Below the pieces are notes generated by a model. The model saw only the letters and a program-made list of their open reading frames with translations. It did no database searches and was not told where the DNA came from. From assembly GCA_035402805.1 (NCBI GenBank), contig DAONDY010000001.1:13697-77696 (forward strand): a DNA stretch of 64,000 nt, given 5' to 3'. The DNA comes from Candidatus Woesebacteria bacterium (GTDB lineage Bacteria; Patescibacteriota; Microgenomatia; UBA12405). Positions 1 to 64,000 of the stretch are shown here, piece after piece (positions within the stretch are counted from its first letter, which is position 1; the number at the start of each line of letters is the position of its first letter). A program made the position numbers and the translations under genes.

Positions 1-2
1 TC

Positions 3-368
3 AATGATTCCATAAAATCTCTTAAACCTGGAAAATTATTAAACGATTGTGTTGGTAAAATTATTGAACCGATTGCCAAGAAAAATGGTTATAGTGTTGT
101 TCGTGAACTTGGCGGTCATGGGGTCGGAATTAGCTTTCATGAAGATCCATTCATTTTTCATTTCAACACTAATCAGGAAAAAGTAATTTTAAAAGAGGGA
201 ATGATTTTTACTATTGAGCCAATGATTAATGCCTCTTCAAACTATAGAATAACTCTTGATCGACACGATAATTGGACCATTCGTACCTTAGACGGTTCAT
301 TGTCGGCTCAGTTTGAACACACTGTCCTAATTACTAAAAATGGTTATGAAGTATTAACAACTTTATAA
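3..368 (+). CDS. map: Methionine aminopeptidase type I, C-terminal part (5' end lies outside the window)
   Basis: Frame-3 translation ...HGVGISFHEDPFIF...GMIFTIEPMINASSNYRITLDRHDNWTIRTLDGSLSAQFEHTVLITKNGYEVLTTL*, the typical MetAP-I C-terminus. Stop TAA at 366-368. Absent from the ORF track because it has no in-window start. Confidence 0.8.
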   Translation, partial: NDSIKSLKPGKLLNDCVGKIIEPIAKKNGYSVVRELGGHGVGISFHEDPFIFHFNTNQEKVILKEGMIFTIEPMINASSNYRITLDRHDNWTIRTLDGSLSAQFEHTVLITKNGYEVLTTL

Positions 369-411
369 CTTTAAAAACTTTATAACTTTAAAAACTTTAT
401 AACTTGATAAA
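361..411. repeat. Tandem repeat, 3 x 17 bp (CTTTATAACTTTAAAAA; third copy has 2 substitutions), spanning the map stop and the folD upstream region
   Basis: Read directly: units at 361-377, 378-394, 395-411. Each unit carries a TATAAC -10-like hexamer. Confidence 0.8.
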
Positions 412-418
412 CTAACTT

Positions 419-1258
419 ATGATGATTCTTGACGGAAAAACTCTATCCCAAAAAATAATTGATGATTTATCATTAGAGATTAGAAATCTAAATTTACACC
501 CAGTTCTAGATATCATCATTGTTGGTGATGACCCATCTAGTCAGAAATATGTCCAATTAAAACAAAAAAGAGCCGAATCAATTGGTATCAATGGCACCGT
601 CCATCAGTTAAATCAAAACGCTACCACACAAGAGGTTATCTCTTTAATAGAAAAATTAAATCAAGATAAAAATGTTTCCGCTTTTATGGTCCAATTACCG
701 CTTCCACCTCAAATTGATACTCCAAAAGTTTTATCTAAAATTGACCCCGACAAAGACGCTGATGGTTTAAATCCTTTTAATCTTGGCCTCCTTTTTCAGA
801 AAAAATCTACCGGAAGTGCTCCGGCAACTGCTTGCGGAATAATAAGATTATTAGAAGAATATCAAATTGATATTGGCGGTAAAAATGCGGTTATAATCGG
901 TCGAAGTTCAGAAGTATCTATCCCATTATTTGCCTTATTATTAGGTAAAAATGCTACAGTAACCATTTGTCATTCGCATACTGAAAACCTTCAAGAAATT
1001 TGCAAAAAAGCTGACATTATAATTTCCGCTATTGGCAAACCGAAGTTTTTAACAAAAGATTTTATCAAGGACCAAGCCATTGTTATTGATGTTGGTTTTG
1101 GAATTGATAAAAATGGTCAAGTTTCCGGTGATTTTGATTTTGATGAAGTGTCGAAAATTGCAGAGTTTATTACCCCAGTTCCCGGCGGTGTCGGCCCTAT
1201 GACCATTGCTAGTCTTTTATATAATACGGTTCAAATTGCTAAAAATCAAAATTTATAA
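419..1258 (+). CDS. folD: Bifunctional methylenetetrahydrofolate dehydrogenase/cyclohydrolase
   Basis: 279 aa. N-terminal MILDGKTLSQKI..., Rossmann GRSxxVSxPL, and C-terminal PVPGGVGPMTIA are FolD hallmarks. Confidence 0.9.
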   Translation: MMILDGKTLSQKIIDDLSLEIRNLNLHPVLDIIIVGDDPSSQKYVQLKQKRAESIGINGTVHQLNQNATTQEVISLIEKLNQDKNVSAFMVQLPLPPQIDTPKVLSKIDPDKDADGLNPFNLGLLFQKKSTGSAPATACGIIRLLEEYQIDIGGKNAVIIGRSSEVSIPLFALLLGKNATVTICHSHTENLQEICKKADIIISAIGKPKFLTKDFIKDQAIVIDVGFGIDKNGQVSGDFDFDEVSKIAEFITPVPGGVGPMTIASLLYNTVQIAKNQNL

Positions 1259-1269
1259 TATAAATACCT

Positions 1270-1464
1270 ATGAGTTTAAAAGAAATGCTTATTCCACTAC
1301 CACCTCTTTCTGAAGATGAAGGTAAACTTGATTCAAGTTTTTTTAAACCAATAAATTCTGTTTCAGAAACATTACCTGGAGTAGTTACTCCAGATTGTGT
1401 CTATGCTACTAATTTATCTGCTTCCAAAAAAATATTGGAAACTATAACAGAAAAAAATCAATAA
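1270..1464 (+). CDS. Hypothetical small protein
   Basis: 64-aa ORF in an intergenic slot. No recognisable domain. Confidence 0.25.
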   Translation: MSLKEMLIPLPPLSEDEGKLDSSFFKPINSVSETLPGVVTPDCVYATNLSASKKILETITEKNQ

Positions 1465-1541
1465 TTTTACAAAAAGGAAATTACAGATCTTCTTCAGGCG
1501 CCTCATATATTTACATATGGCAATAATTGTTATAATTACTT

Positions 1542-1778
1542 ATGAAAATCCAACTTTACGATCGAGGCACCCCTCAAGGTAAACAGCTGTTTTCTAATAT
1601 TGAAGAAGTCTGTAGAAGACTTCAAATTGATTATGATCCAGAATATGTCAAAGACATGTCCAAAGTTATTAGTATGGGTCTTCAGGGTAAAACAATCCTC
1701 TTAATTGATGGTGAAGTTGCTTTTATGGACAAATATCCATCAGTCAAAGAACTTGAAACCATTATTTCAGAGTTTTAA
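1542..1778 (+). CDS. Thioredoxin-fold protein (Thioredoxin_3 / MTH895-like) lacking the CXXC active site
   Basis: 78 aa. MKIQLYDRG...KTILLIDGEVAFMDKYPSVKELETIISEF matches the MKIxVLGxGCxKC...TPALVIDG...G.xP architecture of redox-active disulfide protein 2, but GCxKC is replaced by RGTPQGKQ. Confidence 0.45.
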   Translation: MKIQLYDRGTPQGKQLFSNIEEVCRRLQIDYDPEYVKDMSKVISMGLQGKTILLIDGEVAFMDKYPSVKELETIISEF

Positions 1779-1782
1779 AAAC

Positions 1783-1995
1783 ATGCTTAAAACATTTAGA
1801 AAATTTATTCAACGTCGACCACATTTAAATGCTATTTTGGAAATTTTAGGTGCCATTATTATTTGGTGGGGAGTATGGGGAATTCTCGATCTTTTTATTT
1901 TTCCAGAAAATCGAATTATAAGTTATTTAACTTGCATCATTTTTGGATTTTTATTACTTTTGCTTAATGGTAGTGGTCTAGACGATATTAAATAA
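1783..1995 (+). CDS. Small hydrophobic membrane protein (hypothetical)
   Basis: The track ORF 1705..1995 overlaps the previous gene by 74 nt. An internal ATG at 1783 (MLKTFRKF...) starts right after the upstream stop. Two predicted TM helices. Confidence 0.3.
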   Translation: MLKTFRKFIQRRPHLNAILEILGAIIIWWGVWGILDLFIFPENRIISYLTCIIFGFLLLLLNGSGLDDIK

Positions 1996-2697
1996 TTTCT
2001 TTGCATTTTCATCAATTATTTTTTCTGTTTCTTTAAAACTTATTTCCCAAATTTCTGCCACTTTTTTGTAAATATATTCCACATTTTTTGGACTATTAAC
2101 TTCTCCTTTAAATGGCACTGGTGTTAAATAAGGTGAATCAGTTTCTAAAACAAGTCTGTCTTTAGGTATATTTTTTATTACTTCTTCCAATCCAACTTCA
2201 TAAGTCAAGTTTCCATCAATTCCAAAATACCAATTTTCTCCTAATTCTAATATTTTTTTAATTCTCTTAATTCCCCCAGCATAACAATGAAAAACACCGG
2301 TCAAATTTTTGTATTCCTTTAATATTTCCACCACTTCATCAACTGCTTTTCTGGCATGAATGATTAATGGTAATTTATATTTTTTTGCCAATTCTATTTG
2401 TTTTTTAAAAACAATGATTTGTCTTTCCTTATCAAATTTTTGCGAAAAATCTAATCCACATTCACCAATCGCTGTAATTTTTTTACAGTTTTTCTTAATT
2501 ATTTTTTCCAGTTCAGCAGGGGATTCCTGGCTCTCCATTGGGTGGATACCTACACTTACCAATAATTTTTCACTACATTTTTCAACTAAAATAAGGTTAT
2601 TTTTTGAACTAGCTATATTTGATGCAGCTAAAATGATTTTATCAACTCCCTTATCAATGTCGCACAATGTTTCTAGGTGTGCATGAGTATCTATCAT
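1978..2697 (-). CDS. tatD: TatD-family metal-dependent hydrolase (DNase)
   Basis: 239 aa. MIDTHAHLE N-terminus, then GECGLD and HxxxxD motifs typical of TatD. Confidence 0.85.
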   Translation of the reverse strand: MIDTHAHLETLCDIDKGVDKIILAASNIASSKNNLILVEKCSEKLLVSVGIHPMESQESPAELEKIIKKNCKKITAIGECGLDFSQKFDKERQIIVFKKQIELAKKYKLPLIIHARKAVDEVVEILKEYKNLTGVFHCYAGGIKRIKKILELGENWYFGIDGNLTYEVGLEEVIKNIPKDRLVLETDSPYLTPVPFKGEVNSPKNVEYIYKKVAEIWEISFKETEKIIDENAKKLFNIV

Positions 2698-2698
2698 C

Positions 2699-4105
2699 TT
2701 ATTTTATTCTTGGAAATAATGGTTCACCCAAAGTTTTTACTTCATTTTTAAAACAATTTTCTATCTTTTGGGCCACTTTCGGCATTAAGATTTGTAAGTG
2801 GAAAGCAGCACTTTGAATGTTTTTGATACATTCATTTAAAACAGCAATTCTCTCTGGATTTTCTTTTTCCAGTTTCCATGGAGTAGTTTGATTTAGTTTT
2901 AAATTTGAACTATCAATCCATTTTTCAAAAACCAAAGCAAATGCTTCATCTAACTTGAGATCGTTTATTAAATTTTCAAATTCATCATCAAAATTAATCT
3001 TTTCCTCTTCTATTTTTTGACCTTCAGCTAATTTTGCTACTCTCGATACTAAATTTCCCAGATTATTAGCTAAATCGGCGTTAAATTTTTCTTTAAATCG
3101 GTCTATTCCCACATCAGAGTCTCTTTCTGTAGGAAAAGATCTGGCGATTAAATATTTACTCCCCTCCGTCCCAAATAGATCGACTAATTGTTGGGGTGAA
3201 ATTACATTCCCCAACGACTTAGACATTTTTTGGCCATCAATCATATAAAAACTATGAACATAAGTTTTTTTCGGCAGTGAAATTCCCGCTGATAACAACA
3301 TCGCTTGCCAGATAACAGTGTGAAACCATAAAATTTCTTTTCCTAATAAATGTAAATCAGCCGGCCAAAAATCATTTTTATCGTCCAAAAACTGGGTTGC
3401 ACTATAATAGTTAATTAAAGCATCAAACCACACGTAAACTGTTTGATTTTTATCCCAAGGTGTTGGGATTCCCCACTCCACATTTTCTCGAGAAATCGAG
3501 ATATCCTTCACTCCAGATTTTAGTTTTGCCAATATTTCGGCCTTTTTACCATCAGGGAAAATATAGTTAGTTTCTTCATTTTCAATCAATTCAATAATTT
3601 TAGGGACATATTTACTTAACTTAAAAAACCAATTTTCTTCACTTTTAAAAACAGTTTTTTCTTTCGGATGAAGTCCGCAATGACCATCAACCAATTCTGT
3701 TTCAGTTAAAAACTTTTCACAACCGATACAATATAAACCCTCATATTTAGCTTTATAAACATCACTCTTGTCATAAATTTTTTGTAAAACTTCGGCCACT
3801 ATTTTTTCATGTCTAGGGTCAGTTGTTCTGATAAAGAAATCAAAACTAATATCCAAATTTTTCCAGGCTTCTTCAAATCTTGGTGAAATTTTATCGCAAT
3901 ATTCTTTAACTTCTAAACCTTCTTTTTTCGCCGTTTCCGCCACTTTTTGTCCATGTTCATCGGTTCCAGTTAAAAAGAAAACATCCTCTCCTTTGGCTCG
4001 GTGCAATCTAGCTACAACATCAGCCGCCACAGTCGTACATGTATGACCGATATGGGGAATGTCATTGATGTAATAAATTGGAGTTGTAACAAAAAATTTC
4101 TTCAT
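2699..4105 (-). CDS. metG: Methionyl-tRNA synthetase
   Basis: 468 aa. HIGH motif (PHIGHTCT) and KMSKS (KMSKSLGN), class I MetRS. Stop is adjacent to the tatD start, so probably one operon. Confidence 0.9.
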   Translation of the reverse strand: MKKFFVTTPIYYINDIPHIGHTCTTVAADVVARLHRAKGEDVFFLTGTDEHGQKVAETAKKEGLEVKEYCDKISPRFEEAWKNLDISFDFFIRTTDPRHEKIVAEVLQKIYDKSDVYKAKYEGLYCIGCEKFLTETELVDGHCGLHPKEKTVFKSEENWFFKLSKYVPKIIELIENEETNYIFPDGKKAEILAKLKSGVKDISISRENVEWGIPTPWDKNQTVYVWFDALINYYSATQFLDDKNDFWPADLHLLGKEILWFHTVIWQAMLLSAGISLPKKTYVHSFYMIDGQKMSKSLGNVISPQQLVDLFGTEGSKYLIARSFPTERDSDVGIDRFKEKFNADLANNLGNLVSRVAKLAEGQKIEEEKINFDDEFENLINDLKLDEAFALVFEKWIDSSNLKLNQTTPWKLEKENPERIAVLNECIKNIQSAAFHLQILMPKVAQKIENCFKNEVKTLGEPLFPRIK

Positions 4106-4123
4106 TAACCTTATTTTCGCACA

Positions 4124-4402
4124 TTACTTGGTTTTTTTCTTAGTCACTTTTTTTACACTACCACCGACAACTTTTTTGGAATATTGACCTTTAAGTCGGT
4201 CAGATTTATTTTTATGAAAAATATTCTTTTTTACCGCCTTATCTAATATAGAATAAACTTCTTTTAAACCATCATTAGTTGGTTTAGTCAAAAACTTTTT
4301 AACAATAGTTTTCAACTGATTTTTAAAAGAAACATTATCCTTATGATTTTTTAAGGACTTTCTTAGTGATTTTTTTGCAGATAGACTGATTGGCATGAGC
4401 AT
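4124..4402 (-). CDS. rpsT: 30S ribosomal protein S20
   Basis: 92 aa, strongly basic. MPISLSAKKSLRKSLKNHKDNVSFKNQLKT is the S20 N-terminus. Confidence 0.8.
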   Translation of the reverse strand: MLMPISLSAKKSLRKSLKNHKDNVSFKNQLKTIVKKFLTKPTNDGLKEVYSILDKAVKKNIFHKNKSDRLKGQYSKKVVGGSVKKVTKKKTK

Positions 4403-4472
4403 TATTTTATCTTATCTTTTACCTATTTACAACCATGTATAATCTGGTCGATAATCAGATATAATTCAAATC

Positions 4473-6086
4473 ATGACCTTAAAAGAAAGGATTCAGTTTA
4501 TAAGTCAAAAAAAACAAAATACCATTTTATCTGCCTCTCTGGTTTTAGGTGTCACTTTTGCCCTTTCTTCAATTCTAGGACTGCTTAGAAACCGTTTTCT
4601 TTATTCCAAATTTTTTTCCTGTTGCGTCGCCCAACTTGACGTTTATAATGCTGCTTTTCGTCTTCCAGATTTAATTTTTAAACTTTTGGTTACTGGTGTT
4701 TTATCAGCCTCTTTTATACCTGTTTTTTCCAGTTATTTACACAAAAATAAAAAAACTGCCGAGCAGGTTGCTTCAACGGTTATTAATCTTCTTTTAATTG
4801 CTTTTTCTGTTATTTCCATAATTGCCTTTATCTTTATTAAACCAATTTCTGCCTTAATTGCCGCCGGTTTTTCGCCAGATCAACTAGATTTGATGTCTAA
4901 TCTTAGTCGAATTTTACTTATCGCTCAAATATTTTTTCTTCTTAGTAATTTTGTTACTGCCATTCTTCAGGTCAATCAAATTTTTATCATTCCAGCACTC
5001 ACTCCCCTTGTCTACAATTTTTTCATCATTATCAGTATTTTTACCTTAGCTCCACTTTTTGGCATTTATGGTGTGGCCGTTGGTGCCGTTGTCGGTGCTT
5101 TTTTTCATCTAGCCATTCAAATTCCGGTTCTTCGTCGCCAAGGTTTTGTTTATTACCCCATAATTAAAACAAAGTTGAGTGGTGTTAAAGAGATTTTTCG
5201 CCTAATGATTCCTAGAATTTTATCCTTAGGTTTGGGTGAAATTGAAAATACAGTTACCTTATTTTTTGCCAGTACTCTAGCCTCCGGATCTATTTCTCTT
5301 CTAAATTTAGCTCTTCAATTTATGTATTTACCTAGTCGTATTTTTGGCACCACTGTTGGCCAGGCTTCACTACCAATTCTTTCCAAAAACATAGCCAAAA
5401 ATGAATTAGAAACATTTAGAAATACCGTTCACAAGATCATAACCCAAAGTTTATTTATAGCCGTACCAATCAGTGTTTTGATTTTGGTTGAAAGAGTCTC
5501 TATTATTAGACTTTTATATGGTTCTCGAGAATTTCCTTGGACGGCTACCATCCTGACTTCAAAAATCTTAGCTTTTTTGGTTCCCGGTATTATTTGCCAA
5601 GCCATAATTCAAATTTTAATCAGATCATTTTATGCCCTTCATAACACTAAAATTCCATTTTTTATCTCCATGACTTCCTTAGCCGCAAATATTATTACTA
5701 GTTATTGTTTTATTAACTTTACTAATCTTGGTGTTATTGGATTAGCAATTAGTGCTTCAATTGGTAATTTAATTCAACTTTTCGGTCTATTATTCACGTT
5801 TATTAAAGTTGTAGATGGATTTAATTGGCTAGTTATGTTTGTCAAATTTTATAAAATATCCATCTCTTCAATATTAATGGGTATTAGCAGTTGGTTGTCT
5901 ATTAAATTTTTAGATCTTTTTATTTTAGACACCACCCACGTTATCCCCGTTTTAACTTTAACTATTATTTCTTCATTTATAGGCTTAATTACCTATGTTT
6001 TTTCTGCTAACTTTTTGCATCTTGAAGAAATTAAAGACTACCGAAAATATTATTTAAGATTTAAGGATTTTATTTTCCATAAATAG
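4473..6086 (+). CDS. murJ: Lipid II flippase MurJ/MviN
   Basis: 537 aa polytopic membrane protein (~14 TM). MurJ-like N-terminus (LVLGVTFALSSILGLLRNRFL) and conserved R/D positions. Confidence 0.8.
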   Translation: MTLKERIQFISQKKQNTILSASLVLGVTFALSSILGLLRNRFLYSKFFSCCVAQLDVYNAAFRLPDLIFKLLVTGVLSASFIPVFSSYLHKNKKTAEQVASTVINLLLIAFSVISIIAFIFIKPISALIAAGFSPDQLDLMSNLSRILLIAQIFFLLSNFVTAILQVNQIFIIPALTPLVYNFFIIISIFTLAPLFGIYGVAVGAVVGAFFHLAIQIPVLRRQGFVYYPIIKTKLSGVKEIFRLMIPRILSLGLGEIENTVTLFFASTLASGSISLLNLALQFMYLPSRIFGTTVGQASLPILSKNIAKNELETFRNTVHKIITQSLFIAVPISVLILVERVSIIRLLYGSREFPWTATILTSKILAFLVPGIICQAIIQILIRSFYALHNTKIPFFISMTSLAANIITSYCFINFTNLGVIGLAISASIGNLIQLFGLLFTFIKVVDGFNWLVMFVKFYKISISSILMGISSWLSIKFLDLFILDTTHVIPVLTLTIISSFIGLITYVFSANFLHLEEIKDYRKYYLRFKDFIFHK

Positions 6087-6103
6087 TCGTATATACTGGA
6101 TAT

Positions 6104-6688
6104 ATGGCTGTAAAAAAAGAGATTTCTCTTTTACCTGAATCTGAAAATCCGAGATCTTTTGGAGCTCGCTTTTTTAAATGGATTACTACCACCGGCAGAG
6201 TTACCATAATTTTAACCGAACTAGTTGTCATTTCTGTTTTTATATCTCGATTTTGGTTGGATCGTAAAAATTCTGACCTTTCAGAAGTTGTTCGTCAAAA
6301 ACAAGCAATTTTAGAAAGTATCGTCCCCTTTGAAACTGAATTCGTCCAATTACAACAAAGATTAAATTATATTAAAGATTTCTATTCTAATCAGCCAGAA
6401 TACAGTAATCAAATTAATTCTCTAATAGTTAGTACTCCAGAAGACTTATTTTACGAGAGTCTCTCAGTTTCTAAAGATGAAAAGTTGAAGTCAACCGTTA
6501 TAAACACCTCTCTGGTTGCCTACAAAGAAGAAAGTATTGTTAATTTTATTACCAATTTAATGCTAAATTCGGATATTGATCAGGTTGATGTCAATAAAAT
6601 CGAGAAAAAAGAAAAGGAGAATAAATATTCTGTATCGTTAACTTTATTTTTTAAACCAACTAAGGCCAAAGTTGTTAGTAAAATATGA
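6104..6688 (+). CDS. PilN-like type IV pilus assembly protein (single-pass membrane protein)
   Basis: 194 aa. N-terminal ISLLPE resembles the INLLP motif of PilN, followed by one TM and a soluble domain. Overlaps the next gene by 4 nt. Confidence 0.3.
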   Translation: MAVKKEISLLPESENPRSFGARFFKWITTTGRVTIILTELVVISVFISRFWLDRKNSDLSEVVRQKQAILESIVPFETEFVQLQQRLNYIKDFYSNQPEYSNQINSLIVSTPEDLFYESLSVSKDEKLKSTVINTSLVAYKEESIVNFITNLMLNSDIDQVDVNKIEKKEKENKYSVSLTLFFKPTKAKVVSKI

Positions 6689-7311
6689 TCGACACTAAAA
6701 ATTGGTTTCAGCTTAGACCGATGTATAGCTATATTAGAAAACAAGCTGAAAATGAAAAATTTTTAAAATATTTGGAAATTGGAGGGACATTCACTTTAAT
6801 TACCATTTTCTTGTTCTTTACCATTATGCCTACTATGGTTGCTATCTCTTCATTAATTGGAGAAATTAAATCCAAAGAGGCTTTTATTAAAAAAGTTAAT
6901 TTAAAAATTTCTAATGTTATTAAAGCCCAAGAGTCTTATTCTCAAGTTCAGGAAAAATATTCTTTAATTGAAGATAGTTTTCCTACTCTTGGCCAGTATT
7001 ACAAAGGTACATCCAATTTGGCAACCATTTTTAAACAATCATCATTAGACATAAATCAAATTAGTTTAAATCTAGACAAAGACGATAAAGATAATAAAGA
7101 TCAATTTTTTGATTCTTACGAAGTTAATGTCAGTGGTGAAGGTCAATATTCTTCAATTTTAGAGATGGTTAAAAAAATATTTGATAACCGTCGATTAGTT
7201 GATACCATTAGTATTAAAATTAATCAGGTGCCAGATCAAAATAATTCAAGAAATATTAAGGTTAATTTATCTAGCGATTTATATTATTTACCAAATAATG
7301 AAAAAAAATAA
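6685..7311 (+). CDS. PilO-like type IV pilus assembly protein
   Basis: 208 aa: cytoplasmic N-terminus, one TM, a coiled-coil stretch, then C-terminal YEVNVSGEGQYSSILEMVKKIFDNRRLVDTISI...IKVNL, as in PilO. Confidence 0.4.
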   Translation: MIDTKNWFQLRPMYSYIRKQAENEKFLKYLEIGGTFTLITIFLFFTIMPTMVAISSLIGEIKSKEAFIKKVNLKISNVIKAQESYSQVQEKYSLIEDSFPTLGQYYKGTSNLATIFKQSSLDINQISLNLDKDDKDNKDQFFDSYEVNVSGEGQYSSILEMVKKIFDNRRLVDTISIKINQVPDQNNSRNIKVNLSSDLYYLPNNEKK

Positions 7312-7603
7312 AATTAGTTTATATTTTATATTTATATCTTTTCTTACTTTTGTAACAGTTTTTGTTTCTATTGTTCAAAAAAGTTATTTTAATTTTAAAA
7401 AACCGCAAGCATTAGTTGAAAATAATAGCTTATTAAAAGAAATAAACCCTAACTTAGATTTATCCGTTATCTCCACTATCGAATCTAAAAATAAAAACAT
7501 TGAAGAACCTTTTGATTTCTCTATTATTAAATCAAACAAAAAAGAAGATAATTCTAATCAAATAAGCACCTCTGCCGGTGCTTTAAATAAACCTACACCT
7601 TAA
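7298..7603 (+). CDS. Small single-TM protein (hypothetical; possible pilus assembly accessory or minor component)
   Basis: Track ORF 7199..7603 trimmed to the internal start MKKNKISLYFIFISF... N-terminal TM. Stop overlaps the start of the next gene (ATG at 7603). Confidence 0.3.
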   Translation: MKKNKISLYFIFISFLTFVTVFVSIVQKSYFNFKKPQALVENNSLLKEINPNLDLSVISTIESKNKNIEEPFDFSIIKSNKKEDNSNQISTSAGALNKPTP

Positions 7604-8904
7604 TGTTAAAAGAAAAAAAGATACCAACTATACTAGGACTTCTTATTTTGACTGGAGCTGTTTTTGCCGGCGCTGTTTTAACTAATAAAAGTACTGATTT
7701 TACATCTAGAGCCAGTGGCGATTGTAAACCCATAAATCCTCAAGTTACTAATATAACTAACAATTCTGCTTCAATCTCTTTTCTCACCGAATCATCATGC
7801 TTATCTTCGTTATCTATCAACAATCAAACCATTAATAACAACGCTGTTTTAAACAGTGATCAAAAAAGCAAAATACATTATTTTGATGTCGCCAATCTAG
7901 ATAGCTCAACTAAATATGAGTTTTCATTAATTAATGACGGCAAGACCTACAAAAATTCTTTATACAAATTTGAGACAGCTTTAGATCCAAACGGTTTAAT
8001 CCCTTCATCTAATTTAGCCTGGGGTCGTGTTTTTACACCAGAATTAAAAGCTGCTAGTAAAGTCATGGTTTTTATTAATATTCCTAATGCATCACCATTA
8101 TCTGCTTTAGTAACCACTTCTGGTAATTGGAATATTTCTTTAGCTAATAGTTTCAACGAGTCAAGAACCGACAGGTTTACTCCATCTGATAACATTTCAG
8201 AAGAAATTATTGTCATTGATCAAGAAAAACAAATTACTCAAATCAACGCCAACACCTCTCAAAATGATCCCACGCCAGATATAATTTTAGGTCAAAACCA
8301 ATTTTCTTCGTTACCAGTTACTTTCAACGCTGAAACCAATACCGGTTCATTATCCTCAATTACTCCTGTTCCAAATTCTAAAGAGTTAGATATTCTAAAT
8401 CCTCAAAATGACGAATCTATTTCAACCAAAAAGCCAGATTTTTTTGGTACTGGTCCAAGTAAATCCACCATTAAAATAGAAATTCATTCTTCAACTGTTT
8501 ATAGTGGAGAAGTTATTGTTAATGACGATGGTTCTTGGAATTGGTCTCCTCCTTCAGACTTAGCCCCAGGGGAACACACCATTACCGTTACCTTAAAAGA
8601 TAATGGTCTTGAAAAAATTATTTCCAAAAAATTTACAGTTTTAGCCACTGACAGTAATCTTTCTTATTCGGCTTCGCCCTCAGCCATAACTGTTACTCCT
8701 ACAATTTCTAGTGCTCCCACTCCAACTAGCACTCTTGCCCCCACCGTTACCCCTACCCCCACTTTAGTCCCAACAATTCGTACTAGTAAACCCAGCACCA
8801 GTTCTGGAGTTCCAGTTACCGGTAATTTAATTCCAACCGTTGGTTTGATTTTACTTTCGTCATCATTTATCGGCTTTTCTTTTCTCTCTTTTAAGAAAAA
8901 ATAA
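7603..8904 (+). CDS. Secreted Ser/Thr/Pro-rich surface protein with a C-terminal cell-wall-sorting-like signal (VPVTG + hydrophobic + KKK)
   Basis: 433 aa. N-terminal signal/TM, an FN3-like segment, a low-complexity T/P/S linker, and C-terminal VPVTGNLIPTVGLILLSSSFIGFSFLSFKKK. Confidence 0.5.
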   Translation: MLKEKKIPTILGLLILTGAVFAGAVLTNKSTDFTSRASGDCKPINPQVTNITNNSASISFLTESSCLSSLSINNQTINNNAVLNSDQKSKIHYFDVANLDSSTKYEFSLINDGKTYKNSLYKFETALDPNGLIPSSNLAWGRVFTPELKAASKVMVFINIPNASPLSALVTTSGNWNISLANSFNESRTDRFTPSDNISEEIIVIDQEKQITQINANTSQNDPTPDIILGQNQFSSLPVTFNAETNTGSLSSITPVPNSKELDILNPQNDESISTKKPDFFGTGPSKSTIKIEIHSSTVYSGEVIVNDDGSWNWSPPSDLAPGEHTITVTLKDNGLEKIISKKFTVLATDSNLSYSASPSAITVTPTISSAPTPTSTLAPTVTPTPTLVPTIRTSKPSTSSGVPVTGNLIPTVGLILLSSSFIGFSFLSFKKK

Positions 8905-8949
8905 TTCTGTTCTTAGGCTAAACATTTTTAGTGGTATGATAGTATATCG

Positions 8950-9879
8950 ATGTTGAAAGTAGTCAAGATTAGTTCCATTTTAGAAGAATTTCGTCCTGTT
9001 CAATGGATAAAAAATTTAGCTATTTTTGCCGCCATTATTTTAAATGGTCAGCTATTTAATAAAGAATTATTTTTTAAAAGTTTTTTTGCTTTTATCTCCT
9101 TTTGTTTATTATCTTCTTCTTCTTATGTGATAAACGATCTTCTTGATATTAATAAAGATCGTCTTCATCCCACTAAAAAAAACAGACCCATTGCCAGGGG
9201 TGATATACCTGAATATTTAGCTGCTTTTCTAGCTATTGCGCTTCTTATTTTAGGTTTAGCTATTGCTCTTTTTACCAGTTATGGATTTTTTGTTATTTCT
9301 CTAGTTTTTATTTTACTCCAATATGCTTACTCCTTATTTCTTAAGAAAAAAGCCATTATTGACATCGTCGGTATTGCCTTATTCTTTATAATTCGTGCCT
9401 ACGCCGGGGAAATTGTTACCGGTTATCATTTATCAATTTGGATTATGTTAGCCGTTATCTTTTTATCTTTATTTGTTGCTAGTGGTAAACGTCGTAGTGA
9501 ACTTGTTAACAGCGGAATAAAAACTCGCTCAGCTTTAGCTGGTTATGGTAAAAGTTTATTGAATTTTTATACCACCATGTTTGCTGTCTGTACTTTGATC
9601 ACCTACGCCATGTTTACTTTTTTTGAAGAATCAGTTACTTTCACTGGATCGGGATTTTTACATGGCTTTCTTTTAGAAAATTTTCCCAATGCCTTAAATA
9701 GAAAATGGTATATGATTACTCTTCTACCGGTGATATTTGGCATGATGCGATATGGTCAAATAATTTTTGAAATGCAGGAAGGTGAGAGACCAGAAAGAAT
9801 AATTGCTACCGATATACCTCTTTTACTTTCAGTCCTAACTTGGGGATTGATGATAATTGGTATCATTTATGCAATCTAA
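8950..9879 (+). CDS. UbiA-family polyprenyl-phosphate prenyl/phosphoribosyltransferase (decaprenyl-phosphate phosphoribosyltransferase-like)
   Basis: 309 aa, ~8 TM. NDLLDINKD matches the NDxxDxxxD Asp-rich motif of UbiA enzymes. Overall resembles the DPPR-synthase subfamily. Confidence 0.7.
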   Translation: MLKVVKISSILEEFRPVQWIKNLAIFAAIILNGQLFNKELFFKSFFAFISFCLLSSSSYVINDLLDINKDRLHPTKKNRPIARGDIPEYLAAFLAIALLILGLAIALFTSYGFFVISLVFILLQYAYSLFLKKKAIIDIVGIALFFIIRAYAGEIVTGYHLSIWIMLAVIFLSLFVASGKRRSELVNSGIKTRSALAGYGKSLLNFYTTMFAVCTLITYAMFTFFEESVTFTGSGFLHGFLLENFPNALNRKWYMITLLPVIFGMMRYGQIIFEMQEGERPERIIATDIPLLLSVLTWGLMIIGIIYAI

Positions 9880-11449
9880 TCGACTTCCAAAAGTAATTCT
9901 TTTATTGTTTTTTTTAATCATCACTGTTTTAACTCGCTTTTGTTTTTTAGATTGGGGAAATGGTTATTTTTTTAATCCAGATGAAAATAATATGGCCACA
10001 TCAGTGGCCCAAATGAATTATAAAAATTTTAATCCAAACTTTTTTGCCTATGGTCAATTTCCTCTTTTTTTGACTTTTTTTACTACACCATTACATAATT
10101 TTTCATCTATTGTTTTAACCCTTCGTTTTTGGTCAGCCGTTTTTTCTTGTCTTTCGATCTACTTTTTTTATTTGATTTCTAAAATTATTTTTAAATCAAA
10201 AAAAATTAGTTATATTTTTATTTTACTTTTAATTTTTACTCCAGGACTTATTCAATCTGCCCATTTTGGCACCACTGAGTCACTTCTTCTTTTTGTTTTT
10301 TCGGCTAACATTTTTTTATCTTTAAAATATTTTGAAAATCCTAAAAAGATATATTTTTTATTTTCTATTTTAGTCAGTGCTATTGGAATTGCTTCAAAAA
10401 TTACATCAGTTTTTTTTATTATGCCTTTTTACACCACTCTTTTTTTGACTTTTTTGAAAAACAAAAAAATTTTTAATTTTATTTCTATTACTTTTATATT
10501 TACTTTTTTGACGCTACTTTTATCTCTTCTTTTTTCTCCATTTAATATTATTAAATTTTCTGATTTTAAATCATCCATGGTTTACGAAACATCAGTTGCC
10601 GCTGGATCTATTAGGGTTTTTTACACCAGACAATTTGAAGGTTCATTGCCATACATTTTTCAATTTCAAAAGGTTTTTCCTTATGCTAATGGTATTTTTA
10701 TTTTTACTTTTTCATTTATTGGTTTTTTACTTTTTTTATTAGGTTTTAAGCGTTTAACTCCTGATACTAAAAAGAAATTATCAATTTTATTAATTCCTTC
10801 AATAATTTATTTTATTTATACTGGCCAACTTTTTGTTAAATGGACCAGATTTATGTCTCCACTTTTTTTTATTGGTCCGTTTTTTTGTTTATTTATTTTT
10901 CAAAAATTAAAGAAAAAATTATTAATTTTTATTTTATTAATACTAATGATTAGTCCTGGTTTATATTTCTTCCAGAAATATTTTTCAAAAGATATTAGAA
11001 TTTATGCTTCAGATTTCATTAAATCAAACATCCCAGCAGATTCTTTCGTCCTGTCTGAATCCGGTAACGTTGTTAATTTTCCTGTCAATTATCCCGATCT
11101 TCAGGTAAATAATTTTAATTTTTACGAGTTAGATTCAAATGAAAACAATCTAATCAAATTAACTGATGCTTTAACTTCATCTGATTATGTTTTTATCCCT
11201 TCCCGTCGAGTTTTCAAAAATCAAAATAACAAAAATTATCCGCTATCTCAAAAATATTATCAAAATTTATTTTCTGGAAATATTGGTTTTGTTGAAATAA
11301 AAAAAATCAGTCGTCAAAAAGATCTCTTTTTGAATTCTGAAAATGCCGAAGAAACCTGGTCTGTTTTTGATCAACCAACAATCAGAATTTATAAAAAAAA
11401 TATTAATTTAAGTCCAGATGATTATCAAGAATTACTCTCATCTAATTAA
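9857..11449 (+). CDS. GT-C fold membrane glycosyltransferase (PMT_2 / ArnT-like, GT39/GT83 family)
   Basis: 530 aa polytopic. N-terminal loop with NPDENN (the DE motif of ArnT/PMT_2). Large C-terminal soluble domain. Confidence 0.65.
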   Translation: MVSFMQSNRLPKVILLLFFLIITVLTRFCFLDWGNGYFFNPDENNMATSVAQMNYKNFNPNFFAYGQFPLFLTFFTTPLHNFSSIVLTLRFWSAVFSCLSIYFFYLISKIIFKSKKISYIFILLLIFTPGLIQSAHFGTTESLLLFVFSANIFLSLKYFENPKKIYFLFSILVSAIGIASKITSVFFIMPFYTTLFLTFLKNKKIFNFISITFIFTFLTLLLSLLFSPFNIIKFSDFKSSMVYETSVAAGSIRVFYTRQFEGSLPYIFQFQKVFPYANGIFIFTFSFIGFLLFLLGFKRLTPDTKKKLSILLIPSIIYFIYTGQLFVKWTRFMSPLFFIGPFFCLFIFQKLKKKLLIFILLILMISPGLYFFQKYFSKDIRIYASDFIKSNIPADSFVLSESGNVVNFPVNYPDLQVNNFNFYELDSNENNLIKLTDALTSSDYVFIPSRRVFKNQNNKNYPLSQKYYQNLFSGNIGFVEIKKISRQKDLFLNSENAEETWSVFDQPTIRIYKKNINLSPDDYQELLSSN

Positions 11450-13091
11450 TTCGCATAAAAAATCTTTTTTATTATTATCAATAATATTGATAGCTATTTT
11501 TTTTAGGACTATCGGTTTTAATTGGGATCAAGGTCAACATCTTCATCCAGACGAAAGGTTTTTAACTATGGTTTTAACCAAAGTTAAAATTCCTTTATCT
11601 TTAAAAGATTATTTAAACCCTCAAACCTCAACCTTAAATCCATATAATAATAATTTTAATTTTTTTGTCTATGGTTCTTTTCCTCTAAACTTAGTTAAGT
11701 TGGCAGGTGAGCTTTTAAACAAAACAAATTACCAACAAATTCATTTTATTGGTCGGGGATTAACTATCTTGGCTGACGTTTTAATCGTTCTATTAATTTA
11801 TTTAATCTCCAAAAAAATTTTTAATCAAAAAATCGCTCTTTTATCTTCTTTTTTTTATTCTATCTGTGTATTTCCAATTCAGCTTTCTCATTTTTATACG
11901 GTTGATCCTTTTTTAAATTTTTTTATAGTTTTAAGTTTTTACTTTTTAATTCTTTTAAAAGATAAAAACAAAGTTCTGTTTAAATTGTTTTTATTATCAG
12001 TTTCTTTCGGAATTGCCGTTGCTTGTAAAATTTCTGCAGTTTACTTTTTACCGGTTATAATAATATTTTTATTTTTTTATTTCATTAAAAAACCACTAAG
12101 GTTTATTTTTTATAGTCTATTTTTAGCCATTTTATCGTTGATTATTTTTAGAATTAATCAACCACAAGTTTTCTCCACCGGTAATTTTTTAAATTGGAAA
12201 CCTAATCCCCAATTTATTTCTAACTTAAAGGAACTTCAAAGTTATAACAAAATGCCTTTCTATCCGCCAGGAATTCAATGGTTAAAATCTCTTCCTCTAA
12301 TTTTTCCTCTCAAAAATATTGTCTTTTGGGGAACTGGGTTACCTCTTGGAATTATTTTCATTTTTTCTTGTTTTTATTCAATTTTTTTTATCTTTAAAAA
12401 AGGCATTCTAAAAAATTTTTATTTTTTTAGTATTGTTTTTTGGATATTAATTTTATTTTTTTACCAAGGAAGTCAGCATGTCACTACTATGCGTTATTTT
12501 TTACCAGTTTATCCATTTTTATGTATTACTTCTGCTTTTTTTATTTATCAAACAAAATTTTTAAGTTCAAAATTAGTAAAAGTCTTATTTTTTATAATTT
12601 TATTATTCTATCCAATCTGTTTTATTTCCATTTATTTTAAAGATCATACTAGAATTGCCGCTTCTAAATGGATTTATCAGAACATTCCATCAGGTAGTGT
12701 TTTAGCTACCGAATATTGGGATGACAGTTTGCCATTATCAGTTGGTAAAAACTCACTTTATAGTTATCAATATCAAAACTTAGATATTGCTAGTCAAGAT
12801 TCACCCCAAAAAATAAACAAACTTAAACAGCAATTAGAAAAAACAGATTTTGTTATTCTTTCTTCAGGGCGTTTTTACTTAACTATTCCTAAAAATTCGG
12901 ACATTTATCCATTAACTACTAAATATTATCAATCGCTTTTTGATGGTTCTCTTGGTTTTATAAAAGTCGCTGAATTTAATTCATACCCTGTTTTTAATGA
13001 TACTTCAGCCGAGGAAGCTTTCACTGTTTACGATCATCCCAAAGTGATTATTTTTCAAAAGACTTCAAATTTTGATTTAAATTCTTTCTGA
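11418..13091 (+). CDS. GT-C fold membrane glycosyltransferase (PMT_2 / ArnT-like), paralog of the previous gene
   Basis: 557 aa. HLHPDERF motif in the first loop. Same architecture as 9857..11449. Confidence 0.65.
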   Translation: MIIKNYSHLINSHKKSFLLLSIILIAIFFRTIGFNWDQGQHLHPDERFLTMVLTKVKIPLSLKDYLNPQTSTLNPYNNNFNFFVYGSFPLNLVKLAGELLNKTNYQQIHFIGRGLTILADVLIVLLIYLISKKIFNQKIALLSSFFYSICVFPIQLSHFYTVDPFLNFFIVLSFYFLILLKDKNKVLFKLFLLSVSFGIAVACKISAVYFLPVIIIFLFFYFIKKPLRFIFYSLFLAILSLIIFRINQPQVFSTGNFLNWKPNPQFISNLKELQSYNKMPFYPPGIQWLKSLPLIFPLKNIVFWGTGLPLGIIFIFSCFYSIFFIFKKGILKNFYFFSIVFWILILFFYQGSQHVTTMRYFLPVYPFLCITSAFFIYQTKFLSSKLVKVLFFIILLFYPICFISIYFKDHTRIAASKWIYQNIPSGSVLATEYWDDSLPLSVGKNSLYSYQYQNLDIASQDSPQKINKLKQQLEKTDFVILSSGRFYLTIPKNSDIYPLTTKYYQSLFDGSLGFIKVAEFNSYPVFNDTSAEEAFTVYDHPKVIIFQKTSNFDLNSF

Positions 13092-14225
13092 AAATAATCT
13101 TTCATAATTATTTATAGTTTTTTTATAATCAAAAATTTTAATATTTTTATTAAATTTATCTTTATAGTATTTTTTTTGTTTTTTTAAAACTAATTCCAAT
13201 TTATTAGCCAAATCAATTTCATTTTTATTCTCAAATAATTCTCCTAAGCCAGTTTTAAGGACAGGAACTCTCATCCCTGGTAAGTTGGTTGCCACACATG
13301 GTGTTCCGCACTTCATCGCTTCTATCTGAACCCAACCAAATGATTCTAAAGTGTCATCACTTGGTAGAACTAAAACATCAATTTTTTTATAAAAATTAGA
13401 TAAAAATTTTCTTTCAATGTTTTCCAAAAAGAAAAATTTATTTTTTAAAATTTTTTTATATTTTCTTTTTAAAAAATCATAATAATTTTCGCCAATGACT
13501 TTAGTCGGTCCTGCCATTAATATTACATAATTTTCTTTACCTAGTTTTTCATCAAGTAAAACTGTAGATTTTATTAATAATTCAATTCCTTTTTGTTTAG
13601 CGATTCTTCCGCAAAAACCAATTACATATTTTTTATTTTTGATTATGTTTTTAATCTTTTTTTCCAGTTTAATATTTCTTTTTTTTTCAAATTTAATCGG
13701 TGGATAAATGGCTACTGTTTTGTTTAAAAATCTTTTTAAAAAATATGAATTTTTAGCATAATCACTAGTATAAGAAATTATTTTATTTGACAATAAAGCG
13801 GCTAAATATTGACAAATAAAAACACCGCCATCTATTAATTTATTTTTAAAACCTTTCCAGAAACTTAAATCAGTGTGATGAGTTAAAAAAACTTTTTTAT
13901 TTAAAATTTTACCGACAATTGCTACCCAGAATGATTCTGGTTGAGGTAGGTGGCAATTGACCACATCATGTTTTTTTATTTCTTTTATTGATTCAGCTAA
14001 AAAAGATGGAATAATCGGACCTTTACCTATTTTAAAAGCAATTTTTAGTCGTTTTATTTTAACTCCATTAGTAACCTCTTCTTTATTTGTTTTTAAATCA
14101 TGCCAACTTGTCAAAATCGTAACCTCATGTCCTTTTTTTACTAGTTCCTCTGCTAATATTTTGATATATATTGTAATTCCCGAAACATTAGGCAAATAGT
14201 ATGGTGTTGAAATCAATATTTTCAC
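13077..14225 (-). CDS. Glycosyltransferase family 4 (GT-B fold)
   Basis: 382 aa. N-terminal MKILISTPYYLPNVSGI and C-terminal ESFGWVQIEAMKCGTPCV (EX7E motif). Confidence 0.8.
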   Translation of the reverse strand: MKILISTPYYLPNVSGITIYIKILAEELVKKGHEVTILTSWHDLKTNKEEVTNGVKIKRLKIAFKIGKGPIIPSFLAESIKEIKKHDVVNCHLPQPESFWVAIVGKILNKKVFLTHHTDLSFWKGFKNKLIDGGVFICQYLAALLSNKIISYTSDYAKNSYFLKRFLNKTVAIYPPIKFEKKRNIKLEKKIKNIIKNKKYVIGFCGRIAKQKGIELLIKSTVLLDEKLGKENYVILMAGPTKVIGENYYDFLKRKYKKILKNKFFFLENIERKFLSNFYKKIDVLVLPSDDTLESFGWVQIEAMKCGTPCVATNLPGMRVPVLKTGLGELFENKNEIDLANKLELVLKKQKKYYKDKFNKNIKIFDYKKTINNYERLFSERI

Positions 14226-14268
14226 AACTGAATTATAACAATATTCAAAAAGGATTTATAATAAATGA

Positions 14269-14841
14269 ATGATTTTTTTAAAATCACTTTTATTTTGGCA
14301 ACCGAAAAAAGATTGGCTTGTCTGGTTTGAACAGAATTTATTAAGAAAAAAAATTCTTATCGTCTTGAATTATATAATTTGGCTTTTCTTTTTCTTTATT
14401 TCATATCTTCTGATTAAAAAAGACGCTAATGTTTTTTGGCAGATTCTTATCGCCACCATCGTTGCAGAACTCCTTGAGCGTTTCCTAAAAAATAAAATTT
14501 ATTGGCGCCGCCCACTTTTTAAGAAAAATGATGACGTTCCTCCTGGATTAGTTAAAAAATGGTATAAAACCGGTTCCTTTCCCTCGGGTCATACTATTAA
14601 GGCTTTTTATTTTCTTTTTTTTATTATTCAGTATCAGGTTTTTTCAGTTCCCTTATTTTTATCAATAGTCTCACCGCTTTTATTTTTTCGCATTTTTATT
14701 GGTTTTCATTACCCCATAGACATGTTTGGTGGAGCAGTTACCGGTATTCTAGTTTGGTTGTTATCAAAATGGATTATTTTCCCAATTTTTCTTACCAATA
14801 TATTTAAAACTATTTTTAATTTTATTTTTTTTATAAAATAA
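14269..14841 (+). CDS. PAP2-family lipid phosphatase (membrane)
   Basis: 190 aa. KxxxxxxRP (KNKIYWRRP), PSGH (SFPSGHT) and H...D (GFHYPID) motifs. Confidence 0.75.
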   Translation: MIFLKSLLFWQPKKDWLVWFEQNLLRKKILIVLNYIIWLFFFFISYLLIKKDANVFWQILIATIVAELLERFLKNKIYWRRPLFKKNDDVPPGLVKKWYKTGSFPSGHTIKAFYFLFFIIQYQVFSVPLFLSIVSPLLFFRIFIGFHYPIDMFGGAVTGILVWLLSKWIIFPIFLTNIFKTIFNFIFFIK

Positions 14842-14862
14842 TATTTTTATGACTAATATGTA

Positions 14863-14911
14863 TTTCTCCCTTTTATCAAGGGGAGATGTCCGAAGGACAG
14901 AGGGGTTTTGA
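14863..14911 (+). repeat. Copy A of a ~49-nt two-hairpin repeated element (UCUCCC-loop-GGGAGA; UGUCC-GAA-GGACA; GAGGGGUUUUG)
   Basis: Near-identical copies at 22217-22267, 47404-47452 and 52283-52330 (- strand). Hairpin 2 shows compensatory substitutions between copies. Confidence 0.7.
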
Positions 14912-14915
14912 CTTT

Positions 14916-17003
14916 ATGTTGTCAGATTTAACCTCTATTTTTTCTTGGTGGTTTTTGATTTTTTCTTTAGGTCTTTTAACTTTACCGGTAACATTTTTTT
15001 TATTTCAAAAATTTTGGGATAAAGGCTATATTTTTTCTAAAATTATTTGCATTATTATTGCTACTTATCTAATTTTTATTGGTGGAGTTTCTAAAATTTT
15101 GACTTTCACTAATTTAAATTTATTTATAGTTCTAGGCATAATCATTATATTGAATCTTTTATTCCTTAAACAAGGCAAAAATTTATCTTTATTTTTAAAA
15201 ACAATTAAAGAAAATTACCGGGTTTTTATTTTCCAAGAACTACTCTTTCTTTTAATTTTAATTAGTTGGTCTTTTGTTCGTGGTTTCGCTCCAGACATCG
15301 AGGGTTTGGAAAAATATATGGATTGGGGTTTTATAAATTCGGCCTTAAGATCAAAATTTTTACCACCACAAGATATGTGGTTTTCCGGTGAAGTAATAAA
15401 TTATTATTATTTTGGTCATTTAATTTTTGCCGTTTTAACTAAATTAAGTAATATTAGTTCAGCTATTACTTATAATTTATCCATCGCCACTGTTTGTGCT
15501 CTAACTTTTGCTTCCTCTTTTTCCCTTGCTTCTAATTTGGTTTACCTTTCTTTAAAAAAAATCAATTTTAAAAAAGTCGTCACTGCTGGTTTAATTTCCG
15601 CTCTTTTATTGACTTTTGGAGGCAATCTTCATTCGGTTTACAAGATTGCTAAAATAAATATCCAAGATAACGGCAAATTAGTTTTATCAAAGCAAGCTCT
15701 CAAAGAATCAGTTGGCAAATATTGGTACCCAGACGCCACTCGTTTTATTGGTCATGATCCCGATATTAAAGATAAAACCATTCATGAATTTCCAGTTTAT
15801 AGTTTTGTGGTTGCCGACCTTCATGGTCATATGAATGACATTCCTGTTGTTTTATTTTTTATGGCCTTTTTATTCGCTACCAGCTTCTCTTTATCAGGAT
15901 TAATAAATTATCTTGTCATTATTGTTTCCGGATTTATTTTATCAATTACCTATATGACCAATGCTTGGGATTTTGCCATTTATGGTCTTCTTTTTGCCAT
16001 CTTCACTTTCTTTATAAATCTTAAAAATGATAAAAAATCAGCTGTTAAAAAAACTTTAATTAACGGAATTTTAACAATTGCTGTTTGGTTTATTTTTAGT
16101 ATTCCTTTTTCTATGAATTTTGTTCCCATGACTAATGGAATAAAAATTTCTGATAGCCATAGCCCCTTTTATCAATTATTTATTTTATACGGTGGTTTTT
16201 GGCTGATCTGTTTACCATTTATTGTTTTGATATTTAAAAAATTTATTGTAAATTGTAAATTGAAAATTGAGAATTCAGATCTATTTGTTCTGGCCGTTAT
16301 TGTTACTGCCACTCTTTTGATAATTATTCCAGAATTAATTTATTTAAAAGATATTTATATTTATGAACATCGTCGGGCTAATACTATGTTTAAGTTGGTC
16401 TATCAATCATTTATTATGTATTCTTTAATTTCTGGTTATGTCTTTTATAAAACCAGATCTTTGTTAAAATCTAAAATTTTAAATAATTTATTTGGGTTTT
16501 TATTTACTGTAATTTTCTCAATTCATTTGATCTATCCCTATTTTGCCATTAAGTCTTTTTATGGTCTTAAAAATTATCAAGGGCTTTGGGGTTTGAATTA
16601 TTTAAAAGATTCCTATCCTGACAATTTAAAAGCTATTGATTGGATTAACAAAAATATTTCTGGTCAACCAATAATGCTGGAAGCAGTCGGTGATAGTTAT
16701 ACTACTTTTAATCAAATTTCTGTTGCCACCGGCCTCCCCACAGTCGAAGGGTGGATAGTCCACGAATGGCTTTGGCGCGGTGGCTATGACAAACCAAAAC
16801 AACGCCAAGATGATGTTCGTTCCATTTATGAAGATAAGGATATTAATAGATTGAAAGTTCTAATTAAAAAATATGATATTAAATATATCTTTATTGGCTC
16901 CAAAGAATACGAAAAATATCCCAACTTAAACGAAGATAATTTTATAAAAATTGGTGGAAAAATAATTTATCAGTCTGGTAAAACTAAGATTTACCAACTA
17001 TAG
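14916..17003 (+). CDS. DUF2298-like polytopic membrane protein (putative GT-C-type glycosyltransferase)
   Basis: The track ORF starts at 14886 inside the repeat element; ATG at 14916 is more plausible. >12 TM, conserved YYYFGHL segment typical of DUF2298. Confidence 0.5.
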   Translation: MLSDLTSIFSWWFLIFSLGLLTLPVTFFLFQKFWDKGYIFSKIICIIIATYLIFIGGVSKILTFTNLNLFIVLGIIIILNLLFLKQGKNLSLFLKTIKENYRVFIFQELLFLLILISWSFVRGFAPDIEGLEKYMDWGFINSALRSKFLPPQDMWFSGEVINYYYFGHLIFAVLTKLSNISSAITYNLSIATVCALTFASSFSLASNLVYLSLKKINFKKVVTAGLISALLLTFGGNLHSVYKIAKINIQDNGKLVLSKQALKESVGKYWYPDATRFIGHDPDIKDKTIHEFPVYSFVVADLHGHMNDIPVVLFFMAFLFATSFSLSGLINYLVIIVSGFILSITYMTNAWDFAIYGLLFAIFTFFINLKNDKKSAVKKTLINGILTIAVWFIFSIPFSMNFVPMTNGIKISDSHSPFYQLFILYGGFWLICLPFIVLIFKKFIVNCKLKIENSDLFVLAVIVTATLLIIIPELIYLKDIYIYEHRRANTMFKLVYQSFIMYSLISGYVFYKTRSLLKSKILNNLFGFLFTVIFSIHLIYPYFAIKSFYGLKNYQGLWGLNYLKDSYPDNLKAIDWINKNISGQPIMLEAVGDSYTTFNQISVATGLPTVEGWIVHEWLWRGGYDKPKQRQDDVRSIYEDKDINRLKVLIKKYDIKYIFIGSKEYEKYPNLNEDNFIKIGGKIIYQSGKTKIYQL

Positions 17004-17009
17004 TTAATT

Positions 17010-18905
17010 TTGTCCATGAAAGATATTTTAGAAGGTTTAAACCCACCTCAAAAAAAAGCCGTCACCCATATCGGTTCTCCCTTACTATTATTGGCCGGAG
17101 CCGGTTCTGGTAAAACTCGGGTTTTAACCCATCGAGTGGCTTATTTTATTCAACAAAAAATAGCTAAACCTTCAGAAATTTTGCTTTTAACCTTTACTAA
17201 TAAGGCCGCGGAAGAGATGAAAAATCGCACCACCAAGCTTTTGTCGGCAATCAATAGGTCGGAAAATAAAAGTTTTTTTGCTGGTACTTTTCACTCTTTC
17301 TGTTGCCGTGTTTTACGTGTTGACGGTCACCATATTGGTATTCCGCCCAAATTTGTTATTTACGATGCTAACGATCAAGAAAACTTAGTTAAAAATATTC
17401 TTCATGAATTAGGTCTAACCACCAAAGAATTTAAACCCTCAAGTGTTCTTTATTACATCGAAGCGGCTAAAAATTCTTTTCAAACTCCAAAAGAAATGAT
17501 CGCTCAAAGCCATGGTTTTTGGGAAGATTATGCCGCTAAAATTTATTCGCTTTATCAGAAGAAAATGTTTGAATTTCACGCTCTCGATTTTAATGATCTT
17601 CTTTTTAAAACTACTGAATTATTTTTAGAACATCCAGAAGTTCTGGATAAATATCAGGAAATATACAAATTTATTATGGTTGATGAGTATCAGGATACTA
17701 ACCAAATTCAATATCTTCTCACCAAACTTTTAGCCAAAAAATATAATCAAATTACCGTAGTTGGTGATGCTTCTCAAGCTATTTATGGTTGGCGTGGAGC
17801 CGATTACCGAAATCTGATAAGTTTTACTGCCGATTTTAAAAAAACCAAAGTTATTAATCTCGAGGAAAACTATCGATCTACTCAAATTATTCTTGACGCC
17901 GCCAATGCAATTATTTCTAAAAATAATTCTCATCCGGTTTTAAAATTATTTACCCAAAAAACATCAGAAGACAAAATAAAAGTTTTTGAAGCTGAATCTG
18001 AAGTTGCCGAGGCAGATTTTATTGCCCAAAAAATTAAATTTATCAACGATAATTTTAAAATTCCTCTTCGAGATATTGCCGTTCTTTATCGTATGAACGC
18101 CCAATCGCGTGTTTTGGAAGAAGCGTTTTTACGCCTTAGTATTCCTTATGTTCTGCTTGGTGGCACTCGTTTTTATGAACGTGCCGAAATTAAAGATATT
18201 TTATCTATGCTCCGTTTTGCTAGTAATAATGCTGATCATATTTCCGAAGAAAGAATTGATAAAGCTCTTGGTAAACGTAAAAAATCCCTTCTTTTAGAAC
18301 ATCTTAAAGATATGGATTTAGATAATTTAACCTCTCTTCAAATTTTAGAATCGCTGGTTGTTAATTCCGGTTATCTTGATAAATTTGATGCTAAAGATGA
18401 GGAGGATCAAAAAAGAATTGAAAATATTAAAGAATTAAAATCTGTCGCTGCTGCTCATCCTAGTCTAAGCGGCTTTTTGGAAAATGTTACCTTAGTCCAA
18501 CAAGAGTATTCACTTCAAGAAAAGAATAAAAAAAAGGAAAATCGAGACGGTGTTAAATTAATGACCCTTCATAGTGCTAAAGGTTTGGAATTTGAAGTAG
18601 TTTTTATAGTTGGTTTTGAAGAGGGAATTTTGCCTCATTCTCGTTGTTTGATTAATGAGTCTGAAATTGAAGAAGAGCGTCGTCTTTGTTACGTCGGTAT
18701 TACCCGTGCTAAAGATTATCTTTATATTTCTTATGCTACTCGTCGTTTATTTTTTGGCAAAAGCAGTTTAAATGAACCCAGTCGTTTTCTTGCTGATATT
18801 CCCTCAGAACTAGTCGAATTTGAAGAAAGCGAAGAACTTATTCGTGATTATCGTCATCCTAAAAAGAACGATGATGATCTCGTCTATGATCCTGATATTT
18901 ATTAA
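17010..18905 (+). CDS. pcrA: UvrD/PcrA/Rep-family ATP-dependent DNA helicase
   Basis: 631 aa. Walker A GAGSGKT, motif II VDEYQDTN, and TLHSAKGLEF, VGITRA later in the protein. Confidence 0.85.
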   Translation: MSMKDILEGLNPPQKKAVTHIGSPLLLLAGAGSGKTRVLTHRVAYFIQQKIAKPSEILLLTFTNKAAEEMKNRTTKLLSAINRSENKSFFAGTFHSFCCRVLRVDGHHIGIPPKFVIYDANDQENLVKNILHELGLTTKEFKPSSVLYYIEAAKNSFQTPKEMIAQSHGFWEDYAAKIYSLYQKKMFEFHALDFNDLLFKTTELFLEHPEVLDKYQEIYKFIMVDEYQDTNQIQYLLTKLLAKKYNQITVVGDASQAIYGWRGADYRNLISFTADFKKTKVINLEENYRSTQIILDAANAIISKNNSHPVLKLFTQKTSEDKIKVFEAESEVAEADFIAQKIKFINDNFKIPLRDIAVLYRMNAQSRVLEEAFLRLSIPYVLLGGTRFYERAEIKDILSMLRFASNNADHISEERIDKALGKRKKSLLLEHLKDMDLDNLTSLQILESLVVNSGYLDKFDAKDEEDQKRIENIKELKSVAAAHPSLSGFLENVTLVQQEYSLQEKNKKKENRDGVKLMTLHSAKGLEFEVVFIVGFEEGILPHSRCLINESEIEEERRLCYVGITRAKDYLYISYATRRLFFGKSSLNEPSRFLADIPSELVEFEESEELIRDYRHPKKNDDDLVYDPDIY

Positions 18906-18922
18906 CTTGTTAAAATATATCT

Positions 18923-19966
18923 ATGGTTAGCAGAATTCTTACTGAAAAAGATAGAGAAAAATACAATAAATTAATTATTCACCCAGTTCAAACGTGGGAG
19001 TGGGGAGATTTTCAAATTTCCCAAGGTCATAAAGTTTATCGTCTTGGTTGTTTTGATGACCAAGATAAAATGATTTCTGCTTATTCTGTAAGTTTTCATA
19101 AAATTCCTAAAACTAAGTTTTCTATTGGAACAATTCTTCGTGGTCCAGAAATTAATGACGAAATGGTAAATAAAATTAATGAAATTGCCCAAAAGGAAAA
19201 TGCCATTTTTGTTAAGTTTGAATCAAATTCTATCTATAAAAATTATGATTCTTTCAACAATGAAACCTTAGTTAATTCCAAACCACAATTTCTTAATTTA
19301 AAAAAATCGCCTAAAGTTGCCTTTTATCCTTTCACTTATTTAATTGATTTAACTAAAACCGAAGATCAACTTCTAGAATCGATGCATCCTAAAACTCGTT
19401 ACAACATTAGAGTTGCCAATCGTTATGGAGTTGAAGTTAGGGAACAGACCGACGATAAAGGTTTTGAAATTTATTTAAAATTGCTTTTTGACACCACTAA
19501 ACGTCAAGGTTTTTATCTTCATAATGAAAAATATCATCGTGATTTATGGAAGAAATTAAAATCCACTGGCATGATTCATATTATGTTGGCCTCTTACCAA
19601 AACCAAGTTTTATCTGCTTTTATGATTTTTAACATTAAGGATCGACTTTTTTATCCCTACGGTGCTTCTCTCGATACCAATCGTCAAGTCATGGCTCCGA
19701 CTCTTTTGATGTGGGAAGTAATTAAACTTGGTCAGAAATTAAAATGTAGCACTTTTGACATGTGGGGTTGTCTTGGTCCTCACGCTAAAGAAAATGAAAA
19801 TGGTTACGGTTTTCATAGATTTAAGCAAGGTTTTGGTGGTCAACTAGTCGAGTATGTTGGAACTTATGATTTAGTCACCAATCCGGTTTTGTACAAAATA
19901 TACAATTCTGTTGATAAAATTCGTTGGTATCTTCTTCGTCTCAAAGCTTCAATCTTTAAAAAATAA
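18923..19966 (+). CDS. FemAB-family peptidoglycan interpeptide-bridge aminoacyltransferase (FemX-like)
   Basis: 347 aa. The N-terminal IHPVQTWEWGDFQ matches the FemX/FemAB signature (QSWEWGEFK). Two GNAT-like halves. Confidence 0.65.
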   Translation: MVSRILTEKDREKYNKLIIHPVQTWEWGDFQISQGHKVYRLGCFDDQDKMISAYSVSFHKIPKTKFSIGTILRGPEINDEMVNKINEIAQKENAIFVKFESNSIYKNYDSFNNETLVNSKPQFLNLKKSPKVAFYPFTYLIDLTKTEDQLLESMHPKTRYNIRVANRYGVEVREQTDDKGFEIYLKLLFDTTKRQGFYLHNEKYHRDLWKKLKSTGMIHIMLASYQNQVLSAFMIFNIKDRLFYPYGASLDTNRQVMAPTLLMWEVIKLGQKLKCSTFDMWGCLGPHAKENENGYGFHRFKQGFGGQLVEYVGTYDLVTNPVLYKIYNSVDKIRWYLLRLKASIFKK

Positions 19967-19973
19967 AAAAGAA

Positions 19974-20009
19974 GGGTGTATATTACAAAAAGTTAAAAAA
20001 TATACACCC
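19974..20009. terminator. Bidirectional hairpin (10-bp perfect stem GGGTGTATAT / ATATACACCC, 16-nt loop) between convergent genes
   Basis: Inverted repeat at 19974-19983 and 20000-20009. Lies between the FemX-like gene (+) and 20017..20400 (-). Confidence 0.5.
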
Positions 20010-20016
20010 CTAAAGG

Positions 20017-20400
20017 TTAATTTGATATAACCTCACAAAGAGATTTTGAAAAATGAAATGTTGTTAAATTATCATTAGTCATAATATAACTCACTTCTAT
20101 TGCTTCGGCTCTATAACCAGATTTCTTTAGGGCTCCAACGAGAACTTCACGTTTAATGAAATAATATTTATCAAGACAATTCTCGTCACCTAAATTCTGA
20201 TCACAAAACCTAAAAAACGAACCAACTTCATCTGTTGTTTCTAATTTCAAACCAACTAAAAGGTTTCTAATTCCTTGGTCTAACAACTTGCCATTACCTA
20301 AATCGCTTGGTGCAACTTTAATTTCAATTAACATTTTATCCCATACTATCCTTTCAAAGTACTTTTTGTATCGAAGTATATCATAATAATAAAGCCTCAA
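20017..20400 (-). CDS. Hypothetical protein (orphan, opposite strand)
   Basis: 127-aa ORF with no recognisable motifs. Sits in a divergent/convergent intergenic pocket. Confidence 0.35.
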   Translation of the reverse strand: MRLYYYDILRYKKYFERIVWDKMLIEIKVAPSDLGNGKLLDQGIRNLLVGLKLETTDEVGSFFRFCDQNLGDENCLDKYYFIKREVLVGALKKSGYRAEAIEVSYIMTNDNLTTFHFSKSLCEVISN

Positions 20401-20427
20401 TTTTTAAAAAATAGGTTAAAATAGACT

Positions 20428-20727
20428 ATGTCCGATCCAAAAATTTCTATGGCCGACCTAGAGCATATTGCTAAATTAGCCAGAATTAATTTATCTGAAC
20501 CAGAAAAAAAAACCTTTCTACCTCAACTCGAATCTGTTTTGGAATATCTTGATGTTTTAAATCAAGCTAATGTTGAAAATATAGAACCAACCTATCGTGT
20601 TAATGATCAAAAAAATATTTTAAGAAAAGATGAAGTTGCCGAGTCTTTTAACCAAAAAACAGCACTTTCTAGCGCCCCAAAAACCCAAGATGGTTATTTT
20701 ACTGTTCCTCAAACTATTAAAAAATAA
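20428..20727 (+). CDS. gatC: Asp-tRNA(Asn)/Glu-tRNA(Gln) amidotransferase subunit C
   Basis: 99 aa. IAKLARINLSEPEKKTFLPQLESVLEYLDVLNQ is GatC-like. Directly precedes gatA. Confidence 0.8.
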   Translation: MSDPKISMADLEHIAKLARINLSEPEKKTFLPQLESVLEYLDVLNQANVENIEPTYRVNDQKNILRKDEVAESFNQKTALSSAPKTQDGYFTVPQTIKK

Positions 20728-20728
20728 T

Positions 20729-22192
20729 ATGGATTTAAAAAGTTTAACTATTTCTCAAATTCAAGAATTGCTGTTTTCTAAACAGATTTCTGCCGTCGAA
20801 ATTGTTAAATTTTATTTGCAAAGAATTAAAAAACTTGATCCTCAAATTAAATCTTTTATTACTGTAACAGAAAAAGAAGCCTTAAAACAGGCAGAAAATA
20901 TTGATAATAGAATTAAAAAAGGAGAGTCAGTCGGTAAATTAGCTGGTGCTGTTATGGCTGTTAAAGATATTTTCTTAACCAAAGATATTCAAACCACGGC
21001 CTCGTCTCAAGTTTTAAAAGACTATGTTCCCCAATATTCATCAACTATTTATCAAAAATTAATTAATGAAGATGCCATAGTTATTGGCAAAACCAATACT
21101 GATCCTTTTGCTTTTGGAGGGTCAACCGAAAATTCTGGCTTTTTTACAACTAAAAATCCTTGGAATCTTTCTAAAGTTCCCGGTGGTTCATCTGGTGGTT
21201 CTGCCGCCGCCGTAGCCGCTGATTTTTGCCAATTTGCTCTCGGTACCGATACTGGTGGTTCCATTCGTTTACCGGCCTCTCTGTGTAATATCAGCGGTCT
21301 AAAACCTACATATGGATTAAATTCTCGTTATGGCATCACTGCCATGGCTTCATCTTTTGATTGTCCTGGTGTTTTTGCCAAAAATGTTTCTGATTTAGCT
21401 CTAGTCACTGAAATCACCGCTGGTATTGATCCAAAAGATGCTACTACCATTAATAACCCAGTTCCAAATTACTCCCAAATTTTAGGTGATATTGATTTGA
21501 AAAAATTAAGAATTGGTATTCCTAAAGAATATTTTATTGATCCGATTAATATTGAAGTTAAAGAAAAAGTGATGAAAGCCGCTAAGCTTTTTGAAAGTAA
21601 TGGTGCCACTCTTGTTGATATTTCTTTACCTTCAACCAAACTCGGAATTGCTGTCTATTATATTTTGGTTCCTTCAGAAATCTCTGCCAACATGGCTCGT
21701 TATGATGGTATCCGTTTTGGTCGTAACACTAACAATAATCCAGATATTACTTCTTATTACATGAATACTCGTGGTCAATACATGGAGGCTGAAGTTAAAC
21801 GTCGAATTTTAATTGGAACTTATGCTCTATCTTCTGGTTATTATGATGCTTATTACACCAAGGCCTCAAAAGTTCGTACCCTTATAAAAAATGAGTTTAC
21901 CAATGCTCTTAAAAACGTCGACGTTATTTTAGCCCCAGTTTCTCCCACAGTCGCTTGGGATATTGGCGCCAAGGCCAACGATCCGCTTCAAATGTATTTA
22001 GTTGATGCTTTTACAGTTTGTATTAATGTCGCCGGAGTTCCATCAGTGGCTTTACCTTGTGGCTTTGATCAGACCAATTTACCTATCGGTTTTCAATTAA
22101 TTGGTAATTTTTTTGAAGAAGCTAAAATCCTTTCCATTGCTCACCAATATCAACAAATTACCGATTTTCACACCAATACTCCAAATTTATGA
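20729..22192 (+). CDS. gatA: Glu-tRNA(Gln) amidotransferase subunit A
   Basis: The track ORF begins at 20630 inside gatC. ATG at 20729, 1 nt after the gatC stop, gives MDLKSLTISQIQEL... Amidase signature GGSSGGSAAAVA present. Confidence 0.9.
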   Translation: MDLKSLTISQIQELLFSKQISAVEIVKFYLQRIKKLDPQIKSFITVTEKEALKQAENIDNRIKKGESVGKLAGAVMAVKDIFLTKDIQTTASSQVLKDYVPQYSSTIYQKLINEDAIVIGKTNTDPFAFGGSTENSGFFTTKNPWNLSKVPGGSSGGSAAAVAADFCQFALGTDTGGSIRLPASLCNISGLKPTYGLNSRYGITAMASSFDCPGVFAKNVSDLALVTEITAGIDPKDATTINNPVPNYSQILGDIDLKKLRIGIPKEYFIDPINIEVKEKVMKAAKLFESNGATLVDISLPSTKLGIAVYYILVPSEISANMARYDGIRFGRNTNNNPDITSYYMNTRGQYMEAEVKRRILIGTYALSSGYYDAYYTKASKVRTLIKNEFTNALKNVDVILAPVSPTVAWDIGAKANDPLQMYLVDAFTVCINVAGVPSVALPCGFDQTNLPIGFQLIGNFFEEAKILSIAHQYQQITDFHTNTPNL

Positions 22193-22216
22193 AAAATTTA
22201 AATTTTAAATTTTTGA

Positions 22217-22267
22217 CTTCTCCCTTTTTTAAGGGGAGATGTCGCTTTAGCGACAGAGAGGTTTTAA
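22217..22267 (+). repeat. Copy B of the two-hairpin repeated element (stem 2 = UGUCGC-UUUA-GCGACA)
   Basis: CTTCTCCCTTTTTTAAGGGGAGATGTCGCTTTAGCGACAGAGAGGTTTTAA, ending 2 nt before the gatB ATG. Confidence 0.7.
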
Positions 22268-22268
22268 T

Positions 22269-23717
22269 ATGAAAATAACCCCTATTATTGGACTTGAAGT
22301 TCATGTTGAATTAAAAACAAAATCAAAAATGTTTTGTTCTTGCTCAGCCGAACATTTTCATGTTGATCCCAACACTCACACTTGTCCTACCTGTCTCGGC
22401 CTTCCAGGGGCTCTTCCAGTGCCAAATAAAACTGCCTGTGAATGGTGTCTTAAATTAGGACTTGCTCTTGGTTGTACTCCCAACGAATCTAGTTTTTTTG
22501 AAAGAAAAAATTATTTTTATCCTGACTTGTCTAAAGGTTATCAGCTTACTCAATATGAAAAGCCTTTTGTTGTTAATGGCAAAATTAAGGTTGGTGATCA
22601 AGAAGTCAGAATTAATCGTGCTCATATGGAAGAGGATACTGGCAAATCTGTTCATATCAAAGACAATAGTCAAGAGTTAACTCTTATTGATTACAATCGT
22701 TGTGGTGTTCCATTGGTCGAGATTGTTTCCGAACCAGACATAACTTCTCCGGAAATGGCCAAAGATTATTTACTCAAAATGCAGCAAATTATCCGATATT
22801 TAGGCATTTCCGATGCAGACATTGAAAAAGGTAGTATGCGTTGTGAACCAACCGTTAATTTAAAAATAGAAAAAGATGGTCAAGAATTTTTTACTCCTTT
22901 AGTTGAAATTAAAAATGTTGCCTCTTTAACTGGTGTTCAAACAGCTATTGATTTCGAAATTAAACGTCAAACCGAAGCTTTTAATCAAACTGGCGAAGTC
23001 AAATCAAAAACCAATAAAAACACTTATGGTTGGGATGCTGATAAAAACCAAACTTTCTTACAACGCGAAAAAGAAGGTTCTTCAGATTATCGTTATTTTC
23101 CTGAACCAGATATTCCTCATATTGAATTTACCAAAGCCGAAATTGAAGCCATTAAGGCCACTATCCCTGAATTGCCTGATCAAAAAATAGAAAGATATAA
23201 AAAAGATTTTGCCTTAAACGATTATGATGCTAATCTTTTGGCTTCTGACTTTTCTTTTTCACAGGCTTTTGAAAAGGCTATTGGTCAAAATCCAGAATCA
23301 GCTTTCGTCAAATTTACTGCCAATCTATTTTTAGGTGCCATTAAAACTTATTTAAATGAATCTCAAAAAGATCTCGATATTAATAAAATTAATTCGAAAT
23401 ATTTTAAAAACCTTTTTGATTCAGTTTCTAAATCTGAAATCTCAGCTACTGTTGCCAAACAAGTTATCGTCGAAAGTTATTATATCGATCAAGACCCAGT
23501 TGAAATTGCTAAAAATTCTGGATTAATTCAAGTTTCCGATTCTAGCGAAATTGCCAAAATTGCCAAAGAGGTGATTAATACTAATCCAAAAGCAGTTGAT
23601 GATTATAAAAAGAACCCAGCCTCAATTGGCTTTTTAATTGGTCAATTAATGAAAGCTTCTAAAGGCTCCGCCAACCCTAAACTAGCCAAAGAAATTTTAG
23701 AAAAATTGTTAAATTAA
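22269..23717 (+). CDS. gatB: Glu-tRNA(Gln) amidotransferase subunit B
   Basis: 482 aa. N-terminal IGLEVHVELKTKSKMFCSCS, typical GatB. Confidence 0.9.
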   Translation: MKITPIIGLEVHVELKTKSKMFCSCSAEHFHVDPNTHTCPTCLGLPGALPVPNKTACEWCLKLGLALGCTPNESSFFERKNYFYPDLSKGYQLTQYEKPFVVNGKIKVGDQEVRINRAHMEEDTGKSVHIKDNSQELTLIDYNRCGVPLVEIVSEPDITSPEMAKDYLLKMQQIIRYLGISDADIEKGSMRCEPTVNLKIEKDGQEFFTPLVEIKNVASLTGVQTAIDFEIKRQTEAFNQTGEVKSKTNKNTYGWDADKNQTFLQREKEGSSDYRYFPEPDIPHIEFTKAEIEAIKATIPELPDQKIERYKKDFALNDYDANLLASDFSFSQAFEKAIGQNPESAFVKFTANLFLGAIKTYLNESQKDLDINKINSKYFKNLFDSVSKSEISATVAKQVIVESYYIDQDPVEIAKNSGLIQVSDSSEIAKIAKEVINTNPKAVDDYKKNPASIGFLIGQLMKASKGSANPKLAKEILEKLLN

Positions 23718-23747
23718 TTTCGGGAAAATCTGTTAGTATTAATTAAC

Positions 23748-23897
23748 ATGACCAAGAAAAAATCCACCCAAAAAAAATCGTCAGTTAAAAGAACCCCTGT
23801 CAAAAAAATAAAATGTTGGAGTGAAGATCCAAATTTTTTGGTGTTTTTACTTGCTGCCTCCATTGTTGCTTTTTCTTTTCTATTTCGTTTTCTTTAA
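23748..23897 (+). CDS. Small basic tail-anchored protein (49 aa, hypothetical)
   Basis: MTKKKSTQKKSSVKRTPVKKIKCWSEDPNFLVFLLAASIVAFSFLFRFL. Below the track size threshold. Lysine-rich N-terminus plus a C-terminal TM. Confidence 0.2.
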   Translation: MTKKKSTQKKSSVKRTPVKKIKCWSEDPNFLVFLLAASIVAFSFLFRFL

Positions 23898-23921
23898 TTC
23901 AGTCCTTGGTAAAATAGCCTA

Positions 23922-26900
23922 GTGAGTAATAAATCTTTTTTATCAGAATATCAGAAATTAAACCCTGAACAAAAGCTAGCTGTTGATACTATTGAAGGTC
24001 CAGTTATGGTCATTGCCGGCGCCGGCACTGGTAAAACTCAAACCATTACCTTAAGAGTCGGAAAAATTTTAGAAGAAACCCAAACTAACCCTAGTAGCAT
24101 TTTATGTCTCACTTTTACTGACTCCGCCGCTCTTAATATGCGGTCTCGATTATTAAATTTAATCGGGTCTGATGCTTACGGTGTCCGTATCTGTACTTTT
24201 CATGCTTTCTGTAATTCGGTCATCAAAGATAATCCCCAATATTTTCTTTTTTCCCAAAAAGAGTCAATTCCCCTGGATGATGTTAAAAAAATTCAAATTA
24301 TTAGAAGTTTAATTGATAAACTCCCGCAAGCCAGTCAATTAAAAAACATCAATGCTCTTTATTTTTATCAAAATGAAATCAGTAAAAACATTCAGAATTT
24401 AAAAAAAGAAAATATTACCCCGGACAAATTTGAAGAATTAATTAACAACGCCGCCGATTTTGTAAAAATTTCCGATTCTTTTGCTGACAAACTTGGCCAA
24501 ATTCGAGCCACCTCAAAAGCTTCCTCAGAAATTACTAATCTTGTTAAAGATTTAATTTATCAGCTTAAAGATTTACCTGTTTATCAAACTAAAATTAATT
24601 TATTTTTAAATCTTTACGGTCAAGAATCTCTTTCACTTTCTGATTTCAAAAAAAGTGTTAGAGATTTAATTGAAAAAACTGGGTCTCAAATTAGCAAACA
24701 AAAAGATTTATTAATTCTTTACCGTGGCTATCAACAACAATTAATTGAGCAAAATCTTTATGATTATGAAGACATGATCCTCTGGGTCATTAATGCCTTT
24801 AAAAATAATCGTGAACTTCTTTTGGATTATCAGGAAAAATTTCAATATATTTTGGTTGACGAATTTCAAGACAGCAATAATGCTCAATATGAAATTATAA
24901 ATTTACTTACTCAAAACCAAGAAACACCTAATATTTTTGTTGTTGGTGATGATGATCAGTCTATTTATCGTTTTCAGGGTGCCTCCATCGAAAATATTTT
25001 TTCCTTCTATCAAAAGTACCAAAAAGATATTAAAGTCATCATTCTAAAAAATAATTATCGCAGCCATAAATTAATTTTAGATTCTTCAAACAATGTTATT
25101 TCTCATAATGAAAATCGCATCAGCCGCTATATCGAAAATCTAGATAAATCCCTAAAATCGGTTAAAACATTTGACCCAGATCCAATTAACCTTTTTGCTG
25201 CTAGTAATTTTAATGAAGAGAATTTTTATGTTGCCAATAAAATCAAAGAATTAATAAAATCGGGAACTAAACCGTCGGAAATTGCCGTTTTATTTAGAAA
25301 TAATTCTGATGTTAATGATTTATTACCATATCTTTCTCAACTAAATATAAAATATCTTCGCTCTGATTCTATTGATATTTTTGAATCGGTTGAAATTCAA
25401 CAATTAGTTTCTCTTTTTCAGTATTTAGTTAATCCCATAAATAATGAAACCTTAGGTAAGATTTTATCTTTCAATTTTTTAGATATTAAATCTATCGACC
25501 TCTATAAACTTTATCTTTACACCTATAAAACTAAAGAATCTCTTTTTGAAATTATCGGTGACAAAAACAAATTACACGATTTAGAAATTTCACCATCTTC
25601 AATTATTAAATTAAATAATTTTTATCTTCGCGTTGCTAAAATTCAAAAATTAATTCAAAACAAACCACTTCCAGACATTTTTAATTTTGTTATTAGAAAA
25701 TTTAAATTTTTATCGTACGTTTTACGTCATCGGGACATCGAAACTTTAAAACAGTTAAACACACTCTATTCCCAATTAAAAAATTCTTTATCAATTGAAA
25801 AAATTGATCTCAAATCTTGGGTAGAGAATATTTTGCTCTTACAGGAAAATAAATTAGATCTAAAATCTCCGCCGTTAATTGACGATTTAGAAAACAGTAT
25901 TAAATTAATGACTGTTCATAAATCCAAAGGTTTAGAATTTGAACACGTTTTTCTAATCAAGGTTTTATCCGGTAAATGGGATAATTCTGCTTCACGATCT
26001 TTAATTAAATTACCTTTAGGAATTTCTGCTTCCGACGCTGTTCAAATCGATAATAAAGATATTGAAGAGGATCGCCGTCTTTTTTACGTAGCTCTTACCC
26101 GTGCTAAAAATCAAATTTATATTTCTTATCCTAAGTTTAATGATAATGGCAAAGAACAGCTCCACTCTGTTTTTATTAATGAAATAGATGATCAATTAAT
26201 CGATAAAAAATCTTCCGATTCTCAAACAGAAGCTGAAAGCTTACGACTCTTTTTCACCCCACAAAATTCCACTTTACTTTCTAAGTCACTTTCTGGTTAT
26301 ATTAAAAATTATTTAGATACTACCTATAAATTTAATATTACTCATCTCAATTCTTATCTTAAATGTCCGCTTTGTTTTTTCTTTAAAACTATTTTGCATT
26401 TACCCCAATCCAAAACCACCAGTCTTTCTTTCGGAACTAGTGTTCATGGTGCTTTATCTTATCTCTACACCAGTCTTAAAAAAGATAATATTTTAATTTC
26501 TCTTGAAAAATTTTTAGATATTTTTAAACAAAATCTTGACCGTGAACAAGTTGAAGAAAAATCTTATCAAGACCTTTTAGAGAAGGGTAAAGAAGTCCTT
26601 ACTAAATATTACGAAAATTATAAAAATTCATTTACGGGTAATTATTTTTCTGAAAGAGATTTTAAATTTTATGGTGCCCGACTTGGCAATATCCCGATTA
26701 CCGGTAAAATTGATTTAATCGATGTTACCAGTAAAAATGAGGCCAATGTTATTGATTTTAAAACCGGTCGCCCCGACGGAAAGTATCAGCAATTGTCTCC
26801 CGATGGTGATTATTTCCGTCAGTTAGTTTTTTATAAAATTCTCTGTCAGCAATCCAAGGGTTTTCCATATCAAATTAATCAAGGCACTATCGATTTCATT

Positions 26901-27092
26901 GAAACCAATCAAAAAAATCAGTTTGAGCGAAAAACTTTTAATCTCACTCAAGACGACGTTAATAAATTAACCATCTTAATTCAAGACACTTTTCAAAAAA
27001 TTTCTAATTTAGAATTTGCCCCATCTGATACTTGTAATGATCCCGATCATCTCCATTATTTGTTTGATAAATATTTTAAAAATGAAAGTTAA
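23922..27092 (+). CDS. UvrD-family helicase fused to a C-terminal PD-(D/E)XK RecB-type nuclease (AddA-like)
   Basis: 1056 aa, GTG start. Walker A AGAGTGKTQT, motif II VDEFQDSNN, then VGDDDQSIYRFQGA. C-terminal IDLIDVT...DFKTG...YFRQLVFYKIL matches the RecB/Cas4-type nuclease motifs. Confidence 0.8.
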   Translation: MSNKSFLSEYQKLNPEQKLAVDTIEGPVMVIAGAGTGKTQTITLRVGKILEETQTNPSSILCLTFTDSAALNMRSRLLNLIGSDAYGVRICTFHAFCNSVIKDNPQYFLFSQKESIPLDDVKKIQIIRSLIDKLPQASQLKNINALYFYQNEISKNIQNLKKENITPDKFEELINNAADFVKISDSFADKLGQIRATSKASSEITNLVKDLIYQLKDLPVYQTKINLFLNLYGQESLSLSDFKKSVRDLIEKTGSQISKQKDLLILYRGYQQQLIEQNLYDYEDMILWVINAFKNNRELLLDYQEKFQYILVDEFQDSNNAQYEIINLLTQNQETPNIFVVGDDDQSIYRFQGASIENIFSFYQKYQKDIKVIILKNNYRSHKLILDSSNNVISHNENRISRYIENLDKSLKSVKTFDPDPINLFAASNFNEENFYVANKIKELIKSGTKPSEIAVLFRNNSDVNDLLPYLSQLNIKYLRSDSIDIFESVEIQQLVSLFQYLVNPINNETLGKILSFNFLDIKSIDLYKLYLYTYKTKESLFEIIGDKNKLHDLEISPSSIIKLNNFYLRVAKIQKLIQNKPLPDIFNFVIRKFKFLSYVLRHRDIETLKQLNTLYSQLKNSLSIEKIDLKSWVENILLLQENKLDLKSPPLIDDLENSIKLMTVHKSKGLEFEHVFLIKVLSGKWDNSASRSLIKLPLGISASDAVQIDNKDIEEDRRLFYVALTRAKNQIYISYPKFNDNGKEQLHSVFINEIDDQLIDKKSSDSQTEAESLRLFFTPQNSTLLSKSLSGYIKNYLDTTYKFNITHLNSYLKCPLCFFFKTILHLPQSKTTSLSFGTSVHGALSYLYTSLKKDNILISLEKFLDIFKQNLDREQVEEKSYQDLLEKGKEVLTKYYENYKNSFTGNYFSERDFKFYGARLGNIPITGKIDLIDVTSKNEANVIDFKTGRPDGKYQQLSPDGDYFRQLVFYKILCQQSKGFPYQINQGTIDFIETNQKNQFERKTFNLTQDDVNKLTILIQDTFQKISNLEFAPSDTCNDPDHLHYLFDKYFKNES

Positions 27093-27513
27093 AATAAGAC
27101 GTTTTGACAAAAGTTTACCAATGCCTGTTTATAAAACACCTGGCTCTGTAGCTGTCGATTTATATTCCAGAGTCGATGTTGAAATTCCTGCCGGTGAAAT
27201 TTTTTATATTCCCATGAATATTGCCATAGAAATTCCTCAAGGTTATTTTGTTTTATTAGCAGCTAGAAGTTCAGTTCACAAAATGGGTATTCAACCAATC
27301 AATGGAGTTGGAATTTTTGATCGTGATTTTTGCGGTGACAACGATGAATATCATTTTATTGTCAGAAATTTTACTAACGATACAGTAAAAATAGAAAAAG
27401 GAACTCGTCTTTGCCAACTTTTATTAATGAAATACGACATTTTTGAGTTTGAGGAAGTTAATGAAATGGGTAATCCTTCCCGTGGTGGTATTGGCTCAAC
27501 TGGAACAAAATAA
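27082..27513 (+). CDS. dut: dUTP diphosphatase
   Basis: Track ORF trimmed to the internal start MKVKIRRFDKSLPMPVYKTPGSVAVDLYS... dUTPase motifs AARSS, GIFDRDFCGD and C-terminal RGGIGSTG. Confidence 0.8.
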   Translation: MKVKIRRFDKSLPMPVYKTPGSVAVDLYSRVDVEIPAGEIFYIPMNIAIEIPQGYFVLLAARSSVHKMGIQPINGVGIFDRDFCGDNDEYHFIVRNFTNDTVKIEKGTRLCQLLLMKYDIFEFEEVNEMGNPSRGGIGSTGTK

Positions 27514-27523
27514 TTAAGATTGA

Positions 27524-28624
27524 ATGATAAAATTTAGTATGACATTTGTTTATATTCTTCTTCTTTTAATTCTCGCCACCTTACTTTTTTTGATTTTCAA
27601 ATCCAAAAAATCTAATTCCGAAGATTTAAATAAAGAAATTTCTAATTCTTTAAATCAAATTTTCCCCGAAGTTTTGAAAAACGCCAATCAACAATTAATT
27701 ACCATGGCCGATCAAAAAATTGGCACTGATTTAAACAACAAAAAGCAGGCGATTGAAGAATTAGTCAACAGGGCATTAACCGAAATAACCAAAAATAATG
27801 CCAAAATGGAAGAAGTTGAAAAATCTCGTATTGGTTCCTTTTCCACTTTAACTGAAAAATTAGAAGAACAAAAAGTTTTGACTCATCAATTAAAAACCAC
27901 CACTGAAGGTCTTAAAAACGTTTTAAGTAACAATCAAATGCGTGGTGCTTTTGGTGAACAAGTGGCCGAGGATTTATTAAAAATGTCTGGTTTTGTATCT
28001 GGAGTCAGTTATGATAAACAGCTCTCTGGCGACACTTCCCGTCCCGATTTTACCGTCTATATGCCCGATCGTATGAAGATTAACGTCGATTCTAAATTCC
28101 CTTATCAAAATTTAGTCAAAATGAGTGAGTCTGATAATAAAGAAGAAAAAGAACGTTTCAAAAAATTATTTGAACAAGATATTAAAACTAAAATTAAAGA
28201 GGTGACTAGTCGCGAATATATTAATCCTGAAGAAAATACTGTCGATTTTGTCATTCTTTTTATTCCTAATGAAATGATTTTTAGTTTTATTTACGATCGT
28301 TTTCCAGAAATTTGGCAAGATGCCATGGCTAAAAAAGTTATTTTAGCTGGCCCTTTCAGTTTTACCGCTATTTTAAGAATGGTTCATCAAGCCTACGACA
28401 ATTTCCGTTACCAAAAAAATGTTGCCACTATCATTGGTTATATCAAAAAATTTGCCGAAGAATTTGATAATTACAATAAAGGTTTCAAAGATATTGGTGC
28501 CGGAATCGAATCCTTACAAAAAAAATACACTGCTGTCGATACCACTCGCACTAATCAGTTAGTTAAAATTGTTAATAAAATTAAAACCGAAGAACCAGAT
28601 TCCAATTTAAAACTTCATGAATAA
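27524..28624 (+). CDS. rmuC: DNA recombination protein RmuC
   Basis: 366 aa: N-terminal TM, a long coiled coil, then C-terminal VDFVILFIPNE...AGPFSFTAIL characteristic of the RmuC family. Confidence 0.7.
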   Translation: MIKFSMTFVYILLLLILATLLFLIFKSKKSNSEDLNKEISNSLNQIFPEVLKNANQQLITMADQKIGTDLNNKKQAIEELVNRALTEITKNNAKMEEVEKSRIGSFSTLTEKLEEQKVLTHQLKTTTEGLKNVLSNNQMRGAFGEQVAEDLLKMSGFVSGVSYDKQLSGDTSRPDFTVYMPDRMKINVDSKFPYQNLVKMSESDNKEEKERFKKLFEQDIKTKIKEVTSREYINPEENTVDFVILFIPNEMIFSFIYDRFPEIWQDAMAKKVILAGPFSFTAILRMVHQAYDNFRYQKNVATIIGYIKKFAEEFDNYNKGFKDIGAGIESLQKKYTAVDTTRTNQLVKIVNKIKTEEPDSNLKLHE

Positions 28625-28964
28625 AAAGTTTTTTTATTATTCGCTTTCTCTTGCTTCTATTTTTTTGATTTTTGTCAATTTTGTTTCACCCGAATTTCTT
28701 TGGTCCAAAATAATTTTCTTCTTTGTTATATTTTGTTTCTTCTTTTCCGTTGTTTGTATTTTCTCACAAAAATATAAATTAAATTTATTCCTGTCTATCT
28801 ATTTAATTTTGTTAATTTTATTTTATTTTTTCCATCAACTTAATTTATTAAATTTTTGTATCCTTACCGGCATCATAATTACCGTCATATTTTTAATCAA
28901 AAACGATCAAAAATCGAAATTAAATCCCAAATCTAAGCCTAAATTTAGCAGTCAATCAACTTGA
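28617..28964 (+). CDS. Hypothetical polytopic small membrane protein
   Basis: 115 aa, 3-4 predicted TM. Overlaps the rmuC stop by 8 nt. Confidence 0.3.
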   Translation: MNKKFFYYSLSLASIFLIFVNFVSPEFLWSKIIFFFVIFCFFFSVVCIFSQKYKLNLFLSIYLILLILFYFFHQLNLLNFCILTGIIITVIFLIKNDQKSKLNPKSKPKFSSQST

Positions 28965-28978
28965 GTGATATTTACCTC

Positions 28979-29007
28979 TTGACACTATCTAGCACTCGGT
29001 CTATTAT
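28979..29007 (+). promoter_or_regulatory. Sigma-70-like promoter of the hrcA operon (TTGACA-17-TATTAT) with a CIRCE-like half-site in the spacer
   Basis: -35 TTGACA 28979-28984; -10 TATTAT 29002-29007; hrcA ATG at 29017, so a near-leaderless transcript. CTAGCACTC (28989-28997) matches 8/9 of the CIRCE arm TTAGCACTC. A partner arm GAGTGATAT lies at 28963-28971. Confidence 0.4.
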
Positions 29008-29016
29008 ATTGCTAAT

Positions 29017-29754
29017 ATGTCAGATTTAACTCAAAGACAAATAAAAATACTTAAATGTATTGCCGAGGAATTTATTGAAACTGCTTCTCCTGTAGGTTCT
29101 GAAACCCTCGAAAAAAAATATTCTTTAGGTATTTCTTCTGCCACCATCAGAAATGAAATGATGGCTCTTACTCAACTCGGTTTTTTAAAAAAAGGCCATC
29201 TTTCTTCCGGCCGTACTCCGACCTCTATGGGCCTTAAGTATTATGTCCGCAACTTAATGACTCCGAAAAATTTATCTGTTAATGATGAAATTGGCGCCAA
29301 AGAAAAGATTTGGGAGTTTAGAAATGAATTTGATCGCTTACTTCGTGAAACTACTAAAGAATTAGCTGTTCGCACTCGTTCTATGGCTATTGCCACTACT
29401 GACCATGGCACTATTTACAGTTATGGTGCTTCAAACTTATTGGAAGAACCAGAATTTTTTAATATTGATGTCACCAAAACCGTTTTGTCTTTAATTGATA
29501 ACACTACTTTTTGGTTTGAAATCATCAATAAAGCCGGCAATCTTAATCCCGAGTCACCAGAAATTGTTCACCTTCTAATTGGTGAAGATTTAGGTTTGGA
29601 ACATCTTGAACCTTGCGGTTTTGTTTATCAAAATTACGAAGCCGGTCCTCACCGAGGTATTGTTGGTGTCATTGGTCCAGCTCGTTGCCATTATCCTTAC
29701 GTTGTTCCGGTCGTTGACTATTTTGCCGAACTTCTTTCAACTATTAGTCGTTAA
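29017..29754 (+). CDS. hrcA: Heat-inducible transcription repressor HrcA (short form)
   Basis: 245 aa. The N-terminal winged helix QRQIKILKCIAEEFIETASPVGSETL is HrcA-like. Lies upstream of grpE-dnaK-dnaJ. Confidence 0.75.
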   Translation: MSDLTQRQIKILKCIAEEFIETASPVGSETLEKKYSLGISSATIRNEMMALTQLGFLKKGHLSSGRTPTSMGLKYYVRNLMTPKNLSVNDEIGAKEKIWEFRNEFDRLLRETTKELAVRTRSMAIATTDHGTIYSYGASNLLEEPEFFNIDVTKTVLSLIDNTTFWFEIINKAGNLNPESPEIVHLLIGEDLGLEHLEPCGFVYQNYEAGPHRGIVGVIGPARCHYPYVVPVVDYFAELLSTISR

Positions 29755-29762
29755 TCAAAATT

Positions 29763-30230
29763 ATGACAGACAAAAAAAGTAAAACCATTAATGTTAAAAC
29801 ATCTCAATTATTAGATAAAGTAAATTCTCTTGAAGATAAATTAGCCAGATCTTTGGCTGATTACTCTAATCTTGAAAAAAGAATTGAAAGCCAGCGCCAA
29901 TTATTTGTCACTTTAGCCACTACTTCAATTTTAAGTAAAATGGTTGAAGTCTTGGATGATTTTTACTTGGCTCAGAAACATCTTAATGATCAAGGTCTAA
30001 AAATGGCCATTGATAAATTCAATTCAGTTTTAAAAGTCGAAGGACTTGAAGAAATTAACCCACAACAACTAGAATTTGACCCTCAATCTATGGAGTGTGT
30101 CGAGGCAGTCGACGGCCGAGAAAACTTTGTAGTTGAAGTCAAAAAACTAGGTTATAAATTAAACGGCCATGTCATCAGACCGGCCCAAGTATCAGTTGGT
30201 AAAACCGCTGATAAAACTATTATTAATTAA
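29763..30230 (+). CDS. grpE: Nucleotide exchange factor GrpE
   Basis: 155 aa: coiled-coil N-terminus and a beta-rich C-terminus. Position between hrcA and dnaK. Confidence 0.75.
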
Positions 30231-30244
30231 TTATTATTAAAACT

Positions 30245-32146
30245 ATGTCAAACAAAATAATCGGAATAGATTTGGGAACCACTAACTCCTGCGTTGCTGT
30301 TATGGAAGGTGGTAAGCCAAAAGTTATTATCAGTTCTGAAGGTCGCAATACTATCCCTTCAGTTGTTGAACCAGTCAAAAAATTAGTTGGTGATTTGGCT
30401 AAGCGCCAAATGGTTCTTAATTCACAAAACACTGTTTATAGTGTTAAGCGTTTAATGGGCCGCCGCATGGACGATCCTGAAGTCAAAAAGACTCAAACCG
30501 TCGCTCCTTATAAAATAGTGGCAGGTAAGGATAATACTGCTTCTGTCGAAATTAGTGGTAAAGCTTATACTCCTCAAGAAATTTCAGCTATGATTTTACA
30601 AAAATGTAAAGCCGATGCTGAAAAATATTTAGGTGAAAAAGTAACCGACGCTGTTATTACTGTTCCTGCTTATTTTGATGATGCTCAAAGACAAGCCACT
30701 AAACAAGCTGGCGAAATTGCTGGCCTTAATGTTCAGCGTATTGTCAACGAACCAACCGCTGCTGCTTTAGCCTATGGTTTGGATAAAAAAGTTAATGAAT
30801 TAGTTGCTGTCTATGATTTGGGTGGAGGTACTTTTGATATTTCTATTCTTGAAATTGGTGATGGTATTTTTGAAGTTAAATCTACTAATGGTGATACTTT
30901 CCTTGGCGGAGATGACTTTGATCAAAAAATTATTACTTGGATTACTGATGATTTTCAAAAGCAGAATGGTGTTGATTTAAGTAAAGATCCTCAGGCTTTA
31001 CAACGTGTTCGTGAAGCTGCTGAAAAAGCTAAAATTGAACTTTCTTCTGCCGCTGAAACCGAGATTAATTTGCCATTCATCACTCAAAAAGATGGTCAAC
31101 CTTTGCATTTAACCAAAAAATTGACTCGATCTGAATTGGAAAAATTAGTCGATGAATTAATTCAAAAAACTATTGGTCCAGTTGAAAAAGCTCTCAAAGA
31201 TGCCAAGATTTCTAAATCTGACATTAAAGAAGTTATTATGGTCGGTGGTATGACTCGTATGCCAAAAGTCCAAGAAGTTGTTACCAATTTCTTTGGTAAA
31301 GAACTAAATAATACTGTCAATCCAGATGAAGTCGTTGCTATTGGTGCCGCTGTTCAAGGTGCTGTTTTAACCGGTGAAGTTAAGGATGTCGTTCTTCTCG
31401 ATGTCACTCCATTAACCTTAGGTATTGAAACTGCTGGTGGTGTTCGCACTCCTTTAATTGAGAGAAATACTACCGTTCCTACCAAAAAATCTCAGATTTT
31501 TACTACCTATGCCGACAGTCAGCCACAAGTTGAAATCAACGTTCTTCAAGGTGAACGTCCTATGGCTATTGATAATAAATCTCTTGGTCGTTTCGTTCTA
31601 GACGGCATTCCACCTGCACCTCGTGGTACTCCTCAAATCGAAGTCACTTTTGACATTGATAGTAACGGTATTCTTTCAGTTTCTGCTAAAGATAAAGGCA
31701 CTAATAAAGAACAGCGCATTACTATTCAAAATGCCACTAATCTTAAAGAAGAAGAAATTGAGCAGATGAAAAAAGAAGCCGAAGCTCATGCTCGAGAAGA
31801 TGAAGAGAAAAAAGGTCTCGCCGAATCTCGAAATAAACTTGATGGCACTATTTTCTCTGGTGAAAAAACTTTAAAAGATTTTGCTGATAAAGTTAAACCA
31901 GAAGATAAAGAAAAAATCGAAGCTCAACTTAAAACTGCTCGTGAAGTTTTAACTAAAACTGATGCTAATAAAGACGAACTCGATAAAGCCGCTGAAGATT
32001 TAAATCAGATTCTTCAAACTGTTGGTGCTGCTATTTATCAACAACAACAGCAACCAGGGCCAGAAGCTCAAGGACAACCAACTGCCGAAGAACCAAAAAA
32101 GGCTGATGATAAAAAAGAAGCCGAAGAAGGGGAAGTTGTTCAATAA
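30245..32146 (+). CDS. dnaK: Molecular chaperone DnaK (Hsp70)
   Basis: 633 aa. [22 protein letters not shown] and other Hsp70 signatures. Confidence 0.95.
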
Positions 32147-32160
32147 AAAATTAGTTAATT

Positions 32161-32188
32161 CAGACATCCCGCAGATGCGGGATGTCTG
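32161..32188 (+). terminator. Strong hairpin after dnaK (12-bp perfect stem CAGACATCCCGC / GCGGGATGTCTG, AGAT loop), with no U-tract
   Basis: Read directly. Followed by TATAAT (32191-32196) 8 nt before the dnaJ ATG. Confidence 0.45.
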
Positions 32189-32204
32189 TGTATAATAAAA
32201 GTCG

Positions 32205-33065
32205 ATGAAAAAAGATTTTTACGAGACTCTTGGAGTTTCCAAAAATGCCACCAAAGATGAAATTAAAAGCGCTTATCGTAAAGCCGCTTTAAAATTTCAT
32301 CCTGATCGCAACAAAGCTCCTGATGCCGAAGAACATTTTAAAGAAATTAACGAAGCCTATGAAGTTTTAAGTAATGACCAAAAGAAATCTGCTTATGACC
32401 AATTTGGCCATGCTGCTTTTGACCCATCTTCAGGCGGAATGGGCGGTCACACTTACACACAACAAAACGGTCCATTTAATTTCACTTATACCCAAGGTGG
32501 TCAAAACCCATTTGAAGATGCCGATTTTGATTTTGGTGGGTTTTCTAATCCTTTCGATATTTTTGAACAATTTTTCGGTGGTGGTTTTAATAATCAAAGA
32601 AGTCAACGCAAACGTCTTGAAACTTACAAAATTTCCATTTCTTTTTTAGATGCCGCCAATGGTTGTCAAAAAGAAGTTTCTGTTGACGGTAAAAAAAGAA
32701 CTATTAAAATTCCCGCCGGTGTCGATGATGGTCAAAAAATCCGTTTTTCTGAGTTTATTTTATACATTGATGTTTTGCCGGACAAAGTCTTTAAACGCGA
32801 AGGAAATGATGTCTATATTAATATTAATATTAGCCTAACTCAAGCCATTTTCGGTGATACCATAGAAGTTTCTACTCTAAAAGATCCTTTAAAAGTTAGA
32901 GTTAAATCAGGCACTCAACCAAACACATTAGTTCGTTTACGAGGTCAAGGAATTAAAGATGTTAATGGCTATGGTCAGGGTGATTTTTATATTCGTCTTT
33001 TTGTTGAAATTCCAACTAAATTGAATTCTCGCCAAAAAGACCTTCTTCGTCAGCTCGATTTGTAA
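32205..33065 (+). CDS. dnaJ: J-domain co-chaperone (DnaJ/CbpA-like) lacking the zinc-finger domain
   Basis: 286 aa. J-domain with HPD (KFHPDRNK), a G/F-rich region and C-terminal beta domains. No CxxCxGxG repeats. Confidence 0.8.
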   Translation: MKKDFYETLGVSKNATKDEIKSAYRKAALKFHPDRNKAPDAEEHFKEINEAYEVLSNDQKKSAYDQFGHAAFDPSSGGMGGHTYTQQNGPFNFTYTQGGQNPFEDADFDFGGFSNPFDIFEQFFGGGFNNQRSQRKRLETYKISISFLDAANGCQKEVSVDGKKRTIKIPAGVDDGQKIRFSEFILYIDVLPDKVFKREGNDVYININISLTQAIFGDTIEVSTLKDPLKVRVKSGTQPNTLVRLRGQGIKDVNGYGQGDFYIRLFVEIPTKLNSRQKDLLRQLDL

Positions 33066-33111
33066 ATTTTCTGGTATAATCTACTCATAATAATTTTGCA
33101 GTGTTTACCTT

Positions 33112-33135
33112 GGGGCCGACAAAGCCCCTTTTTTT
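33112..33135 (+). terminator. Rho-independent terminator/attenuator (GGGGC-CGACAAA-GCCCC followed by T7) in the dnaJ-nusA intergenic region
   Basis: GC stem plus TTTTTTT. A TATAAT lies at 33075-33080 upstream and AAGGAG (33147-33152) precedes the nusA ATG. Confidence 0.6.
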
Positions 33136-33160
33136 ATACTGCATATTTAAGGAGATAAAA

Positions 33161-34141
33161 ATGGATTTAAAAAAACTACCTAAAACAGAGTTTGCTGCCG
33201 CAGTAGCTCAAATCGCCGGCGAAAGAAATATCGACGTTCAATCTATTTTGGACTCAATTGAATTTGGTCTTATCTCTGCCTACAAACGTGATCAAAAAGA
33301 GCACGGTGTCATTATTTCCGAAGAAGATCAATTTACTGCCGAATTAGCCCCAGAATCGGGTTCTTTTAAAGTTTATAAAATAGAAGGTGAAAAAAAGACT
33401 GACGTCACTCCTCCTGGTTTTGGTCGAATTGCCGCTCAAACTGCCAAACAGGTTATTGATCAAAAAATTCATGAAGCTGAAAAAGAAGCTGTCATTATCG
33501 AATTTGAAAAAAAATTAGGCACTCTTATCCCTTGCATTGTTCTTAAAAACGATCCTTATAAAATGGTCGTCGGTGTTGGTAAGACTGAAGGTATTTGTCC
33601 TAAAGATGAACAAATTAGAAATGAAGTCATTCCTCTTGGCACCAAAAAAATGTTTTTATTGAAAGAAATTATTAAAGACGAAACCGGTCGTAGTGAAATT
33701 ATTTTGTCTCGTCGCGACAATTCTTTCATTTCTGAATTATTCTCTCGAGAAGTTCCTGAAGTTGCTAATGGTTCAGTTGTGATTGAAAAAATAGCCAGAG
33801 CCGCCGGTGAAAGAACTAAAATTGCTGTTTCTTCAAATCAACCAGGAATTGATCCTGTCGGTTCTTGTATCGGTCAAAAAGGCTCTCGTATTCAGGCCAT
33901 TTTAAGTGAACTACCTAACGATGAAAAAGTCGATGTTGTCGCTTTTTCAAAAAATTTAAGTCAATTTATTGCCCAAGCTCTTTCTCCAGCTCAAAATGTC
34001 AAAGTTGTTGAAATTGGCAAAAACTATGCCAACGTTACTGTTCCTGAATCTCAATTAGCCCTGGCTATTGGTGGTGGCGGTGAAAACGTTCGTTTAGCTG
34101 GTCAATTAGTCGATCTTGAAATTAAACTAACCCAAGAATAA
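33161..34141 (+). CDS. nusA: Transcription termination/antitermination factor NusA
   Basis: Track ORF trimmed to MDLKKLPKTEFAAAVAQIAGERNIDV..., preceded by an AAGGAG RBS. Has the NusA N-terminal domain and S1/KH architecture. Confidence 0.85.
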   Translation: MDLKKLPKTEFAAAVAQIAGERNIDVQSILDSIEFGLISAYKRDQKEHGVIISEEDQFTAELAPESGSFKVYKIEGEKKTDVTPPGFGRIAAQTAKQVIDQKIHEAEKEAVIIEFEKKLGTLIPCIVLKNDPYKMVVGVGKTEGICPKDEQIRNEVIPLGTKKMFLLKEIIKDETGRSEIILSRRDNSFISELFSREVPEVANGSVVIEKIARAAGERTKIAVSSNQPGIDPVGSCIGQKGSRIQAILSELPNDEKVDVVAFSKNLSQFIAQALSPAQNVKVVEIGKNYANVTVPESQLALAIGGGGENVRLAGQLVDLEIKLTQE

Positions 34142-34169
34142 TTTTGGGTTTTATTCATTAAAAATCAAT

Positions 34170-35579
34170 ATGACTAACACTACAAAATTAACTCGTCCTC
34201 CAATTGTGGCTGTTATGGGTCATATTGATCACGGTAAAACTACTCTTTTAGATAAGATTCGTTCCACTAACGTTTGGAAAAAAGAAGCCGGTGGTATTAC
34301 TCAACACATTGGTGCTTATCAAGCCAAAGGTATCACTTTCATTGATACTCCTGGCCATGCCGCCTTTATTAATATGCGTGCCTGTGGTGCCAAAGCCACG
34401 GATATTGTGGTTCTGGTGGTTTCTGCCGTTGAAGGTATTATGCCTCAAACCAAAGAATGTCTTGAGCATATTAAAAAAAGCAATCTGCCTTTCATCGTGG
34501 CCATGAACAAAATGGATTTGGAAAATGCTTCTCCTGATAAGGTTAAAGGCCAATTAGTTGAATTAGGTTTTACTCCTGAAGAATATGGTGGCCAAACCGC
34601 CGTTATTCCCGTTTCTGCTAAAACTGGTAAAGGTATCGACAATCTTTTAGAAATGATTCTTTTAAATGCCGAAATTTTGGAATTAACTGCCGATCCTAAG
34701 GGTGATTTAGATGCTATTATCATTGAATCCCGTCTCGATAAAAGTCGTGGCCCAGTTGCCTCTCTGATAGTAAAAAATGGCACCCTTAAACTTGGGGATA
34801 TTGTCTATTCGGAAGATATTTATTGTAAAGTTAAAGCTTTAATTGACTGTTATGGTCAACAATTAAAGGAAGCTGGCCCTGGCACTCCAGTTGAAGTTTT
34901 AGGTTTTGAAAAAGTTCCCTCGGTTAGTAGTCAAGTTATTTCCACTAAAACTGAATGTACCTCTTCAGCCAAAGATCATAAAATTTTATTAGAATCTACC
35001 GAAGAAAATCCTAAATTAAAAGTCATTCTAAAAGCCGATGTTAAGGGAACATTAGAGGCTTTAGAGAACAGTTTTAATGATGATGTTATCGTAATATCTT
35101 GTGGTATTGGTGCCGTTTCTGATAACGACGTTTTTCTCGCCGAAGCCGCCAAAGCCCAAATTTTTGCTTTTAATGTTTCCACCCCAAAACACATTTCTCA
35201 GATTGCAGAAAATGCCAAGGTTCGTATTTTTGAATCCAAAATTATTTATGAAATTATCGAAGATATTCAAAATCAAGTTCTCCATTTACTTGAACCAACT
35301 ATTGATGAAACAGTTCTTGGTGAAGGCTTGATTAAAGCCGAGTTTAAAATTGATAAGGTTCGAATTTCTGGTGTTCAGTGTATTAAAGGTGAAATTAGCA
35401 AAGGGGATTTAATCCATCTTAAACGTGATGGAAAAATCATTAAAGATACTAAAGTTGATGGTATCCATCAAGGCAAAAACATCGTTGAAAAATTAAAATC
35501 TGGGACTGATTGCGGTATGACTTTTAAGCCTTATATTGACTTTAAGGTTGGGGATGGTATAATAGCCTATAAGAATTAA
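34170..35579 (+). CDS. infB: Translation initiation factor IF-2 (short form beginning at the G domain)
   Basis: 469 aa. [22 protein letters not shown]-motifs and a C-terminal beta-barrel. No N-terminal extension. Confidence 0.85.
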
Positions 35580-35605
35580 CAAAATTAAAAACAAGCAGGG
35601 TTTTT

Positions 35606-36301
35606 ATGAAAAAATATAATGTCTCTGAAGCTAAAAATTTACTTTCCACAGCTAAAACAGCCCTAATTGCCGTACCTCAACTTAATGTTGATTCAATTGG
35701 CTCAGCTTTGGCTTTAGCTTTGCTTTTAAAAAGATCCAATATTACCGTTAAAGTTTTTTGTCCTCAAAAAACTGATGCTAATTACACTAAATTAAGTGGA
35801 CTTGAACTTTTAACCGATATTTATAATCCTAATGATTTAATTGTTACCTTAGACTATCCTTTAGATCAAATTGAAAAAGTTACCTATAATCAAGATGGTG
35901 GCAAGCTAAATTTAGTTGTTCAAACCAAAGATGGTTCTCCAAAAGTTGCTGAAAACCAAATTTTAATTAGTAACCAAGCTGCCACTGCCGATATTAATTT
36001 CTGTCTTGGTGAGGAATCTCTTTTAGGTGCCAACTCCAACATTGTTAATAAAGGTAATTGGATTAATATTTCTCCATCTATAGTCGAAAAACCATGGGCT
36101 AAGGTAAATATTATCGACCAAGATGCTCCATTCTCTGAAATTTTAACTTTCTTATTACCTATGCTTGGCTTGGAATTAAACCCAGATTCAGCTAAAAATC
36201 TTTTAATTGCTCTTAGAGTTGCCACTCAGTCCTTCTCTATCAATGTTTCTCCAGAAACATTTGAAGCTGGTGCTGTCTGTCTTCGTGCTACCCAAGCTTA
36301 A
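35606..36301 (+). CDS. DHH-family (NrnA-like) domain protein with degenerate catalytic motifs, lacking DHHA1
   Basis: 231 aa. VDSIGSALALALLLK resembles the NrnA DxDxxGSxLALAL region, but DHH is replaced (IDQD). Occupies the rbfA/nrnA slot between infB and rpsO. Confidence 0.4.
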   Translation: MKKYNVSEAKNLLSTAKTALIAVPQLNVDSIGSALALALLLKRSNITVKVFCPQKTDANYTKLSGLELLTDIYNPNDLIVTLDYPLDQIEKVTYNQDGGKLNLVVQTKDGSPKVAENQILISNQAATADINFCLGEESLLGANSNIVNKGNWINISPSIVEKPWAKVNIIDQDAPFSEILTFLLPMLGLELNPDSAKNLLIALRVATQSFSINVSPETFEAGAVCLRATQA

Positions 36302-36392
36302 TTTCCGTGTTATAATCGTTTCTGACTATATTCGGTCTTTTGGTAGCCATTCCAAAACATTAATTTTTAACCGATGATAGCCGCATAATTCT

Positions 36393-36662
36393 ATGGCATT
36401 AACCAAAGAAGAAAAACAAGAAATTATTACTAAGTTTGCTCAAGATAAGGGTGACACCGGTTCTCCAGAAGTTCAAATCGCTATTTTAACCAAAGAAATC
36501 GATAAATTGCAGAGTCATTTGACCGAAAATAAACACGATTCTCCGGCTAAGCGTGGTATTTTAAGCAAAATTTCCAAAAGACGACGTTTGCTTCGTTATG
36601 TCTCGGCTCATAGCCCTGAAAGATATACCGAAATAACCAAAGCTCTTGGTCTAAAAAAATAA
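36393..36662 (+). CDS. rpsO: 30S ribosomal protein S15
   Basis: 89 aa. EVQIAILTKEIDKLQSHL...RRRLLRYV, the S15 signature. Confidence 0.9.
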   Translation: MALTKEEKQEIITKFAQDKGDTGSPEVQIAILTKEIDKLQSHLTENKHDSPAKRGILSKISKRRRLLRYVSAHSPERYTEITKALGLKK

Positions 36663-36685
36663 TTCTGTTCGTTTATAATTAATTT

Positions 36686-38905
36686 ATGGAAATGTATACA
36701 AAAGATATTTTGGTTGGCGATAAAAAAATTACCCTTCAAACTGGTAAACTCGCTCCTCAAACAAATGCCTCTGTCGTGGCTCAATACGGCAATACTACTG
36801 TTTTAGCTACCGTTATTATGGGCAAAACAGATGATTCAAAGGATTATTTTCCTTTATCTATCGAATTTGTCGACAAGCTTTATGCTGGTGGCATCGTTAA
36901 AGGTGGAAAATGGATTAAGCGTGATGGTGGTCCTTCTGATAGTGCTGTCCTTTTTGGCCGAATTATTGATCGATCCCTTCGTCCTCTTTTCCCTGGCGAC
37001 TTTATGAATGAAGTTCAAATTATCGCTACTGTTTTAAGTAATGATAAAGATAATGATGTTGTTATTCCCGCTTTCACTGCCGCCGCCGCTGCTTTAGCCA
37101 TTTCTGATATTCCTTTTAATGGTCCAGTTTCTGCCGTTCGTGTTGGTTATATTAATGATCAACTAGTTTTAAATCCATCCATTAAAGAATTAGAAAATTC
37201 TAATATGGATCTTTTAGTTTGTACCGGTCTTAATGGTGTCAATATGATTGAATGCGACGCTAATATTGTTGCCAATGATATTGCCTTAAAAGGTATTGAA
37301 TTAGCTAAAAATACTAGTGATGAAATAAATAAAGAAATTACCGAATGGGCAAAAACTTGTGGTAAAGCCAAAATCAGTTATGAATCAGCTGGTCCTTCCG
37401 ATGAACTAGTAAACGAAATCGAATCTAAAATTAAAGCCGATGTTGAAGCCTTTTTAGAAGCTGGTGTTGATGGTTCACATATGGTTGGTCAAGAAAAAAT
37501 TGTTGATCAAATTTTAGAAGACTATAAAGATAAAATTGAGTCCGAAGAGGTTTCTAAAAATCATTTAGTCGCTGCCGTTGATTCAATTATTAGAAAATAT
37601 TTACGTCAAAGGGCTTTAAAAGGTATTCGTTTTGATCATCGTAAAATGGACGAAATCAGACCTTTAACTATCGAGGCTGGTGTTCTTCCATGTGTTCACG
37701 GTTCTGCCTTTTTTCAAAGAGGCTTAACTCAGGCAATCACAGTCACCACCCTTGCTCCTTTATCTGAAAGACAATATTTAGAAGATTCTAGTGGCGAAAC
37801 CACCAAAAGATATCTTCATTATTATTCTGCTCAGCCATTTTCTACTGGCCAAACCGGTCGAGTTGGTCGTCCTGGTCGTCGTGAAATCGGTCATGGCGCT
37901 CTTGCCGAAAAAGCCTTAATTCCCGTTATTCCCACTGAAGAAGAATTTCCATATACTATTGTTTTAACTTCTGAAGTTTTATCTCAAAATGGTTCTTCTT
38001 CTATGGCTTCTACTTGTGGTTCCACCATGTCTCTTATGGATGCTGGTGTCCCTATCAAAGACAAAGTCGCTGGAATTTCCATTGGTTTAGTTGCTGAAAC
38101 CGATGATAATTATGTTCTTTTAACCGACATTGCTGGCACTGAAGACCACAATGGTGACATGGATTTTAAAATCACTGGCACCAGAAATGGCATCACTGCT
38201 ATTCAATTAGACATCAAAAGAGCCGGTCTTACCTTAAAGATGATTGCCGACACATTTGTCGCTTCCACTAAAGCCAGACTTCAAATTTTAGACAAGATGG
38301 AATCAGTTTTGGCTGCCCCACGAGCCGAACTTTCTGAATTTGCTCCAAAGATTAAAATGGTCACTTTACCAGAAGATAAAATTGGTGAAGTTATCGGTAG
38401 CGGTGGTAAAACTATCAAAGCTTTAATGGAAAAATATGATGTTCAAATTGACATCGACGATGATGGTAAAGCTTCAATTTCTTCCCAAAATCAGGAAAAT
38501 ATTGATAAGGCCGCTTATGAAATTGAATCTATGATCAAAGAAGTTCAAATTGGTGAAGACTATGAAGGCGTTGTTACTCGAGTTGAAAATTTTGGCGCTT
38601 TCGTTGAGTTCTTACCAGGTCGCGAAGCTCTTCTTCACGTATCTGAAATGACTGGTGGATTTTTATCCGACCCTTCAACAATTATCAAAGTTGGCGATCG
38701 ATTGAACGTTAAAATTGCTGGATTTAATGATAATCACCAAATAAAATTATCTTCCCCAGAATTTAAAGCTGCTCATCCAGGCTTGCCTCGACAACAGGCG
38801 GGTCAGCCTCGTTCAGAAGGTCAGGATAATCGTACTAGTGGTTTTAAAAATTTTACCCCACCTCGCAAAGATAATAATCGTGCTGGCTTCCGCCCTCGTC
38901 GATAA
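36686..38905 (+). CDS. pnp: Polyribonucleotide nucleotidyltransferase (PNPase)
   Basis: 739 aa. Two RNase PH domains, then KH (GSGGKTIKAL) and S1 domains, with a basic R/G-rich tail. Confidence 0.9.
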   Translation: MEMYTKDILVGDKKITLQTGKLAPQTNASVVAQYGNTTVLATVIMGKTDDSKDYFPLSIEFVDKLYAGGIVKGGKWIKRDGGPSDSAVLFGRIIDRSLRPLFPGDFMNEVQIIATVLSNDKDNDVVIPAFTAAAAALAISDIPFNGPVSAVRVGYINDQLVLNPSIKELENSNMDLLVCTGLNGVNMIECDANIVANDIALKGIELAKNTSDEINKEITEWAKTCGKAKISYESAGPSDELVNEIESKIKADVEAFLEAGVDGSHMVGQEKIVDQILEDYKDKIESEEVSKNHLVAAVDSIIRKYLRQRALKGIRFDHRKMDEIRPLTIEAGVLPCVHGSAFFQRGLTQAITVTTLAPLSERQYLEDSSGETTKRYLHYYSAQPFSTGQTGRVGRPGRREIGHGALAEKALIPVIPTEEEFPYTIVLTSEVLSQNGSSSMASTCGSTMSLMDAGVPIKDKVAGISIGLVAETDDNYVLLTDIAGTEDHNGDMDFKITGTRNGITAIQLDIKRAGLTLKMIADTFVASTKARLQILDKMESVLAAPRAELSEFAPKIKMVTLPEDKIGEVIGSGGKTIKALMEKYDVQIDIDDDGKASISSQNQENIDKAAYEIESMIKEVQIGEDYEGVVTRVENFGAFVEFLPGREALLHVSEMTGGFLSDPSTIIKVGDRLNVKIAGFNDNHQIKLSSPEFKAAHPGLPRQQAGQPRSEGQDNRTSGFKNFTPPRKDNNRAGFRPRR

Positions 38906-38917
38906 GTTATAATCAAA

Positions 38918-39439
38918 TTGATGTCTAAGGAAGTTTCTAAATGGATCGGTATTAGTGGCAGTTGGCGTGCTACCAGTTCTGAAATTGAAAATAATGTTCG
39001 AACTCAAGTTCGAGATATTATAAATGAAGGAAATGGTATCGTTACCGGCGGAGCCTTAAATGTTGATTATCAAGCAGCAGATGAAGTTCGTAAACTTAAT
39101 GCTCTGGATCAACTAAAAGTTTTTCTACCAGTTAGTTTGGATCTTTTTGTGGATCATTATCGTCGCCGTGCCACTGAAGGGGTTGTTACCTCTAAACAAG
39201 CTGATGATGTTATTGAACAATTAACCAGTATTAAACGACTAAATCCTAATAGCATTATTGAAAATACGATTGAAACAACTGTTGATAAAGATTCTTATTA
39301 TCGTCGAAATTCTGAAGTTGTAAATGCTTCCGATGAATTATTAGCTTTCCAAGTTAATCAAAGTCAAGGAACTCAAGACACAATTGATAAAGCTAAAGAA
39401 AAAGGAATACCTGTCAAAGTCTTTTCTTATACCTTATAA
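38918..39439 (+). CDS. DprA/Smf-like Rossmann-fold (SLOG) domain protein, stand-alone
   Basis: 173 aa. IGISGSW...IVTGGALNVDYQAADEV...LKVFLPVSLD...ELLAFQVNQSQGTQDTIDKAKEKGIPVKVF parallels the DprA core (IVGSR...VSGGARGIDxAAH...AVLGxGLD...LVVEAxxxSGSLITA...GRxVFAVPG). No SAM or winged-helix extensions. Confidence 0.4.
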   Translation: MMSKEVSKWIGISGSWRATSSEIENNVRTQVRDIINEGNGIVTGGALNVDYQAADEVRKLNALDQLKVFLPVSLDLFVDHYRRRATEGVVTSKQADDVIEQLTSIKRLNPNSIIENTIETTVDKDSYYRRNSEVVNASDELLAFQVNQSQGTQDTIDKAKEKGIPVKVFSYTL

Positions 39440-39456
39440 AAACTTATACTTAAAAT

Positions 39457-40515
39457 ATGGAAAATCAATTAACCACCGCCGAGGCGATTAAAAAACTTGT
39501 CGATAAAGTTTCTGCTGTCAAAATACCTGATGGTTTAGGTCTAAAATTACAAGAACTTTTTTCCCAACTAGAAATTAATTCTCAAAATGAGGAAACTTTT
39601 TGGCAAAATTATTACAACATTTCTAAATATGTTTATTGGGTTATTGCTATCCCTTGGTTTAATGAAACTAAAGATATTTTAGATTTGCGTTTTACCAAAG
39701 AAAAATTAGATCAAGAGCATTATGGTTTGGAAACCATCAAAGAAAGAATTTTAGAATATATTTCTGTCCTATCTTTACAAAAAAATCGTAATCCAAACGA
39801 AACAATTCAAGCTCCAATTATTCTTTTTGCTGGTTTAGTTGGTACTGGAAAAACTACCATGGCCAAATCAATTGCCAATGTCATGGGTCGTGAACTTGTT
39901 AGAATTCCTTTTGGTGGTCTTGGTGATGCTCATTATCTTCGCGGTTATACTCGTACTCGTCCCGATTCTGAACCAGGCCAAATTATTAAAGGTTTAGTTA
40001 ATTGCAAAAGCCGCAATCCAGTTATTTTATTAGATGAAATCGACCGTGTTGCCGACGATGCTTTAAATACTATCATGGGTGTTTTAGTTGAACTTCTTGA
40101 TCCAGAACAAAACAGTCATTTTGTCGATCATTATTTAGATTATCCAGTCGATCTTTCTCAAGTCATTTTTTGCGCTACTTGCAACAATACTTCTCGAATT
40201 GCCACTGCTGTTATGGATCGATTGGAAATTATTCAAATGCCATCATATACAGACGAAGAAAAAATGGTTATTGCTCGCGATTATCTTTTACCCAAGGCAT
40301 TAAAAAGCACTGGTCTAAATTCAGCTGATTTAAAAATCGGCGACAGTCTATGGCCACAAATTATTCGTCCTCTTGGTTTCGATGCTGGGGTTCGTACACT
40401 TCAACGCAATATTGAGGGTATGTGTCGTAAAGTTGCTAAAGTCATTTTAGAAGGCAAAACTAGACAAGTGGTTATTGACGAATCCAATGTCAAAATATTT
40501 TTACCTCAATGGTAA
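39457..40515 (+). CDS. Lon-like AAA+ ATPase module without LON N-domain and without protease domain
   Basis: 352 aa. LDQEHYGLETIKERILEYISV; Walker A GLVGTGKTTMAKSIA; RGYTRTRPDSEPGQIIKGL; Walker B VILLDEID; DPEQNSHFVDHYLDYPVDLSQVIFCATCN. All align to Lon residues ~230-580. The ORF ends before the S-K protease domain. Confidence 0.6.
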   Translation: MENQLTTAEAIKKLVDKVSAVKIPDGLGLKLQELFSQLEINSQNEETFWQNYYNISKYVYWVIAIPWFNETKDILDLRFTKEKLDQEHYGLETIKERILEYISVLSLQKNRNPNETIQAPIILFAGLVGTGKTTMAKSIANVMGRELVRIPFGGLGDAHYLRGYTRTRPDSEPGQIIKGLVNCKSRNPVILLDEIDRVADDALNTIMGVLVELLDPEQNSHFVDHYLDYPVDLSQVIFCATCNNTSRIATAVMDRLEIIQMPSYTDEEKMVIARDYLLPKALKSTGLNSADLKIGDSLWPQIIRPLGFDAGVRTLQRNIEGMCRKVAKVILEGKTRQVVIDESNVKIFLPQW

Positions 40516-40540
40516 AATTTATTAAGAGTTTTTATTTTTT

Positions 40541-40566
40541 CTGAACCATTTGTGGTTGCGGTTCAG
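40541..40566 (+). terminator. Hairpin (CTGAACC...GGTTCAG) followed by a T-rich tract after the Lon-like gene
   Basis: 7-bp stem with an alternative inner pairing AACCA/TGGTT. Downstream TTATTTATTATT. Confidence 0.3.
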
Positions 40567-40607
40567 TTATTTATTATTATTTATATTTATTAATCACATC
40601 AGTTTTT

Positions 40608-42356
40608 ATGTTTAAAAATCAAAACACAAATTTTATTAAAAATGCTCCAAATCAGGTCCGAGAATACAAATCAGGCCACGATTCGGTGCGAATTAGCTCC
40701 CTTGGGGGCTTTGGCGATGTCACTCAAAACATGTTTGTTTATGAGTTCATTCCCAATGGCGATCTTGCCAGAAGTCAAATTATTATTGTTGATTGTGGGG
40801 TCGGTTTTCCCGAAGAGGACGCCTTTGGCGTTGATCTTCAAATTCCCGACACTCACTATCTTGAAGATAAAAAAGACCGAATTTTAGGTATATTTATTAC
40901 TCACGGTCACGAGGACCATATTGGAGCCGTTCGTTTTATTCTGCCAATTTTAGGTCAAAATGTTCCAGTCTACGCTCCCAAATTAGCTGCTGCTTTTATA
41001 GAAGCCCGACTTGGCGAAGTTCAAATTCGCGCTAATCTTCAAGTTTATGATGAAAAAACTTTACCTATAAACAAAGGTCCTTTTATTATTGAACCAATTA
41101 GGGTTACTCATTCTATTCCCGACACTTTTCATTTTGCCATTAATACACCAATTGGTATTTTTTATCATGGTTCCGATTTCAAATTTGATTTATTTCCTCT
41201 AGATGGTAAAGGTGCTGATTATCAAAAAATCGCCCGTGTTGGTCAAGGAAAAGTTATTGCTCTAATGTCGGACAGTTTAGGATCTGACCATGAAGGTTTT
41301 TCACCTTCAGAATCTTCTATTGCTCAAAATTTTAAACAAGAAATTATTTCCGCTAAAGGTCGAGTTTTTGTTACTTCAATTTCTAGTAACATTGTTCGCT
41401 GGACTCAAGCCATTGAATACGGCAAAAGTGTTGGTCGAAAAATAGTTATTGTTGGTTTTTCGGTAGACAGGGCTATCAAAATTGCCAAAGATTTAGGCTA
41501 TTTAACTCTAAATGACACCGACATTGTCCCCATTGAAAGAGTTAAAAATTTCAATGAAAACAAATTGCTTTTCTTAGTTGCCGGTTTTGCTGGTCAGCCA
41601 GATTCGGCTCTCAGTAAAATGATCATGGGTAAACATAAAGTTAAAGTCAAAGCTGGTGACAAAGTTATCTTTTCTTCCCCAGATTATATTCCCGGCACCA
41701 CTTCTAATATTTACAATATGATCGATCTTCTCTCTAAAATGGGGGCCGAAGTTGTTTATGGTGAAAAAGAAGAATTGCATGTTTCCGGTCATGGTTATCA
41801 AAAGGAACATGCTCTTTTAATTAATTTATTAAGACCAAAATATTTATTACCAATCGGTGGTAATTATCGTCATTTAAAGAGTTATCAAGAGATGGCCAAA
41901 AAATTAGGTTACACCGAAGAACAGGTGATTTTGCCAGATTTTGATGCTTCAGCCACTTTCAATAGCAATGGCACCGTCGACACTAATTTTCATATTTCCA
42001 TTAGAAAAGTTTTAATTGATGGATTTGGAGTCGGTGATGTTGGCACTACTGTTCTAAGGGATCGAAAAACTCTGGCCGAAGATGGTATGTTCTCTGTTGT
42101 TTTATTGATTGAAAAGGAATCTGGCAAATTAGTTAAACCTCCAGTTGTCTTAAGTCGTGGGTTTGTTTTTATGAAAGAAAACACCGAACTTATAGACTTT
42201 TTAAAGCTTGAAATTACTAATAAATTTAATCAATCTACCAGTTCTCCGGCCAATATGGATTTTATTCGTGAAGAAGTTCAAGCTTCTCTTGAAGAAATTA
42301 TCTACAAAAAAACCGGCCGACAACCAATGGTCTTACCCTTAGTAATCGAAGTATAA
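40608..42356 (+). CDS. rnj: Ribonuclease J (metallo-beta-lactamase / beta-CASP RNase)
   Basis: 582 aa. HGHEDHIGAV motif, beta-CASP region and C-terminal domain. N-terminus ...VRISSLGGFGDVTQNMFVYEF typical of RNase J. Confidence 0.85.
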   Translation: MFKNQNTNFIKNAPNQVREYKSGHDSVRISSLGGFGDVTQNMFVYEFIPNGDLARSQIIIVDCGVGFPEEDAFGVDLQIPDTHYLEDKKDRILGIFITHGHEDHIGAVRFILPILGQNVPVYAPKLAAAFIEARLGEVQIRANLQVYDEKTLPINKGPFIIEPIRVTHSIPDTFHFAINTPIGIFYHGSDFKFDLFPLDGKGADYQKIARVGQGKVIALMSDSLGSDHEGFSPSESSIAQNFKQEIISAKGRVFVTSISSNIVRWTQAIEYGKSVGRKIVIVGFSVDRAIKIAKDLGYLTLNDTDIVPIERVKNFNENKLLFLVAGFAGQPDSALSKMIMGKHKVKVKAGDKVIFSSPDYIPGTTSNIYNMIDLLSKMGAEVVYGEKEELHVSGHGYQKEHALLINLLRPKYLLPIGGNYRHLKSYQEMAKKLGYTEEQVILPDFDASATFNSNGTVDTNFHISIRKVLIDGFGVGDVGTTVLRDRKTLAEDGMFSVVLLIEKESGKLVKPPVVLSRGFVFMKENTELIDFLKLEITNKFNQSTSSPANMDFIREEVQASLEEIIYKKTGRQPMVLPLVIEV

Positions 42357-42370
42357 AATCTAAAACTGTT

Positions 42371-42637
42371 CTACAAATATTTGTTCCATTTATTATCAGT
42401 AATAATACTGTTATTTTTTTTGCAAAAATTTTTTTTAGCTTCTTCCTCAAGATTACTAATTTCTTTATTAATAACCAAACCCATATTTCGTCCATGATCT
42501 TTCTTTTCTTCCTCGCTTAATTCAGGAGGTGGATCAGGAAGTTCATTCACAGCCATATTAATTTCTTTAGCCATCTCCATATAACATTTCTTATTTCCAG
42601 GAACTGTACAAATTTCACAATTTCTTTTTTCACTCAT
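42371..42637 (-). CDS. Hypothetical small Cys-containing acidic protein (orphan, opposite strand)
   Basis: 88 aa. CEIC...KC near the N-terminus. No other motifs. Confidence 0.3.
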   Translation of the reverse strand: MSEKRNCEICTVPGNKKCYMEMAKEINMAVNELPDPPPELSEEEKKDHGRNMGLVINKEISNLEEEAKKNFCKKNNSIITDNKWNKYL

Positions 42638-42683
42638 AAATATATTTTATCCTAATTTTCGATTTTTTAAGTTATAATAAGCC

Positions 42684-44105
42684 ATGGCTAAAAAATTTAT
42701 CAAACTTAAATCCGAAGATTTATCTGAATGGTATAACGATCTTGTCGTTAAAGCCGAACTTGCCGATTATTCTCCAGTCAAAGGTTGTATGGTTATTCGT
42801 CCTTATGGTTATGCCATTTGGGAAAGAATTCAATCTTTTATGGATAAGTTTATTAAAGAAAAAGGTGTTCAAAATGCTTATTTTCCTATCTTCATTCCCG
42901 AAAGTTTTTTAAAAAAAGAAAAAGAACATGTTGAGGGTTTTGCCCCTGAATTAGCCGTTGTTACCATGGGTGGTGGTCAAGAATTAACCGAAAAATTAAT
43001 TGTCCGTCCCACTTCTGAAACCATTATGTACGAAATGTACAAAAAATGGACTCAAAGTTGGCGTGATTTACCAGTAAAAATGAATCAATGGTGCAATGTT
43101 GTCCGTTGGGAACAACGTACTTATTTATTTTTAAGAACAACTGAATTTTTATGGCAAGAAGGTCATTGTGCTCATGCCACCTCCGAAGAAAATAATGAAA
43201 TGGTTCAATGGGCTTTAGATCTTTATAAAAAAACTTATACCGATCTTTTGGCTATTTATGGAGTTACTGGTGTTAAAAGTGATGCAGAAAAATTTGCTGG
43301 TGCTGGTAAAACTTATACTATTGAGGCTCTGATGCCAAATGGTAAAGCTCTTCAAGCTGGAACTTCTCATGACCTTGGTCAAAATTTTGCCAAATCTTTT
43401 GATTGGTTTGTTTCCGATAAAAACGGTGAAAAACTTTATCCTTACCAAAACAGTTGGGGACTTTCCACTAGATCTATCGGTGGATTAATTATGATTCATG
43501 GTGATGATAATGGTTTAGTTTTCCCACCTCAAATTGCTCCAATTCAAATAGTTATTGTTCCAATTCCAAACCACCAAAAAGCATCCAAATTGGCCGAAGA
43601 TATTTTTATTAAAATAAAATCAAATTATCGTTGTCAGCTTGACGATACTGTTGATGAATCAGCTGGTTTTAAATTTAATAAATGGGAAATGAAAGGTGTT
43701 CCAATTAGAATTGAAATTGGCGATAAAGAAGCCGATCTTGATTCTGTAATTTTAGTTCGTCGCGACACTCTTGAAAAACAAACTATTAAAATTGCTGATT
43801 TGGAAAAAAATATTGATCAACTTTTAATTGATATTCAAAGCAATTTATTAGAAAAACACAAAAAATTTACTCAAAACAACACTTTTTCAGTTGATTCTTT
43901 TGATGAATTTAAAAAAATAATGTCCACTACTCGTGGTTTTATTTCCGCTCATTGGTGTGAAAATGCCGAATGTGAGGCAAAAATAAAAGAAGAAACCAAA
44001 GCTACTACTCGCTGTCTTCCAGATGGTCAGCCAGAAGAAGATGGTGTTTGTATTCACTGCGGTAAACCATCAAAACATCGTTGGCTATTTGCACAAAGCT
44101 ACTAA
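42684..44105 (+). CDS. proS: Prolyl-tRNA synthetase, archaeal/eukaryotic type with C-terminal zinc-binding domain
   Basis: 473 aa. Class II motifs and a C-terminal CxxC...CxxC segment. TATAAT at 42673-42678 lies 5 nt before the ATG, suggesting a leaderless transcript. Confidence 0.9.
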   Translation: MAKKFIKLKSEDLSEWYNDLVVKAELADYSPVKGCMVIRPYGYAIWERIQSFMDKFIKEKGVQNAYFPIFIPESFLKKEKEHVEGFAPELAVVTMGGGQELTEKLIVRPTSETIMYEMYKKWTQSWRDLPVKMNQWCNVVRWEQRTYLFLRTTEFLWQEGHCAHATSEENNEMVQWALDLYKKTYTDLLAIYGVTGVKSDAEKFAGAGKTYTIEALMPNGKALQAGTSHDLGQNFAKSFDWFVSDKNGEKLYPYQNSWGLSTRSIGGLIMIHGDDNGLVFPPQIAPIQIVIVPIPNHQKASKLAEDIFIKIKSNYRCQLDDTVDESAGFKFNKWEMKGVPIRIEIGDKEADLDSVILVRRDTLEKQTIKIADLEKNIDQLLIDIQSNLLEKHKKFTQNNTFSVDSFDEFKKIMSTTRGFISAHWCENAECEAKIKEETKATTRCLPDGQPEEDGVCIHCGKPSKHRWLFAQSY

Positions 44106-44121
44106 AACGGTATACTAATTC

Positions 44122-46242
44122 ATGGCTAAACGTGGTCGCAAGAAAAAACATCTATTTCCAGTTTTAAGACTAAAACCGGAAACTGTCAAAACCATCTTTT
44201 TTATCATTTTTATGGTTTTGTCGATTCTTTCCTTATTTTCTTTTCTTCAAACCGGATCAAGTCTTTCCCAATTGAATAATAAATTAACAGAATGGTTTGG
44301 ATTAATTTCCGTTTTTGTTCCCTTTTTACTCTTACTCACTTCTTTTCTTTTTGCCAAAATTAAAATTCCTCTAAAAGAATTAAATGTCTTTTTTGGTTCA
44401 TTAATTATGTTTATTGCCCTTTTGGGTTTACTCAAACAGGGGGTTGTTGGCACTTTTTTTAGTACTCAAATAACTGCTCTTACTGGTGAATTAGCTGGAT
44501 TTTTCATTTTTTTCTTTTCTGGAATCGCTGGTTTTGTAATCTTATTTGACACTAACATTAGTCAAATAGTTAAATTTTTTGTTGGGCTTTTCAAGGCTCT
44601 TAAAAAATATACTATCGGTAATGGTAAAAATAAAGAAAAAAGATCCGAGAAAAAAGTCGGTAAATTTTTATCAGAACTTTCTCCTTTTAAATCAGAAAAA
44701 AATAACGATAAAGACCGTAAGGATGATCCAAATGTAGTTAACGTTCCTCCAGTTATAAAAGCTCCCGACCAGTTATCAATTTCTTCACCGCTTCAATCAA
44801 ATCCTGTAAACCAAATTTGGAATTATCCCTCTCTTGATATTTTTGATAACACTCCTGGAGCTAAGGCTGACCGTGGTGATGTCCGAAAAAATGCCAGTAC
44901 TATCGAAGAAACTCTCGAATCGTTTGGTATTAGAGCTAAAGTAGTTGAATATAACAACAGTCCTTCAGTTACCCAATATGCCCTAGAGGTTGCTCTTGGC
45001 ACCAAATTAGCCAAAATTGTTAGCTTAAGTAATGACTTAGCTATGGCTCTTTCTGCTCCTGGTGGTCAAATTCGTATTGAAGCTCCAATTCCTGGCCGAT
45101 CATTAGTTGGCATTGAAGTTCCTAATAAATCCCTTGAAGTTGTTCCTATCAGAAAAATCTTAGAATCTGATGTCATGAGAAATGCCAAAAACAAAATCAC
45201 TGTTCCGTTAGGTCTCGATGTTGCTGGAAATGCCAAAGTTGCCGATATTGCCAAAATGCCGCATGTTTTAATTGCCGGTCAAACTGGTTCCGGTAAATCA
45301 GTCTGTATCAATTCTTGGATTGCTAACATTCTTTTCAGATCTTCACCTCAAGAAGTCAGAATGATTATGGTCGATCCTAAACGAGTCGAACTGACTCCTT
45401 TTAATGGTATTCCTCATCTATTAACTCCCGTCATTGTCGATCCAGAAAAAGTTATTTCTGCCCTAAAATGGGCGGTTAGTGAAATGGAACGCCGTTATAA
45501 AACCTTTACCGAAGTTGGGGCTAAAAATATTGAGGCCTACAACAATTTATCTGGTTTTCAATCAATGCCGTATATTTTGATTTTTATTGATGAATTGGCC
45601 GAAATTATGTTATTTTCTCCATCAGAAGTTGAAGATAATGTTTGTCGCTTGGCTCAAATGGCTCGTGCCACTGGTATTCATTTAATTTTAGCTACTCAAA
45701 GACCTTCAGTTAATGTTATTACCGGTCTCATTAAAGCCAATATTCCAACTCGTATTTCTTTTGCTGTTACCTCGGTCACCGATTCCCGTGTTATTCTTGA
45801 TACCCCTGGCGCTGAAAAATTATTAGGTAGGGGAGACATGCTCTATATTCCCCCTGATTTAGCTAAGCCAGTTCGTATCCAAGGTTGCTTTGTCTCTGAT
45901 AAAGAAATAGTTGCCTTAATTGATTTTCTTAAAACTCAAAAAACTACTGAATATAACGATGAAATCACTAGTCAACCAGTTTCTGGTGGCAATGGTAAAT
46001 CAGTTATTACCTCAGCTGATGGTTCTTCACACGATCCACTTTACGACAGTGCCGTTAAATTAATTCAAGATACTGGCAAAGCTTCGACTACTTATCTTCA
46101 AAGAAAGTTAAGCGTTGGTTATGCCCGAGCCGCTAAAATATTGGACGAAATCGAAGGCGCTGGTTTAATCGGCCCGTCAAAAGGTGCCAAAGCCAGAGAT
46201 ATTTTAATGCCTCACAATCCAGGTGATGGTTCGACTGAATAA
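44122..46242 (+). CDS. ftsK: DNA translocase FtsK/SpoIIIE
   Basis: 706 aa. N-terminal TMs, a linker, Walker A GQTGSGKSV, and the C-terminal gamma winged helix. Confidence 0.85.
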   Translation: MAKRGRKKKHLFPVLRLKPETVKTIFFIIFMVLSILSLFSFLQTGSSLSQLNNKLTEWFGLISVFVPFLLLLTSFLFAKIKIPLKELNVFFGSLIMFIALLGLLKQGVVGTFFSTQITALTGELAGFFIFFFSGIAGFVILFDTNISQIVKFFVGLFKALKKYTIGNGKNKEKRSEKKVGKFLSELSPFKSEKNNDKDRKDDPNVVNVPPVIKAPDQLSISSPLQSNPVNQIWNYPSLDIFDNTPGAKADRGDVRKNASTIEETLESFGIRAKVVEYNNSPSVTQYALEVALGTKLAKIVSLSNDLAMALSAPGGQIRIEAPIPGRSLVGIEVPNKSLEVVPIRKILESDVMRNAKNKITVPLGLDVAGNAKVADIAKMPHVLIAGQTGSGKSVCINSWIANILFRSSPQEVRMIMVDPKRVELTPFNGIPHLLTPVIVDPEKVISALKWAVSEMERRYKTFTEVGAKNIEAYNNLSGFQSMPYILIFIDELAEIMLFSPSEVEDNVCRLAQMARATGIHLILATQRPSVNVITGLIKANIPTRISFAVTSVTDSRVILDTPGAEKLLGRGDMLYIPPDLAKPVRIQGCFVSDKEIVALIDFLKTQKTTEYNDEITSQPVSGGNGKSVITSADGSSHDPLYDSAVKLIQDTGKASTTYLQRKLSVGYARAAKILDEIEGAGLIGPSKGAKARDILMPHNPGDGSTE

Positions 46243-46248
46243 TTTATT

Positions 46249-46854
46249 ATGCTTCGAACTTCTTCTCTTCTTAAAAACACCCGTATTGATAAAGAATATG
46301 ACCTGTCCGATATTTCCAAGAAATTAAAAATACCCATCAAATATTTAATTGCTATCGAAAATGAAGAGGTTAAATGTTTTCCTCAAGAGCCTTATTGTTC
46401 TTTGATTATTAAAGATTATGCCGATTATTTAGGTCTAAATGGTCAAGAAATGTTATCTTTTTTTCGTCGTGATTTTGAACAAAGTAAAAAAAATAAATCC
46501 TTTAAAAAAGAAAATCTATCTTTTACCCCTCAATTTACTTTCGCTCTTTTAATTGGATTAATTTTAGTCAGTTTTATTTTTTATCTCACTTCAGAATATT
46601 TAAAATTTAATCGTCCTCCAAAATTAAAAGTAAATTGGCCAGAAAATATTACTGGTACCAGTTTTGATCTTTCTGGTCTTACCGATCCTGATTCCACCAT
46701 TCGCATTAATCAAGACCTTATTATTGTTGATGATAAAGGAAATTTTCAAAAGAAAATTCAAGCCAGTTCTGGTGGTGAATTAAAAATTATCGTTGAATCT
46801 AAATCGCCTAGTGGTAAAACCACTATTGAAGAAAAAGTTTTAAAAACTAATTAA
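46249..46854 (+). CDS. RodZ-like cytoskeleton/morphogenesis protein (HTH + single TM + C-terminal domain)
   Basis: 201 aa. The N-terminal XRE-like helix LSDISKKLKIPIKYLIAIENEE...YCSLIIKDYADYLGL is RodZ-like. TM helix FTFALLIGLILVSFIFYL. Confidence 0.45.
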   Translation: MLRTSSLLKNTRIDKEYDLSDISKKLKIPIKYLIAIENEEVKCFPQEPYCSLIIKDYADYLGLNGQEMLSFFRRDFEQSKKNKSFKKENLSFTPQFTFALLIGLILVSFIFYLTSEYLKFNRPPKLKVNWPENITGTSFDLSGLTDPDSTIRINQDLIIVDDKGNFQKKIQASSGGELKIIVESKSPSGKTTIEEKVLKTN

Positions 46855-46872
46855 TTAGTTTATACTGAATAT

Positions 46873-47133
46873 ATGGATATCACTCAAATTGTCATTATCA
46901 TCAGTTTAGTTGCTATTACCGCCATTATTATTATCAGCGGTGTATTTTTCATTAAATTATTAAAAGACTTAACCGTTACCATCAAAAAAACCAACTTAAT
47001 TCTTGATGATACTCATTTAATTACCGATTCTGTGGCTAAACCAGTTTCTTCTTTTTCAGAGGTTCTTATGGGTTTAAAAAATGGTTTTTCTTTTTTTAAC
47101 AATTTATCGAAAAACAAAAAGAAAGATGAATAA
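46873..47133 (+). CDS. Small single-TM protein (hypothetical)
   Basis: 86 aa. N-terminal TM helix IVIIISLVAITAIIIISGVFFI. Confidence 0.35.
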   Translation: MDITQIVIIISLVAITAIIIISGVFFIKLLKDLTVTIKKTNLILDDTHLITDSVAKPVSSFSEVLMGLKNGFSFFNNLSKNKKKDE

Positions 47134-47398
47134 GGAAGAGGAAAAAGTAAGCTCTGGTTTTATTTTTGGTCTAACTTTAGGTGCTGCGATTGGAGCCATT
47201 TCCGCCATTTTAGTCAATAAAAACAGTAAAACCGAGGTTATTGAAAATTTTGAATCCAAGGTTAAAGATTTTTTCCAAGATTTAATTAGTGACGTTAAAA
47301 TTTCCGCCAAAGGCGGATCCTCCTCTGGCGGAAAAGAAGTTGAATATATTACTCCCAAAAAACCTGCTCCCAAGATGTTTGTTAAACCGAAAAGATAA
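47126..47398 (+). CDS. YtxH-like small membrane-associated protein
   Basis: Track ORF trimmed to MNKEEEKVSSGFIFGLTLGAAIGAISAILVNKNSKTE..., matching the YtxH GxxxGxxxGAxxALLxAPKSGKE pattern. Confidence 0.4.
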   Translation: MNKEEEKVSSGFIFGLTLGAAIGAISAILVNKNSKTEVIENFESKVKDFFQDLISDVKISAKGGSSSGGKEVEYITPKKPAPKMFVKPKR

Positions 47399-47403
47399 GA
47401 TAA

Positions 47404-47452
47404 TTTCTCCCTTTTATCAAGGGGAGATGTCCGAAGGACAGAGGGGTTTTGA
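47404..47452 (+). repeat. Copy C of the two-hairpin repeated element, identical in its structured core to copy A
   Basis: TTTCTCCCTTTTATCAAGGGGAGATGTCCGAAGGACAGAGGGGTTTTGA. Lies between the YtxH-like gene and alaS. Confidence 0.7.
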
Positions 47453-47470
47453 ACTGATATAATCAACTTT

Positions 47471-49324
47471 ATGAATGTCAGAGAAATCAGAAAAAAATTT
47501 ATCGATTTTTATAAAGCCCGTGGTCATATTGAAATTCCTTCTGTTTCTTTAGTTCCAGAAAACGATCCCTCTACTCTTTTTACTTCCGCTGGAATGCAAC
47601 CAATGATGCTCTATCTTTTAGGAGAAAAGCATCCACTTGGAAAAAGAATTGTCGATTCTCAAAAATGTTTTCGTTCTCAAGATATTGAAGAAGTTGGCGA
47701 TAATCGTCACACCACCTTTTTTGAAATGTTAGGTAATTGGTCTTTAGGGGATTATTTTAAAAAAGAACAACTCGAATTTATTTTTACTTTTCTTACTGAT
47801 AAAAACGAAGGAATAGGCCTCGATCCAAATCGAATTCATGTTTCTGTTTTTAAAGGTGATGAAAATCAAAAATTAATGCCCGACACTGAAACCATAGACC
47901 TTTGGATTAAGCTTTTTGGAAAATATAACATAAAAGCGGGAATTGGTAATCACATTTTTACCTATCCATCCAACAAAAATTGGTGGTCTCGTTCCGGTTC
48001 TCCTGATAAAATGCCTGCAGGTGAACCTGGTGGTCCAGACAGTGAAATTTTTTATGATTTTGGTCCAGAACTAAAACTACATGAAAACTCAAAATGGAAA
48101 GATCAACCCTGCCATATAAATTGTGATTGTGGTCGTTTCTTAGAAATCGGCAATTCTGTGTTTATGCAATACCTTAAACAATCAGATGGTAGTTTAAAAG
48201 ATTTACCTCAAAAAAACATTGACTTTGGAGGTGGTTTAACCAGACTAGAAGCCGTTTCTAAAAATAACCCCGACATGTTTAATATTTCCACCCTTAGCCC
48301 TTTAATTAAGGAAATAGAAAAAATTTCCCAAAAATCGTATTCAGATTTAGACAATAAAGCTCCAATGAGAATTATTGCCGATCATATTACTGCCTCGGTT
48401 TTTTTAATTAATGATGGCGTTGTTCCTAGTAATAAAGCTCAAGGTTATGTGCTTCGTCGTTTAATTCGTCGGGCTATTCGTCAAGGAAAAATAATCAACA
48501 TCGAAAATGATTTGATTGTAAAAATAGCTAAATTAGTTATTAATGACGAAAATTATACCGATAAATACCCAGAACTTATTCAAAACCAAAATAATATTTT
48601 AGACATTTTAACCACTGAAGAAAATAAATTTAGAAAAACTTTAAACAATGGTCTTCGTGAAATTAATAAACTAATTACTAGAAATAAAACTGTTTCCGGT
48701 AAAGAAGCTTTTACTCTTTATGAAACTTTCGGTTTTCCAGTTGAAATGATTCAAGAGGAATTAGCTAAAAATAATTTAACTCTAAATATAGATGATTTTG
48801 ATCAGGCCAAACTTGATCATCAAAAACTTTCTCAGACTTTATCTGCCGGCAAGTTTAAATCAGGTTTAGCCGATAATTCGGAAATTATTACTAAATTTCA
48901 TACTGTCGCCCACTTGCTTCACGCCGCTTTAAGAAAAGTTCTTGGCAGTCATGTTCAACAAGCTGGTTCAAATATTACCTCGGAAAGAATTCGTTTTGAT
49001 TTTACTAACCCCGAAAAATTAACTGAAGATCAGTTAAAACAAGTGACAGATTTGGTTAATGATCAAATTAAATTAAAATTACCGGTTACTGTTGAAAATA
49101 TGCCCTTTACTGAGGCGACCAAAAAAGGTGCTTTAGCTTTTTTTGGTAACAAATATCCAGAAAATGTTACCGTTTATACCATCGGTTCAAAGGAAAATTA
49201 TTTTTCAAAAGAAGTTTGCACTGGTCCTCATGTTGCCAATTTATCTGTACTTGGTCATTTTGAAATCTTTAAAGAAGAATCCGCTGGGAGTGGTAAACGC
49301 CGTATCTATGCAGTCCTAAAATAG
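47471..49324 (+). CDS. alaS: Alanyl-tRNA synthetase, short form (catalytic, tRNA-binding and editing domains; no C-Ala domain)
   Basis: 617 aa. N-terminal FIDFYKARGHIEIPSVSLVP...FTSAGMQ. Editing-domain HxxxH (HTVAHLLH) and CxxxH (CTGPH). ORF ends ~170 aa before the usual C-terminus. Confidence 0.85.
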   Translation: MNVREIRKKFIDFYKARGHIEIPSVSLVPENDPSTLFTSAGMQPMMLYLLGEKHPLGKRIVDSQKCFRSQDIEEVGDNRHTTFFEMLGNWSLGDYFKKEQLEFIFTFLTDKNEGIGLDPNRIHVSVFKGDENQKLMPDTETIDLWIKLFGKYNIKAGIGNHIFTYPSNKNWWSRSGSPDKMPAGEPGGPDSEIFYDFGPELKLHENSKWKDQPCHINCDCGRFLEIGNSVFMQYLKQSDGSLKDLPQKNIDFGGGLTRLEAVSKNNPDMFNISTLSPLIKEIEKISQKSYSDLDNKAPMRIIADHITASVFLINDGVVPSNKAQGYVLRRLIRRAIRQGKIINIENDLIVKIAKLVINDENYTDKYPELIQNQNNILDILTTEENKFRKTLNNGLREINKLITRNKTVSGKEAFTLYETFGFPVEMIQEELAKNNLTLNIDDFDQAKLDHQKLSQTLSAGKFKSGLADNSEIITKFHTVAHLLHAALRKVLGSHVQQAGSNITSERIRFDFTNPEKLTEDQLKQVTDLVNDQIKLKLPVTVENMPFTEATKKGALAFFGNKYPENVTVYTIGSKENYFSKEVCTGPHVANLSVLGHFEIFKEESAGSGKRRIYAVLK

Positions 49325-49358
49325 GCAGAATATATAAAAATATAGTATTCTATTATGT

Positions 49359-51566
49359 ATGGGTATTAATAGTTTTTGGCTGTTTTATATTGAAGCCGAC
49401 AGTATTTTAGTTTCTCTCATTAGTTGGGGAAATGGCCGCTATTATGTTGCTTCAATCGGTCCTAGAGTTGAATGTGACATCAATAATAAAGAATCACTTT
49501 TAAAAGCGGCTGATGAGTCCCTTTCCAGTGCTGCCGCCAGCGCCGATATTCCAGAAGATCAAGAACCGATGTTTGCTGGGCTAGTTATCCCTTCGTCTTG
49601 GGTGGGTCCAGATGGCAAAATTACTAAAGAAAAATCAGATATTATTTTGCCTCTTCTTAAAGAGCTTGACCTTAAACCATCAGGTTTTATGTCCAACGAT
49701 GAAGCCATTATTGAAGAATCAAACAAACCCGATGATTTTCCCGCTAGTTTCATTAATCTCTATTTAGAATCTAATGCCTTTGAATTATCTTTAATTTATC
49801 TTGGCAAAGTAAAAAAAAGAATCAGAAAAGTTTTTGACACCGAATTTAATGCCCAACTAGTCGAAGATTCTCTATTAGAATTAAATTCCGATTCAACCTT
49901 ACCTCCTCAAATTTATGTTTATGGTAAAGCTGATGATTTAGTTATCGAAAATCTTAAAAATTTTCCCTGGGTTGGTAAAAAAAATGTTGAAACTTTTCTC
50001 CATTTTCCCGAAATTAAACTCTATCAAGACCATGATTTAATAAATATTTTTTTTAAGGCCATCACTTCTCAAATGATTGGTGGGGGAAATCCTAATCATC
50101 AACCTCTTCCTCAGGCTGAAGATCAAGAACCAGAAGAGTCATTAGATTCAGAAGAATCACCAGAGCCAGAAGAGGTAAAAACAGTTGAAAATTTGGAAGA
50201 AGTTGAAGAGATTGAAGAAACGCCAGAAGTGTCAGAACCTTCAGAAGAAAATTTAGAAGAAGTTTCTTTTAGCGATTTAGGTTTTGCCAAAGAAGAAGCT
50301 GTTGTTGTTCCTCCTCGAGAGATTTTCAATATTGAACCTATCAATACTGAGCCTGTCGAAGCACCTAAACCAGAGAAAAAACCAATTTCTTTTAATTTTC
50401 CTAAAATAAAATTTAAGCTTCCCAAATTTAAAAATAATTTTTTGCTTTTTATTTTTCCCATCGCTTTAGTCATTCTTTTTCTACCCATTCTATTTTCCAA
50501 AGCCAATATCGTTCTTTTTGTTACTCCATACGAATTTAATAAAACAGTTAACGTTACTCTTGATTCTAATGCCACCAGTCTCACTTCCTCAGTCATTCCC
50601 GTCGACAAAAAAACAGTTACTATAAATTCTTCTGTTACTATCAAAACCACTGGCCAAAAAGTTATCGGTAATAAAGCCACTGGTGAAATTACTATTTTTA
50701 ATAAAGTTGAAAAAGTTCAAAGTATCCCTAAAGGTTCAATTTTAATTGATTCTAAAAATCAAAAATTTGAATTGATGAGTGCTGTCCAGGTCGCTTCTAG
50801 CAGCTCTAATTTTAATGCTAATCCGCCAACCATGGTTCTCGGTCAATTGAAAACTGTAATTTCCGCCAGTGATATTGGGCCTGAATACAATATTCCCAAA
50901 GAGACCACTTTACATTTTAAAGATTTTCCCGAAACTTCAATTATTGTTAAAAGCAATACTGATTTTACTGGGGGAACTAAAGAACAAATTGGTGCCGTCA
51001 GCCAACAGGATAAAGTTGCCGCTGAGGCTCAGTTAGCTTTGAAATTAAAAGAAGAAGCCGATCAAAAAATAAGCCAGGAATTTAATACTTCAAATAATGC
51101 CATTAAAGAGACTATTCAAACCAAAAAAGGTAAAACTGAACTCAATCGTGAAGTAGGGGAGGAAACTGATGAACTAACTGCCAGTGCCGATTCGACTGTC
51201 AGTGTTTTTGTTTTTAAACCCGAGTTAAAAAATCAAATACTAGCTCAATTATTATCATCAGAAACTGGTTATTCTGATTCTGATATAAATCCCGACTCTT
51301 TCGTTTTCACCTTAAAAATCGATAAATTAGATTCCAACAAGGCCACTGGTAGTTTAAATATTAAAGGTTCTTCTCTGCCAAAAATTAACGTTGAATTGCT
51401 TAAGAAAAATATTTCCGCTAAAACTACCAAAAAAGCTCAAGAAATTATTAAAAAAACTATCAGCCGTGTCTATGATTATAATTTAAAAATTACTTTTAAA
51501 ATTTTTAATATTTTACCTTTAAACACAAAGAATATTTTTATTGATGTTAAAAACGAATCACCGTGA
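49359..51566 (+). CDS. Membrane protein with an N-terminal FtsA/PilM-like actin-fold segment, acidic linker, one TM and a large extracytoplasmic domain
   Basis: 735 aa. N-terminal FWLFYIEADSILVSLISWGNGRYYVASIG resembles the FtsA/PilM first beta-hairpin (hLDIGssKIavlV), with a degenerate phosphate loop. Glu-rich linker, TM ~residues 352-372. Stop overlaps the sortase start (ATGA). Confidence 0.45.
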   Translation: MGINSFWLFYIEADSILVSLISWGNGRYYVASIGPRVECDINNKESLLKAADESLSSAAASADIPEDQEPMFAGLVIPSSWVGPDGKITKEKSDIILPLLKELDLKPSGFMSNDEAIIEESNKPDDFPASFINLYLESNAFELSLIYLGKVKKRIRKVFDTEFNAQLVEDSLLELNSDSTLPPQIYVYGKADDLVIENLKNFPWVGKKNVETFLHFPEIKLYQDHDLINIFFKAITSQMIGGGNPNHQPLPQAEDQEPEESLDSEESPEPEEVKTVENLEEVEEIEETPEVSEPSEENLEEVSFSDLGFAKEEAVVVPPREIFNIEPINTEPVEAPKPEKKPISFNFPKIKFKLPKFKNNFLLFIFPIALVILFLPILFSKANIVLFVTPYEFNKTVNVTLDSNATSLTSSVIPVDKKTVTINSSVTIKTTGQKVIGNKATGEITIFNKVEKVQSIPKGSILIDSKNQKFELMSAVQVASSSSNFNANPPTMVLGQLKTVISASDIGPEYNIPKETTLHFKDFPETSIIVKSNTDFTGGTKEQIGAVSQQDKVAAEAQLALKLKEEADQKISQEFNTSNNAIKETIQTKKGKTELNREVGEETDELTASADSTVSVFVFKPELKNQILAQLLSSETGYSDSDINPDSFVFTLKIDKLDSNKATGSLNIKGSSLPKINVELLKKNISAKTTKKAQEIIKKTISRVYDYNLKITFKIFNILPLNTKNIFIDVKNESP

Positions 51567-52282
51567 GCTATCTTTATCTTAAAAAAAATACCCCCTCCCC
51601 AAAAAATAAATCGACCGCCAAAAAGAAAAAAATGGCTACTATCTTTCTGGTCATTGGTTTAGTCTTTTTCTTTTCAGCTCTTTTCCCCATTCTTAAGTTT
51701 CAACTCCAGTCTTCGCTTAATTTCAGTCAAATGATTAACCCTCTTTCTTTAAAATCTTACAGCGGTTCTCAAAATATTTTAGGCACAGTTACTACCGATT
51801 ACACTCAAATGGCTAATTGGTTTGTTGCCGATTCTAGCGAAAATAATCAGCTTTTTTCCAATAACAATAACTTAACTTATAAAATTTCTATTCCTAAATT
51901 AAAAATTAAAGATGCCGTTGTGACTATTGGTAGTATGGATTTAAAAAAAAGTTTAATTCAATATCCCCAAACGGCTCTTCCTGGTCAACTTGGAAATACT
52001 GTCGTTTTCGGACACTCAGTTTTGCCTCAATTTTTTAATCCAAACAATTATCTAACCATTTTTTCTACCCTCTATAAGTTAAAACAGGGAGATGAAATAT
52101 TTATTGAATACGATAGCGTCCAATATAAATATATTATTAATGAAATGTTCGAAGTTAAACCCACCGACCTTTCGGTTCTTGAACAACGTTTTGATCAAAA
52201 AAATTTGACTCTTATAACTTGCAGTCCCCCAGGCACTTATCTTCGCCGTCTTATCATTAAAGCCAGTTTGAGCATTAATTAA
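51563..52282 (+). CDS. Sortase-family transpeptidase
   Basis: 239 aa. N-terminal TM. Catalytic His region (VVFGHS) and the TLITC active-site Cys motif (NLTLITCSPPG), followed by a conserved Arg (YLRR). Confidence 0.7.
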   Translation: MSYLYLKKNTPSPKNKSTAKKKKMATIFLVIGLVFFFSALFPILKFQLQSSLNFSQMINPLSLKSYSGSQNILGTVTTDYTQMANWFVADSSENNQLFSNNNNLTYKISIPKLKIKDAVVTIGSMDLKKSLIQYPQTALPGQLGNTVVFGHSVLPQFFNPNNYLTIFSTLYKLKQGDEIFIEYDSVQYKYIINEMFEVKPTDLSVLEQRFDQKNLTLITCSPPGTYLRRLIIKASLSIN

Positions 52283-52330
52283 AATCCTCTCTGTCACTTT
52301 GTGACATCTCCCCTTAACAAAGGGAGAAGT
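52283..52330 (-). repeat. Copy D of the two-hairpin repeated element (minus orientation; stem 2 = UGUCAC-AAA-GUGACA)
   Basis: Reverse complement reads ACTTCTCCCTTTGTTAAGGGGAGATGTCACAAAGTGACAGAGAGGATTTT. Overlaps the 3' end of the DUF559 gene, between convergent sortase (+) and DUF559 (-). Confidence 0.65.
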
Positions 52331-52683
52331 CTTTCTAAAACTTTATCAAAGTTATTCAATATTTCATCGTTAGTAAATCTGATGGTTTTAATATTTACTG
52401 CCTTTAAATATTGATCTCTTAACAAATCATAGTTTTTCTTTTTATTATGTGAACCACCATCAATTTCAATACATAACGATAATTCACGACAATAAAAATC
52501 TAAAATAAATCTAAACATTGGTTTCTGTCTTAAAAATCTATATTTACTTTTTCTTAAATATCTCCACATTACATATTCTGCATCTGTTGGATTCTTTCTG
52601 TTATTTATAGTTAATACTTTTAATTCTTCTAAATACCTAATATGACCCTTTTGTGTTACATAATTATCATCTGTAAATTTCAT
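52294..52683 (-). CDS. DUF559-family endonuclease-domain protein (Vsr-like fold)
   Basis: 129 aa. EYVMWRYLR...FRFLRQKPMFRFILDFYCRELSLCIEIDGGSH...IKTIRFTNDEI matches the DUF559 pattern (ErxLWxxLR...FRRQ...DFyC...ElDGxxH...RF.N.ev). Confidence 0.7.
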   Translation of the reverse strand: MKFTDDNYVTQKGHIRYLEELKVLTINNRKNPTDAEYVMWRYLRKSKYRFLRQKPMFRFILDFYCRELSLCIEIDGGSHNKKKNYDLLRDQYLKAVNIKTIRFTNDEILNNFDKVLERLLPLLRGDVTK

Positions 52684-52704
52684 TACAAATAAGTATATAA
52701 AAGA

Positions 52705-52753
52705 TTTCCTCCCTTGATAAGGGAGGATACCGGTTTACCCGGAGGAAGGATTT
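52705..52753 (+). repeat. Diverged copy E of the two-hairpin element (CCUCCC-UUGAUAA-GGGAGG; ACCGG-UUUA-CCCGG; GGAGGAAGGAUUU)
   Basis: Same architecture as A-D with different stem sequences. Lies in the divergent DUF559 / ruvX region. Confidence 0.45.
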
Positions 52754-52807
52754 AAAAAAAAGCCCTGAAATGAATATTCAAACTTGAAGGTTTGTTATAA
52801 TCCTCCT

Positions 52808-53179
52808 ATGAATTATCTTTCTATTGATTATGGCACTAAAAATATTGGTCTAGCTGTTTCCATTCTTAATATTATTACTCCGATTCCTGCCATTAAAAAT
52901 GATGATCAGGTTATTGAAAATATTAAAAAAATTATTACCGATTACAAAATCGATAAAATTTATATTGGCGTCTCTGAAGGTCGCTTCGCCGATATCACCA
53001 AAACTTTCATCGACAAGCTTCGTTCTATGTTAAAATTAGATATAGAAACAGTCGAAGAAGCTGTTAGCACCATCGAAGCTCAGCAGATTTACATTAAAAA
53101 TAAAAATAAAAAGAAAGATTACAAAAAATTAATTGACTCGGTGGCCGCCGCAGTTATTTTAAGAAGAGTAGTAGATTAA
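52808..53179 (+). CDS. ruvX: Holliday-junction-resolvase-like / pre-16S rRNA nuclease (RuvX/YqgF)
   Basis: Track ORF trimmed to MNYLSIDYGTKNIGLAVS..., the YqgF signature (hLGlDhGtKrIGvAvs). Confidence 0.7.
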   Translation: MNYLSIDYGTKNIGLAVSILNIITPIPAIKNDDQVIENIKKIITDYKIDKIYIGVSEGRFADITKTFIDKLRSMLKLDIETVEEAVSTIEAQQIYIKNKNKKKDYKKLIDSVAAAVILRRVVD

Positions 53180-53194
53180 TAGTTTAATAAAATT

Positions 53195-53392
53195 ATGATC
53201 AAAAACCTAATTTCCCCCATCCAAGCCTGGTTATTATCACAGGGTCGTTGCGTTGGCTGTGGCACTTCACTTTCTCATGGTGCCAAAAAAGATGTCAGAG
53301 GCAAAACCACTGTCACCTGTAGATGCGGTCGTATTTTTATTTATGACGGTGTCAAGGGCACTTATCGTCGAGCTTTATTTGACGAAATCTAA
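53195..53392 (+). CDS. Small zinc-ribbon protein (CxxC ... CxC), hypothetical
   Basis: 65 aa. CVGCGTSL...CRCGRIF. Lies between ruvX and mltG. Confidence 0.35.
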   Translation: MIKNLISPIQAWLLSQGRCVGCGTSLSHGAKKDVRGKTTVTCRCGRIFIYDGVKGTYRRALFDEI

Positions 53393-53394
53393 AA

Positions 53395-54309
53395 ATGGCT
53401 CGGGTTTTTGCAATTATTAGCCTTTCTGTCGTTATTTTATTAGCGGGTATTTTTTCCTATCTAAAAGTTAATAATCGAGCCGTTTCCGCCGATACTTCCA
53501 ATATTATGTTTACCATCAAAGATGGTGACAGCTTGGTAAATATTTCCAAAAATCTAGAATCAAAATCATTAATTAGAAATAAATATTCCTTTTTATTTTA
53601 TGCCTACACTTTGGGATTAAATAAAAAAATCCAAGCGGGGACTTTTCGTCTTTCTCCTTCTTTATCTACTAAAGATTTAATCGTCAAGCTTTCCAAAGGC
53701 GGTGTTAGTGATTATTGGTTAAAAATCATTGAAGGTACTAGAGTTGAAGAGAACGATGTAAAAAATGCCAAAGAAGGCTATCTTTTTCCCGACAGTTATT
53801 TAATTCCTACTTATTACACCGCCGATCAAATTCTCCAAGTTATTCAATCAAATTTTGATAAAAAATTTGCTCAAGCCAAAGAGGGGGCTACTAATAAAAA
53901 ACTAACCGACAAAGAAATTGTTATTTTTGCCTCGATTTTGGAAAGAGAAGCCAGAAGTTTAAAGTCCAAACAGGAAGTAGCGGGTATTCTTTTAAATCGC
54001 CTCGAAATTGGTATGGCTTTACAAGTCGATGCTTCGGTTCAATATGCTCGTGACACTAAAAATAAACCAAAAAAATATTGGGAACCACTTTCTAAAGCCG
54101 ATATTTCCATTATTTCTCCATTTAATACCTACAAAAACCCAGGTCTTCTACCGTCTCCCATTTGTAATCCAGGCTATGATGCAATTTATGCCGCTTTTCA
54201 TCCAACTGCGTCCAATTATCTGTATTACATCACTGGTAACGATAATTTAATGCACTATGCCGTCACTCTCGATCAGCACAATTCTAACATCGCCAACTAT
54301 CTAAAATAA
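53395..54309 (+). CDS. mltG: Endolytic murein transglycosylase MltG (YceG-like)
   Basis: 304 aa. N-terminal TM. YceG motifs IVIFASILEREA, GILLNRLEIGMALQVDASVQYA, FNTYKNPGLLPSPICNPG. Confidence 0.8.
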   Translation: MARVFAIISLSVVILLAGIFSYLKVNNRAVSADTSNIMFTIKDGDSLVNISKNLESKSLIRNKYSFLFYAYTLGLNKKIQAGTFRLSPSLSTKDLIVKLSKGGVSDYWLKIIEGTRVEENDVKNAKEGYLFPDSYLIPTYYTADQILQVIQSNFDKKFAQAKEGATNKKLTDKEIVIFASILEREARSLKSKQEVAGILLNRLEIGMALQVDASVQYARDTKNKPKKYWEPLSKADISIISPFNTYKNPGLLPSPICNPGYDAIYAAFHPTASNYLYYITGNDNLMHYAVTLDQHNSNIANYLK

Positions 54310-54431
54310 TCTCAGCTATTTTTCAGTTTTTCATTCTCAATTTGCCGGTTTTTAATATACATCTGATATGTATAAAACTTATACTGTCAGTATGTAATAA
54401 ATGTGTACAATTTAATTTTTAACCTAAAACA

Positions 54432-54460
54432 TTGACAATTTTACACTTTATAGATATAAT
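54432..54460 (+). promoter_or_regulatory. Consensus sigma-70 promoter (TTGACA-17-TATAAT) driving the 54492.. gene cluster; palindromes lie upstream
   Basis: -35 at 54432-54437, -10 at 54455-54460. Palindromes TATACATctgatATGTATA (54356-54374) and ATACTGtCAGTAT (54381-54393) within the 182-nt intergenic region. Confidence 0.45.
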
Positions 54461-54491
54461 AATCACTATATTATAGGTTCTATAAAACAAG

Positions 54492-55532
54492 ATGTCTAAA
54501 GAATCAAATGATAGAATAATCGCTGGTGGTTTAGCTGTATTAAGCCTCGCTACCGGTGCTTATGCAATTGATAAAAAACCAAATTCTTTCCCTTCTGAAC
54601 CCAGTGTTAGTAGAGTTTCGCCTGGTGTAAATAATTCAGAAGAAGTTTATTCTTCAAAGTTAGTTTCGGAAGTTTACAGTCCAAGCCAAGAATCAAAAGT
54701 TTCTAGTGTAGAACCAAAAAAAGTATCTATCCCTGAAACAAAATCGGAAGTTTCTAGCGTAACAGAGCCAGTTTCCTCTCAAGTTGTCAGTTCTAAGCCA
54801 GAAGAAATAACTTCTTCCACACCGGAAGTTTATTTTCCCTCAGTAGAAGTTGGCGAATTAGAAAATGTCACCGTTATTGAATATGGCAAAAGTGAATTAG
54901 GACGCCCACTCGAAGTAATGTTGATTAAACCAACAAAAGAAGTAAAAAAAACAGTATTGCTTACTTTTGAAATACATGGTTTTGAAGGTTCTTATCCCAG
55001 AGATGGTCAAGTTTTAGTAGATCTAGGTAATGAGTTAGTTAAATATTTTTCCCAAAATCCAGATAAACTTGGCAACACTGCTCTTTATGTTGTTCCGTCA
55101 GCTAATCCAGACGGATTGATCGATGGCAACACTGACAATGGTTTTGGTAGATGTCAGGCATCAGGAATCGATATTAATCGAGATTTTGATTATCGTTGGA
55201 AAAAAGAAACCTCTAGTTTGTATAAAACTCTTTCTCCATTTTCTTCTCCAGAATCACGAGCTTTACGTGATTTAGTTGTAGATATTAAACCAAATGATGT
55301 TATTGATTTTCATGGTTGGTTTTCTACCAGTTATGGAAACACTGAACTTTGTGAAATTTTTAATCGTTTGGGCGTTAGGCGAAGTAACTGCCTTGGAACT
55401 CCTGGATATTGGACTAGTTATGCTAAAAAATATTGTGAACGTGTTGCTTTAATAGAGTTACGTGATCCAAAGTCAAGTCCAACCGATCCTCAAAAACTAA
55501 TCGAGGCAGTCACTTATCTATGTGCTGAGTAA
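54492..55532 (+). CDS. M14-family zinc carboxypeptidase-like protein (secreted or membrane-anchored, with an S/V/P-rich repeat linker)
   Basis: 346 aa. Signal/TM, imperfect SKVSSVEP / SEVSSVTEP repeats, then HxxE (EIHGFE), NPDG (SANPDG) and GIDINRDF motifs of M14 peptidases. Confidence 0.6.
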   Translation: MSKESNDRIIAGGLAVLSLATGAYAIDKKPNSFPSEPSVSRVSPGVNNSEEVYSSKLVSEVYSPSQESKVSSVEPKKVSIPETKSEVSSVTEPVSSQVVSSKPEEITSSTPEVYFPSVEVGELENVTVIEYGKSELGRPLEVMLIKPTKEVKKTVLLTFEIHGFEGSYPRDGQVLVDLGNELVKYFSQNPDKLGNTALYVVPSANPDGLIDGNTDNGFGRCQASGIDINRDFDYRWKKETSSLYKTLSPFSSPESRALRDLVVDIKPNDVIDFHGWFSTSYGNTELCEIFNRLGVRRSNCLGTPGYWTSYAKKYCERVALIELRDPKSSPTDPQKLIEAVTYLCAE

Positions 55533-55607
55533 TTTTGTTGTAGAAATTTGGTGTTTTTAAGAACGTCTGTTTACTTTTGAAACGGAATAGTCTATATTTT
55601 TATATAA

Positions 55608-56792
55608 ATGCTTGATGATTTAAATAGAGACAATTACCAAAGTGATTTACCGACAGGGAAAGCTAAAATACCCAAATTTTTGTACATCACTGTTATTTTT
55701 CTATTAATTTTAATTTTATTTATCTTCGGATTTAATCTGTATTTAAAAAAAACAAAAGAGATAAAAAACAGCCAGACAACAAACCAGACCGATTCAACAT
55801 TAATTTCCAGTCAAGAAGCAGTTAATATAACTAAAAAAACACAAAGCTGGATCAGTTCTCAAAAAAACGAAGAAGGTATTTATCGTTTTGGATGTGAGTG
55901 TTTAGATGAGTTTTGCCAGCAATGCAAACAAAGTGTGTATTCTCCAAGAGTTATTCCTTTTGTATTGTGGAGTAAATTTAAATATGCCGAAAGTAGCAGT
56001 AATTTTAATGATTTTGTCAAGGAAGTAGAATTATCTCAAAATAGTGTCAAAGAACATTCGTTACAATATTCAGGATGGAACTGTAAATTGCTTTATGAAA
56101 CATGGAAAAGTGATAGTTTATCCCAGACAACCAAAGACCAGATTAAAAATATTTGTATCAAGAGTGAATACGAATTTGAAGATGGATTAAAACTTCCATC
56201 AAACTTAGATCAAACCCTATTAACTAACATAAAAAATATAAAAACCAATAAACCCTTGTCAGAAGTTAGTAATCAAGATCAGTTAAAGAATTTTTTTTAT
56301 AATAATTCTTTTCTTGTTTCGGAAATGGTAACCAGACATTTATGGAGTGAAATAACACACTATGTTTATTTAGAAAGTAATTTATCTGAAACTGATTTGG
56401 CAAAAATATATTTTGATAAAGCATTAAAAGGTTATTTTCTAAAAGAAAAATTAGGAGTTAAAGAAAATGCGGTTTTAGGAATAGCCGCCATTGATATGTA
56501 CAAACTGACTAAAGATGAAACTTATTTAGATTTTTCTAAATATCTTTTAAATTTAAAACCAGAAATAGGCAATAATTCATCTTATAACTTGATTTATCAA
56601 GCTTTGTTAGCTCGTGAATTAGCTATAGTTAGCCAGGATAAATCATATGAATCAATCTTTAAAACAACTGTTTCCAATATTGTTAAATATAATAAATCAA
56701 ATAGCTACCAAGAAGGTGCTTTCAAAGCGCCAAGTGAGGCTTTTTATTTAACGGAAAATAGTTTAATTTCTGGTTTAATTTCAATGTTATGA
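55608..56792 (+). CDS. Membrane-anchored hypothetical protein, possibly an alpha/alpha-toroid-like fold
   Basis: 394 aa. N-terminal TM. CxC...CxxC cluster (GCECLDEFCQQC). SWISSQKNEEGIY resembles QxxxGxW repeats. Stop overlaps the next start (ATGA). Confidence 0.35.
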   Translation: MLDDLNRDNYQSDLPTGKAKIPKFLYITVIFLLILILFIFGFNLYLKKTKEIKNSQTTNQTDSTLISSQEAVNITKKTQSWISSQKNEEGIYRFGCECLDEFCQQCKQSVYSPRVIPFVLWSKFKYAESSSNFNDFVKEVELSQNSVKEHSLQYSGWNCKLLYETWKSDSLSQTTKDQIKNICIKSEYEFEDGLKLPSNLDQTLLTNIKNIKTNKPLSEVSNQDQLKNFFYNNSFLVSEMVTRHLWSEITHYVYLESNLSETDLAKIYFDKALKGYFLKEKLGVKENAVLGIAAIDMYKLTKDETYLDFSKYLLNLKPEIGNNSSYNLIYQALLARELAIVSQDKSYESIFKTTVSNIVKYNKSNSYQEGAFKAPSEAFYLTENSLISGLISML

Positions 56793-58963
56793 AAAAGAAA
56801 ATTATTTTATATTTTATATTTTTATTATCTTTTTTGTTAATAAATAAAACAGAAGTTTTTGCGTGGTCATGTTGTAAGACAAATGCCAGTACTGGTGGAT
56901 GTGGTTATTGTGTTGTTAGTGGTGGGCGTGATTATCAAACCTTAGCACAACGTTGTGGTGAAGGTGCCCCATGGTGCCAAACAGCCACTCCTGTTTGCGG
57001 TATTGGTTGGAGTCCGTCATGTGTTAGTGGTGATTGTAATTCTTGTACCCTGTCTTGTAATGACTGTGACAATACAACTACTTGCTATCAGGAAAAAACA
57101 GATTGTCTTTGTAATCATTCAGAAATGTTAAAGCTTCTTACAACAGAATCTTATACTGCCACTGGTCCAAATTGTCTGCCCAAAGTATGTCCTGGTTTAA
57201 AAACAGCACAGGTATTCAGTGGTACCACCACAGAAACTAATACAATAACCCAATATTGTTTTACTAGTACTCGAATAAAAGATTCAACCGATTCTACTAC
57301 AAATACTTATTCTAGTCAGTCTGAATGTCTCTATTGGCGTTCTCAAGTTGGTAGCACCGATATTGAAACCTATACTGATTGTGTAGATTGTAGCTATACT
57401 ATCATTACTGAAGCAACTAACACCCCCTACGATCCTCCATGTTATGAAAATATTTCCCCATCTTGTTCTAGCCTTCCCGGTGGATGTTTGTCTGGCTATA
57501 CTGGTTGGACAGACCAAACAGGTACTGACGGAACATATAATTGGAATTGTTATGGATCTTGTCCTGGAACTTCTACAAGTTGTTCGGCTAGCTCCAACTA
57601 CCCCCCAGTCATAGATTCTTTAATTATTGTAAACTACCTAGGGGATATTGTTGATGTTGAATCTGACAATCGAAATCAAATTTGTCAAAATGAATTTAAG
57701 GGTAGTCGTAAGGTTACTTTTATCATAATGGCCGGTGATCAAGACGGTGATGCACTTAATTATTCATTGTCTTTAGGCACAAATGTTATAGCAGATAAAG
57801 TTTCTACGAATTCAATTACTTTTACTTTTCCAGACGATTCCACTTGGAATAATAGTTCTGCACAAATAATCACTGCTACTGTTACTGATAGCCATGGTGC
57901 TTCCGCTTCAAATAAATCGAGGTCTCTTAAAGTTTGGGATTGTAAAGTTGATATTAGTGGCAAATTTTACGATGGTTCAGCTGGGCTTAACTGTCCAACT
58001 ACTGGATTTAGTACTCCAGCCGACAAAGCAGTTCTTAATTTAACCACTTTAGCTTTTTCAAAAAATTCTGTTCCTATAGATATGAATGTTGATTCAGATG
58101 GTATTAGCTATACCAGCGGTGTTAATGCTTTAATTTGGGGTACTGATGGTTATATTCCTCAATTTAATTCAGACATTGCTTTAAGTGACCAAAAAATGAA
58201 ATCCCAAAGTTCTTCGTCTGCTACTATGTCTTGTGATTGGTGGATTGATACTACCGATGTTGATCCTTATACTGCAGATCCTTCTTTTACTGCTGATTTT
58301 TCTGGAGTTGCTAATAAAGATCCTTGGTGGCAAACCAAATTTGGTGGGGTAGTTAGTAACAATCGGGTTATTAATCGGGTTCCAAATACTTGTTCCGATT
58401 GCAAAATGAGTCCGTCTGGTCTCGTTTCTGCCCCTAACATTACCAATTCTGGACTTTCACTTAGCAATGCTCAGCCTTGGTATTACAAATCAACTGCCGC
58501 TAAATTATCCGTTAATAACACGGATTATAGCTACTTTTTAACTCAATACCACGACAAAAACAATATTGGTGTCGTTTTATCTGGTAATAAAAGTATTGCT
58601 GATGTTGGAACAAATGGCATTTATTTTGTTGATGGTAATTTAACTATTGATAATAATCTCGTTAAGACTGGAAATTTCTTAATGATAATCGTCAAAGGGG
58701 ATATTTCAGTTACCGAAAATGTTACTCGGGTTGATGGTATCTTGGTGGCTAATAATATTATTGCTGCTGGGATTAATTCTTCTCCTTTAAACTTTAACGG
58801 CAGTCTTTACGCCGCCGATAGTACTAATCTTTCTGGCCGAAGTTTAGGTGGATCAGCTAATAATTCCAGTCCAGCTGTAATTGTTAAATATGATCCAGAA
58901 ATGATTTTTAATATTCCAGAATCTTTAGCTAAAGTTTTAACTAGTTGGCAATGGGGAAATTAA
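56789..58963 (+). CDS. Large secreted cysteine-rich protein (over 30 Cys in the N-terminal ~270 aa), Ig-like middle, beta-rich C-terminal domain; candidate adhesin or pilus-tip protein
   Basis: 724 aa. Signal peptide MKKKIILYFIFLLSFLLINKTEVFA. Dense Cys clustering, ATVTDSHGASAS Ig-like segment, C-terminal repetitive G/N/V/I beta-strand-like region. Overlaps the next gene by 19 nt. Confidence 0.5.
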   Translation: MKKKIILYFIFLLSFLLINKTEVFAWSCCKTNASTGGCGYCVVSGGRDYQTLAQRCGEGAPWCQTATPVCGIGWSPSCVSGDCNSCTLSCNDCDNTTTCYQEKTDCLCNHSEMLKLLTTESYTATGPNCLPKVCPGLKTAQVFSGTTTETNTITQYCFTSTRIKDSTDSTTNTYSSQSECLYWRSQVGSTDIETYTDCVDCSYTIITEATNTPYDPPCYENISPSCSSLPGGCLSGYTGWTDQTGTDGTYNWNCYGSCPGTSTSCSASSNYPPVIDSLIIVNYLGDIVDVESDNRNQICQNEFKGSRKVTFIIMAGDQDGDALNYSLSLGTNVIADKVSTNSITFTFPDDSTWNNSSAQIITATVTDSHGASASNKSRSLKVWDCKVDISGKFYDGSAGLNCPTTGFSTPADKAVLNLTTLAFSKNSVPIDMNVDSDGISYTSGVNALIWGTDGYIPQFNSDIALSDQKMKSQSSSSATMSCDWWIDTTDVDPYTADPSFTADFSGVANKDPWWQTKFGGVVSNNRVINRVPNTCSDCKMSPSGLVSAPNITNSGLSLSNAQPWYYKSTAAKLSVNNTDYSYFLTQYHDKNNIGVVLSGNKSIADVGTNGIYFVDGNLTIDNNLVKTGNFLMIIVKGDISVTENVTRVDGILVANNIIAAGINSSPLNFNGSLYAADSTNLSGRSLGGSANNSSPAVIVKYDPEMIFNIPESLAKVLTSWQWGN

Positions 58964-59718
58964 TTATGACCAAAAAAACAAAAAATAATAAATCAAATAA
59001 AGGTCAAATTGCTATTATTGTTCTTTTGGCTTCTGCTGTTCTTTTAACTCTCGGCCTGTCTTCTTCCCGAAAAGCAGTTACCGACATCAAAGTTGATACC
59101 GATGAAGAATTATTAAAAGAAGCTTTTACTGCCGCTGAATCCGGAATAAATAATTATCTTAACGCCGGTGGTGGCACTTATTCCGACAGTAGTGGTAATA
59201 AAGCTACTGTTAGTTCCGTTGATATTGGCAGTGCTAACAGTTTATCTTCCGAGGGTAAAGTTTTGGTCAACACTCCTCAATTATTCTGGCTAGTTAATCA
59301 TAATGATGACGGTACTATCGGTACTAGTTACTATGATAATGATTTTAAAATTGAAGCCGGCGAAAGTTTAAACAACGTTGCCTTAAAAGTTGATTATTAC
59401 TATATAAATTCTAGTAATGCCTATTCAGTTAGCCATTTTGGTTGCTACACTGGTACAAATCCAGACCTTATTGGTTTCGCTGGCAGTTGTTCAATAACTA
59501 AAGGTGCTAATCGACCGCTTTTGGTTGTTGTCACTCCACTAGGTTCTTCTACCACCTTAACTATTTCTGGTACTGCAACTTTCCCCATTCAAGGACAAGA
59601 ATTAACCGCTGTTGGTACTGCTGGCAATGGAGTTACCACTCAAGTCAAAACCCGAAACATTTACCAACTTCCACCCTTCTTTTTTGAAGCCATCACCGCC
59701 CAAAATATAGTACAGTAG
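58945..59718 (+). CDS. PilX_N-like minor pilin / pilus assembly protein (TadG/PilX-type N-terminus)
   Basis: 257 aa. NKGQIAIIVLLASAVLLTLGLSSSRKAVTDIKVDTDEELLKEAFTAAESG parallels the PilX N-terminus (GxxLvvALIvLlvlTLLGvSAxRsttLEEkmAgN...AFQAAEAAL). Confidence 0.45.
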   Translation: MAMGKLIMTKKTKNNKSNKGQIAIIVLLASAVLLTLGLSSSRKAVTDIKVDTDEELLKEAFTAAESGINNYLNAGGGTYSDSSGNKATVSSVDIGSANSLSSEGKVLVNTPQLFWLVNHNDDGTIGTSYYDNDFKIEAGESLNNVALKVDYYYINSSNAYSVSHFGCYTGTNPDLIGFAGSCSITKGANRPLLVVVTPLGSSTTLTISGTATFPIQGQELTAVGTAGNGVTTQVKTRNIYQLPPFFFEAITAQNIVQ

Positions 59719-59774
59719 AATTATTAATTACTAATTATTAATTTTTAATTATTAATTCTTAATTATTAATTAAT
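59719..59774. repeat. Tandem repeat, 4 x 14 bp (AATTATTAATTNNT) in the convergent intergenic region
   Basis: AATTATTAATTact / ttt / ctt / aat read directly. Overlaps the last codons of the MiaB-like gene on the - strand. Confidence 0.7.
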
Positions 59775-60868
59775 TGATTAAGTATTTTCCATCGTCTTTT
59801 CTTTTCGCTTTGAGGGATTTCGTCTTTATATAATTTTGCCGAAACAGTGCCTTTTCTTGGGGAATATTTATTTAGATAGGCAATTTCAAATTTGGCTTTT
59901 TTACAAAGTTTGACTGTATTTTGAAAGGCTTTTTCGTCTTCTCCGGGGAATCCGATAATAATATCAGTTGAAAACTTAACATCTTTAATTTTATTTCTGA
60001 TTTTTTTTACTAAGTCCAAATATTCCTTTTGAGTGTATCCTCGATTCATTTTTTTAAGAACTTCATCGTCGCCAGCTTGAAAAGGCAAATGAAGCAGGCG
60101 GTCGATATTTGGATACTTGGCAATAGTTTCAATCAATTCATCAGAAAAATCCCAAGGATTACTGCTGACAAAAGAAATTTTTTCTAGATTTTTCTTCGCC
60201 ACTTCTTCCAAAAGTTTTGGAAATAAACTTTTAAATCTTTTTTTACCCATCGACACTAAAGTTGCTTCAGTAAGATCATTTCCATATGAGTTCACATTTT
60301 GTCCAATCAACATCACTTCTTTAAATCCATTTTTAATTACTCCATCAATTTCTTTTAAGATATCTTCCATTGGTCGAGAAATTTCTGGCCCCCGAGCAAA
60401 GGGGACAATGCAATAACTACAAAAATTACTGCAACCAAAACTAATTGGAATTAAAGCTATTTTTTTCTTGTCTCTAATTGGGTCAATTTTATAACTTATC
60501 TTTTCAATCGGTAAAAATTTCCAAACTGCAGGAAAATCTCTTTTTAATTGAGCTAATTTTTTTCCAGTTTTATCCTTATTTGCCAATCCACTCAAACACC
60601 CCGTCACAATAATTTTAATCTTTTTACTTGATAAACTTTTAACTTTTGACTTGTTTAATTTATTAATTTCATTTATTAACCCATAAACTCTGTTTTCTGC
60701 CGATTCTCTGACAATACAGGTATTAATAATCACTAAATCAGCTTCTTTCCAATTATTAACTTCTTTATATCCTTTACTCCAATAAAAAGCCTTAATTCTT
60801 TCCGAATCAGCTGTATTTTGAATACACCCAAAAGTTTTAATGAAAAAATTCATTGCTAATTTTATCAA
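59759..60868 (-). CDS. MiaB/RimO-family radical-SAM methylthiotransferase (no C-terminal TRAM domain evident)
   Basis: 369 aa. MTTase N-domain, radical-SAM CxxxCxxC (GCSNFCSYC), and downstream MiaB-like GQNVNSYG. Confidence 0.75.
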   Translation of the reverse strand: MIKLAMNFFIKTFGCIQNTADSERIKAFYWSKGYKEVNNWKEADLVIINTCIVRESAENRVYGLINEINKLNKSKVKSLSSKKIKIIVTGCLSGLANKDKTGKKLAQLKRDFPAVWKFLPIEKISYKIDPIRDKKKIALIPISFGCSNFCSYCIVPFARGPEISRPMEDILKEIDGVIKNGFKEVMLIGQNVNSYGNDLTEATLVSMGKKRFKSLFPKLLEEVAKKNLEKISFVSSNPWDFSDELIETIAKYPNIDRLLHLPFQAGDDEVLKKMNRGYTQKEYLDLVKKIRNKIKDVKFSTDIIIGFPGEDEKAFQNTVKLCKKAKFEIAYLNKYSPRKGTVSAKLYKDEIPQSEKKRRWKILNQLINN

Positions 60869-60871
60869 AAA

Positions 60872-61480
60872 GTGAGAAACTTAATTATGGATAATCAAAT
60901 AAACCCTCAAGAACCGACTATTAATGACTCAGCCGAATCAATAATTCAAGATTCTGCCGTTACTCCACCTTCACCAACTCCTGAAACCCCAACAGAACAA
61001 ACAACTCCTGTTACAGAGCCAGAGCCTGTCGAATCTACCCCAGAATCAGAGACAGAGATACAGCCTCAATCAACCGAACAACAACTCCAAGATCTTGGTA
61101 TTACTCCTCCACTAAAAACTGGCGGTGGCTTTTTTAAAGGTCTTTTTGTAGTTGCTTTAATTATTTTTGTTTTCGTTATGGTTGCCCTTGGTTTAGTTTT
61201 TTTTAAAAACCAAAAAAATATCGATAATTCCGATTCTAATTTTGACACTGCCGAATCTACTCCAATTCCAGCTTCTGGAATTTGCTTTTTAAATGATAAA
61301 ACTTATCAAATAGGGGAATCTTTTGCTTCAGCTGATGGTTGTAATACTTGTACTTGTGAATCAGCAGATGTCATTACTTGTACTGAAAAAGCTTGTCCTT
61401 CAACCATAACTCCAACAAAAACTGCCACCGCCACTCCAACTGTCACCAAATCAGCCACTTCATCATCAACTAAAAATTAA
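60872..61480 (+). CDS. Membrane-anchored Pro/Thr/Glu-rich protein with an extracellular Cys-rich VWC-like module
   Basis: 202 aa: acidic P/T-rich cytoplasmic N-terminus, one TM (FVVALIIFVFVMVALGLVFF), CFLNDKTYQIGESFASADGCNTCTCESADVITCTEKAC (8 Cys, VWC-like spacing), and a T-rich tail. Confidence 0.45.
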   Translation: MRNLIMDNQINPQEPTINDSAESIIQDSAVTPPSPTPETPTEQTTPVTEPEPVESTPESETEIQPQSTEQQLQDLGITPPLKTGGGFFKGLFVVALIIFVFVMVALGLVFFKNQKNIDNSDSNFDTAESTPIPASGICFLNDKTYQIGESFASADGCNTCTCESADVITCTEKACPSTITPTKTATATPTVTKSATSSSTKN

Positions 61481-61587
61481 AGCTAAATTCTACTTATTGC
61501 GAACCCTTGACGAAGGGTTTATAATACCCTCATTCGGTCGAGCGGTTGGAACATAACTCGCCATTTTTTTAATAATTAAATTTGTTG

Positions 61588-64000
61588 ATGCCTTCCGTAA
61601 AAAGAACTCAATGGGGTAAAAAATACCCAAACCTTCCTAAGTTAGATTTAATTCAAATTCAAAGAGAATCCTGGAAAGAATTTTTAGAAAAAGAACTCAT
61701 AGAGACCGTTAAATCAATTTCTCCCATCAGTGATTACACTGGTAACAATTGGGAACTTGAACTTGGTCAATTAACCTATGATCCAATCGTTATCTCACCA
61801 GATCTTGCCAAAAGAAAAGGCATAAATTACACTGTCCCCGTCCGTATCAAAGCTAAATTAACCAATAAAAGAACCGGTAATGTTCGCGAAGAAGAAGTAT
61901 TTTTTCTAAATCTTCCCACCATGACTGATGAAGGGACTTTTATTATTAATGGTATTGAAAGAGGGGTTATTAATCAATTAGTCCGATCTCCAGGTGTTTA
62001 TTTCACTGGCGAAACCGATCCAGCCACTGGTAAAACTTTATATAATGCCGAAATCCGACCTGTTCGTGGTTCTTGGCTCGAATTTTTCATTGGTAAAAAA
62101 GATGTTGTTTTTGCCAGAATTGATCGAAAAAAGAAATTCCCAGCCACCATTATTTTGCGAGCCGCTTGCCAAATGGGCGACAAACAATTAGTTGCTGAAT
62201 TCAGCGATTTCATTAATGGCACAATTTCTGCCGATATTTCCAAGACTTCAGAAGAAGCAGTTTTAGAGTTTTATCGAAAACTTCGACCAGGCGAACCAGT
62301 TATTCTCGAAAATGCTCAAAAATTTTTCAATGAAAGATTTTTTGATCTTCGAACTTATGAATTAGGTAATGTTGGTCGTTATAAAATCAATAAAAAATTT
62401 GGTTTTAAAATTAGTGACGATGATAAAGAAAATTGGGTATTAAGAAAAGAAGATTTAGTCGCTACCATTAAATATTTAATCCAACTCCAAAAGGGTGAAG
62501 TTAAACGTCTTGATGATATTGATAGTCTTGCTAACCGTCGTCTTCGACGCAGTGGTGAAATAGTTTCTCAAATTGCTATTCGTCCAGCTTTAGCACGATT
62601 TGAAAGAATGGTTAAAGAAAGAATGAGCTTAATTTCTACTAAAGAAAAACCAGCTCCTTCTCAAATGATTAATCCTCAACCGTTAATTTCAGCTCTCAAC
62701 ACTTTTTTCCGATCCAACCAGCTTTCTGCCATTTTGGATCAAACCAATCCTTTAGCTGAATTAGATTTACTTCGAAGAGTTACTGTTGTCGGTATTGGTG
62801 GTTTAACTCGAGAACGTGCTGCCTTCTCAATTCGTGATGTTCACAGTTCTCAATATGGTCGTATCTGCGCCGTTCGTTCCCCAGAAGGTCCAAATATCGG
62901 TTTGGTCACTTATTTAGCTCTTTATGCCCAGATTAATAAATATGGCTTTTTAGAAGCTCCTTTTAGAAAGTTAGAAAAAACCAAAGGTGGTTACACCATC
63001 TCTAAAGATTTTGTTTATATTGACGCTGAAGATGAATACGAGAAAAAAGTTACCCATTTAGGTATCAAATTTGATGAAAATTTTGTTACTAAACAAGAAT
63101 GGGTGCCAATTCGTTACCAAGGTGAATTTATTGAAGGTCCAATAAGTGAAGTTGAATATATTGATTTAGTTCCAAACCAAATCGTTGGTGCTTCAGCCTC
63201 TTTAATTCCTTTCGTTGACCATGATGATGCTACTCGTGCTCTTATGGGATCACACATGCAGACTCAAGCTGTTCCTTTAGTTGCTCCAGAATCTCCATAT
63301 ATTGGTACTGGCATGGAAGCTACTGTCGCCAATTCAATGCGTAGAACTGTTTTAGCCAAACATAGCGGTAAAATTACTTTTGTTGATGGTAGTAAAATTG
63401 TCGTTGCTCTTGATAAAAAAACTACTGAAACCAGTTGTGATGCCAGCGAAATTAGTGCTGACGGTAAAACCGAAACCTACAATTTGACTAAATTTTTAAG
63501 AACTTCACCATATGGTACTTGTTATAACCAAAAAGTGGTTGTTAACACTGGTGACGTTGTTAAAGAAGGTGATTTATTAATTGACGGTCCATCCACTGAT
63601 GGTGGTGAGTTATCAATTGGTCGTAATCTTTTAGTTGCCTATGCCTCTATCGATGGTTTATCTTATGAAGATTCTTTCTTAATTTCTGATAGATTGGTTA
63701 AAGAAGATATCTTAACTAACATTCAAATTTACGAATATGCTGCTCAGGTTGTTGAAACAAAATTAGGTTCAGAAGAATTAACCAAAGATATTCCTAACGT
63801 TTCTGAAAATGAATTAGCTAAATTAACTGACGATGGTATCGTTATGATTGGTGCCACTGTTGGTCCAAATGATATTTTAGTTGGTAAAGTTGAACCTCGT
63901 GGTGAAAAAGAATTATCTGCTGAAGAAAGACTTTTACGCGCTATTTTCGGTGAAAAAGCTCGTGAAGTTAAAGATACTTCTCTTCGTGTTGCTAACGGTG
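61588..64000 (+). CDS. rpoB: DNA-directed RNA polymerase subunit beta, N-terminal ~804 codons (3' end outside window)
   Basis: ATG at 61588. Translation MPSVKRTQWGKKYPNLPKLDLIQIQRESWKEFLE..., later GIGGLTRERAAFSIRDVHSSQYGRICAVRSPEGPNIGLV, canonical RpoB. Not in the ORF track because no stop occurs in the window. Confidence 0.95.
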   Translation, partial: MPSVKRTQWGKKYPNLPKLDLIQIQRESWKEFLEKELIETVKSISPISDYTGNNWELELGQLTYDPIVISPDLAKRKGINYTVPVRIKAKLTNKRTGNVREEEVFFLNLPTMTDEGTFIINGIERGVINQLVRSPGVYFTGETDPATGKTLYNAEIRPVRGSWLEFFIGKKDVVFARIDRKKKFPATIILRAACQMGDKQLVAEFSDFINGTISADISKTSEEAVLEFYRKLRPGEPVILENAQKFFNERFFDLRTYELGNVGRYKINKKFGFKISDDDKENWVLRKEDLVATIKYLIQLQKGEVKRLDDIDSLANRRLRRSGEIVSQIAIRPALARFERMVKERMSLISTKEKPAPSQMINPQPLISALNTFFRSNQLSAILDQTNPLAELDLLRRVTVVGIGGLTRERAAFSIRDVHSSQYGRICAVRSPEGPNIGLVTYLALYAQINKYGFLEAPFRKLEKTKGGYTISKDFVYIDAEDEYEKKVTHLGIKFDENFVTKQEWVPIRYQGEFIEGPISEVEYIDLVPNQIVGASASLIPFVDHDDATRALMGSHMQTQAVPLVAPESPYIGTGMEATVANSMRRTVLAKHSGKITFVDGSKIVVALDKKTTETSCDASEISADGKTETYNLTKFLRTSPYGTCYNQKVVVNTGDVVKEGDLLIDGPSTDGGELSIGRNLLVAYASIDGLSYEDSFLISDRLVKEDILTNIQIYEYAAQVVETKLGSEELTKDIPNVSENELAKLTDDGIVMIGATVGPNDILVGKVEPRGEKELSAEERLLRAIFGEKAREVKDTSLRVANG

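Follow-up and report, generated by a model that had tools for sequence, protein, structure and literature searches.

A 433-residue surface protein, predicted to be secreted, from an ultra-small CPR/Microgenomates bacterium is probably a genuine sortase substrate with a lineage-specific variant of the sorting signal, its cleavage being predicted from sequence conservation. The strongly conserved [V/I/M]PxTG motif, together with the membrane helix and the KKK tail behind it, indicates that the genome's sortase probably anchors the protein to the cell wall. Its gene, at 7603..8904 of the window (the whole 64-kb stretch of DNA analysed), is translationally coupled to genes for a PilN-like, a PilO-like and a small membrane protein, an arrangement also seen in orthologous loci, which makes it likely that the protein acts as the wall-attached outer partner of a PilN/PilO-like membrane platform and not as a free-standing adhesin.

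Domain organization of the Ig-like protein

The protein is 100% identical to an NCBI entry named merely 'Ig-like domain-containing protein [Candidatus Woesebacteria bacterium]', and its AlphaFold model has a mean pLDDT of 78.8. The features of the gene are as follows.

7603..8904, + strand: gene of the Ig-like protein, ATG start, 433 aa, with a C-terminal sorting-type signal
7624..7680, + strand: hydrophobic helix near the N-terminus (residues 8-26), either a Sec signal or a signal-anchor, modelled as a helix by AlphaFold
7732..8640, + strand: three beta-sandwich domains
8650..8808, + strand: Pro/Thr/Ser-rich disordered linker, residues 350-402, differing in length and sequence among orthologues
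8809..8823, + strand: pentapeptide VPVTG, residues 403-407, an LPXTG-like motif
8824..8901, + strand: hydrophobic span NLIPTVGLILLSSSFIGFSFLSF, which includes the conserved P411-T412, then KKK

The N-terminus combines a basic N-region with the 18-residue hydrophobic helix (8-26) and, about 11 residues further on, a conserved SKA/SRA-SG stretch. K36, A37, S38 and C41 were invariant or nearly so in an alignment of 50 homologues, and the S-K/R-A-S-G-D-C stretch is a possible signal-peptidase site. Three FN3/Ig-like domains in a row make up the body of the protein, namely an FN3-like domain (residues 44-124) with the invariant pair C41/C66, a second beta-sandwich (residues 138-230) and a Big_13 Ig-like domain (residues 263-346). 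The fold matches are generic FN3/Ig ones, the FN3 domains of Tie2 alone being matched in a PDB search with the family profile (E about 1e-3), and no isopeptide domain or pilin-motif lysine was identified in the protein. Residues 350-406 were modelled as disordered (pLDDT <50) and the linker columns of the alignment are gapped and weakly conserved; the linker is presumed to be a wall-spanning segment.

A conserved LPXTG-like C-terminal tag

The protein ends in KPSTSSGVPVTGNLIPTVGLILLSSSFIGFSFLSFKKK, followed by the stop codon. As a sequence-only reading of this DNA had described, the C-terminus is tripartite, consisting of the pentapeptide VPVTG, a hydrophobic span of 23 residues (408-430) and a cationic tail (KKK, 431-433), with residues 409-432 modelled as a helix by AlphaFold. 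The LPXTG criterion that we applied was L-P-x-T-G at about 30-35 residues from the C-terminus; VPVTG sits 26 residues from the C-terminal end, keeps P, T and G and replaces L by V, fitting the relaxed pattern [LVIMY]PxTG applied to pilins and failing the strict definition. The same reading had called the signal non-canonical, which goes too far, since class C pilin substrates are known with V, I or Y as the first residue (RrgC VPDTG, RrgB IPQTG, RrgA YPRTG), and characterised sortases accept these (PMC5640630).

Of 120 homologues (46-100% identity), 116 retain the tail pattern; these carry V (58), I (38), M (14) or L (4) at position 1 of the motif and T (97), S (13) or A (4) at position 4; P and G are each present in 116/116, and position 3 is variable. 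Four residues past the motif Gly stands a Pro-Thr pair (P in 108/116, T in 114/116), and at least two K/R fall within the final 7 residues in 97/116. The motif context, PSTSSG-motif-xxx-PT, is nearly invariant and is preceded by a variable Pro/Thr-rich linker. The motif was still found at 34% identity among orthologues and in 50%-identity cluster representatives; Ser is about as frequent as Thr at position 4 in distant relatives, with occasional Ala or Pro, and one sub-clade, carrying L[Y/L]x[S/T]G, lacks Pro2. For the search of a library of 1.8 billion proteins a profile of the full-length family was used, a 30-residue tail profile holding too little information. Because the motif is retained this widely while the preceding linker varies, its conservation is, judged from the alignments, far beyond chance, which indicates that the tag is under selection. 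To our knowledge, the Pro-Thr pair four residues after Gly is absent from known sortase signals, and it might have to do with packing at the helix boundary or with recognition by a different partner.

Neither the whole protein nor its isolated 41-residue tail matched TIGR01167 (LPXTG_anchor) in NCBIfam at E up to 1, and neither matched PEP-CTERM or other tag models there. The likeness to PEP-CTERM/VPDSG-CTERM signals raises the question whether the tag is instead read by an exosortase, an archaeosortase, a rhombosortase-like or an unknown enzyme; the tags of all such systems combine a motif with a helix and a basic tail, and distant members of the family carry VPDSG or VPESG. We regard this as highly improbable, given that the exosortase-type tag models did not match the tail, that no such enzyme was present among the window proteins scanned, and that sortase is the enzyme characteristic of the clade (PMC6744442).

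The same kind of tail on unrelated proteins

A six-frame scan of the 64-kb window revealed no second ORF with xPx[TSA]G, a hydrophobic segment and a basic tail, and in related genomes two unrelated families share a tail of the type LPxxG-xxx-P[T/S]-helix, so that the idea of a tail shared with other proteins held for related genomes, with no further example in the window. The first of these families (160-190 aa) combines a signal peptide with a Big_13 domain and the ending LP[T/A][V/A]G-xxx-PT-helix-KK, with Val/Ala as the scissile-site residue, and in 31 of 51 loci its gene is found 2.5-4.8 kb away from the sortase; the copy beside a radical-SAM gene is absent from the window and its closest relatives. 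The other family is Cys-rich, with a Pro/Thr linker and the ending PSPTRI-LPx[S/A]G-xEFP-helix without a basic tail, and its gene directly follows the orthologue of the Ig-like protein gene in 15/45 loci.

These families bear on whether the C-terminal segment is a permanent, uncleaved membrane anchor. In that reading xPxTG-xxx-PT would cap the helix or serve for docking next to the membrane, perhaps with the PilN/PilO-like or small proteins. The most invariant elements include G407 and P411-T412, where the helix begins, Pro2 and Thr4 are replaceable in some clades, the gene is strictly coupled to genes for bitopic membrane proteins, and the tail lacks a TIGR01167 match, all of which would suit such an anchor. 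However, the motif architecture recurs on unrelated proteins outside the operon, one of them close to the sortase, and a free X position, a Pro/Thr-rich linker and a basic tail are classic sorting-signal grammar that a simple anchor does not need; we consider the permanent anchor unlikely.

The sortase and its coupled partner protein

The candidate processing enzyme and the gene coupled to it lie further downstream in the window.

49359..51566, + strand: partner protein p735, 735 aa, overlapping the sortase start by 4 nt
51563..52282, + strand: sortase, 239 aa, GTG start, N-terminal membrane anchor, candidate processing enzyme

The earlier statement that the window holds one sortase, 43 kb from the Ig-like protein gene, was confirmed, the enzyme scoring 88.8 bits against PF04203 (cutoff 26.6) and 56.5 bits against TIGR01076 (cutoff 39.35) and lying outside the operon of its proposed substrate. 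The catalytic residues H151, C220 (in TLITC) and R228 do not vary among 15 homologues and align with the sortase 4d70, the closest solved structure (54 bits). None of the NCBIfam class cutoffs tested (NF0337xx, A-F) was reached: class C scored 61.4 vs 160, SrtD 60.4 vs 140, class D 53.5 vs 165, class E 50.7 vs 160 and class F 24.3 vs 166, so that class C is the best, though weak, match. The enzyme is an unclassified sortase, and since it fits no curated class its specificity is not predictable; we know of no CPR sortase that is backed by biochemistry. A sortase is reported to be nearly ubiquitous in Microgenomates (PMC6744442), and our literature search returned no described substrates or recognition motif for it.

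At least seven contigs (735491, 281378, 290809, 72243, 108934, 89534 and 84285 bp) carry the Ig-like protein gene plus the sortase or its coupled partner gene, a co-occurrence that carries little weight, since nearly all members of the clade have both genes. In each of 67 loci the p735 gene stands immediately in front of the sortase. By AlphaFold and Foldseek, p735 has an actin-like (ASKHA) domain in the cytoplasm (1-240), then a disordered linker of acidic character, a transmembrane helix (362-379) and, outside the cell, a baseplate-J-like domain; Pfam Baseplate_J weakly matched 4 of 20 homologues, and a PDB search with the p735 profile gave no match.

A best match to class C, at 61 bits, also invites the explanation that a class C-like sortase polymerises the protein, for instance with the single-Ig family described above, into a covalent pilus or fibre of the Gram-positive type, since pilin subunits typically carry [V/I]PxTG motifs and the candidate subunits are Ig-like domain proteins. 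This is quite improbable in our assessment: all class-specific scores lie far under their cutoffs, neither a pilin-motif lysine nor an isopeptide domain was identified and the fold matches are generic, and a single sortase is seen, with no pilin-sortase operon and with the single-Ig family absent from the window. The LPXTG-like conservation, the tail type shared with other families, the shared contigs and the intact triad agree with the proposal of the sequence-only reading that the protein is a candidate sortase substrate, and the computational checks suggested there all favoured it.

The murJ, PilN-like and PilO-like gene cluster

Four genes precede that of the Ig-like protein.

4473..6086, + strand: murJ (lipid II flippase), head of the cluster, PF03023 244.5 bits
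6104..6688, + strand: PilN-like bitopic membrane protein with a nearly invariant N-terminal motif KKE[I/L]SLLP
6685..7311, + strand: PilO-like bitopic membrane protein, its start overlapping the pilN-like stop by 4 nt
7298..7603, + strand: small membrane protein, 101 aa, N-terminally anchored, its stop overlapping the ATG of the Ig-like protein gene (TAATG)

PilN/PilO-like genes downstream of murJ had likewise been recognised from the sequence, and the arrangement recurs across orthologous loci, with murJ upstream in 46/50, the PilN-like gene upstream in 50/50, the PilO-like gene present in 50/50 and the small membrane-protein gene in 46/50. The best promoter-like site was at 4426-4455, in a promoter/terminator scan whose tally of such sites was not above chance. 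The PilN-like window protein scored 20.1 bits against PF05137, under the cutoff of 22.8, and the model matched 24/25 of its orthologues (best E 1.8e-6); the PilO-like window protein scored 20.1 bits against PF04350, under the cutoff of 22, and 21/27 orthologues were matched (best E 2.1e-7). The PilO-like profile also matched Myxococcus PilO (3jc8, E 8.7e-5), and the PilN-like profile had no PDB match. Both proteins have N-terminal transmembrane segments. The small membrane protein had no Pfam match and belongs to no known family; its gene stands where PilP stands in pilMNOPQ operons. Neither pilM, pilB, pilC nor pilT was found in the operon or elsewhere in the 64-kb window.

The KKE-ISLLP of the PilN-like protein resembles the 'INLLP' motif of PilN. 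A literature search for the 'INLLP' motif found nothing, and a general statement in PMC5805733 is in line with an N-terminal motif in PilN. The window also encodes, for peptidoglycan and its cross-bridges, MurJ, FemAB, MltG and an M14 carboxypeptidase.

Proposed mechanism and significance

The account that we favour, and hold to be reasonably probable as a whole, comprises Sec export, predicted sortase cleavage, attachment to peptidoglycan and a role as wall-attached partner of the PilN/PilO-like platform. The protein would be exported by Sec and fold outside the membrane as its three FN3/Ig-like domains, while the C-terminal helix and the KKK stop-transfer tail would hold it transiently in the membrane. 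The membrane-anchored sortase (51563-52282) would then recognise [V/I/M]-P-x-T-G, cut after Thr and join the protein to the lipid II cross-bridge, so that it would end covalently on peptidoglycan with its Pro/Thr-rich linker of about 50 residues spanning the wall.

A bolder version, which we rate as speculative and rather unlikely, makes this Microgenomates sortase substrate a structural part of a PilN/PilO-based machine spanning the envelope instead of an ordinary adhesin, with the substrate in the PilP/PilQ operon positions, the platform tied covalently to the wall, and the sortase recruited via its obligatory partner p735, whose PilM-like actin-fold domain would bind the conserved N-terminal KKE-ISLLP of the PilN-like protein. 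If true, it would be the first case of a type-IV-pilus-type apparatus anchored to the wall by a sortase, in a bacterium without an outer membrane and without a secretin.

A defined signal, [V/I/M/L]-P-x-[T/S/A]-G-xxx-P-T with a helix and a basic tail, would make CPR surface proteomes predictable from metagenomes, and the conserved candidate substrate supplies a concrete peptide for an in-vitro sortase assay. The fixed association with the PilN/PilO-like genes and murJ hints at how wall-bearing episymbionts that lack an outer membrane may link membrane machines to the wall, as does the fixed actin-fold/baseplate-J-like partner of the sortase.

Comparison with known systems

The CPR Pam pilus, built of Ig-like donor-strand-exchange pilins, was considered and set aside, its operon context being different (ATP synthase, corB); the text of that paper does not mention LPXTG, PilN or PilO (bioRxiv 10.64898/2026.03.03.709456). 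With the PEP-CTERM/VPDSG-CTERM (exosortase) and PGF-CTERM (archaeosortase) tags the signal shares the design of motif, helix and basic cluster, but a spacer separates its Gly from the helix, a layout that LPXTG signals also have.

The LPXTG signals of the Gram-positive housekeeping sortase A pathway share with the Ig-like protein the tripartite C-terminus, what is probably an N-terminal export signal, and the Pro/Thr-rich linker, presumed to span the wall, and the window likewise has a sortase with a His/Cys/Arg triad as well as lipid II and FemAB genes. Unlike those signals, position 1 in the family is V/I/M, with L in just 4/116, relatives also admit S/A at position 4, an extra Pro-Thr is conserved after Gly, TIGR01167 misses the tail, the host belongs to the CPR and the sortase falls outside the curated classes. 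Pilins of class C sortases resemble the protein in a non-Leu hydrophobic position 1, in the retained P, T and G and in their Ig-like domains, whereas its locus has no pilus islet, multiple sortases or recognisable pilin motif, and its gene lies in a pilN/pilO operon and not beside its sortase.

The PilM-PilN-PilO-PilP-PilQ set of type IVa pili (PMC5805733) offers the same order of PilN-like, PilO-like, small membrane-tethered and large secreted beta-rich protein, a conserved cytoplasmic N-terminal motif in the PilN-like protein, and an actin-fold protein, here p735 elsewhere in the window. In contrast to type IVa pili, the operon lacks pilM, and pilB, pilC and pilT are not nearby; a secretin, absent from the window, would not be expected in CPR, which lack PilQ (PMC6744442). 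The operon instead ends with a gene for an FN3/Ig string with a sortase-type anchor, and p735 carries its actin fold on one chain with a transmembrane helix and a baseplate-J-like ectodomain, its gene being coupled to that of the sortase.

Results

The 433-aa target protein, encoded at 7603-8904 (+), ends in KPSTSSG-VPVTG-NLIPTVGLILLSSSFIGFSFLSF-KKK, and the tripartite tail of pentapeptide, hydrophobic span and KKK on which the sequence-only reading had proposed it as a candidate sortase substrate was read directly from this ORF. The database protein 100% identical to it carries the name 'Ig-like domain-containing protein [Candidatus Woesebacteria bacterium]'; the source is a CPR bacterium of the Microgenomates whose closest relatives are Candidatus Shapirobacteria. 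An AlphaFold model of the target, built on a 50-sequence alignment (mean pLDDT 78.8), displayed the following layout:

Residues 8-26: N-terminal helix
Residues 44-124, 138-230 and 263-346: three beta-sandwich domains
Residues 350-406: disordered segment including the pentapeptide
Residues 409-432: C-terminal helix

The pentapeptide occupied the same place in 116 of the 120 best target homologues (46-100% identity), within a nearly invariant P-S-T-S-S-G context. Among these 116 sequences, P at position 2 and G at position 5 were universal (116/116 each), position 1 was hydrophobic (V in 58, I in 38, M in 14, L in 4), position 4 was mostly T (97, with S in 13 and A in 4), and position 3 was free (K, T, V, R, A, Q). 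Three residues past the motif stood P (108/116) followed by T (114/116), and the extreme C-terminus carried at least two K/R in 97. In an alignment of 50 sequences, the Pro/Thr-rich stretch ahead of the tail varied in length and sequence, and the only nearly invariant columns past residue 361 were S398, T399, S401, P404, G407, P411 and T412, together with T377, P380 and T381 of the linker. The xPxxG pattern persisted in metagenome orthologues down to 34% identity (VPSSG, PPVTG, MPVSG, LPKSG) and in 50%-identity cluster representatives from a 1.8-billion-protein library; in the latter, S was about as frequent as T at position 4. This conservation puts the motif well beyond chance. One target sub-clade (loci L142, L145-L148, L152-L155, L158, L159 and L110) carried L[Y/L]x[S/T]G, such as LYKSG or LLKTG, lacking the proline and retaining G-xxx-PT, so only the motif proline, and not the Pro-Thr behind it, can be replaced. 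The main rival to a sortase substrate is an uncleaved C-terminal anchor with a conserved juxtamembrane motif for protein-protein contacts, a reading favoured by how unusually well G-xxx-PT is conserved and by the acceptance of S, A, P or V at the scissile position; we consider this rather unlikely, as the same tail occurs on unrelated proteins outside the operon.

These proteins emerged from 80 sortase loci (GTDB genomes) and 80 target loci (metagenomes), 2.1 Mb in total. The possibility that no other protein shares the signal held within the window, where six-frame scans detected no second ORF combining a pentapeptide of the xPxTG type with a hydrophobic C-terminal span and a basic tail, but not in related genomes, where two further families carried it. 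Family 2 (160-190 aa, signal peptide, single Big_13 domain) ends in LP[T/A][V/A]G-xxx-P-T-helix-KK, and in 31 of the 51 loci with enough flank its gene lay on the strand opposite to the sortase, 2.5-4.8 kb further downstream. Family 3, which is Cys-rich with a long Pro/Thr linker, ends in GPSPTRI[I/V]-LPx[S/A]G-xEFPxQ-helix without a basic tail, and in 15 of 45 loci its gene was the next one after the target orthologue. The window contains neither family; for family 2 this covers the equivalent place after 60868 and extends to the closest relatives. A common grammar (hydrophobic residue-P-x-x-G, three residues, P-[T/S], helix) thus occurs on three unrelated ectodomains, which answers the objection that the sequence-only reading had raised against itself.

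Family 2 has Val or Ala rather than Thr at position 4, unusual at a sortase scissile site, and its gene adjoins a radical-SAM (MiaB-like) gene in sortase loci L007 (13999-14484, -) and L008 (13457-13942, -) and in 36 more. Family 3 proteins are secreted, with a linker of ~90 residues and a tail ending in GFLILL that contains no basic residues; in roughly one locus in three the gene separates the target orthologue from ubiA (L006 11317-12480, L004 11400-12638, L122 11316-12422; 13 metagenome loci beyond L006 and L004).

A profile search identified the 239-aa ORF at 51563-52282 as the sole sortase in the window, in agreement with the sequence-only reading. It is a genuine sortase (PF04203, 88.8 bits; TIGR01076, 56.5 against a cutoff of 39.35) with an N-terminal membrane anchor; H151, C220 (in TLITC) and R228 were invariant across 15 homologues (62-85% identity), and the closest solved structure was sortase 4d70 (54 bits). 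It fell under every class-specific NCBIfam cutoff (class C, 61 vs 160; D-type, 60 vs 140; class E, 51 vs 160; class F, 24 vs 166), so its specificity is not readable from class. Target and sortase homologues occurred on same-sized contigs (735491, 281378, 290809, 72243, 108934 and 89534 bp), to which a homologue of the partner gene upstream of the sortase added one of 84285 bp; the two genes thus co-reside on at least seven contigs. Nearly all members of the clade have both genes, which makes this co-residence a necessary observation more than a strong argument. Many Shapirobacteria-like CPR contigs, as judged by sortase synteny and identity (L011, L012, L014, L017 and others), are titled 'uncultured Gammaproteobacteria bacterium', and these public records are likely mislabelled.

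The partner, a 735-aa ORF, spans 49359-51566 (+) and shares 4 nt with the start of the sortase gene; its homologue was immediately upstream of the sortase in 67/67 loci. It had no Pfam or PDB sequence match, and its AlphaFold model (pLDDT 77) comprised, in order:

Residues 1-240: cytoplasmic actin-like (ASKHA) fold, two-lobed beta-beta-beta-alpha-beta-alpha-beta-alpha
After residues 1-240: acidic disordered linker
Residues 362-379: transmembrane helix
C-terminal part: large extracellular domain

Foldseek hits for the N-terminal domain were PPX/GppA, P. aeruginosa PilM (among them 5eou, the PilM:PilN(1-12) structure), ParM, MreB and FtsA, with TM-scores normalised to target length of 0.45-0.47 for PilM, matches that establish the fold and not a specific PilM relationship. 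The C-terminal domain matched phage baseplate proteins, and weak Pfam Baseplate_J matches were found in 4 of 20 homologues. Typical DxG phosphate-binding motifs were not obvious in the sequence. DnaK aside, no other protein of the window has an actin fold.

The target is the final gene of a tightly packed string:

4473-6086: murJ, first of the string
6104-6688: PilN-like gene
6685-7311: PilO-like gene (4-nt overlap)
7298-7603: small membrane-protein gene
7603: target start (TAATG overlap with the small gene)

Gene order in the window and in orthologous loci confirmed this placement behind PilN/PilO-like genes downstream of murJ: of 50 loci with enough upstream DNA, all had the PilN-like and PilO-like genes, 46 had murJ and 46 had the small gene. 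The window PilN and PilO scored slightly under the Pfam thresholds, 24 of 25 PilN-like and 21 of 27 PilO-like orthologues gave Pfam matches, and the PilO-like profile matched Myxococcus PilO (3jc8, E 8.7e-5). The cytoplasmic N-terminus KKE[I/L]SLLP of the PilN-like protein (6104-6130) was nearly invariant in 25 orthologues, and its ISLLP resembles the canonical PilM-binding PilN motif. In canonical systems, PilM binds a highly conserved N-terminal PilN motif and PilP links PilNO to PilQ in a trans-envelope network (PMC5805733). Neither pilM nor a gene for a pilus ATPase occurs in the window.

The genes that follow the target encode UbiA, a pair of PMT-type glycosyltransferases, PAP2 and DUF2298, and FemAB, MltG and M14 carboxypeptidase genes are also in the window, so the neighbourhood is devoted to envelope biogenesis, and the lipid II cross-bridge chemistry needed by a sortase is plausible. 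The downstream genes, with a UbiA-type prenyltransferase, PMT/PMT_2 enzymes and a divergent GT4, form a conserved glycosylation block at 8950-17003 (+), syntenic in orthologous loci (46-51% identity), which may glycosylate the Pro/Thr-rich linkers.

Further along, three successive genes without Pfam families (55608-59718, +) encode a membrane protein of 394 aa, a secreted, Cys-rich protein of 724 aa that bears a signal peptide, and a third protein of 257 aa whose N-terminus, NKGQIAIIVLLASAVLLTLGLSS, resembles a PilX/pseudopilin-type hydrophobic segment; the trio may be a pilus-associated set. At 60872-61480 (+), a gene conserved beside the radical-SAM gene in related loci encodes a membrane protein of 202 aa. 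Its N-terminal region is acidic and rich in Pro/Thr/Glu, and its Cys-rich C-terminal domain matches Pacifastin_I/VWC (E 1e-6), a eukaryote-type domain unusual in a bacterium.

Discussion

We favour, with modest confidence, the reading that the target is genuinely a sortase substrate whose tail is a lineage-specific LPXTG variant, and that it is probably attached covalently to peptidoglycan. By way of its operon, the protein would act together with the PilN/PilO-like membrane platform. Polymerisation of the target into a covalent fibre seems improbable, and processing of the tail by a non-sortase system highly so. That a type-IV-pilus-type platform is wall-anchored by the sortase, itself recruited through the PilM-like domain of the partner, is a speculative extension that we rather doubt.

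Méheust et al. reported that a sortase family occurs in over half of all CPR genomes and nearly ubiquitously in Microgenomates, with substrates not described (PMC6744442), and further CPR genome papers mention sortase presence and nothing more. The pilin substrates RrgC (VPDTG), RrgB (IPQTG) and RrgA (YPRTG) provide earlier examples of V, I or Y in the first position (PMC5640630), so the target pentapeptide alone is not novel. Relative to the literature found, three points are new: a defined, deeply conserved signal that includes the downstream Pro-Thr, together with candidate Microgenomates sortase substrates; the obligatory location of the main candidate in a pilN/pilO operon, at the pilP/pilQ position; and the fact that the sortase is obligatorily coupled to a membrane protein with an actin fold and a baseplate-J-like domain.

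Follow-up and report, generated by a model that had tools for sequence, protein, structure and literature searches.

The six genes at positions 8950–17003 of the analysed window (the whole stretch of DNA, 64 kb long) probably form a cell-envelope glycosylation system based on a polyprenyl-phosphate-linked pentofuranose, with the Thr/Pro-rich stalk of a neighbouring secreted protein as the most likely acceptor. The original prediction, of a polyprenyl-phosphate-linked sugar donor and extracytoplasmic transfer of its sugar, is supported by the sequence comparisons and structure models, and every checkable element of it held. The genes are the following:

7603..8904, plus strand: secreted Ig-like protein, 433 aa (Big_13, 44 bits), candidate acceptor, directly upstream of the UbiA gene and outside the region first described
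8950..9879, plus strand: putative polyprenyl-phosphate 5-phosphoribosyltransferase (PPPRS), UbiA superfamily, Rv3806c/DPPR-synthase type, 309 aa (Pfam, NCBIfam, PDB, contact residues)
9869..11449, plus strand: GT-C 1 of PMT_2 type, 526 aa when read from the ATG at 9869, with a TTG at 9857 as start of the mechanical ORF (Pfam, AF2, Foldseek)
11418..13091, plus strand: GT-C 2, likewise of PMT_2 type and paralogous to GT-C 1, 557 aa (Pfam, hhalign)
13077..14225, minus strand: GT4 glycosyltransferase (GT-B, Leloir-type, cytoplasmic), 382 aa, on the opposite strand to the other genes (Pfam)
14269..14841, plus strand: lipid phosphatase of the PAP2 type, 190 aa, proposed to act as 5'-phosphatase on polyprenyl-P-ribose-5-phosphate (Pfam PAP2, motifs, co-occurrence)
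14886..17003, plus strand: polytopic membrane protein of 705 aa (DUF2298/chlor_Arch_YYY), predicted to be a GT-C glycosyltransferase from an uncharacterised family

The six ORFs from the UbiA gene to the DUF2298 gene were recovered at their predicted positions with the domains named for them, as judged by an ORF check and by Pfam matches above the gathering score; NCBIfam matches were judged by the cut-off of each model. The host is a tiny-genome, wall-bearing CPR bacterium without O-antigen, from groundwater. For comparison, 80 loci were fetched from different Shapirobacteria/Microgenomates assemblies. The order UbiA, GT-C, GT-C, variable segment, PAP2, DUF2298 was found again in the related loci of sufficient length and is kept in about 60–80 Shapirobacteria-type genomes around a variable cassette; because this order recurs, the cluster is not a chance grouping. 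The wider order, MurJ ... Big_13, UbiA, GT-C 1, GT-C 2, variable segment, PAP2, DUF2298, UvrD, FemAB, is also maintained over the fetched loci, and the flanking MurJ, UvrD and FemAB genes are as conserved in position as the cluster genes. Shared synteny inside one class may be caused in part by vertical inheritance in gene-dense genomes.

This equal synteny of the housekeeping flanks favours an alternative that we regard as rather unlikely, namely that the genes are neighbours and not one pathway: the GT-C proteins would use another donor (for example a polyprenyl-P-hexose from a GT2 whose gene lies elsewhere), the PAP2 protein would be a UPP phosphatase of peptidoglycan recycling, and the PPPRS product would serve another end. 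Promoter and terminator scans, which gave no operon signal beyond chance, fit it as well. Against it, the end of the UbiA gene overlaps the start of GT-C 1, no GT2 polyprenyl-P-sugar synthase is encoded in the window, and the only uses of a PPPRS product known in the literature are as glycosyl donor or donor precursor.

The single pathway that we favour would begin with the UbiA-family protein (Pfam UbiA, 92.1 bits). It had been predicted to belong to the DPPR-synthase type and not to the menaquinone or heme group, and the model scores bear this out. The decaprenyl-phosphate phosphoribosyltransferase model NF008978 gives 211.3 bits, only 4 bits over its cut-off of 207; of two further DPPR synthase models, NF008977 gives 179 bits and NF008976 gives 165; and PRK08238, a HAD-fused model named 'UbiA family prenyltransferase', gives 170 bits across its UbiA half. 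The closest solved relative is Rv3806c of M. tuberculosis (8j8j), aligned over the full length with an E value of 8e-39, while the next PDB protein, AfUbiA, follows at 7.5e-9. All 11 of the listed PRPP/Mg2+ contact residues of Rv3806c that were compared (R22, K28, Y70, N73, D77, K87, R90, Q135, Y138, K143 and Y157) have a counterpart here that does not vary among 54 orthologues, Tyr157 being replaced by Phe, which is also the residue at this position in some mycobacteria. The NDxxDxxxD motif is N62-D63-x-x-D66-x-x-x-D70; its N62, D66 and D70 (N73 and D77 motif in Rv3806c), together with R15, K76, R79, K132 and Y127 (equivalent to R22, K87, R90, K143 and Y138), make up the Mg2+/pyrophosphate site. 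The phosphoribose contacts K28, Y70, Q135 and Y157 correspond to K21, Y59, Q124 and F146; according to the Rv3806c structural paper, the first three are phosphoribose-specific and are not conserved across the wider UbiA superfamily.

It is extremely improbable that the protein is instead an aromatic or heme prenyltransferase of the MenA, UbiA or CyoE type with a superficial mycobacterial likeness. Such an identity would account for the generic Pfam match and for the NDxxDxxxD motif, which is superfamily-wide, but the heme O synthase, UbiA, MenA-type and GGGP-type models reach 20–56 bits, and the ChlG model no more than 56, against 165–211 for the DPPR synthase models, the residues that contact phosphoribose and its 5'-phosphate are invariant, and the window holds no quinone or heme pathway genes; we consider it effectively refuted. 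By its sequence, the protein is best assigned as a PPPRS.

The PAP2 protein scores 41.8 bits in Pfam against a cut-off of 27.2 and carries all three superfamily motifs that were checked (C1 KxxxxxxRP, C2 PSGH, C3 SRxxxxxHxxxD), as K74-x6-R81-P82, S103-x-P105-S106-G107-H108 and R141-x5-H147-x3-D151, invariant in 30 orthologues. Its best matches are weak, and are to UPP and PG-phosphate phosphatases, YbjG, PgpB and LpxE (the NCBIfam ones sub-threshold), as would be expected of a recycling enzyme outside the pathway. The gene nonetheless accompanies UbiA in 56 of 58 UbiA-type loci and is missing from both syntenic UbiA-less loci (L086 and L091; Fisher p 0.003, phylogeny not corrected for), and in those two it is lost together with UbiA while the peptidoglycan genes are kept. 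This co-occurrence speaks against a housekeeping UPP phosphatase with no tie to the cluster, and the link of the PAP2 gene to the cluster, as originally proposed, is upheld. The N-terminus, rich in Lys/Arg (mean 5.3), falls on the membrane side where the C1/C2 loop also lies, and this charge distribution predicts an active site facing the cytoplasm, unfit for UPP recycling. On gene context, we propose that the protein is a functional analogue of Rv3807c.

The identity of the pentose depends on what accompanies these two enzymes. Neither an epimerase nor a PRPP synthase is encoded within the 64 kb window. DprE1 (FAD_binding_4 oxidase) and DprE2 (SDR reductase) are absent from its ORFs of at least 100 aa and from the variable cassettes of 57 related loci, where the only epimerase-type gene is a GalE-like SDR (PF01370). 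Thus arabinose is not implied, and the lack of DprE1/DprE2 and of an SDR epimerase in the locus and the window suggests that the donor probably stays polyprenyl-P-ribofuranose. About a dozen related genomes do have an SDR epimerase gene beside PAP2, with TGxxGxxG and YxxxK motifs, and these relatives may convert the sugar to another pentofuranose. As for export, no Pfam match to a small flippase (SMR/'MATE' ORF14-like, GtrA-like or ArnE/F-like) was found among the ORFs of at least 100 aa in the window, nor, in its intergenic space, any small ORF with at least three TM helices. The sole flippase-like gene in the window is MurJ, which scores above the cut-off of the equivalog model for the lipid II flippase and probably has a housekeeping role.

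GT-C 1 and GT-C 2 both exceed the cut-off of PMT_2 (33.8 and 50.9 bits, respectively), and GT-C 2 alone also exceeds that of PMT (PF02366, 33.2 bits); in hhalign the two match each other with a probability of 100% and an E value of 2e-76. GT-C 1 is identical to a protein named 'glycosyltransferase family 39 protein' at NCBI (P0121), and its AF2 model (pLDDT 85, pTM 0.85) has exclusively GT-C matches in Foldseek: STT3, PglB, ALG12, ArnT and Pmt. The DUF2298 protein matches PF10060 with 319.5 bits and TIGR03662 (chlor_Arch_YYY) with 474 bits against a cut-off of 300; its YYYxG motif, N172-Y-Y-Y-F-G177, is invariant, and the fold search of its predicted structure also points to GT-C. The GT-C fold is thus supported by predicted structure for GT-C 1 and DUF2298, and by paralogy to GT-C 1 for GT-C 2; that the cluster holds three GT-C enzymes had been an assumption as regards DUF2298, for which structure prediction and fold search now speak. 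Each of the three has an invariant acidic residue in its first external loop; the invariant stretches are P41-D42-E43-N45, directly after TM1, in GT-C 1 and H43-P44-D45-E46-R47 in GT-C 2. GT-C 2 is more divergent across genomes, with 27–75% identity to its orthologues against 62–91% for the UbiA protein, and in two loci (L088 and L089) GT-C 2-like domains are fused to DUF2298. In profile searches against the PDB, the similarity of GT-C 1 and GT-C 2 to solved enzymes is marginal (Pmt2, E 0.29; ArnT, E 0.14), and no GT-C of the cluster appears close to any solved family.

The pair of PMT_2-like and DUF2298 proteins also occurs without UbiA and PAP2, in L086, L091 and five other phyla, which again favours genes that are neighbours and not one pathway. 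In L086 and L091, which are syntenic Microgenomates loci, a PRK07233-type flavoprotein gene takes the place of UbiA; in four other phyla DUF2298 is translationally coupled to such a flavoprotein; and in a deltaproteobacterium it adjoins a UDP-Galp mutase (UGM) and a GT2. Given these other partners, the donor module looks exchangeable, and that each of the three GT-C proteins of the window draws on the pentose donor is something that we infer.

The original prediction counted the GT4 among the cluster genes. It is present here with its domains (Glycos_transf_1, 105.7 bits; Glyco_transf_4, 52.2 bits), but it is a gene of the variable cassette and not of the core, occurring in 29 of about 57 related loci; SDR epimerases, methyltransferases and extra GT-Cs are the other contents of this cassette across relatives. 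No NCBIfam model matches the GT4 at its cut-off, and there is a weak, sub-threshold match to monoglucosyl-DAG synthase.

The Big_13 protein ends in a Thr/Pro-rich stalk followed by a sortase-type signal (VPVTG, a hydrophobic helix and KKK). Nearly all orthologues with a complete C-terminus (about 70) have a PT-rich linker, 'PSTSSG[VI]PxTG', a TM helix and a basic tail, and the window encodes no second PT-rich protein with a sortase signal. The gene lies upstream of the first gene of the cluster in every locus with an upstream flank, directly in about half of them and 0.3–3.5 kb away in the rest, also in the UbiA-less L086 and L091. The stalk is the most likely acceptor and would be O-glycosylated, as pilin is by TfpW of P. 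aeruginosa.

The main alternative to Big_13 as acceptor is a peptidoglycan-linked wall polymer. With the same donor, the GT-C proteins would polymerise or branch a pentofuranose wall polymer or lipoglycan (arabinan/LAM-like) on peptidoglycan or on a glycolipid made by the GT4; we give this an appreciable but clearly smaller chance. Mycobacterial arabinan is built by several GT-C enzymes working one after another, and the top structural matches of DUF2298 include AftA, AftB and AftD, but the fold matches favour arabinosyltransferases no more than OST, PMT or ALG enzymes. Some DUF2298 orthologues (P0006, P0025 and P0032) bear a C-terminal peptidoglycan-binding LysM domain, and a LytR-CpsA-Psr (LCP) ligase gene adjoins DUF2298 in L086 and L091, whereas Pfam finds no LysM in the DUF2298 protein of the window and no LCP gene is encoded there. 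The peptidoglycan genes MurJ and FemAB flank the cluster, yet its constant neighbour is the PT-rich protein with the sortase signal. In other systems GT4 enzymes are the makers of glycolipid primers, a role which the monoglucosyl-DAG synthase match would suit, but the GT4 is missing from half of the loci.

With the Big_13 stalk as the preferred acceptor, the pathway would proceed as follows. At the cytoplasmic face, the UbiA-family enzyme would move 5-phosphoribose from PRPP onto polyprenyl phosphate, a step strongly supported by sequence; the carrier lipid would probably be C55, not the mycobacterial C50. The PAP2 protein would take off the 5'-phosphate to give polyprenyl-P-ribofuranose, as its intact motifs, co-occurrence with UbiA and predicted inward topology suggest. 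The lipid-linked sugar would be flipped outward by a transporter encoded outside the cluster, and the three predicted GT-C enzymes, the two PMT_2 paralogues and DUF2298, would pass the sugar to the surface acceptor outside the membrane, while the cytoplasmic GT4 of the strain-variable cassette may diversify the glycan.

Among known systems, the GT39 PMTs (eukaryotic PMT, actinobacterial Pmt) resemble GT-C 1 and GT-C 2 in the Pfam PMT_2/PMT matches, the NCBI 'GT39' name, the GT-C fold and the Asp-Glu pair that opens the first external loop (here D42-E43 and D45-E46), and Thr/Pro-rich acceptor regions are classical substrates of bacterial Pmt. They differ in that the similarity to solved PMTs is marginal, Pfam finds no MIR domain in the GT-C proteins, the PMT_2-type proteins end in a conserved alpha/beta domain of their own that bears an AEExxxVxDxP motif, and no polyprenyl-P-mannose synthase is encoded nearby, the neighbouring donor pathway being predicted to make a pentose.

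The mycobacterial DPA pathway (Rv3806c, Rv3807c, DprE1/DprE2, AftA-D, EmbA-C) shares with the cluster a PPPRS with all the listed contacts, a PAP2-type phosphatase in the same cluster and several GT-Cs acting outside the membrane (here predicted). However, D-arabinose is not predicted here, none of the GT-C proteins is significantly similar in sequence to the Aft or Emb families, and galactan and mycolate genes are absent. The logic of the mycobacterial arabinan wall thus seems to appear in a CPR bacterium, but with transferases that differ and are uncharacterised.

In P. aeruginosa, TfpW carries out protein O-arabinofuranosylation of group IV pilin together with PsPA7_6245-6249, of which PsPA7_6245/6246 are an adjacent PAP2 and PPPRS gene pair. 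Both proteins are encoded together in the present cluster too (UbiA at 8950–9879, PAP2 at 14269–14841), the PAP2 protein as a putative phosphoribose 5'-phosphatase. In both cases a surface-protein gene lies beside the glycosylation genes, and in P. aeruginosa an ArnT-like GT-C puts the pentofuranose on Ser/Thr of that surface protein. There, DprE1/E2 and a GtrA-like protein are required, pilin is the acceptor and a single multifunctional GT-C acts; here, the former are absent, the candidate acceptor is an Ig-like protein with a sortase signal and a PT-rich stalk, and there are three GT-Cs.

ORF15-ORF14-ORF12 of Citrobacter youngae O1/O2 are three-component extracytoplasmic pentofuranose glycosylation systems, in which a PPPRS, a phosphatase, a flippase and a GT-C jointly attach Ribf, Xylf or Araf on the outer side of the membrane, with an SDR epimerase sufficing to alter the sugar (Kelly et al., PNAS 2024, PMC11127046). 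The phosphatase there is an N-terminal HAD (PRP) domain, here a separate PAP2 protein; a small SMR/'MATE'-type flippase gene is present there and not here; one GT-C there stands against three here (PMT_2-type and DUF2298); and the present host is a wall-bearing CPR bacterium whose acceptor is possibly a protein. ORF12 belongs to CAZy family GT136 (catalytic residues D31, E34, H106 and R349), while the PMT_2 and DUF2298 matches suggest other families here. Common to both are a PPPRS of the UbiA family whose catalytic motifs agree, a step with its own phosphatase, a final GT-C, an optional pentose-changing SDR epimerase (here in the loci of relatives) and strain-to-strain cassette variation. From these comparisons, the cluster appears to be a variant of the known three-component pentofuranose glycosylation systems.

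The window has a G+C content of about 32% and is densely filled with housekeeping genes, encoding MetRS, MurJ, UvrD, GatA/B, DnaK/J, NusA, IF2, PNPase, RNase J, ProRS, FtsK, AlaRS, a sortase and YceG. Neither Pfam nor NCBIfam gives a match for several large ORFs, at 49359-51566 (735 aa) and also at 55608-59718; the former lies directly 5′ of the sortase gene (51563-52282) and overlaps it, and its C-terminus lacks a recognisable xPxTG signal. A 202 aa protein at 60872-61480 combines a segment rich in Thr and Pro with a Cys-rich region, and matches the eukaryote-type domains Pacifastin_I, VWC and TILa (28.5, 25.1 and 19.7 bits), which is unusual in a bacterial genome.

The six genes that the original prediction had named were all found, each above the Pfam gathering score for its family. 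They are listed here with the gene directly 5′ of them:

7603-8904, plus strand, Big_13, Ig-like protein with a sortase signal
8950-9879, plus strand, UbiA protein
9869-11449, plus strand, GT-C 1
11418-13091, plus strand, GT-C 2
13077-14225, minus strand, GT4
14269-14841, plus strand, PAP2 phosphatase
14886-17003, plus strand, DUF2298 protein

The nearest public loci are in Candidatus Shapirobacteria and Microgenomates assemblies of the Candidate Phyla Radiation (CPR), with UbiA identities of 62–92%. Across the 80 related loci retrieved by searching with UbiA, the gene order is MurJ, PilN-like, PilO-like, small transmembrane protein, Big_13, UbiA, GT-C 1, GT-C 2, a variable segment, PAP2, DUF2298, UvrD and FemAB, and it is kept in every fetched contig of sufficient length. 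Many public MAG contigs titled ‘uncultured Gammaproteobacteria’, ‘Candidatus Methanoperedens’, ‘Parcubacteria’ or ‘Clostridia’ (L004, L006, L007, L009, L039, L086 and others) show clear Shapirobacteria-type synteny and 60–80% protein identity to the window, and their taxonomic labels are unreliable. The three small single-pass membrane proteins between MurJ and Big_13 (6104-6688, 6685-7311 and about 7301-7603) are conserved in all related loci, and two of them have weak, sub-threshold matches to PilN and PilO. No PilM, pilin or secretion ATPase was found near them, and they may be part of either the glycosylation/surface-protein unit or an assembly resembling a pilus or divisome. A promoter and terminator scan of positions 4000-20500 gave counts equal to the shuffled expectation and was therefore uninformative on operon structure.

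The UbiA protein is very probably a polyprenyl-phosphate phosphoribosyltransferase (PPPRS), a predicted function that its sequence supports well. It scores 211.3 bits against NF008978, the NCBIfam equivalog for decaprenyl-phosphate phosphoribosyltransferase, just over the cut-off of 207, and 179 and 165 bits against two sister models of DPPR synthase; the HAD-fused PRK08238 model gives 170 bits. All other named prenyltransferase families stay at or below 56 bits against these 165–211 bits, and the protein does not group with MenA, UbiA or heme-O enzymes, the placement that the original prediction had named as contrary to its reading. Its best solved relative is the DPPR synthase Rv3806c of Mycobacterium tuberculosis (8j8j; E 8e-39, essentially full length), followed by an archaeal UbiA at E 7.5e-9. 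According to the paper on the Rv3806c structure, which names the residues contacting Mg2+, pyrophosphate, ribose and the 5′-phosphate, the wider UbiA superfamily does not conserve the phosphoribose contacts. In the alignment with 8j8j, R22, K28, Y70, N73, D77, K87, R90, Q135, Y138, K143 and Y157 correspond to R15, K21, Y59, N62, D66, K76, R79, Q124, Y127, K132 and F146 of the UbiA protein, and all 11 positions are invariant among 54 orthologues. K208 is the sole contact without a match; the neighbouring Arg is matched.

Since no DprE1, DprE2 or PRPP synthase is encoded in the 64 kb window, the predicted donor is polyprenyl-phosphate ribofuranose and not arabinofuranose. A small polytopic protein of the SMR, GtrA or ArnE type was not found in the window either. 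As the missing flippase, MurJ was considered but not adopted: it passes the equivalog model for lipid II flippases, has other peptidoglycan genes on its flanks, and is probably a housekeeping protein.

The three catalytic motifs of PAP2 are invariant among 30 orthologues, and its matches to subfamily models are all sub-threshold, to UPP and PG-phosphate phosphatases. Of the 58 UbiA-type loci, 56 have PAP2; the two syntenic loci that lack UbiA, L086 and L091, do not (Fisher p = 0.003, uncorrected for phylogeny). The C1/C2 loop comes after only two hydrophobic segments, so the N-terminus and this loop should lie on the same side of the membrane. They contain on average 5.3 and 6.6 Lys+Arg, respectively, against at most 0.9 in the loops of the opposite side, and by the positive-inside rule, a simple one, the active site would face the cytoplasm. 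Such an orientation suits the dephosphorylation of newly made polyprenyl-phosphate ribose-5-phosphate, and not the recycling of UPP. In M. tuberculosis, the genes of the PAP2 phosphatase Rv3807c and of Rv3806c are adjacent. The PAP2 and PPPRS genes PsPA7_6245/6246 of Pseudomonas aeruginosa are likewise neighbours. From co-occurrence and predicted topology, we consider it fairly likely that PAP2 is the 5′-phosphatase acting on the PPPRS product. The two UbiA-type loci without PAP2 (L054 and L092) both carry a small HAD-like protein of 180 aa. This protein was set aside as a stand-in 5′-phosphatase, a role that is unproven because it also occurs in L086 and L091 and always lies beside GT4.

GT-C 1 and GT-C 2 are plainly paralogous, with an hhalign probability of 100% (E 2e-76). 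Profile searches of both proteins and of DUF2298 against PDB sequences gave marginal or no matches, and the fold was therefore assigned from AlphaFold2 models. For the GT-C 1 model (pLDDT 85, pTM 0.85), Foldseek returned GT-C enzymes only, namely STT3, PglB, ALG12, ALG9, DPY19, ArnT and Pmt, with TM-scores of about 0.5. DUF2298 aligned with GT-C 2 at an hhalign probability of 58%. Its place as a third GT-C, until then an assumption, is borne out by the predicted structure, in which it has a GT-C fold with no known family clearly nearest. Invariant acidic residues are D45, in the predicted first external loop, and E142 and D146, in a second conserved loop adjoining the family NYYYFG motif. The family is large: at 50% identity it forms about 6,400 clusters, of which 2,224 are at E <= 1e-30. 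GT-C 2 is far less conserved than its neighbours, at 27–75% identity. NCBI proteins identical to the DUF2298 protein and GT-C 1 of the window exist, and public annotation already names parts of the cluster (‘GT39 family protein’, ‘DUF2298 domain-containing protein’). We lean slightly towards these GT-C enzymes using the polyprenyl-phosphate pentose made by the cluster. The whole pathway, as originally read from the resemblance to mycobacteria, is supported at the level of sequence and gene context.

Both PMT_2 GT-C genes are absent from L009:10001-13248 and from L052, where PAP2 and DUF2298 come straight after UbiA. L009 may be a decaying locus rather than a minimal functional core, because its DUF2298 ORF is a shortened one of 467 aa.

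Across Shapirobacteria genomes, what lies between the GT-C genes and PAP2 is hypervariable, a cassette of 0 to about 7 kb with the following contents:

GT4, in 29 loci
GalE-like SDR epimerase with TGxxGxxG and YxxxK, next to PAP2, in 12 loci (e.g. L031:14801-15847)
FkbM-type methyltransferases (e.g. L063:14909-15586, L042:10946-11707)
Class I methyltransferases
Extra PMT_2 GT-Cs (e.g. L036:10671-12320, L022:15768-17285, L049:14778-16454, L060:14046-15521)
Unclassified polytopic proteins
DUF362 (e.g. L044:12781-13839)
HAD-like protein

The cassette of the window contains GT4 only, and G+C drops to about 0.25 across 10-14 kb, compared with about 0.32 elsewhere. Hypervariability and the G+C dip suggest that surface-glycan genes are under diversifying selection or are exchanged; surface-glycan loci typically pair a constant donor pathway with tailoring and transferase genes that vary. 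The SDR beside PAP2 matches the finding that an SDR alone turns lipid-linked Ribf into Xylf (Kelly et al., PMC11127046).

The gene context of DUF2298 homologues of 33–46% identity in other lineages was also examined, choosing matches on long contigs. In four phyla, represented by Phycisphaerae, Riflebacteria, Acidobacteria and Ozemobacteraceae, a flavoprotein of 440–480 aa is encoded immediately 5′ of DUF2298, with a 4-nt overlap in at least three; in the last three groups a small GT2 resembling polyprenyl-phosphate sugar synthases is also nearby. Three of these four flavoproteins belong to NCBIfam PRK07233, ‘hypothetical protein’, and the acidobacterial one (L089:5468-6919) is nearer to PRK07208. 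In L086 and L091, Microgenomates loci fully syntenic with the window, a flavoprotein occupies the position of UbiA, and PAP2 is absent. The PRK07233 proteins score 440–466 bits, with Pfam Amino_oxidase/NAD_binding_8:

L085:8685-10004
L087:8365-9783
L090:8622-10004
L086:1372-2658
L091:1390-2652

A deltaproteobacterial locus (L088) has a true UDP-galactopyranose mutase (UGM; TIGR00031, 342 bits) and a small ArnC/PgfS-like GT2 just 5′ of a fusion gene. The fusion protein (L088:5233-10008; 1,591 aa) joins GTC2-like and DUF2298 region(s), and an acidobacterial one (L089:745-4731; 1,328 aa) joins PMT_2 and DUF2298; in both loci a second, stand-alone DUF2298 gene lies 3′ of the fusion. The PRK07233 flavoprotein was considered as a possible pyranose-furanose mutase; protoporphyrinogen oxidase and phytoene-desaturase-like proteins are its best hits in the PDB, and its match to UGM reaches E 3e-3 only, over the FAD-binding N-terminus.

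These natural fusions argue that the PMT_2-like/DUF2298 pair is a functional unit of its own. The pair is not tied to the pentose donor, and the donor-making module appears exchangeable. This weakens the claim of DUF2298 as an intrinsic pentofuranosyltransferase and strengthens the general reading, in which DUF2298 consumes a polyprenyl-phosphate monosaccharide made by adjacent genes. Furanose donors are a possible common theme, with Galf via UGM and Ribf via PPPRS.

As acceptor, we tentatively put forward Big_13, by adjacency and analogy, although the odds are somewhat against it. The C-terminus of this secreted, Ig-like protein is a Thr/Pro-rich stalk and then a sortase-type signal made up of VPVTG, a hydrophobic helix and KKK; the window encodes a sortase. 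Nearly all orthologues with a complete C-terminus (about 70) share this architecture, and the gene lies 5′ of the first gene of the cluster even in the UbiA-less L086 and L091. No second protein with a PT-rich stalk and sortase-signal features was found in the window. PT-rich linkers are classical substrates of bacterial PMT-type enzymes. In P. aeruginosa, the GT-C enzyme TfpW attaches pentofuranose to a surface protein by O-glycosylation; for these two reasons O-glycosylation of Big_13 is preferred. The main alternative is a peptidoglycan-linked polymer as the acceptor. It is favoured by a C-terminal, peptidoglycan-binding LysM on some DUF2298 orthologues (P0006, P0025, P0032, P0034 and P0036), by a LytR-CpsA-Psr ligase gene directly 3′ of DUF2298 in L086:12116-12955 and L091:12350-13306, and by the peptidoglycan genes that flank the cluster.

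A bolder proposal, which we regard as unlikely in its entirety, is that PMT_2-like and DUF2298 (‘YYY’) proteins form a phylum-spanning two-enzyme module that would build furanoside-containing surface glycans from polyprenyl-phosphate furanoses. The interchangeable donor modules would be PPPRS and PAP2 in Shapirobacteria (pentofuranose), UDP-Galp mutase and GT2 in the deltaproteobacterium (galactofuranose), and the PRK07233 flavoprotein elsewhere. The CPR product would be a ribofuranosylated stalk on a sortase-anchored protein, epimerised or methylated in some strains. If this were true, a hypervariable stalk glycan could influence how these epibiotic, small-genome bacteria attach to a host or evade phages.

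The best-known case of lipid-linked pentofuranose glycosylation is the mycobacterial cell wall, a drug target; only recently has this chemistry been generalised to Gram-negative O-antigens. To our knowledge, CPR cell envelopes are almost unstudied; CPR surface structures are thought to mediate episymbiotic life. If our reading is correct, this type of glycosylation extends to the CPR, and the large DUF2298 family gains a concrete, testable function as GT-C transferases fed by a polyprenyl-phosphate monosaccharide. The cluster would also point to a specific candidate glycoprotein substrate, a first handle on CPR surface glycans. The variable cassette (epimerase, methyltransferases and extra GT-Cs) and the swap of UbiA/PAP2 for the flavoprotein offer a natural experiment in the recombination of donor and transferase modules.

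Literature searches on DUF2298, Patescibacteria with phosphoribosyltransferase or UbiA, and CPR with GT-C gave nothing relevant, and no paper describing the cluster was found. In its mode of working, the cluster resembles the mycobacterial and Pseudomonas pathways and the three-component pentofuranose systems (Kelly et al., PMC11127046). It differs from them in having PAP2 as a separate protein instead of a HAD domain, three GT-Cs of other families that are still uncharacterised, no recognisable flippase in the window, no epimerase in the 64 kb, and a CPR host. It is not categorically new, and is a variation on the known pentofuranose systems.

Follow-up and report, generated by a model that had tools for sequence, protein, structure and literature searches.

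Repeat copies in the window

The window, i.e., the whole 64-kb stretch of DNA that was analyzed, contains four strong copies (A to D) and one diverged copy (E) of a short repeat, and no further ones. Copy A (14863..14911, plus strand) is located at the junction of the PAP2 and DUF2298 genes, copy B (22217..22265, plus strand) between gatA and gatB, and copy C (47404..47452, plus strand) upstream of alaS, while copies D (52283..52331, minus strand) and E (52705..52753, plus strand) bracket a DUF559 gene (52294..52683, minus strand). A preliminary description had listed these five as two-hairpin elements with compensatory stem changes, and their positions, architecture, and membership in a single family were all borne out; we also agree with its statement that A to D each lie directly 3' of a same-strand gene. 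For A, B, and C, that gene ends 6 to 25 nt to the 5' side, and the next start codon follows 4 to 19 nt to the 3' side. Copy D is sense to DUF559 and overlaps its stop codon; copy E, between the divergent DUF559 and ruvX genes, is antisense to DUF559 and lies 21 nt upstream of its start. Relative to local transcription, all five are in the sense orientation. The "AUG" that separates the hairpins is not a start codon, and the open reading frame listed from 14886 truly begins at 14916.

A covariance model seeded with relatives from other genomes gave 47.6 bits for copy B, 46.5 bits for D, and 41.3 bits for both A and C, which show no difference across the whole 49-nt element. Copy E reached 13.1 bits (E value of about 0.05), and no other full-length match was obtained in the 64 kb at E < 1. 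A strict sequence pattern had 0 matches in 100 shuffles. When both strands were scanned generically for a pyrimidine arm, a complementary purine arm, and a mirrored purine tail, exactly copies A to E were retrieved, and the same scan of 20 shuffles returned no motif.

A mirrored purine tail behind the first hairpin

The 5' part of the element is a pyrimidine arm (X). It is followed by a purine arm (X') that is complementary to X and, at the 3' end, by a purine tail in which X' is mirrored. A 9-bp X:X' hairpin is present in 5/5 window copies. Loop 1 has 3 to 4 nt, and loop 2, of 12 to 15 nt, folds into a second, covarying hairpin (hairpin 2), the first base of the tail doubling as part of its closing pair. 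In copy A, with a fold of -16.8 kcal/mol, X (TCTCCCTTT) occupies positions 14865-14873, X' (AAGGGGAGA) 14878-14886, hairpin 2 14887-14899, and the tail (AGAGGGGTT) 14899-14907. The same parts are found at 22219-22227, 22231-22239, 22240-22255, and 22255-22263 (tail AGAGAGGTT) in copy B, at 47406-47414, 47419-47427, 47428-47440, and 47440-47448 in copy C, and, on the minus strand, at 52327-52319, 52315-52307, 52306-52292, and 52292-52284 in copy D. In copy E they are X at 52707-52715 (TCCTCCCTT), X' at 52719-52727 (AAGGGAGGA), hairpin 2 at 52730-52742, and the tail at 52743-52751 (AGGAAGGAT). Compared with A to D, its X, X', and tail have changed together and coherently, and its hairpin-2 subtype, ACCGGTTTACCCGG, also adjoins DUF559 in L121, L125, and L126.

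The tail could occupy the major groove of the X:X' hairpin, antiparallel to X', and form G*G-C, A*A-T, and T*A-T triplets. This code is obeyed by 8 to 9 of 9 triplets per window copy (9/9 in A and C; 8/9 in B, D, and E, with one A*G-C mismatch apiece). At the 3' ends of DUF559 genes, tails differed from their own mirrored X' by 0.95 mismatches on average, versus 1.59 in the direct register and 1.77 against the mirrors of other elements (p about 1e-3 and 1e-4, respectively). With tails aligned on G positions only, the base facing an internal A of X' was A or T in 270/311 cases in the mirror register versus 121/215 in the direct one. A perfect mirrored tail was found for 42 of 80 informative X' types, versus 12/80 after shuffling. 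Some relatives, such as L201, L173, and L143, lack hairpin 2 and have a connector of just 2 to 3 nt. Elements occur as singlets (A to C in the window) and as inverted doublets (D/E), the latter in every phylum sampled and in both head-to-head and tail-to-tail orientations.

This organization matches the class II motif definition and the grammar of the BoxC, PIT, and TMECO elements, for which triplex formation was shown in vitro, the demonstration being for TMECO only (Holder 2015, PMC4666352). The likeness comprises the order of pyrimidine arm, loop, purine arm, loop, and reverse-Hoogsteen mirror arm, the multi-copy and intergenic occurrence, frequently as inverted pairs of two arm subtypes, a copy number that differs among close relatives, with rearranged loci, and an E. 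coli TMECO that adjoins the DUF559 gene ycjD. The host range found here, on the other hand, takes in CPR bacteria, Bacteroidota, Chloroflexota, Clostridia, and Actinomycetota. The TMECO consensus, CCCTCNCCC N3-6 GGGNGAGGG N3 GGGNGAGGG, does not occur in the window copies, whose arms are TCTCCCTTT/AAGGGGAGA or TCCTCCCTT/AAGGGAGGA (TCTCCC/GGGAGA versus CCCTCNCCC/GGGNGAGGG); judged by its arms, the window element shares the grammar but belongs to another sequence family. Moreover, loop 2 has only 3 nt in TMECO, whereas that of the window copies forms a hairpin of its own and is longer than the short loops of 1 to 6 nt (ITxF) or 0 to 10 nt (Hoyne et al.). The published finder, allowing a loop 2 of 1 to 6 nt only, would therefore overlook the hairpin-2 variant, and it is because of the loop length that we file the element as a variant of class II. 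Most likely, the element is a dispersed repeat at the DNA level, of the class II intrastrand-triplex type and with an enlarged loop 2.

Covariation and the possibility of an RNA element

Covariation was overwhelming across 131 relatives. Over both stems, 98.7% of cells were paired (98.9% in helix 1 alone) and 12 of 15 pairs had changed on both sides in the alignment of the 131 model matches listed, which was fitted to the covariance model; 0/500 shuffles reached these values, and slid controls paired in 52 to 77%. Among the 161 pattern matches listed, 17 distinct complementary sequences were seen in the interior of stem 2, where 260 pairs were Watson-Crick and 0 were G-U. Like all the database samples, this one consists of the matches listed, and both the search pattern and resemblance to the CPR protein bias its composition. 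The seed alignment (A2), with its last three rows hand-edited and one C-G pair added for gaplessness, was used for the search model only and left out of the covariation counts. The preliminary description had read the covariation as the mark of a selected RNA structure, a conclusion that does not follow, since a DNA hairpin is expected to give the same signature.

If the element worked as structured RNA on the mRNA of the gene preceding it, whether to terminate transcription, stabilize the mRNA 3' end, or allow translational re-initiation, this would fit the strong covariation, the sense orientation of 5/5 window copies, and the location of A to D 3' of a same-strand gene. When hairpins were folded alone, each strand separately, G-U pairs numbered 37 on the sense strand and 20 on the antisense strand, and the sense-strand hairpin was the more stable in 69 versus 23 cases. 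This would fit an RNA role too, but many of the copies counted are related, so that the excess is no more than suggestive. The SD-like end of the element, also pointed out before, has to be divided. A GAGG placed by the tail 8 to 10 nt ahead of the gatB and DUF2298 starts is real and favors re-initiation, but GAGRGGWUUU as a whole is the mirrored purine arm and not an SD sequence plus U-tract, and the GAGG itself looks like a by-product of insertion.

As for termination, none of copies A to D was called an intrinsic terminator on the sense strand in scans of 14000-24000 and 46000-54000, against the terminator role suggested earlier, and the sole element call was hairpin 1 of E on the minus strand. 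Like Rho-independent terminators, the element has a GC-containing hairpin 3' of genes with a T-run after it in this AT-rich genome. However, the purine tail separates the T-run from hairpin 2, the T-run mirrors the A's of X', and no T-run follows the tail in GC-rich homologues. Relatives contain solo copies in antisense to the genes on both sides (one in L011 and two in L128), inverted doublets are the normal arrangement elsewhere, and the junctions into which A, B, and C were recently inserted function in relatives that lack these copies (see below). A Watson-Crick RNA structure would leave the mirrored tail unexplained; triplexes of the purine motif reportedly do not form in RNA, and PIT elements displayed neither promoter nor terminator activity (Holder 2015, PMC4666352). 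Rfam 15 gave no match in the window or in 15 loci at the gathering score, nor in 52250-52800 at E <= 1. Altogether, we regard a function as structured RNA as quite improbable.

A rule by which solo copies take the sense orientation, as in the window (5/5), was considered and dropped, since among the clearly intergenic solos of relatives, 6 were sense and 3 antisense to both neighboring genes.

Insertion polymorphism at gene junctions

Comparison with relatives, whose genes at the same junctions are tightly spaced or overlap, shows A, B, and C to be lineage-specific insertions of about 55 to 75 nt. The PAP2|DUF2298 junction of L205 has no copy A and a gap of 2 nt. The gatA and gatB genes overlap by ATGA, with zero intergenic DNA, in L206, L207, L208, and L209, and L205 has a diverged element at the same place. 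Upstream of alaS, copy C is missing from the syntenic L215 and L216. At the sortase|ruvX junction, L215 has a single solo element and no DUF559, and L216 has unrelated cargo (HTH, HD, and small ORFs). Comparison of these junctions thus demonstrates insertion polymorphism both of the elements and of the DUF559 gene.

Among the options of the preliminary description, that of a REP/MITE-like element was correct. The element is not limited to one duplicated segment. It is highly improbable that the element is a MITE that depends on the transposase of a conventional IS in trans and that DUF559 is a passenger. Doublets do resemble terminal inverted repeats, ISRm16 adjoins the S. meliloti locus, and the gatA|gatB insertion (22189..22275, plus strand) has ATGAAAA on both sides (22189-22195 and 22269-22275) of a 73-nt insert (22196-22268) that includes copy B. 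This 7-bp duplication is seen at copy B only, though, the other insertion sites being without a clear one; it also keeps the gatA stop and the gatB start and partly matches the DUF559 3' coding end, so that it may be microhomology. Furthermore, doublets come in both head-to-head and tail-to-tail arrangements, and no transposase recurred beside the element at the loci examined.

The DUF559 gene and its predicted nuclease

The flanking of the DUF559 gene by two copies, already noticed in the preliminary description, is confirmed (D and E, inverted) and turned out to be the key observation. The gene encodes a protein of 129 aa, predicted to be a Vsr-like PD-(D/E)XK nuclease, that matches Pfam PF04480 (E value of 1e-26; 93.3 bits versus a cut-off of 20.6) and PDB entry 3HRL (E value of 5e-16). 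Nearest to its predicted fold is 3HRL, followed by the catalytic domain of the homing endonuclease I-Bth0305I (PDB 3R3P), on which the model has a target-normalized TM-score of 0.80. The catalytic-type residues E73, D75, and H79 are invariant, and D62 is near-invariant. The C terminus of the protein (...LPLLRGDVTK*) is encoded by copy D.

The superposition on the catalytic domain of I-Bth0305I, a free-standing enzyme of the Vsr-like EDxHD type, is one of several likenesses to homing endonuclease genes. Another is the presence/absence polymorphism of DUF559 at a conserved site, and a DUF559 of 90% identity was found in another genomic context, among five copies. In contrast to homing endonuclease genes, the DUF559 locus has no intron or intein context, and the "target" of the putative enzyme would be a dispersed structured repeat and not a unique gene sequence.

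As a separate matter, solo copies were considered as carriers of a remnant of the DUF559 3' coding end, an idea that was rejected: only copy B was weakly similar (p about 0.02), in AT-rich sequence.

Association of DUF559 genes with the repeats across bacteria

Most of the 120 best DUF559 homologues have C-terminal peptides that translate the element, in differing reading frames. At 80 metagenome DUF559 loci, 49 of 62 model matches fell within 200 nt of the gene, a zone with 16.5% of the bases. Downstream copies at these loci were mostly sense (23 versus 5 antisense) and upstream ones mostly antisense (16 versus 5 sense). Mesorhizobium and Dokdonia DUF559 loci have flanking or adjacent copies as well, and the orientation of flanking copies relative to DUF559 differs between CPR bacteria and rhizobia. 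In E. coli K-12, the stop codon of ycjD lies inside CCCTCTCCC, with a full TMECO about 150 nt downstream; in CPR bacteria and E. coli alike, the ORF stop is within the X arm. A strict scan of 10 loci on plasmids or chromids, representing five additional lineages, gave 22 motifs within 300 nt of the gene (~9.5 kb) and 2 isolated motifs in the ~53 kb of their far flanks. Overall, motifs adjoin or overlap DUF559 in CPR bacteria, Hyphomicrobiales, Bacteroidota, Cyanobacteriota, Deinococcota, Beta- and Gammaproteobacteria, and at E. coli ycjD. At least 7 phyla have this gene family next to such motifs, whose sequences are lineage-specific. At the level of sequence, the cross-phylum association of DUF559 with the motifs is established. 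In the literature on DUF559 or ycjD, we found no report of a connection with a repeat family; what did turn up is an enrichment of DUF559 among genes flanked by inverted repeats, which are predicted inversion targets (PMC9881135).

The repeats might instead be independent host or selfish sequences that make fragile, recombination-prone sites, where DUF559 lands like any other cargo and bears no specific relation to them. TMECO loci are indeed tied to local rearrangement (Holder 2015, PMC4666352), the E. coli ycjD site alternates with the eefRABCD operon (PMC12817139), and the L216 sortase|ruvX junction holds its unrelated cargo. We nevertheless consider this unlikely. It is one small gene family that stands beside lineage-specific motifs in so many phyla, the ORF ends within the same arm in organisms as distant as CPR bacteria and E. 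coli, and the layout of CPR DUF559 is fixed, with an antisense copy upstream and a sense copy downstream.

A probable REP/RAYT-like pairing

A close parallel is with the REP/BIME/REPIN-RAYT systems (PMC3116915, PMC3337134, PMC3733652). Both involve short palindromic intergenic repeats, present as singlets and inverted doublets, in which inverted copies flank one gene for a DNA-cutting enzyme (here predicted) and orphan copies vastly outnumber the gene; for both, recognition as folded single-stranded DNA is plausible. They differ in that the flanked gene is a PD-(D/E)XK DUF559 (PF04480) and not an HUH Y1 transposase, that the window elements have an extra mirrored third domain, and that their core is shared between phyla, REPs being specific to a species. 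Neither a GTAG nor a CGTC tag was present in A to E or in the 161 listed homologues. The most likely arrangement is a REP/RAYT-like pairing of a triplex-forming DNA repeat with a homing-endonuclease-like nuclease.

The triplex-type DNA repeats are, then, probably the cis partner of DUF559 genes, with A to C as orphan copies and D-DUF559-E as a gene-bearing unit. DUF559 ORFs terminate within a sense copy in CPR bacteria and E. coli, and in CPR bacteria the gene has an inverted copy just upstream as well. In the mechanism that we propose, D-DUF559-E, which sits where a relative has a solo element alone, would be the unit that bears the gene, and A, B, and C would be non-autonomous orphans set into tight gene junctions. 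The DUF559 nuclease may act on the repeat itself, recognizing or cutting the folded element in single-stranded or supercoil-extruded DNA. Repair or copying after the cut could then spread the gene into elements, or the elements themselves, in analogy to REP/RAYT or to homing. The SD-like and -35-like sequences given to neighboring genes would be a side effect.

BoxC, PIT, and TMECO have been known since the 1990s (Bachellier; later Hoyne and Maher 2000 and Holder et al. 2015), with thousands of copies in hundreds of genomes and triplexes in vitro, and have no assigned function, origin, or partner; the papers on them report neither a protein partner nor a link to mobile elements (PMC4666352). 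DUF559, in turn, is a nuclease family of very wide distribution for which a structure has been solved but no role is known. The association found from CPR bacteria to E. coli K-12 provides this orphan repeat family with a candidate protein partner and merges two open questions into one testable hypothesis, for which ycjD and the 23 TMECO copies of MG1655 offer a test case in a model organism. If it holds, this hypothesis would explain why DUF559 genes are among the targets of predicted programmed inversions, as well as the odd C termini annotated for DUF559 proteins (LLPLLRGDV, SPPCQGRG, SPSP). More tentatively, and with somewhat more doubt than confidence, we suggest that DUF559 proteins, including YcjD, could be the missing cognate nucleases of the BoxC/PIT/TM repeats, in an ancient cross-phylum REP/RAYT-like system. 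In it, a homing-endonuclease-like enzyme of the PD-(D/E)XK type would recognize the folded, triple-helical DNA element, promote its spread, and bring about the genome instability reported for these repeats. If true, this would be a natural case of a mobile or domesticated nuclease whose specific recognition element is a DNA triplex. Triplex-type repeats are now extended to the reduced genomes of CPR bacteria, where essential genes are precisely separated by the insertions and receive from them sequence that resembles ribosome-binding sites and promoters.

Structure and grammar of the element

The preliminary description of five ~49-nt elements, A (14863), B (22217) and C (47404) on the plus strand, D (52283) on the minus strand and the diverged E (52705, plus), was confirmed in both coordinates and layout: a pyrimidine arm (X), a complementary purine arm (X'), a second hairpin and a 3' purine tail. 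A covariance model seeded with homologues from other genomes scored them at 47.6 (B), 46.5 (D), 41.3 (A and C, which are identical in sequence) and 13.1 bits (E), and no further full-length matches to it were found in the 64-kb window.

The tail, GAGRGGWUUU, is X' read in reverse, with each A kept or swapped for T. Thus, X' and tail are AAGGGGAGA and AGAGGGGTT in A and C, and AAGGGAGGA and AGGAAGGAT in E, where X, X' and tail are altered jointly. In each of the five copies, 8 to 9 of 9 triplets are permitted in an antiparallel purine-motif triplex. At the 3' ends of DUF559 genes, tails had a mean of 0.95 mismatches to their own mirrored X', compared with 1.59 in the direct register and 1.77 to the mirrors of other elements; when only G positions guided the alignment of tails, an internal A stood opposite A or T in 87% of cases for the mirror register and in 56% for the direct one. 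The mirrored tail was perfect in 42 of 80 informative X' types (e.g., AAGGGGGGAGAGGG with tail GGGAGTGGGGGGAT) versus 12 when shuffled, and in AT-rich genomes the loop-proximal A's of X' are mirrored by the T-run that follows the tail. Scanned generically for this grammar, the window gave exactly A to E, and shuffled sequences gave no match.

The same grammar has already been described for class II intrastrand triplexes, composed of a pyrimidine arm, a purine arm and a 3' reverse-Hoogsteen arm (Holder et al. 2015, PMC4666352). The E. coli example was traced from BoxC through PIT elements to TMECO, with the consensus CCCTCNCCC N3-6 GGGNGAGGG N3 GGGNGAGGG; that study counted 3610 copies in 262 genomes, demonstrated triplex formation by CD and NMR, found two subtypes arranged in inverted pairs and linked TMECO loci to local genome instability, reporting neither a function nor a mobile-element link (PMC4666352). 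The element is a hairpin-bearing variant of these known repeats, whose range now extends to CPR bacteria and several further phyla. Since some relatives without hairpin 2 join X' and tail by just 2 to 3 nt, hairpin 2 represents an expanded connector, and this variant would be missed by the published finder because its loops are limited to 1 to 6 nt (PMC4666352).

An action at the RNA level would fit the sense orientation of all five window copies relative to transcription and the sense hairpins, richer in G-U pairs and more stable. The Shine-Dalgarno likeness proposed for the tail, which points the same way, holds insofar as it sets GAGG 8 to 10 nt upstream of two start codons, but the tail itself is the mirror of X', accounted for only by a DNA-only triplex type; purine-motif triplexes are reported not to arise in RNA (PMC4666352). 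Nor did the suggested terminator role stand, A to D being without terminator calls; PIT elements showed neither promoter nor terminator activity (PMC4666352). The Rfam search named in the preliminary description gave no match. Solo copies in relatives antisense to both neighboring genes, the predominance of inverted doublets elsewhere and the recent insertion of the copies also argue against an RNA role.

Copies as insertions

The copies are insertions, in keeping with the REP/MITE-like option raised initially. The gatA and gatB genes overlap by ATGA in four relatives, and the window has a 73-nt insert with copy B, bounded on each side by ATGAAAA; a diverged element occupies this junction in the closest relative. 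The PAP2-DUF2298 gap measures 2 nt in the closest relative versus 74 nt with copy A in the window, two syntenic relatives lack copy C ahead of alaS, and the model yields just two copies in 75 kb of the relatives' syntenic DNA.

At 14886-14915, the mechanically predicted DUF2298 ORF begins at an ATG within copy A (GGGAGATGTCC); the true start is ATG 14916 (MLSDL...), by comparison with the relative L205. At 47435-47463, hairpin 2 of copy C supplies a -35-like AGGACA that precedes the native extended -10 of alaS (TGATATAAT) by exactly 17 nt; this -10 box is kept in the relatives L215 and L216, both without the element. In the insert with copy B, the AT-rich 5' portion (22196-22216) shows a weak likeness to the DUF559 3' coding end (local alignment p ~0.02), in which the duplicated ATGAAAA coincides with GATGAAAT; this resemblance could stem from microhomology or be what is left of a gene.

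The source genome (33% GC, closely spaced genes) is a Candidatus Shapirobacteria-like MAG carrying a Woesebacteria label in one NCBI name. Its GatB (22269-23717) is 89% identical to that of the Shapirobacteria MAG GCA_028704885.1, versus only 61% for AlaRS (47471-49324), which is 100% identical to the AlaRS of GCA_964497985.1 (nearest non-identical, 81%). This mismatch could be due to replacement of a gene or to a wrong taxonomic label.

Distribution and covariation

The family is very widespread. An exact-pattern scan of species-representative genomes located it in at least 120 loci, with the matches listed mostly from Hyphomicrobiales and others from Rhodobacteraceae, Clostridia, Chloroflexota, Bacteroidota, Actinomycetota and Shapirobacteria. 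Non-CPR copies form mostly inverted doublets (spacing 30 to 110 nt), both head-to-head and tail-to-tail, and those of Clostridia and Bifidobacterium often mix two arm subtypes, TCTCCC..GGGAGA with GCTCCC..GGGAGC. The compensatory changes reported earlier extend to strong stem covariation: the stem 2 interior has 17 complementary forms (260 Watson-Crick pairs, 0 G-U), and in the model-fitted alignment of 131 hits 98.7% of cells are paired and 12 of 15 pairs vary on both sides, matched by 0 of 500 shuffles.

Association with DUF559 nuclease genes

Copies D and E bracket the DUF559 gene (52294-52683, minus strand), as first noted: D is sense to it and overlaps its stop codon, and E is antisense, 21 nt upstream of its start. 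The product matches PF04480 and 3HRL (an unpublished structural-genomics entry), with E73, D75 and H79 invariant and D62 near-invariant. The closest fold to its AlphaFold model (pLDDT 86) is 3HRL, followed by the catalytic domain of the homing endonuclease I-Bth0305I and then by PvuRts1I, AbaSI and Vsr.

In L215, the syntenic sortase-ruvX gap contains a single solo element and lacks DUF559. A 90%-identical DUF559 occurs in a different genomic context, with a hypothetical gene on one side and ligA on the other, among five copies. The sortase-ruvX junction is an insertion hot spot; the cargo found there in L216 (11863-13642) is unrelated and comprises two small ORFs on the minus strand together with one HTH and one HD-domain gene. 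A HigB/HigA toxin-antitoxin-like Gp49/HTH_3 pair downstream of yceG (L215:13424-14092) is missing from the syntenic region of the window. A 22-bit model hit within the ligA coding region, adjoining a DUF559 unit (L123, ~10808-10846; L125, ~4808-4846), may be an in-frame insertion of RPE type or due to chance.

Among the best 120 DUF559 homologues (49 to 99% identity), most C-termini are translated element (e.g., LLP[LF]LRGDV, LPLIKGRCHEVTEGF, SPPCQGRG, VSLVKGRNGEAERD), and because the reading frames differ, conservation is at the DNA level. Across 80 metagenome DUF559 loci the model gave 62 hits, 49 of them within 200 nt of the gene, a zone of 16.5% of bases; downstream copies were mainly sense (23, versus 5 antisense) and upstream ones antisense (16, versus 5 sense). 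Mesorhizobium DUF559 genes have inverted copies on both flanks, and in Dokdonia copies adjoin the gene. Ten more loci came from plasmids and chromids (Synechocystis, Picosynechococcus, Pseudanabaena, Azospirillum, two Deinococcus species, Sphingomonas, Neisseria, Photobacterium and S. meliloti). A strict scan placed class II motifs no more than 300 nt from DUF559 in 8 of the 10, and inspection by eye did so in all 10; the scan counted 22 near motifs in ~9.5 kb versus 2 isolated far motifs in ~53 kb. Deinococcus has an antisense motif upstream and a sense motif 2 to 8 nt past the stop, and the D. psychrotolerans unit is located within the paa operon.

In E. coli K-12, the end of the ycjD ORF (...SPSP-stop) falls within CCCTCTCCC-TGA, followed by a partial duplicate of the ycjD 3' end and a full TMECO ~150 nt downstream. 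This duplicate is an imperfect ~60-nt tandem with a degenerate motif (L217, NC_000913.3, ~1351180-1351420). The fabI-sapF site holds ycjD here and the eefRABCD operon in other phylogroups, and a 12-nt 3' insertion is reported for some sequence types (2026 paper, PMC12817139).

DUF559 products were enriched among genes flanked by inverted repeats in a published screen (PMC9881135). We found no literature tying DUF559 or ycjD to BoxC, PIT or TM repeats, and the tight cross-phylum pairing of element and nuclease gene is apparently unreported. By analogy with REP/RAYT and homing endonucleases, we infer that the DUF559 nuclease may recognise the folded element, and that the two would spread as one selfish or domesticated unit.

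Arrays also occur beside DUF559: three tandem copies with a 105-nt period from the stop codon on (L166:2025-2298), a long class II array with a 281-nt period directly after the gene in Neisseria gonorrhoeae (L225:3472-4168) and, likewise directly after it, 16 copies spaced ~145 nt in Photobacterium sp. GJ3 (L226:3352-4933).
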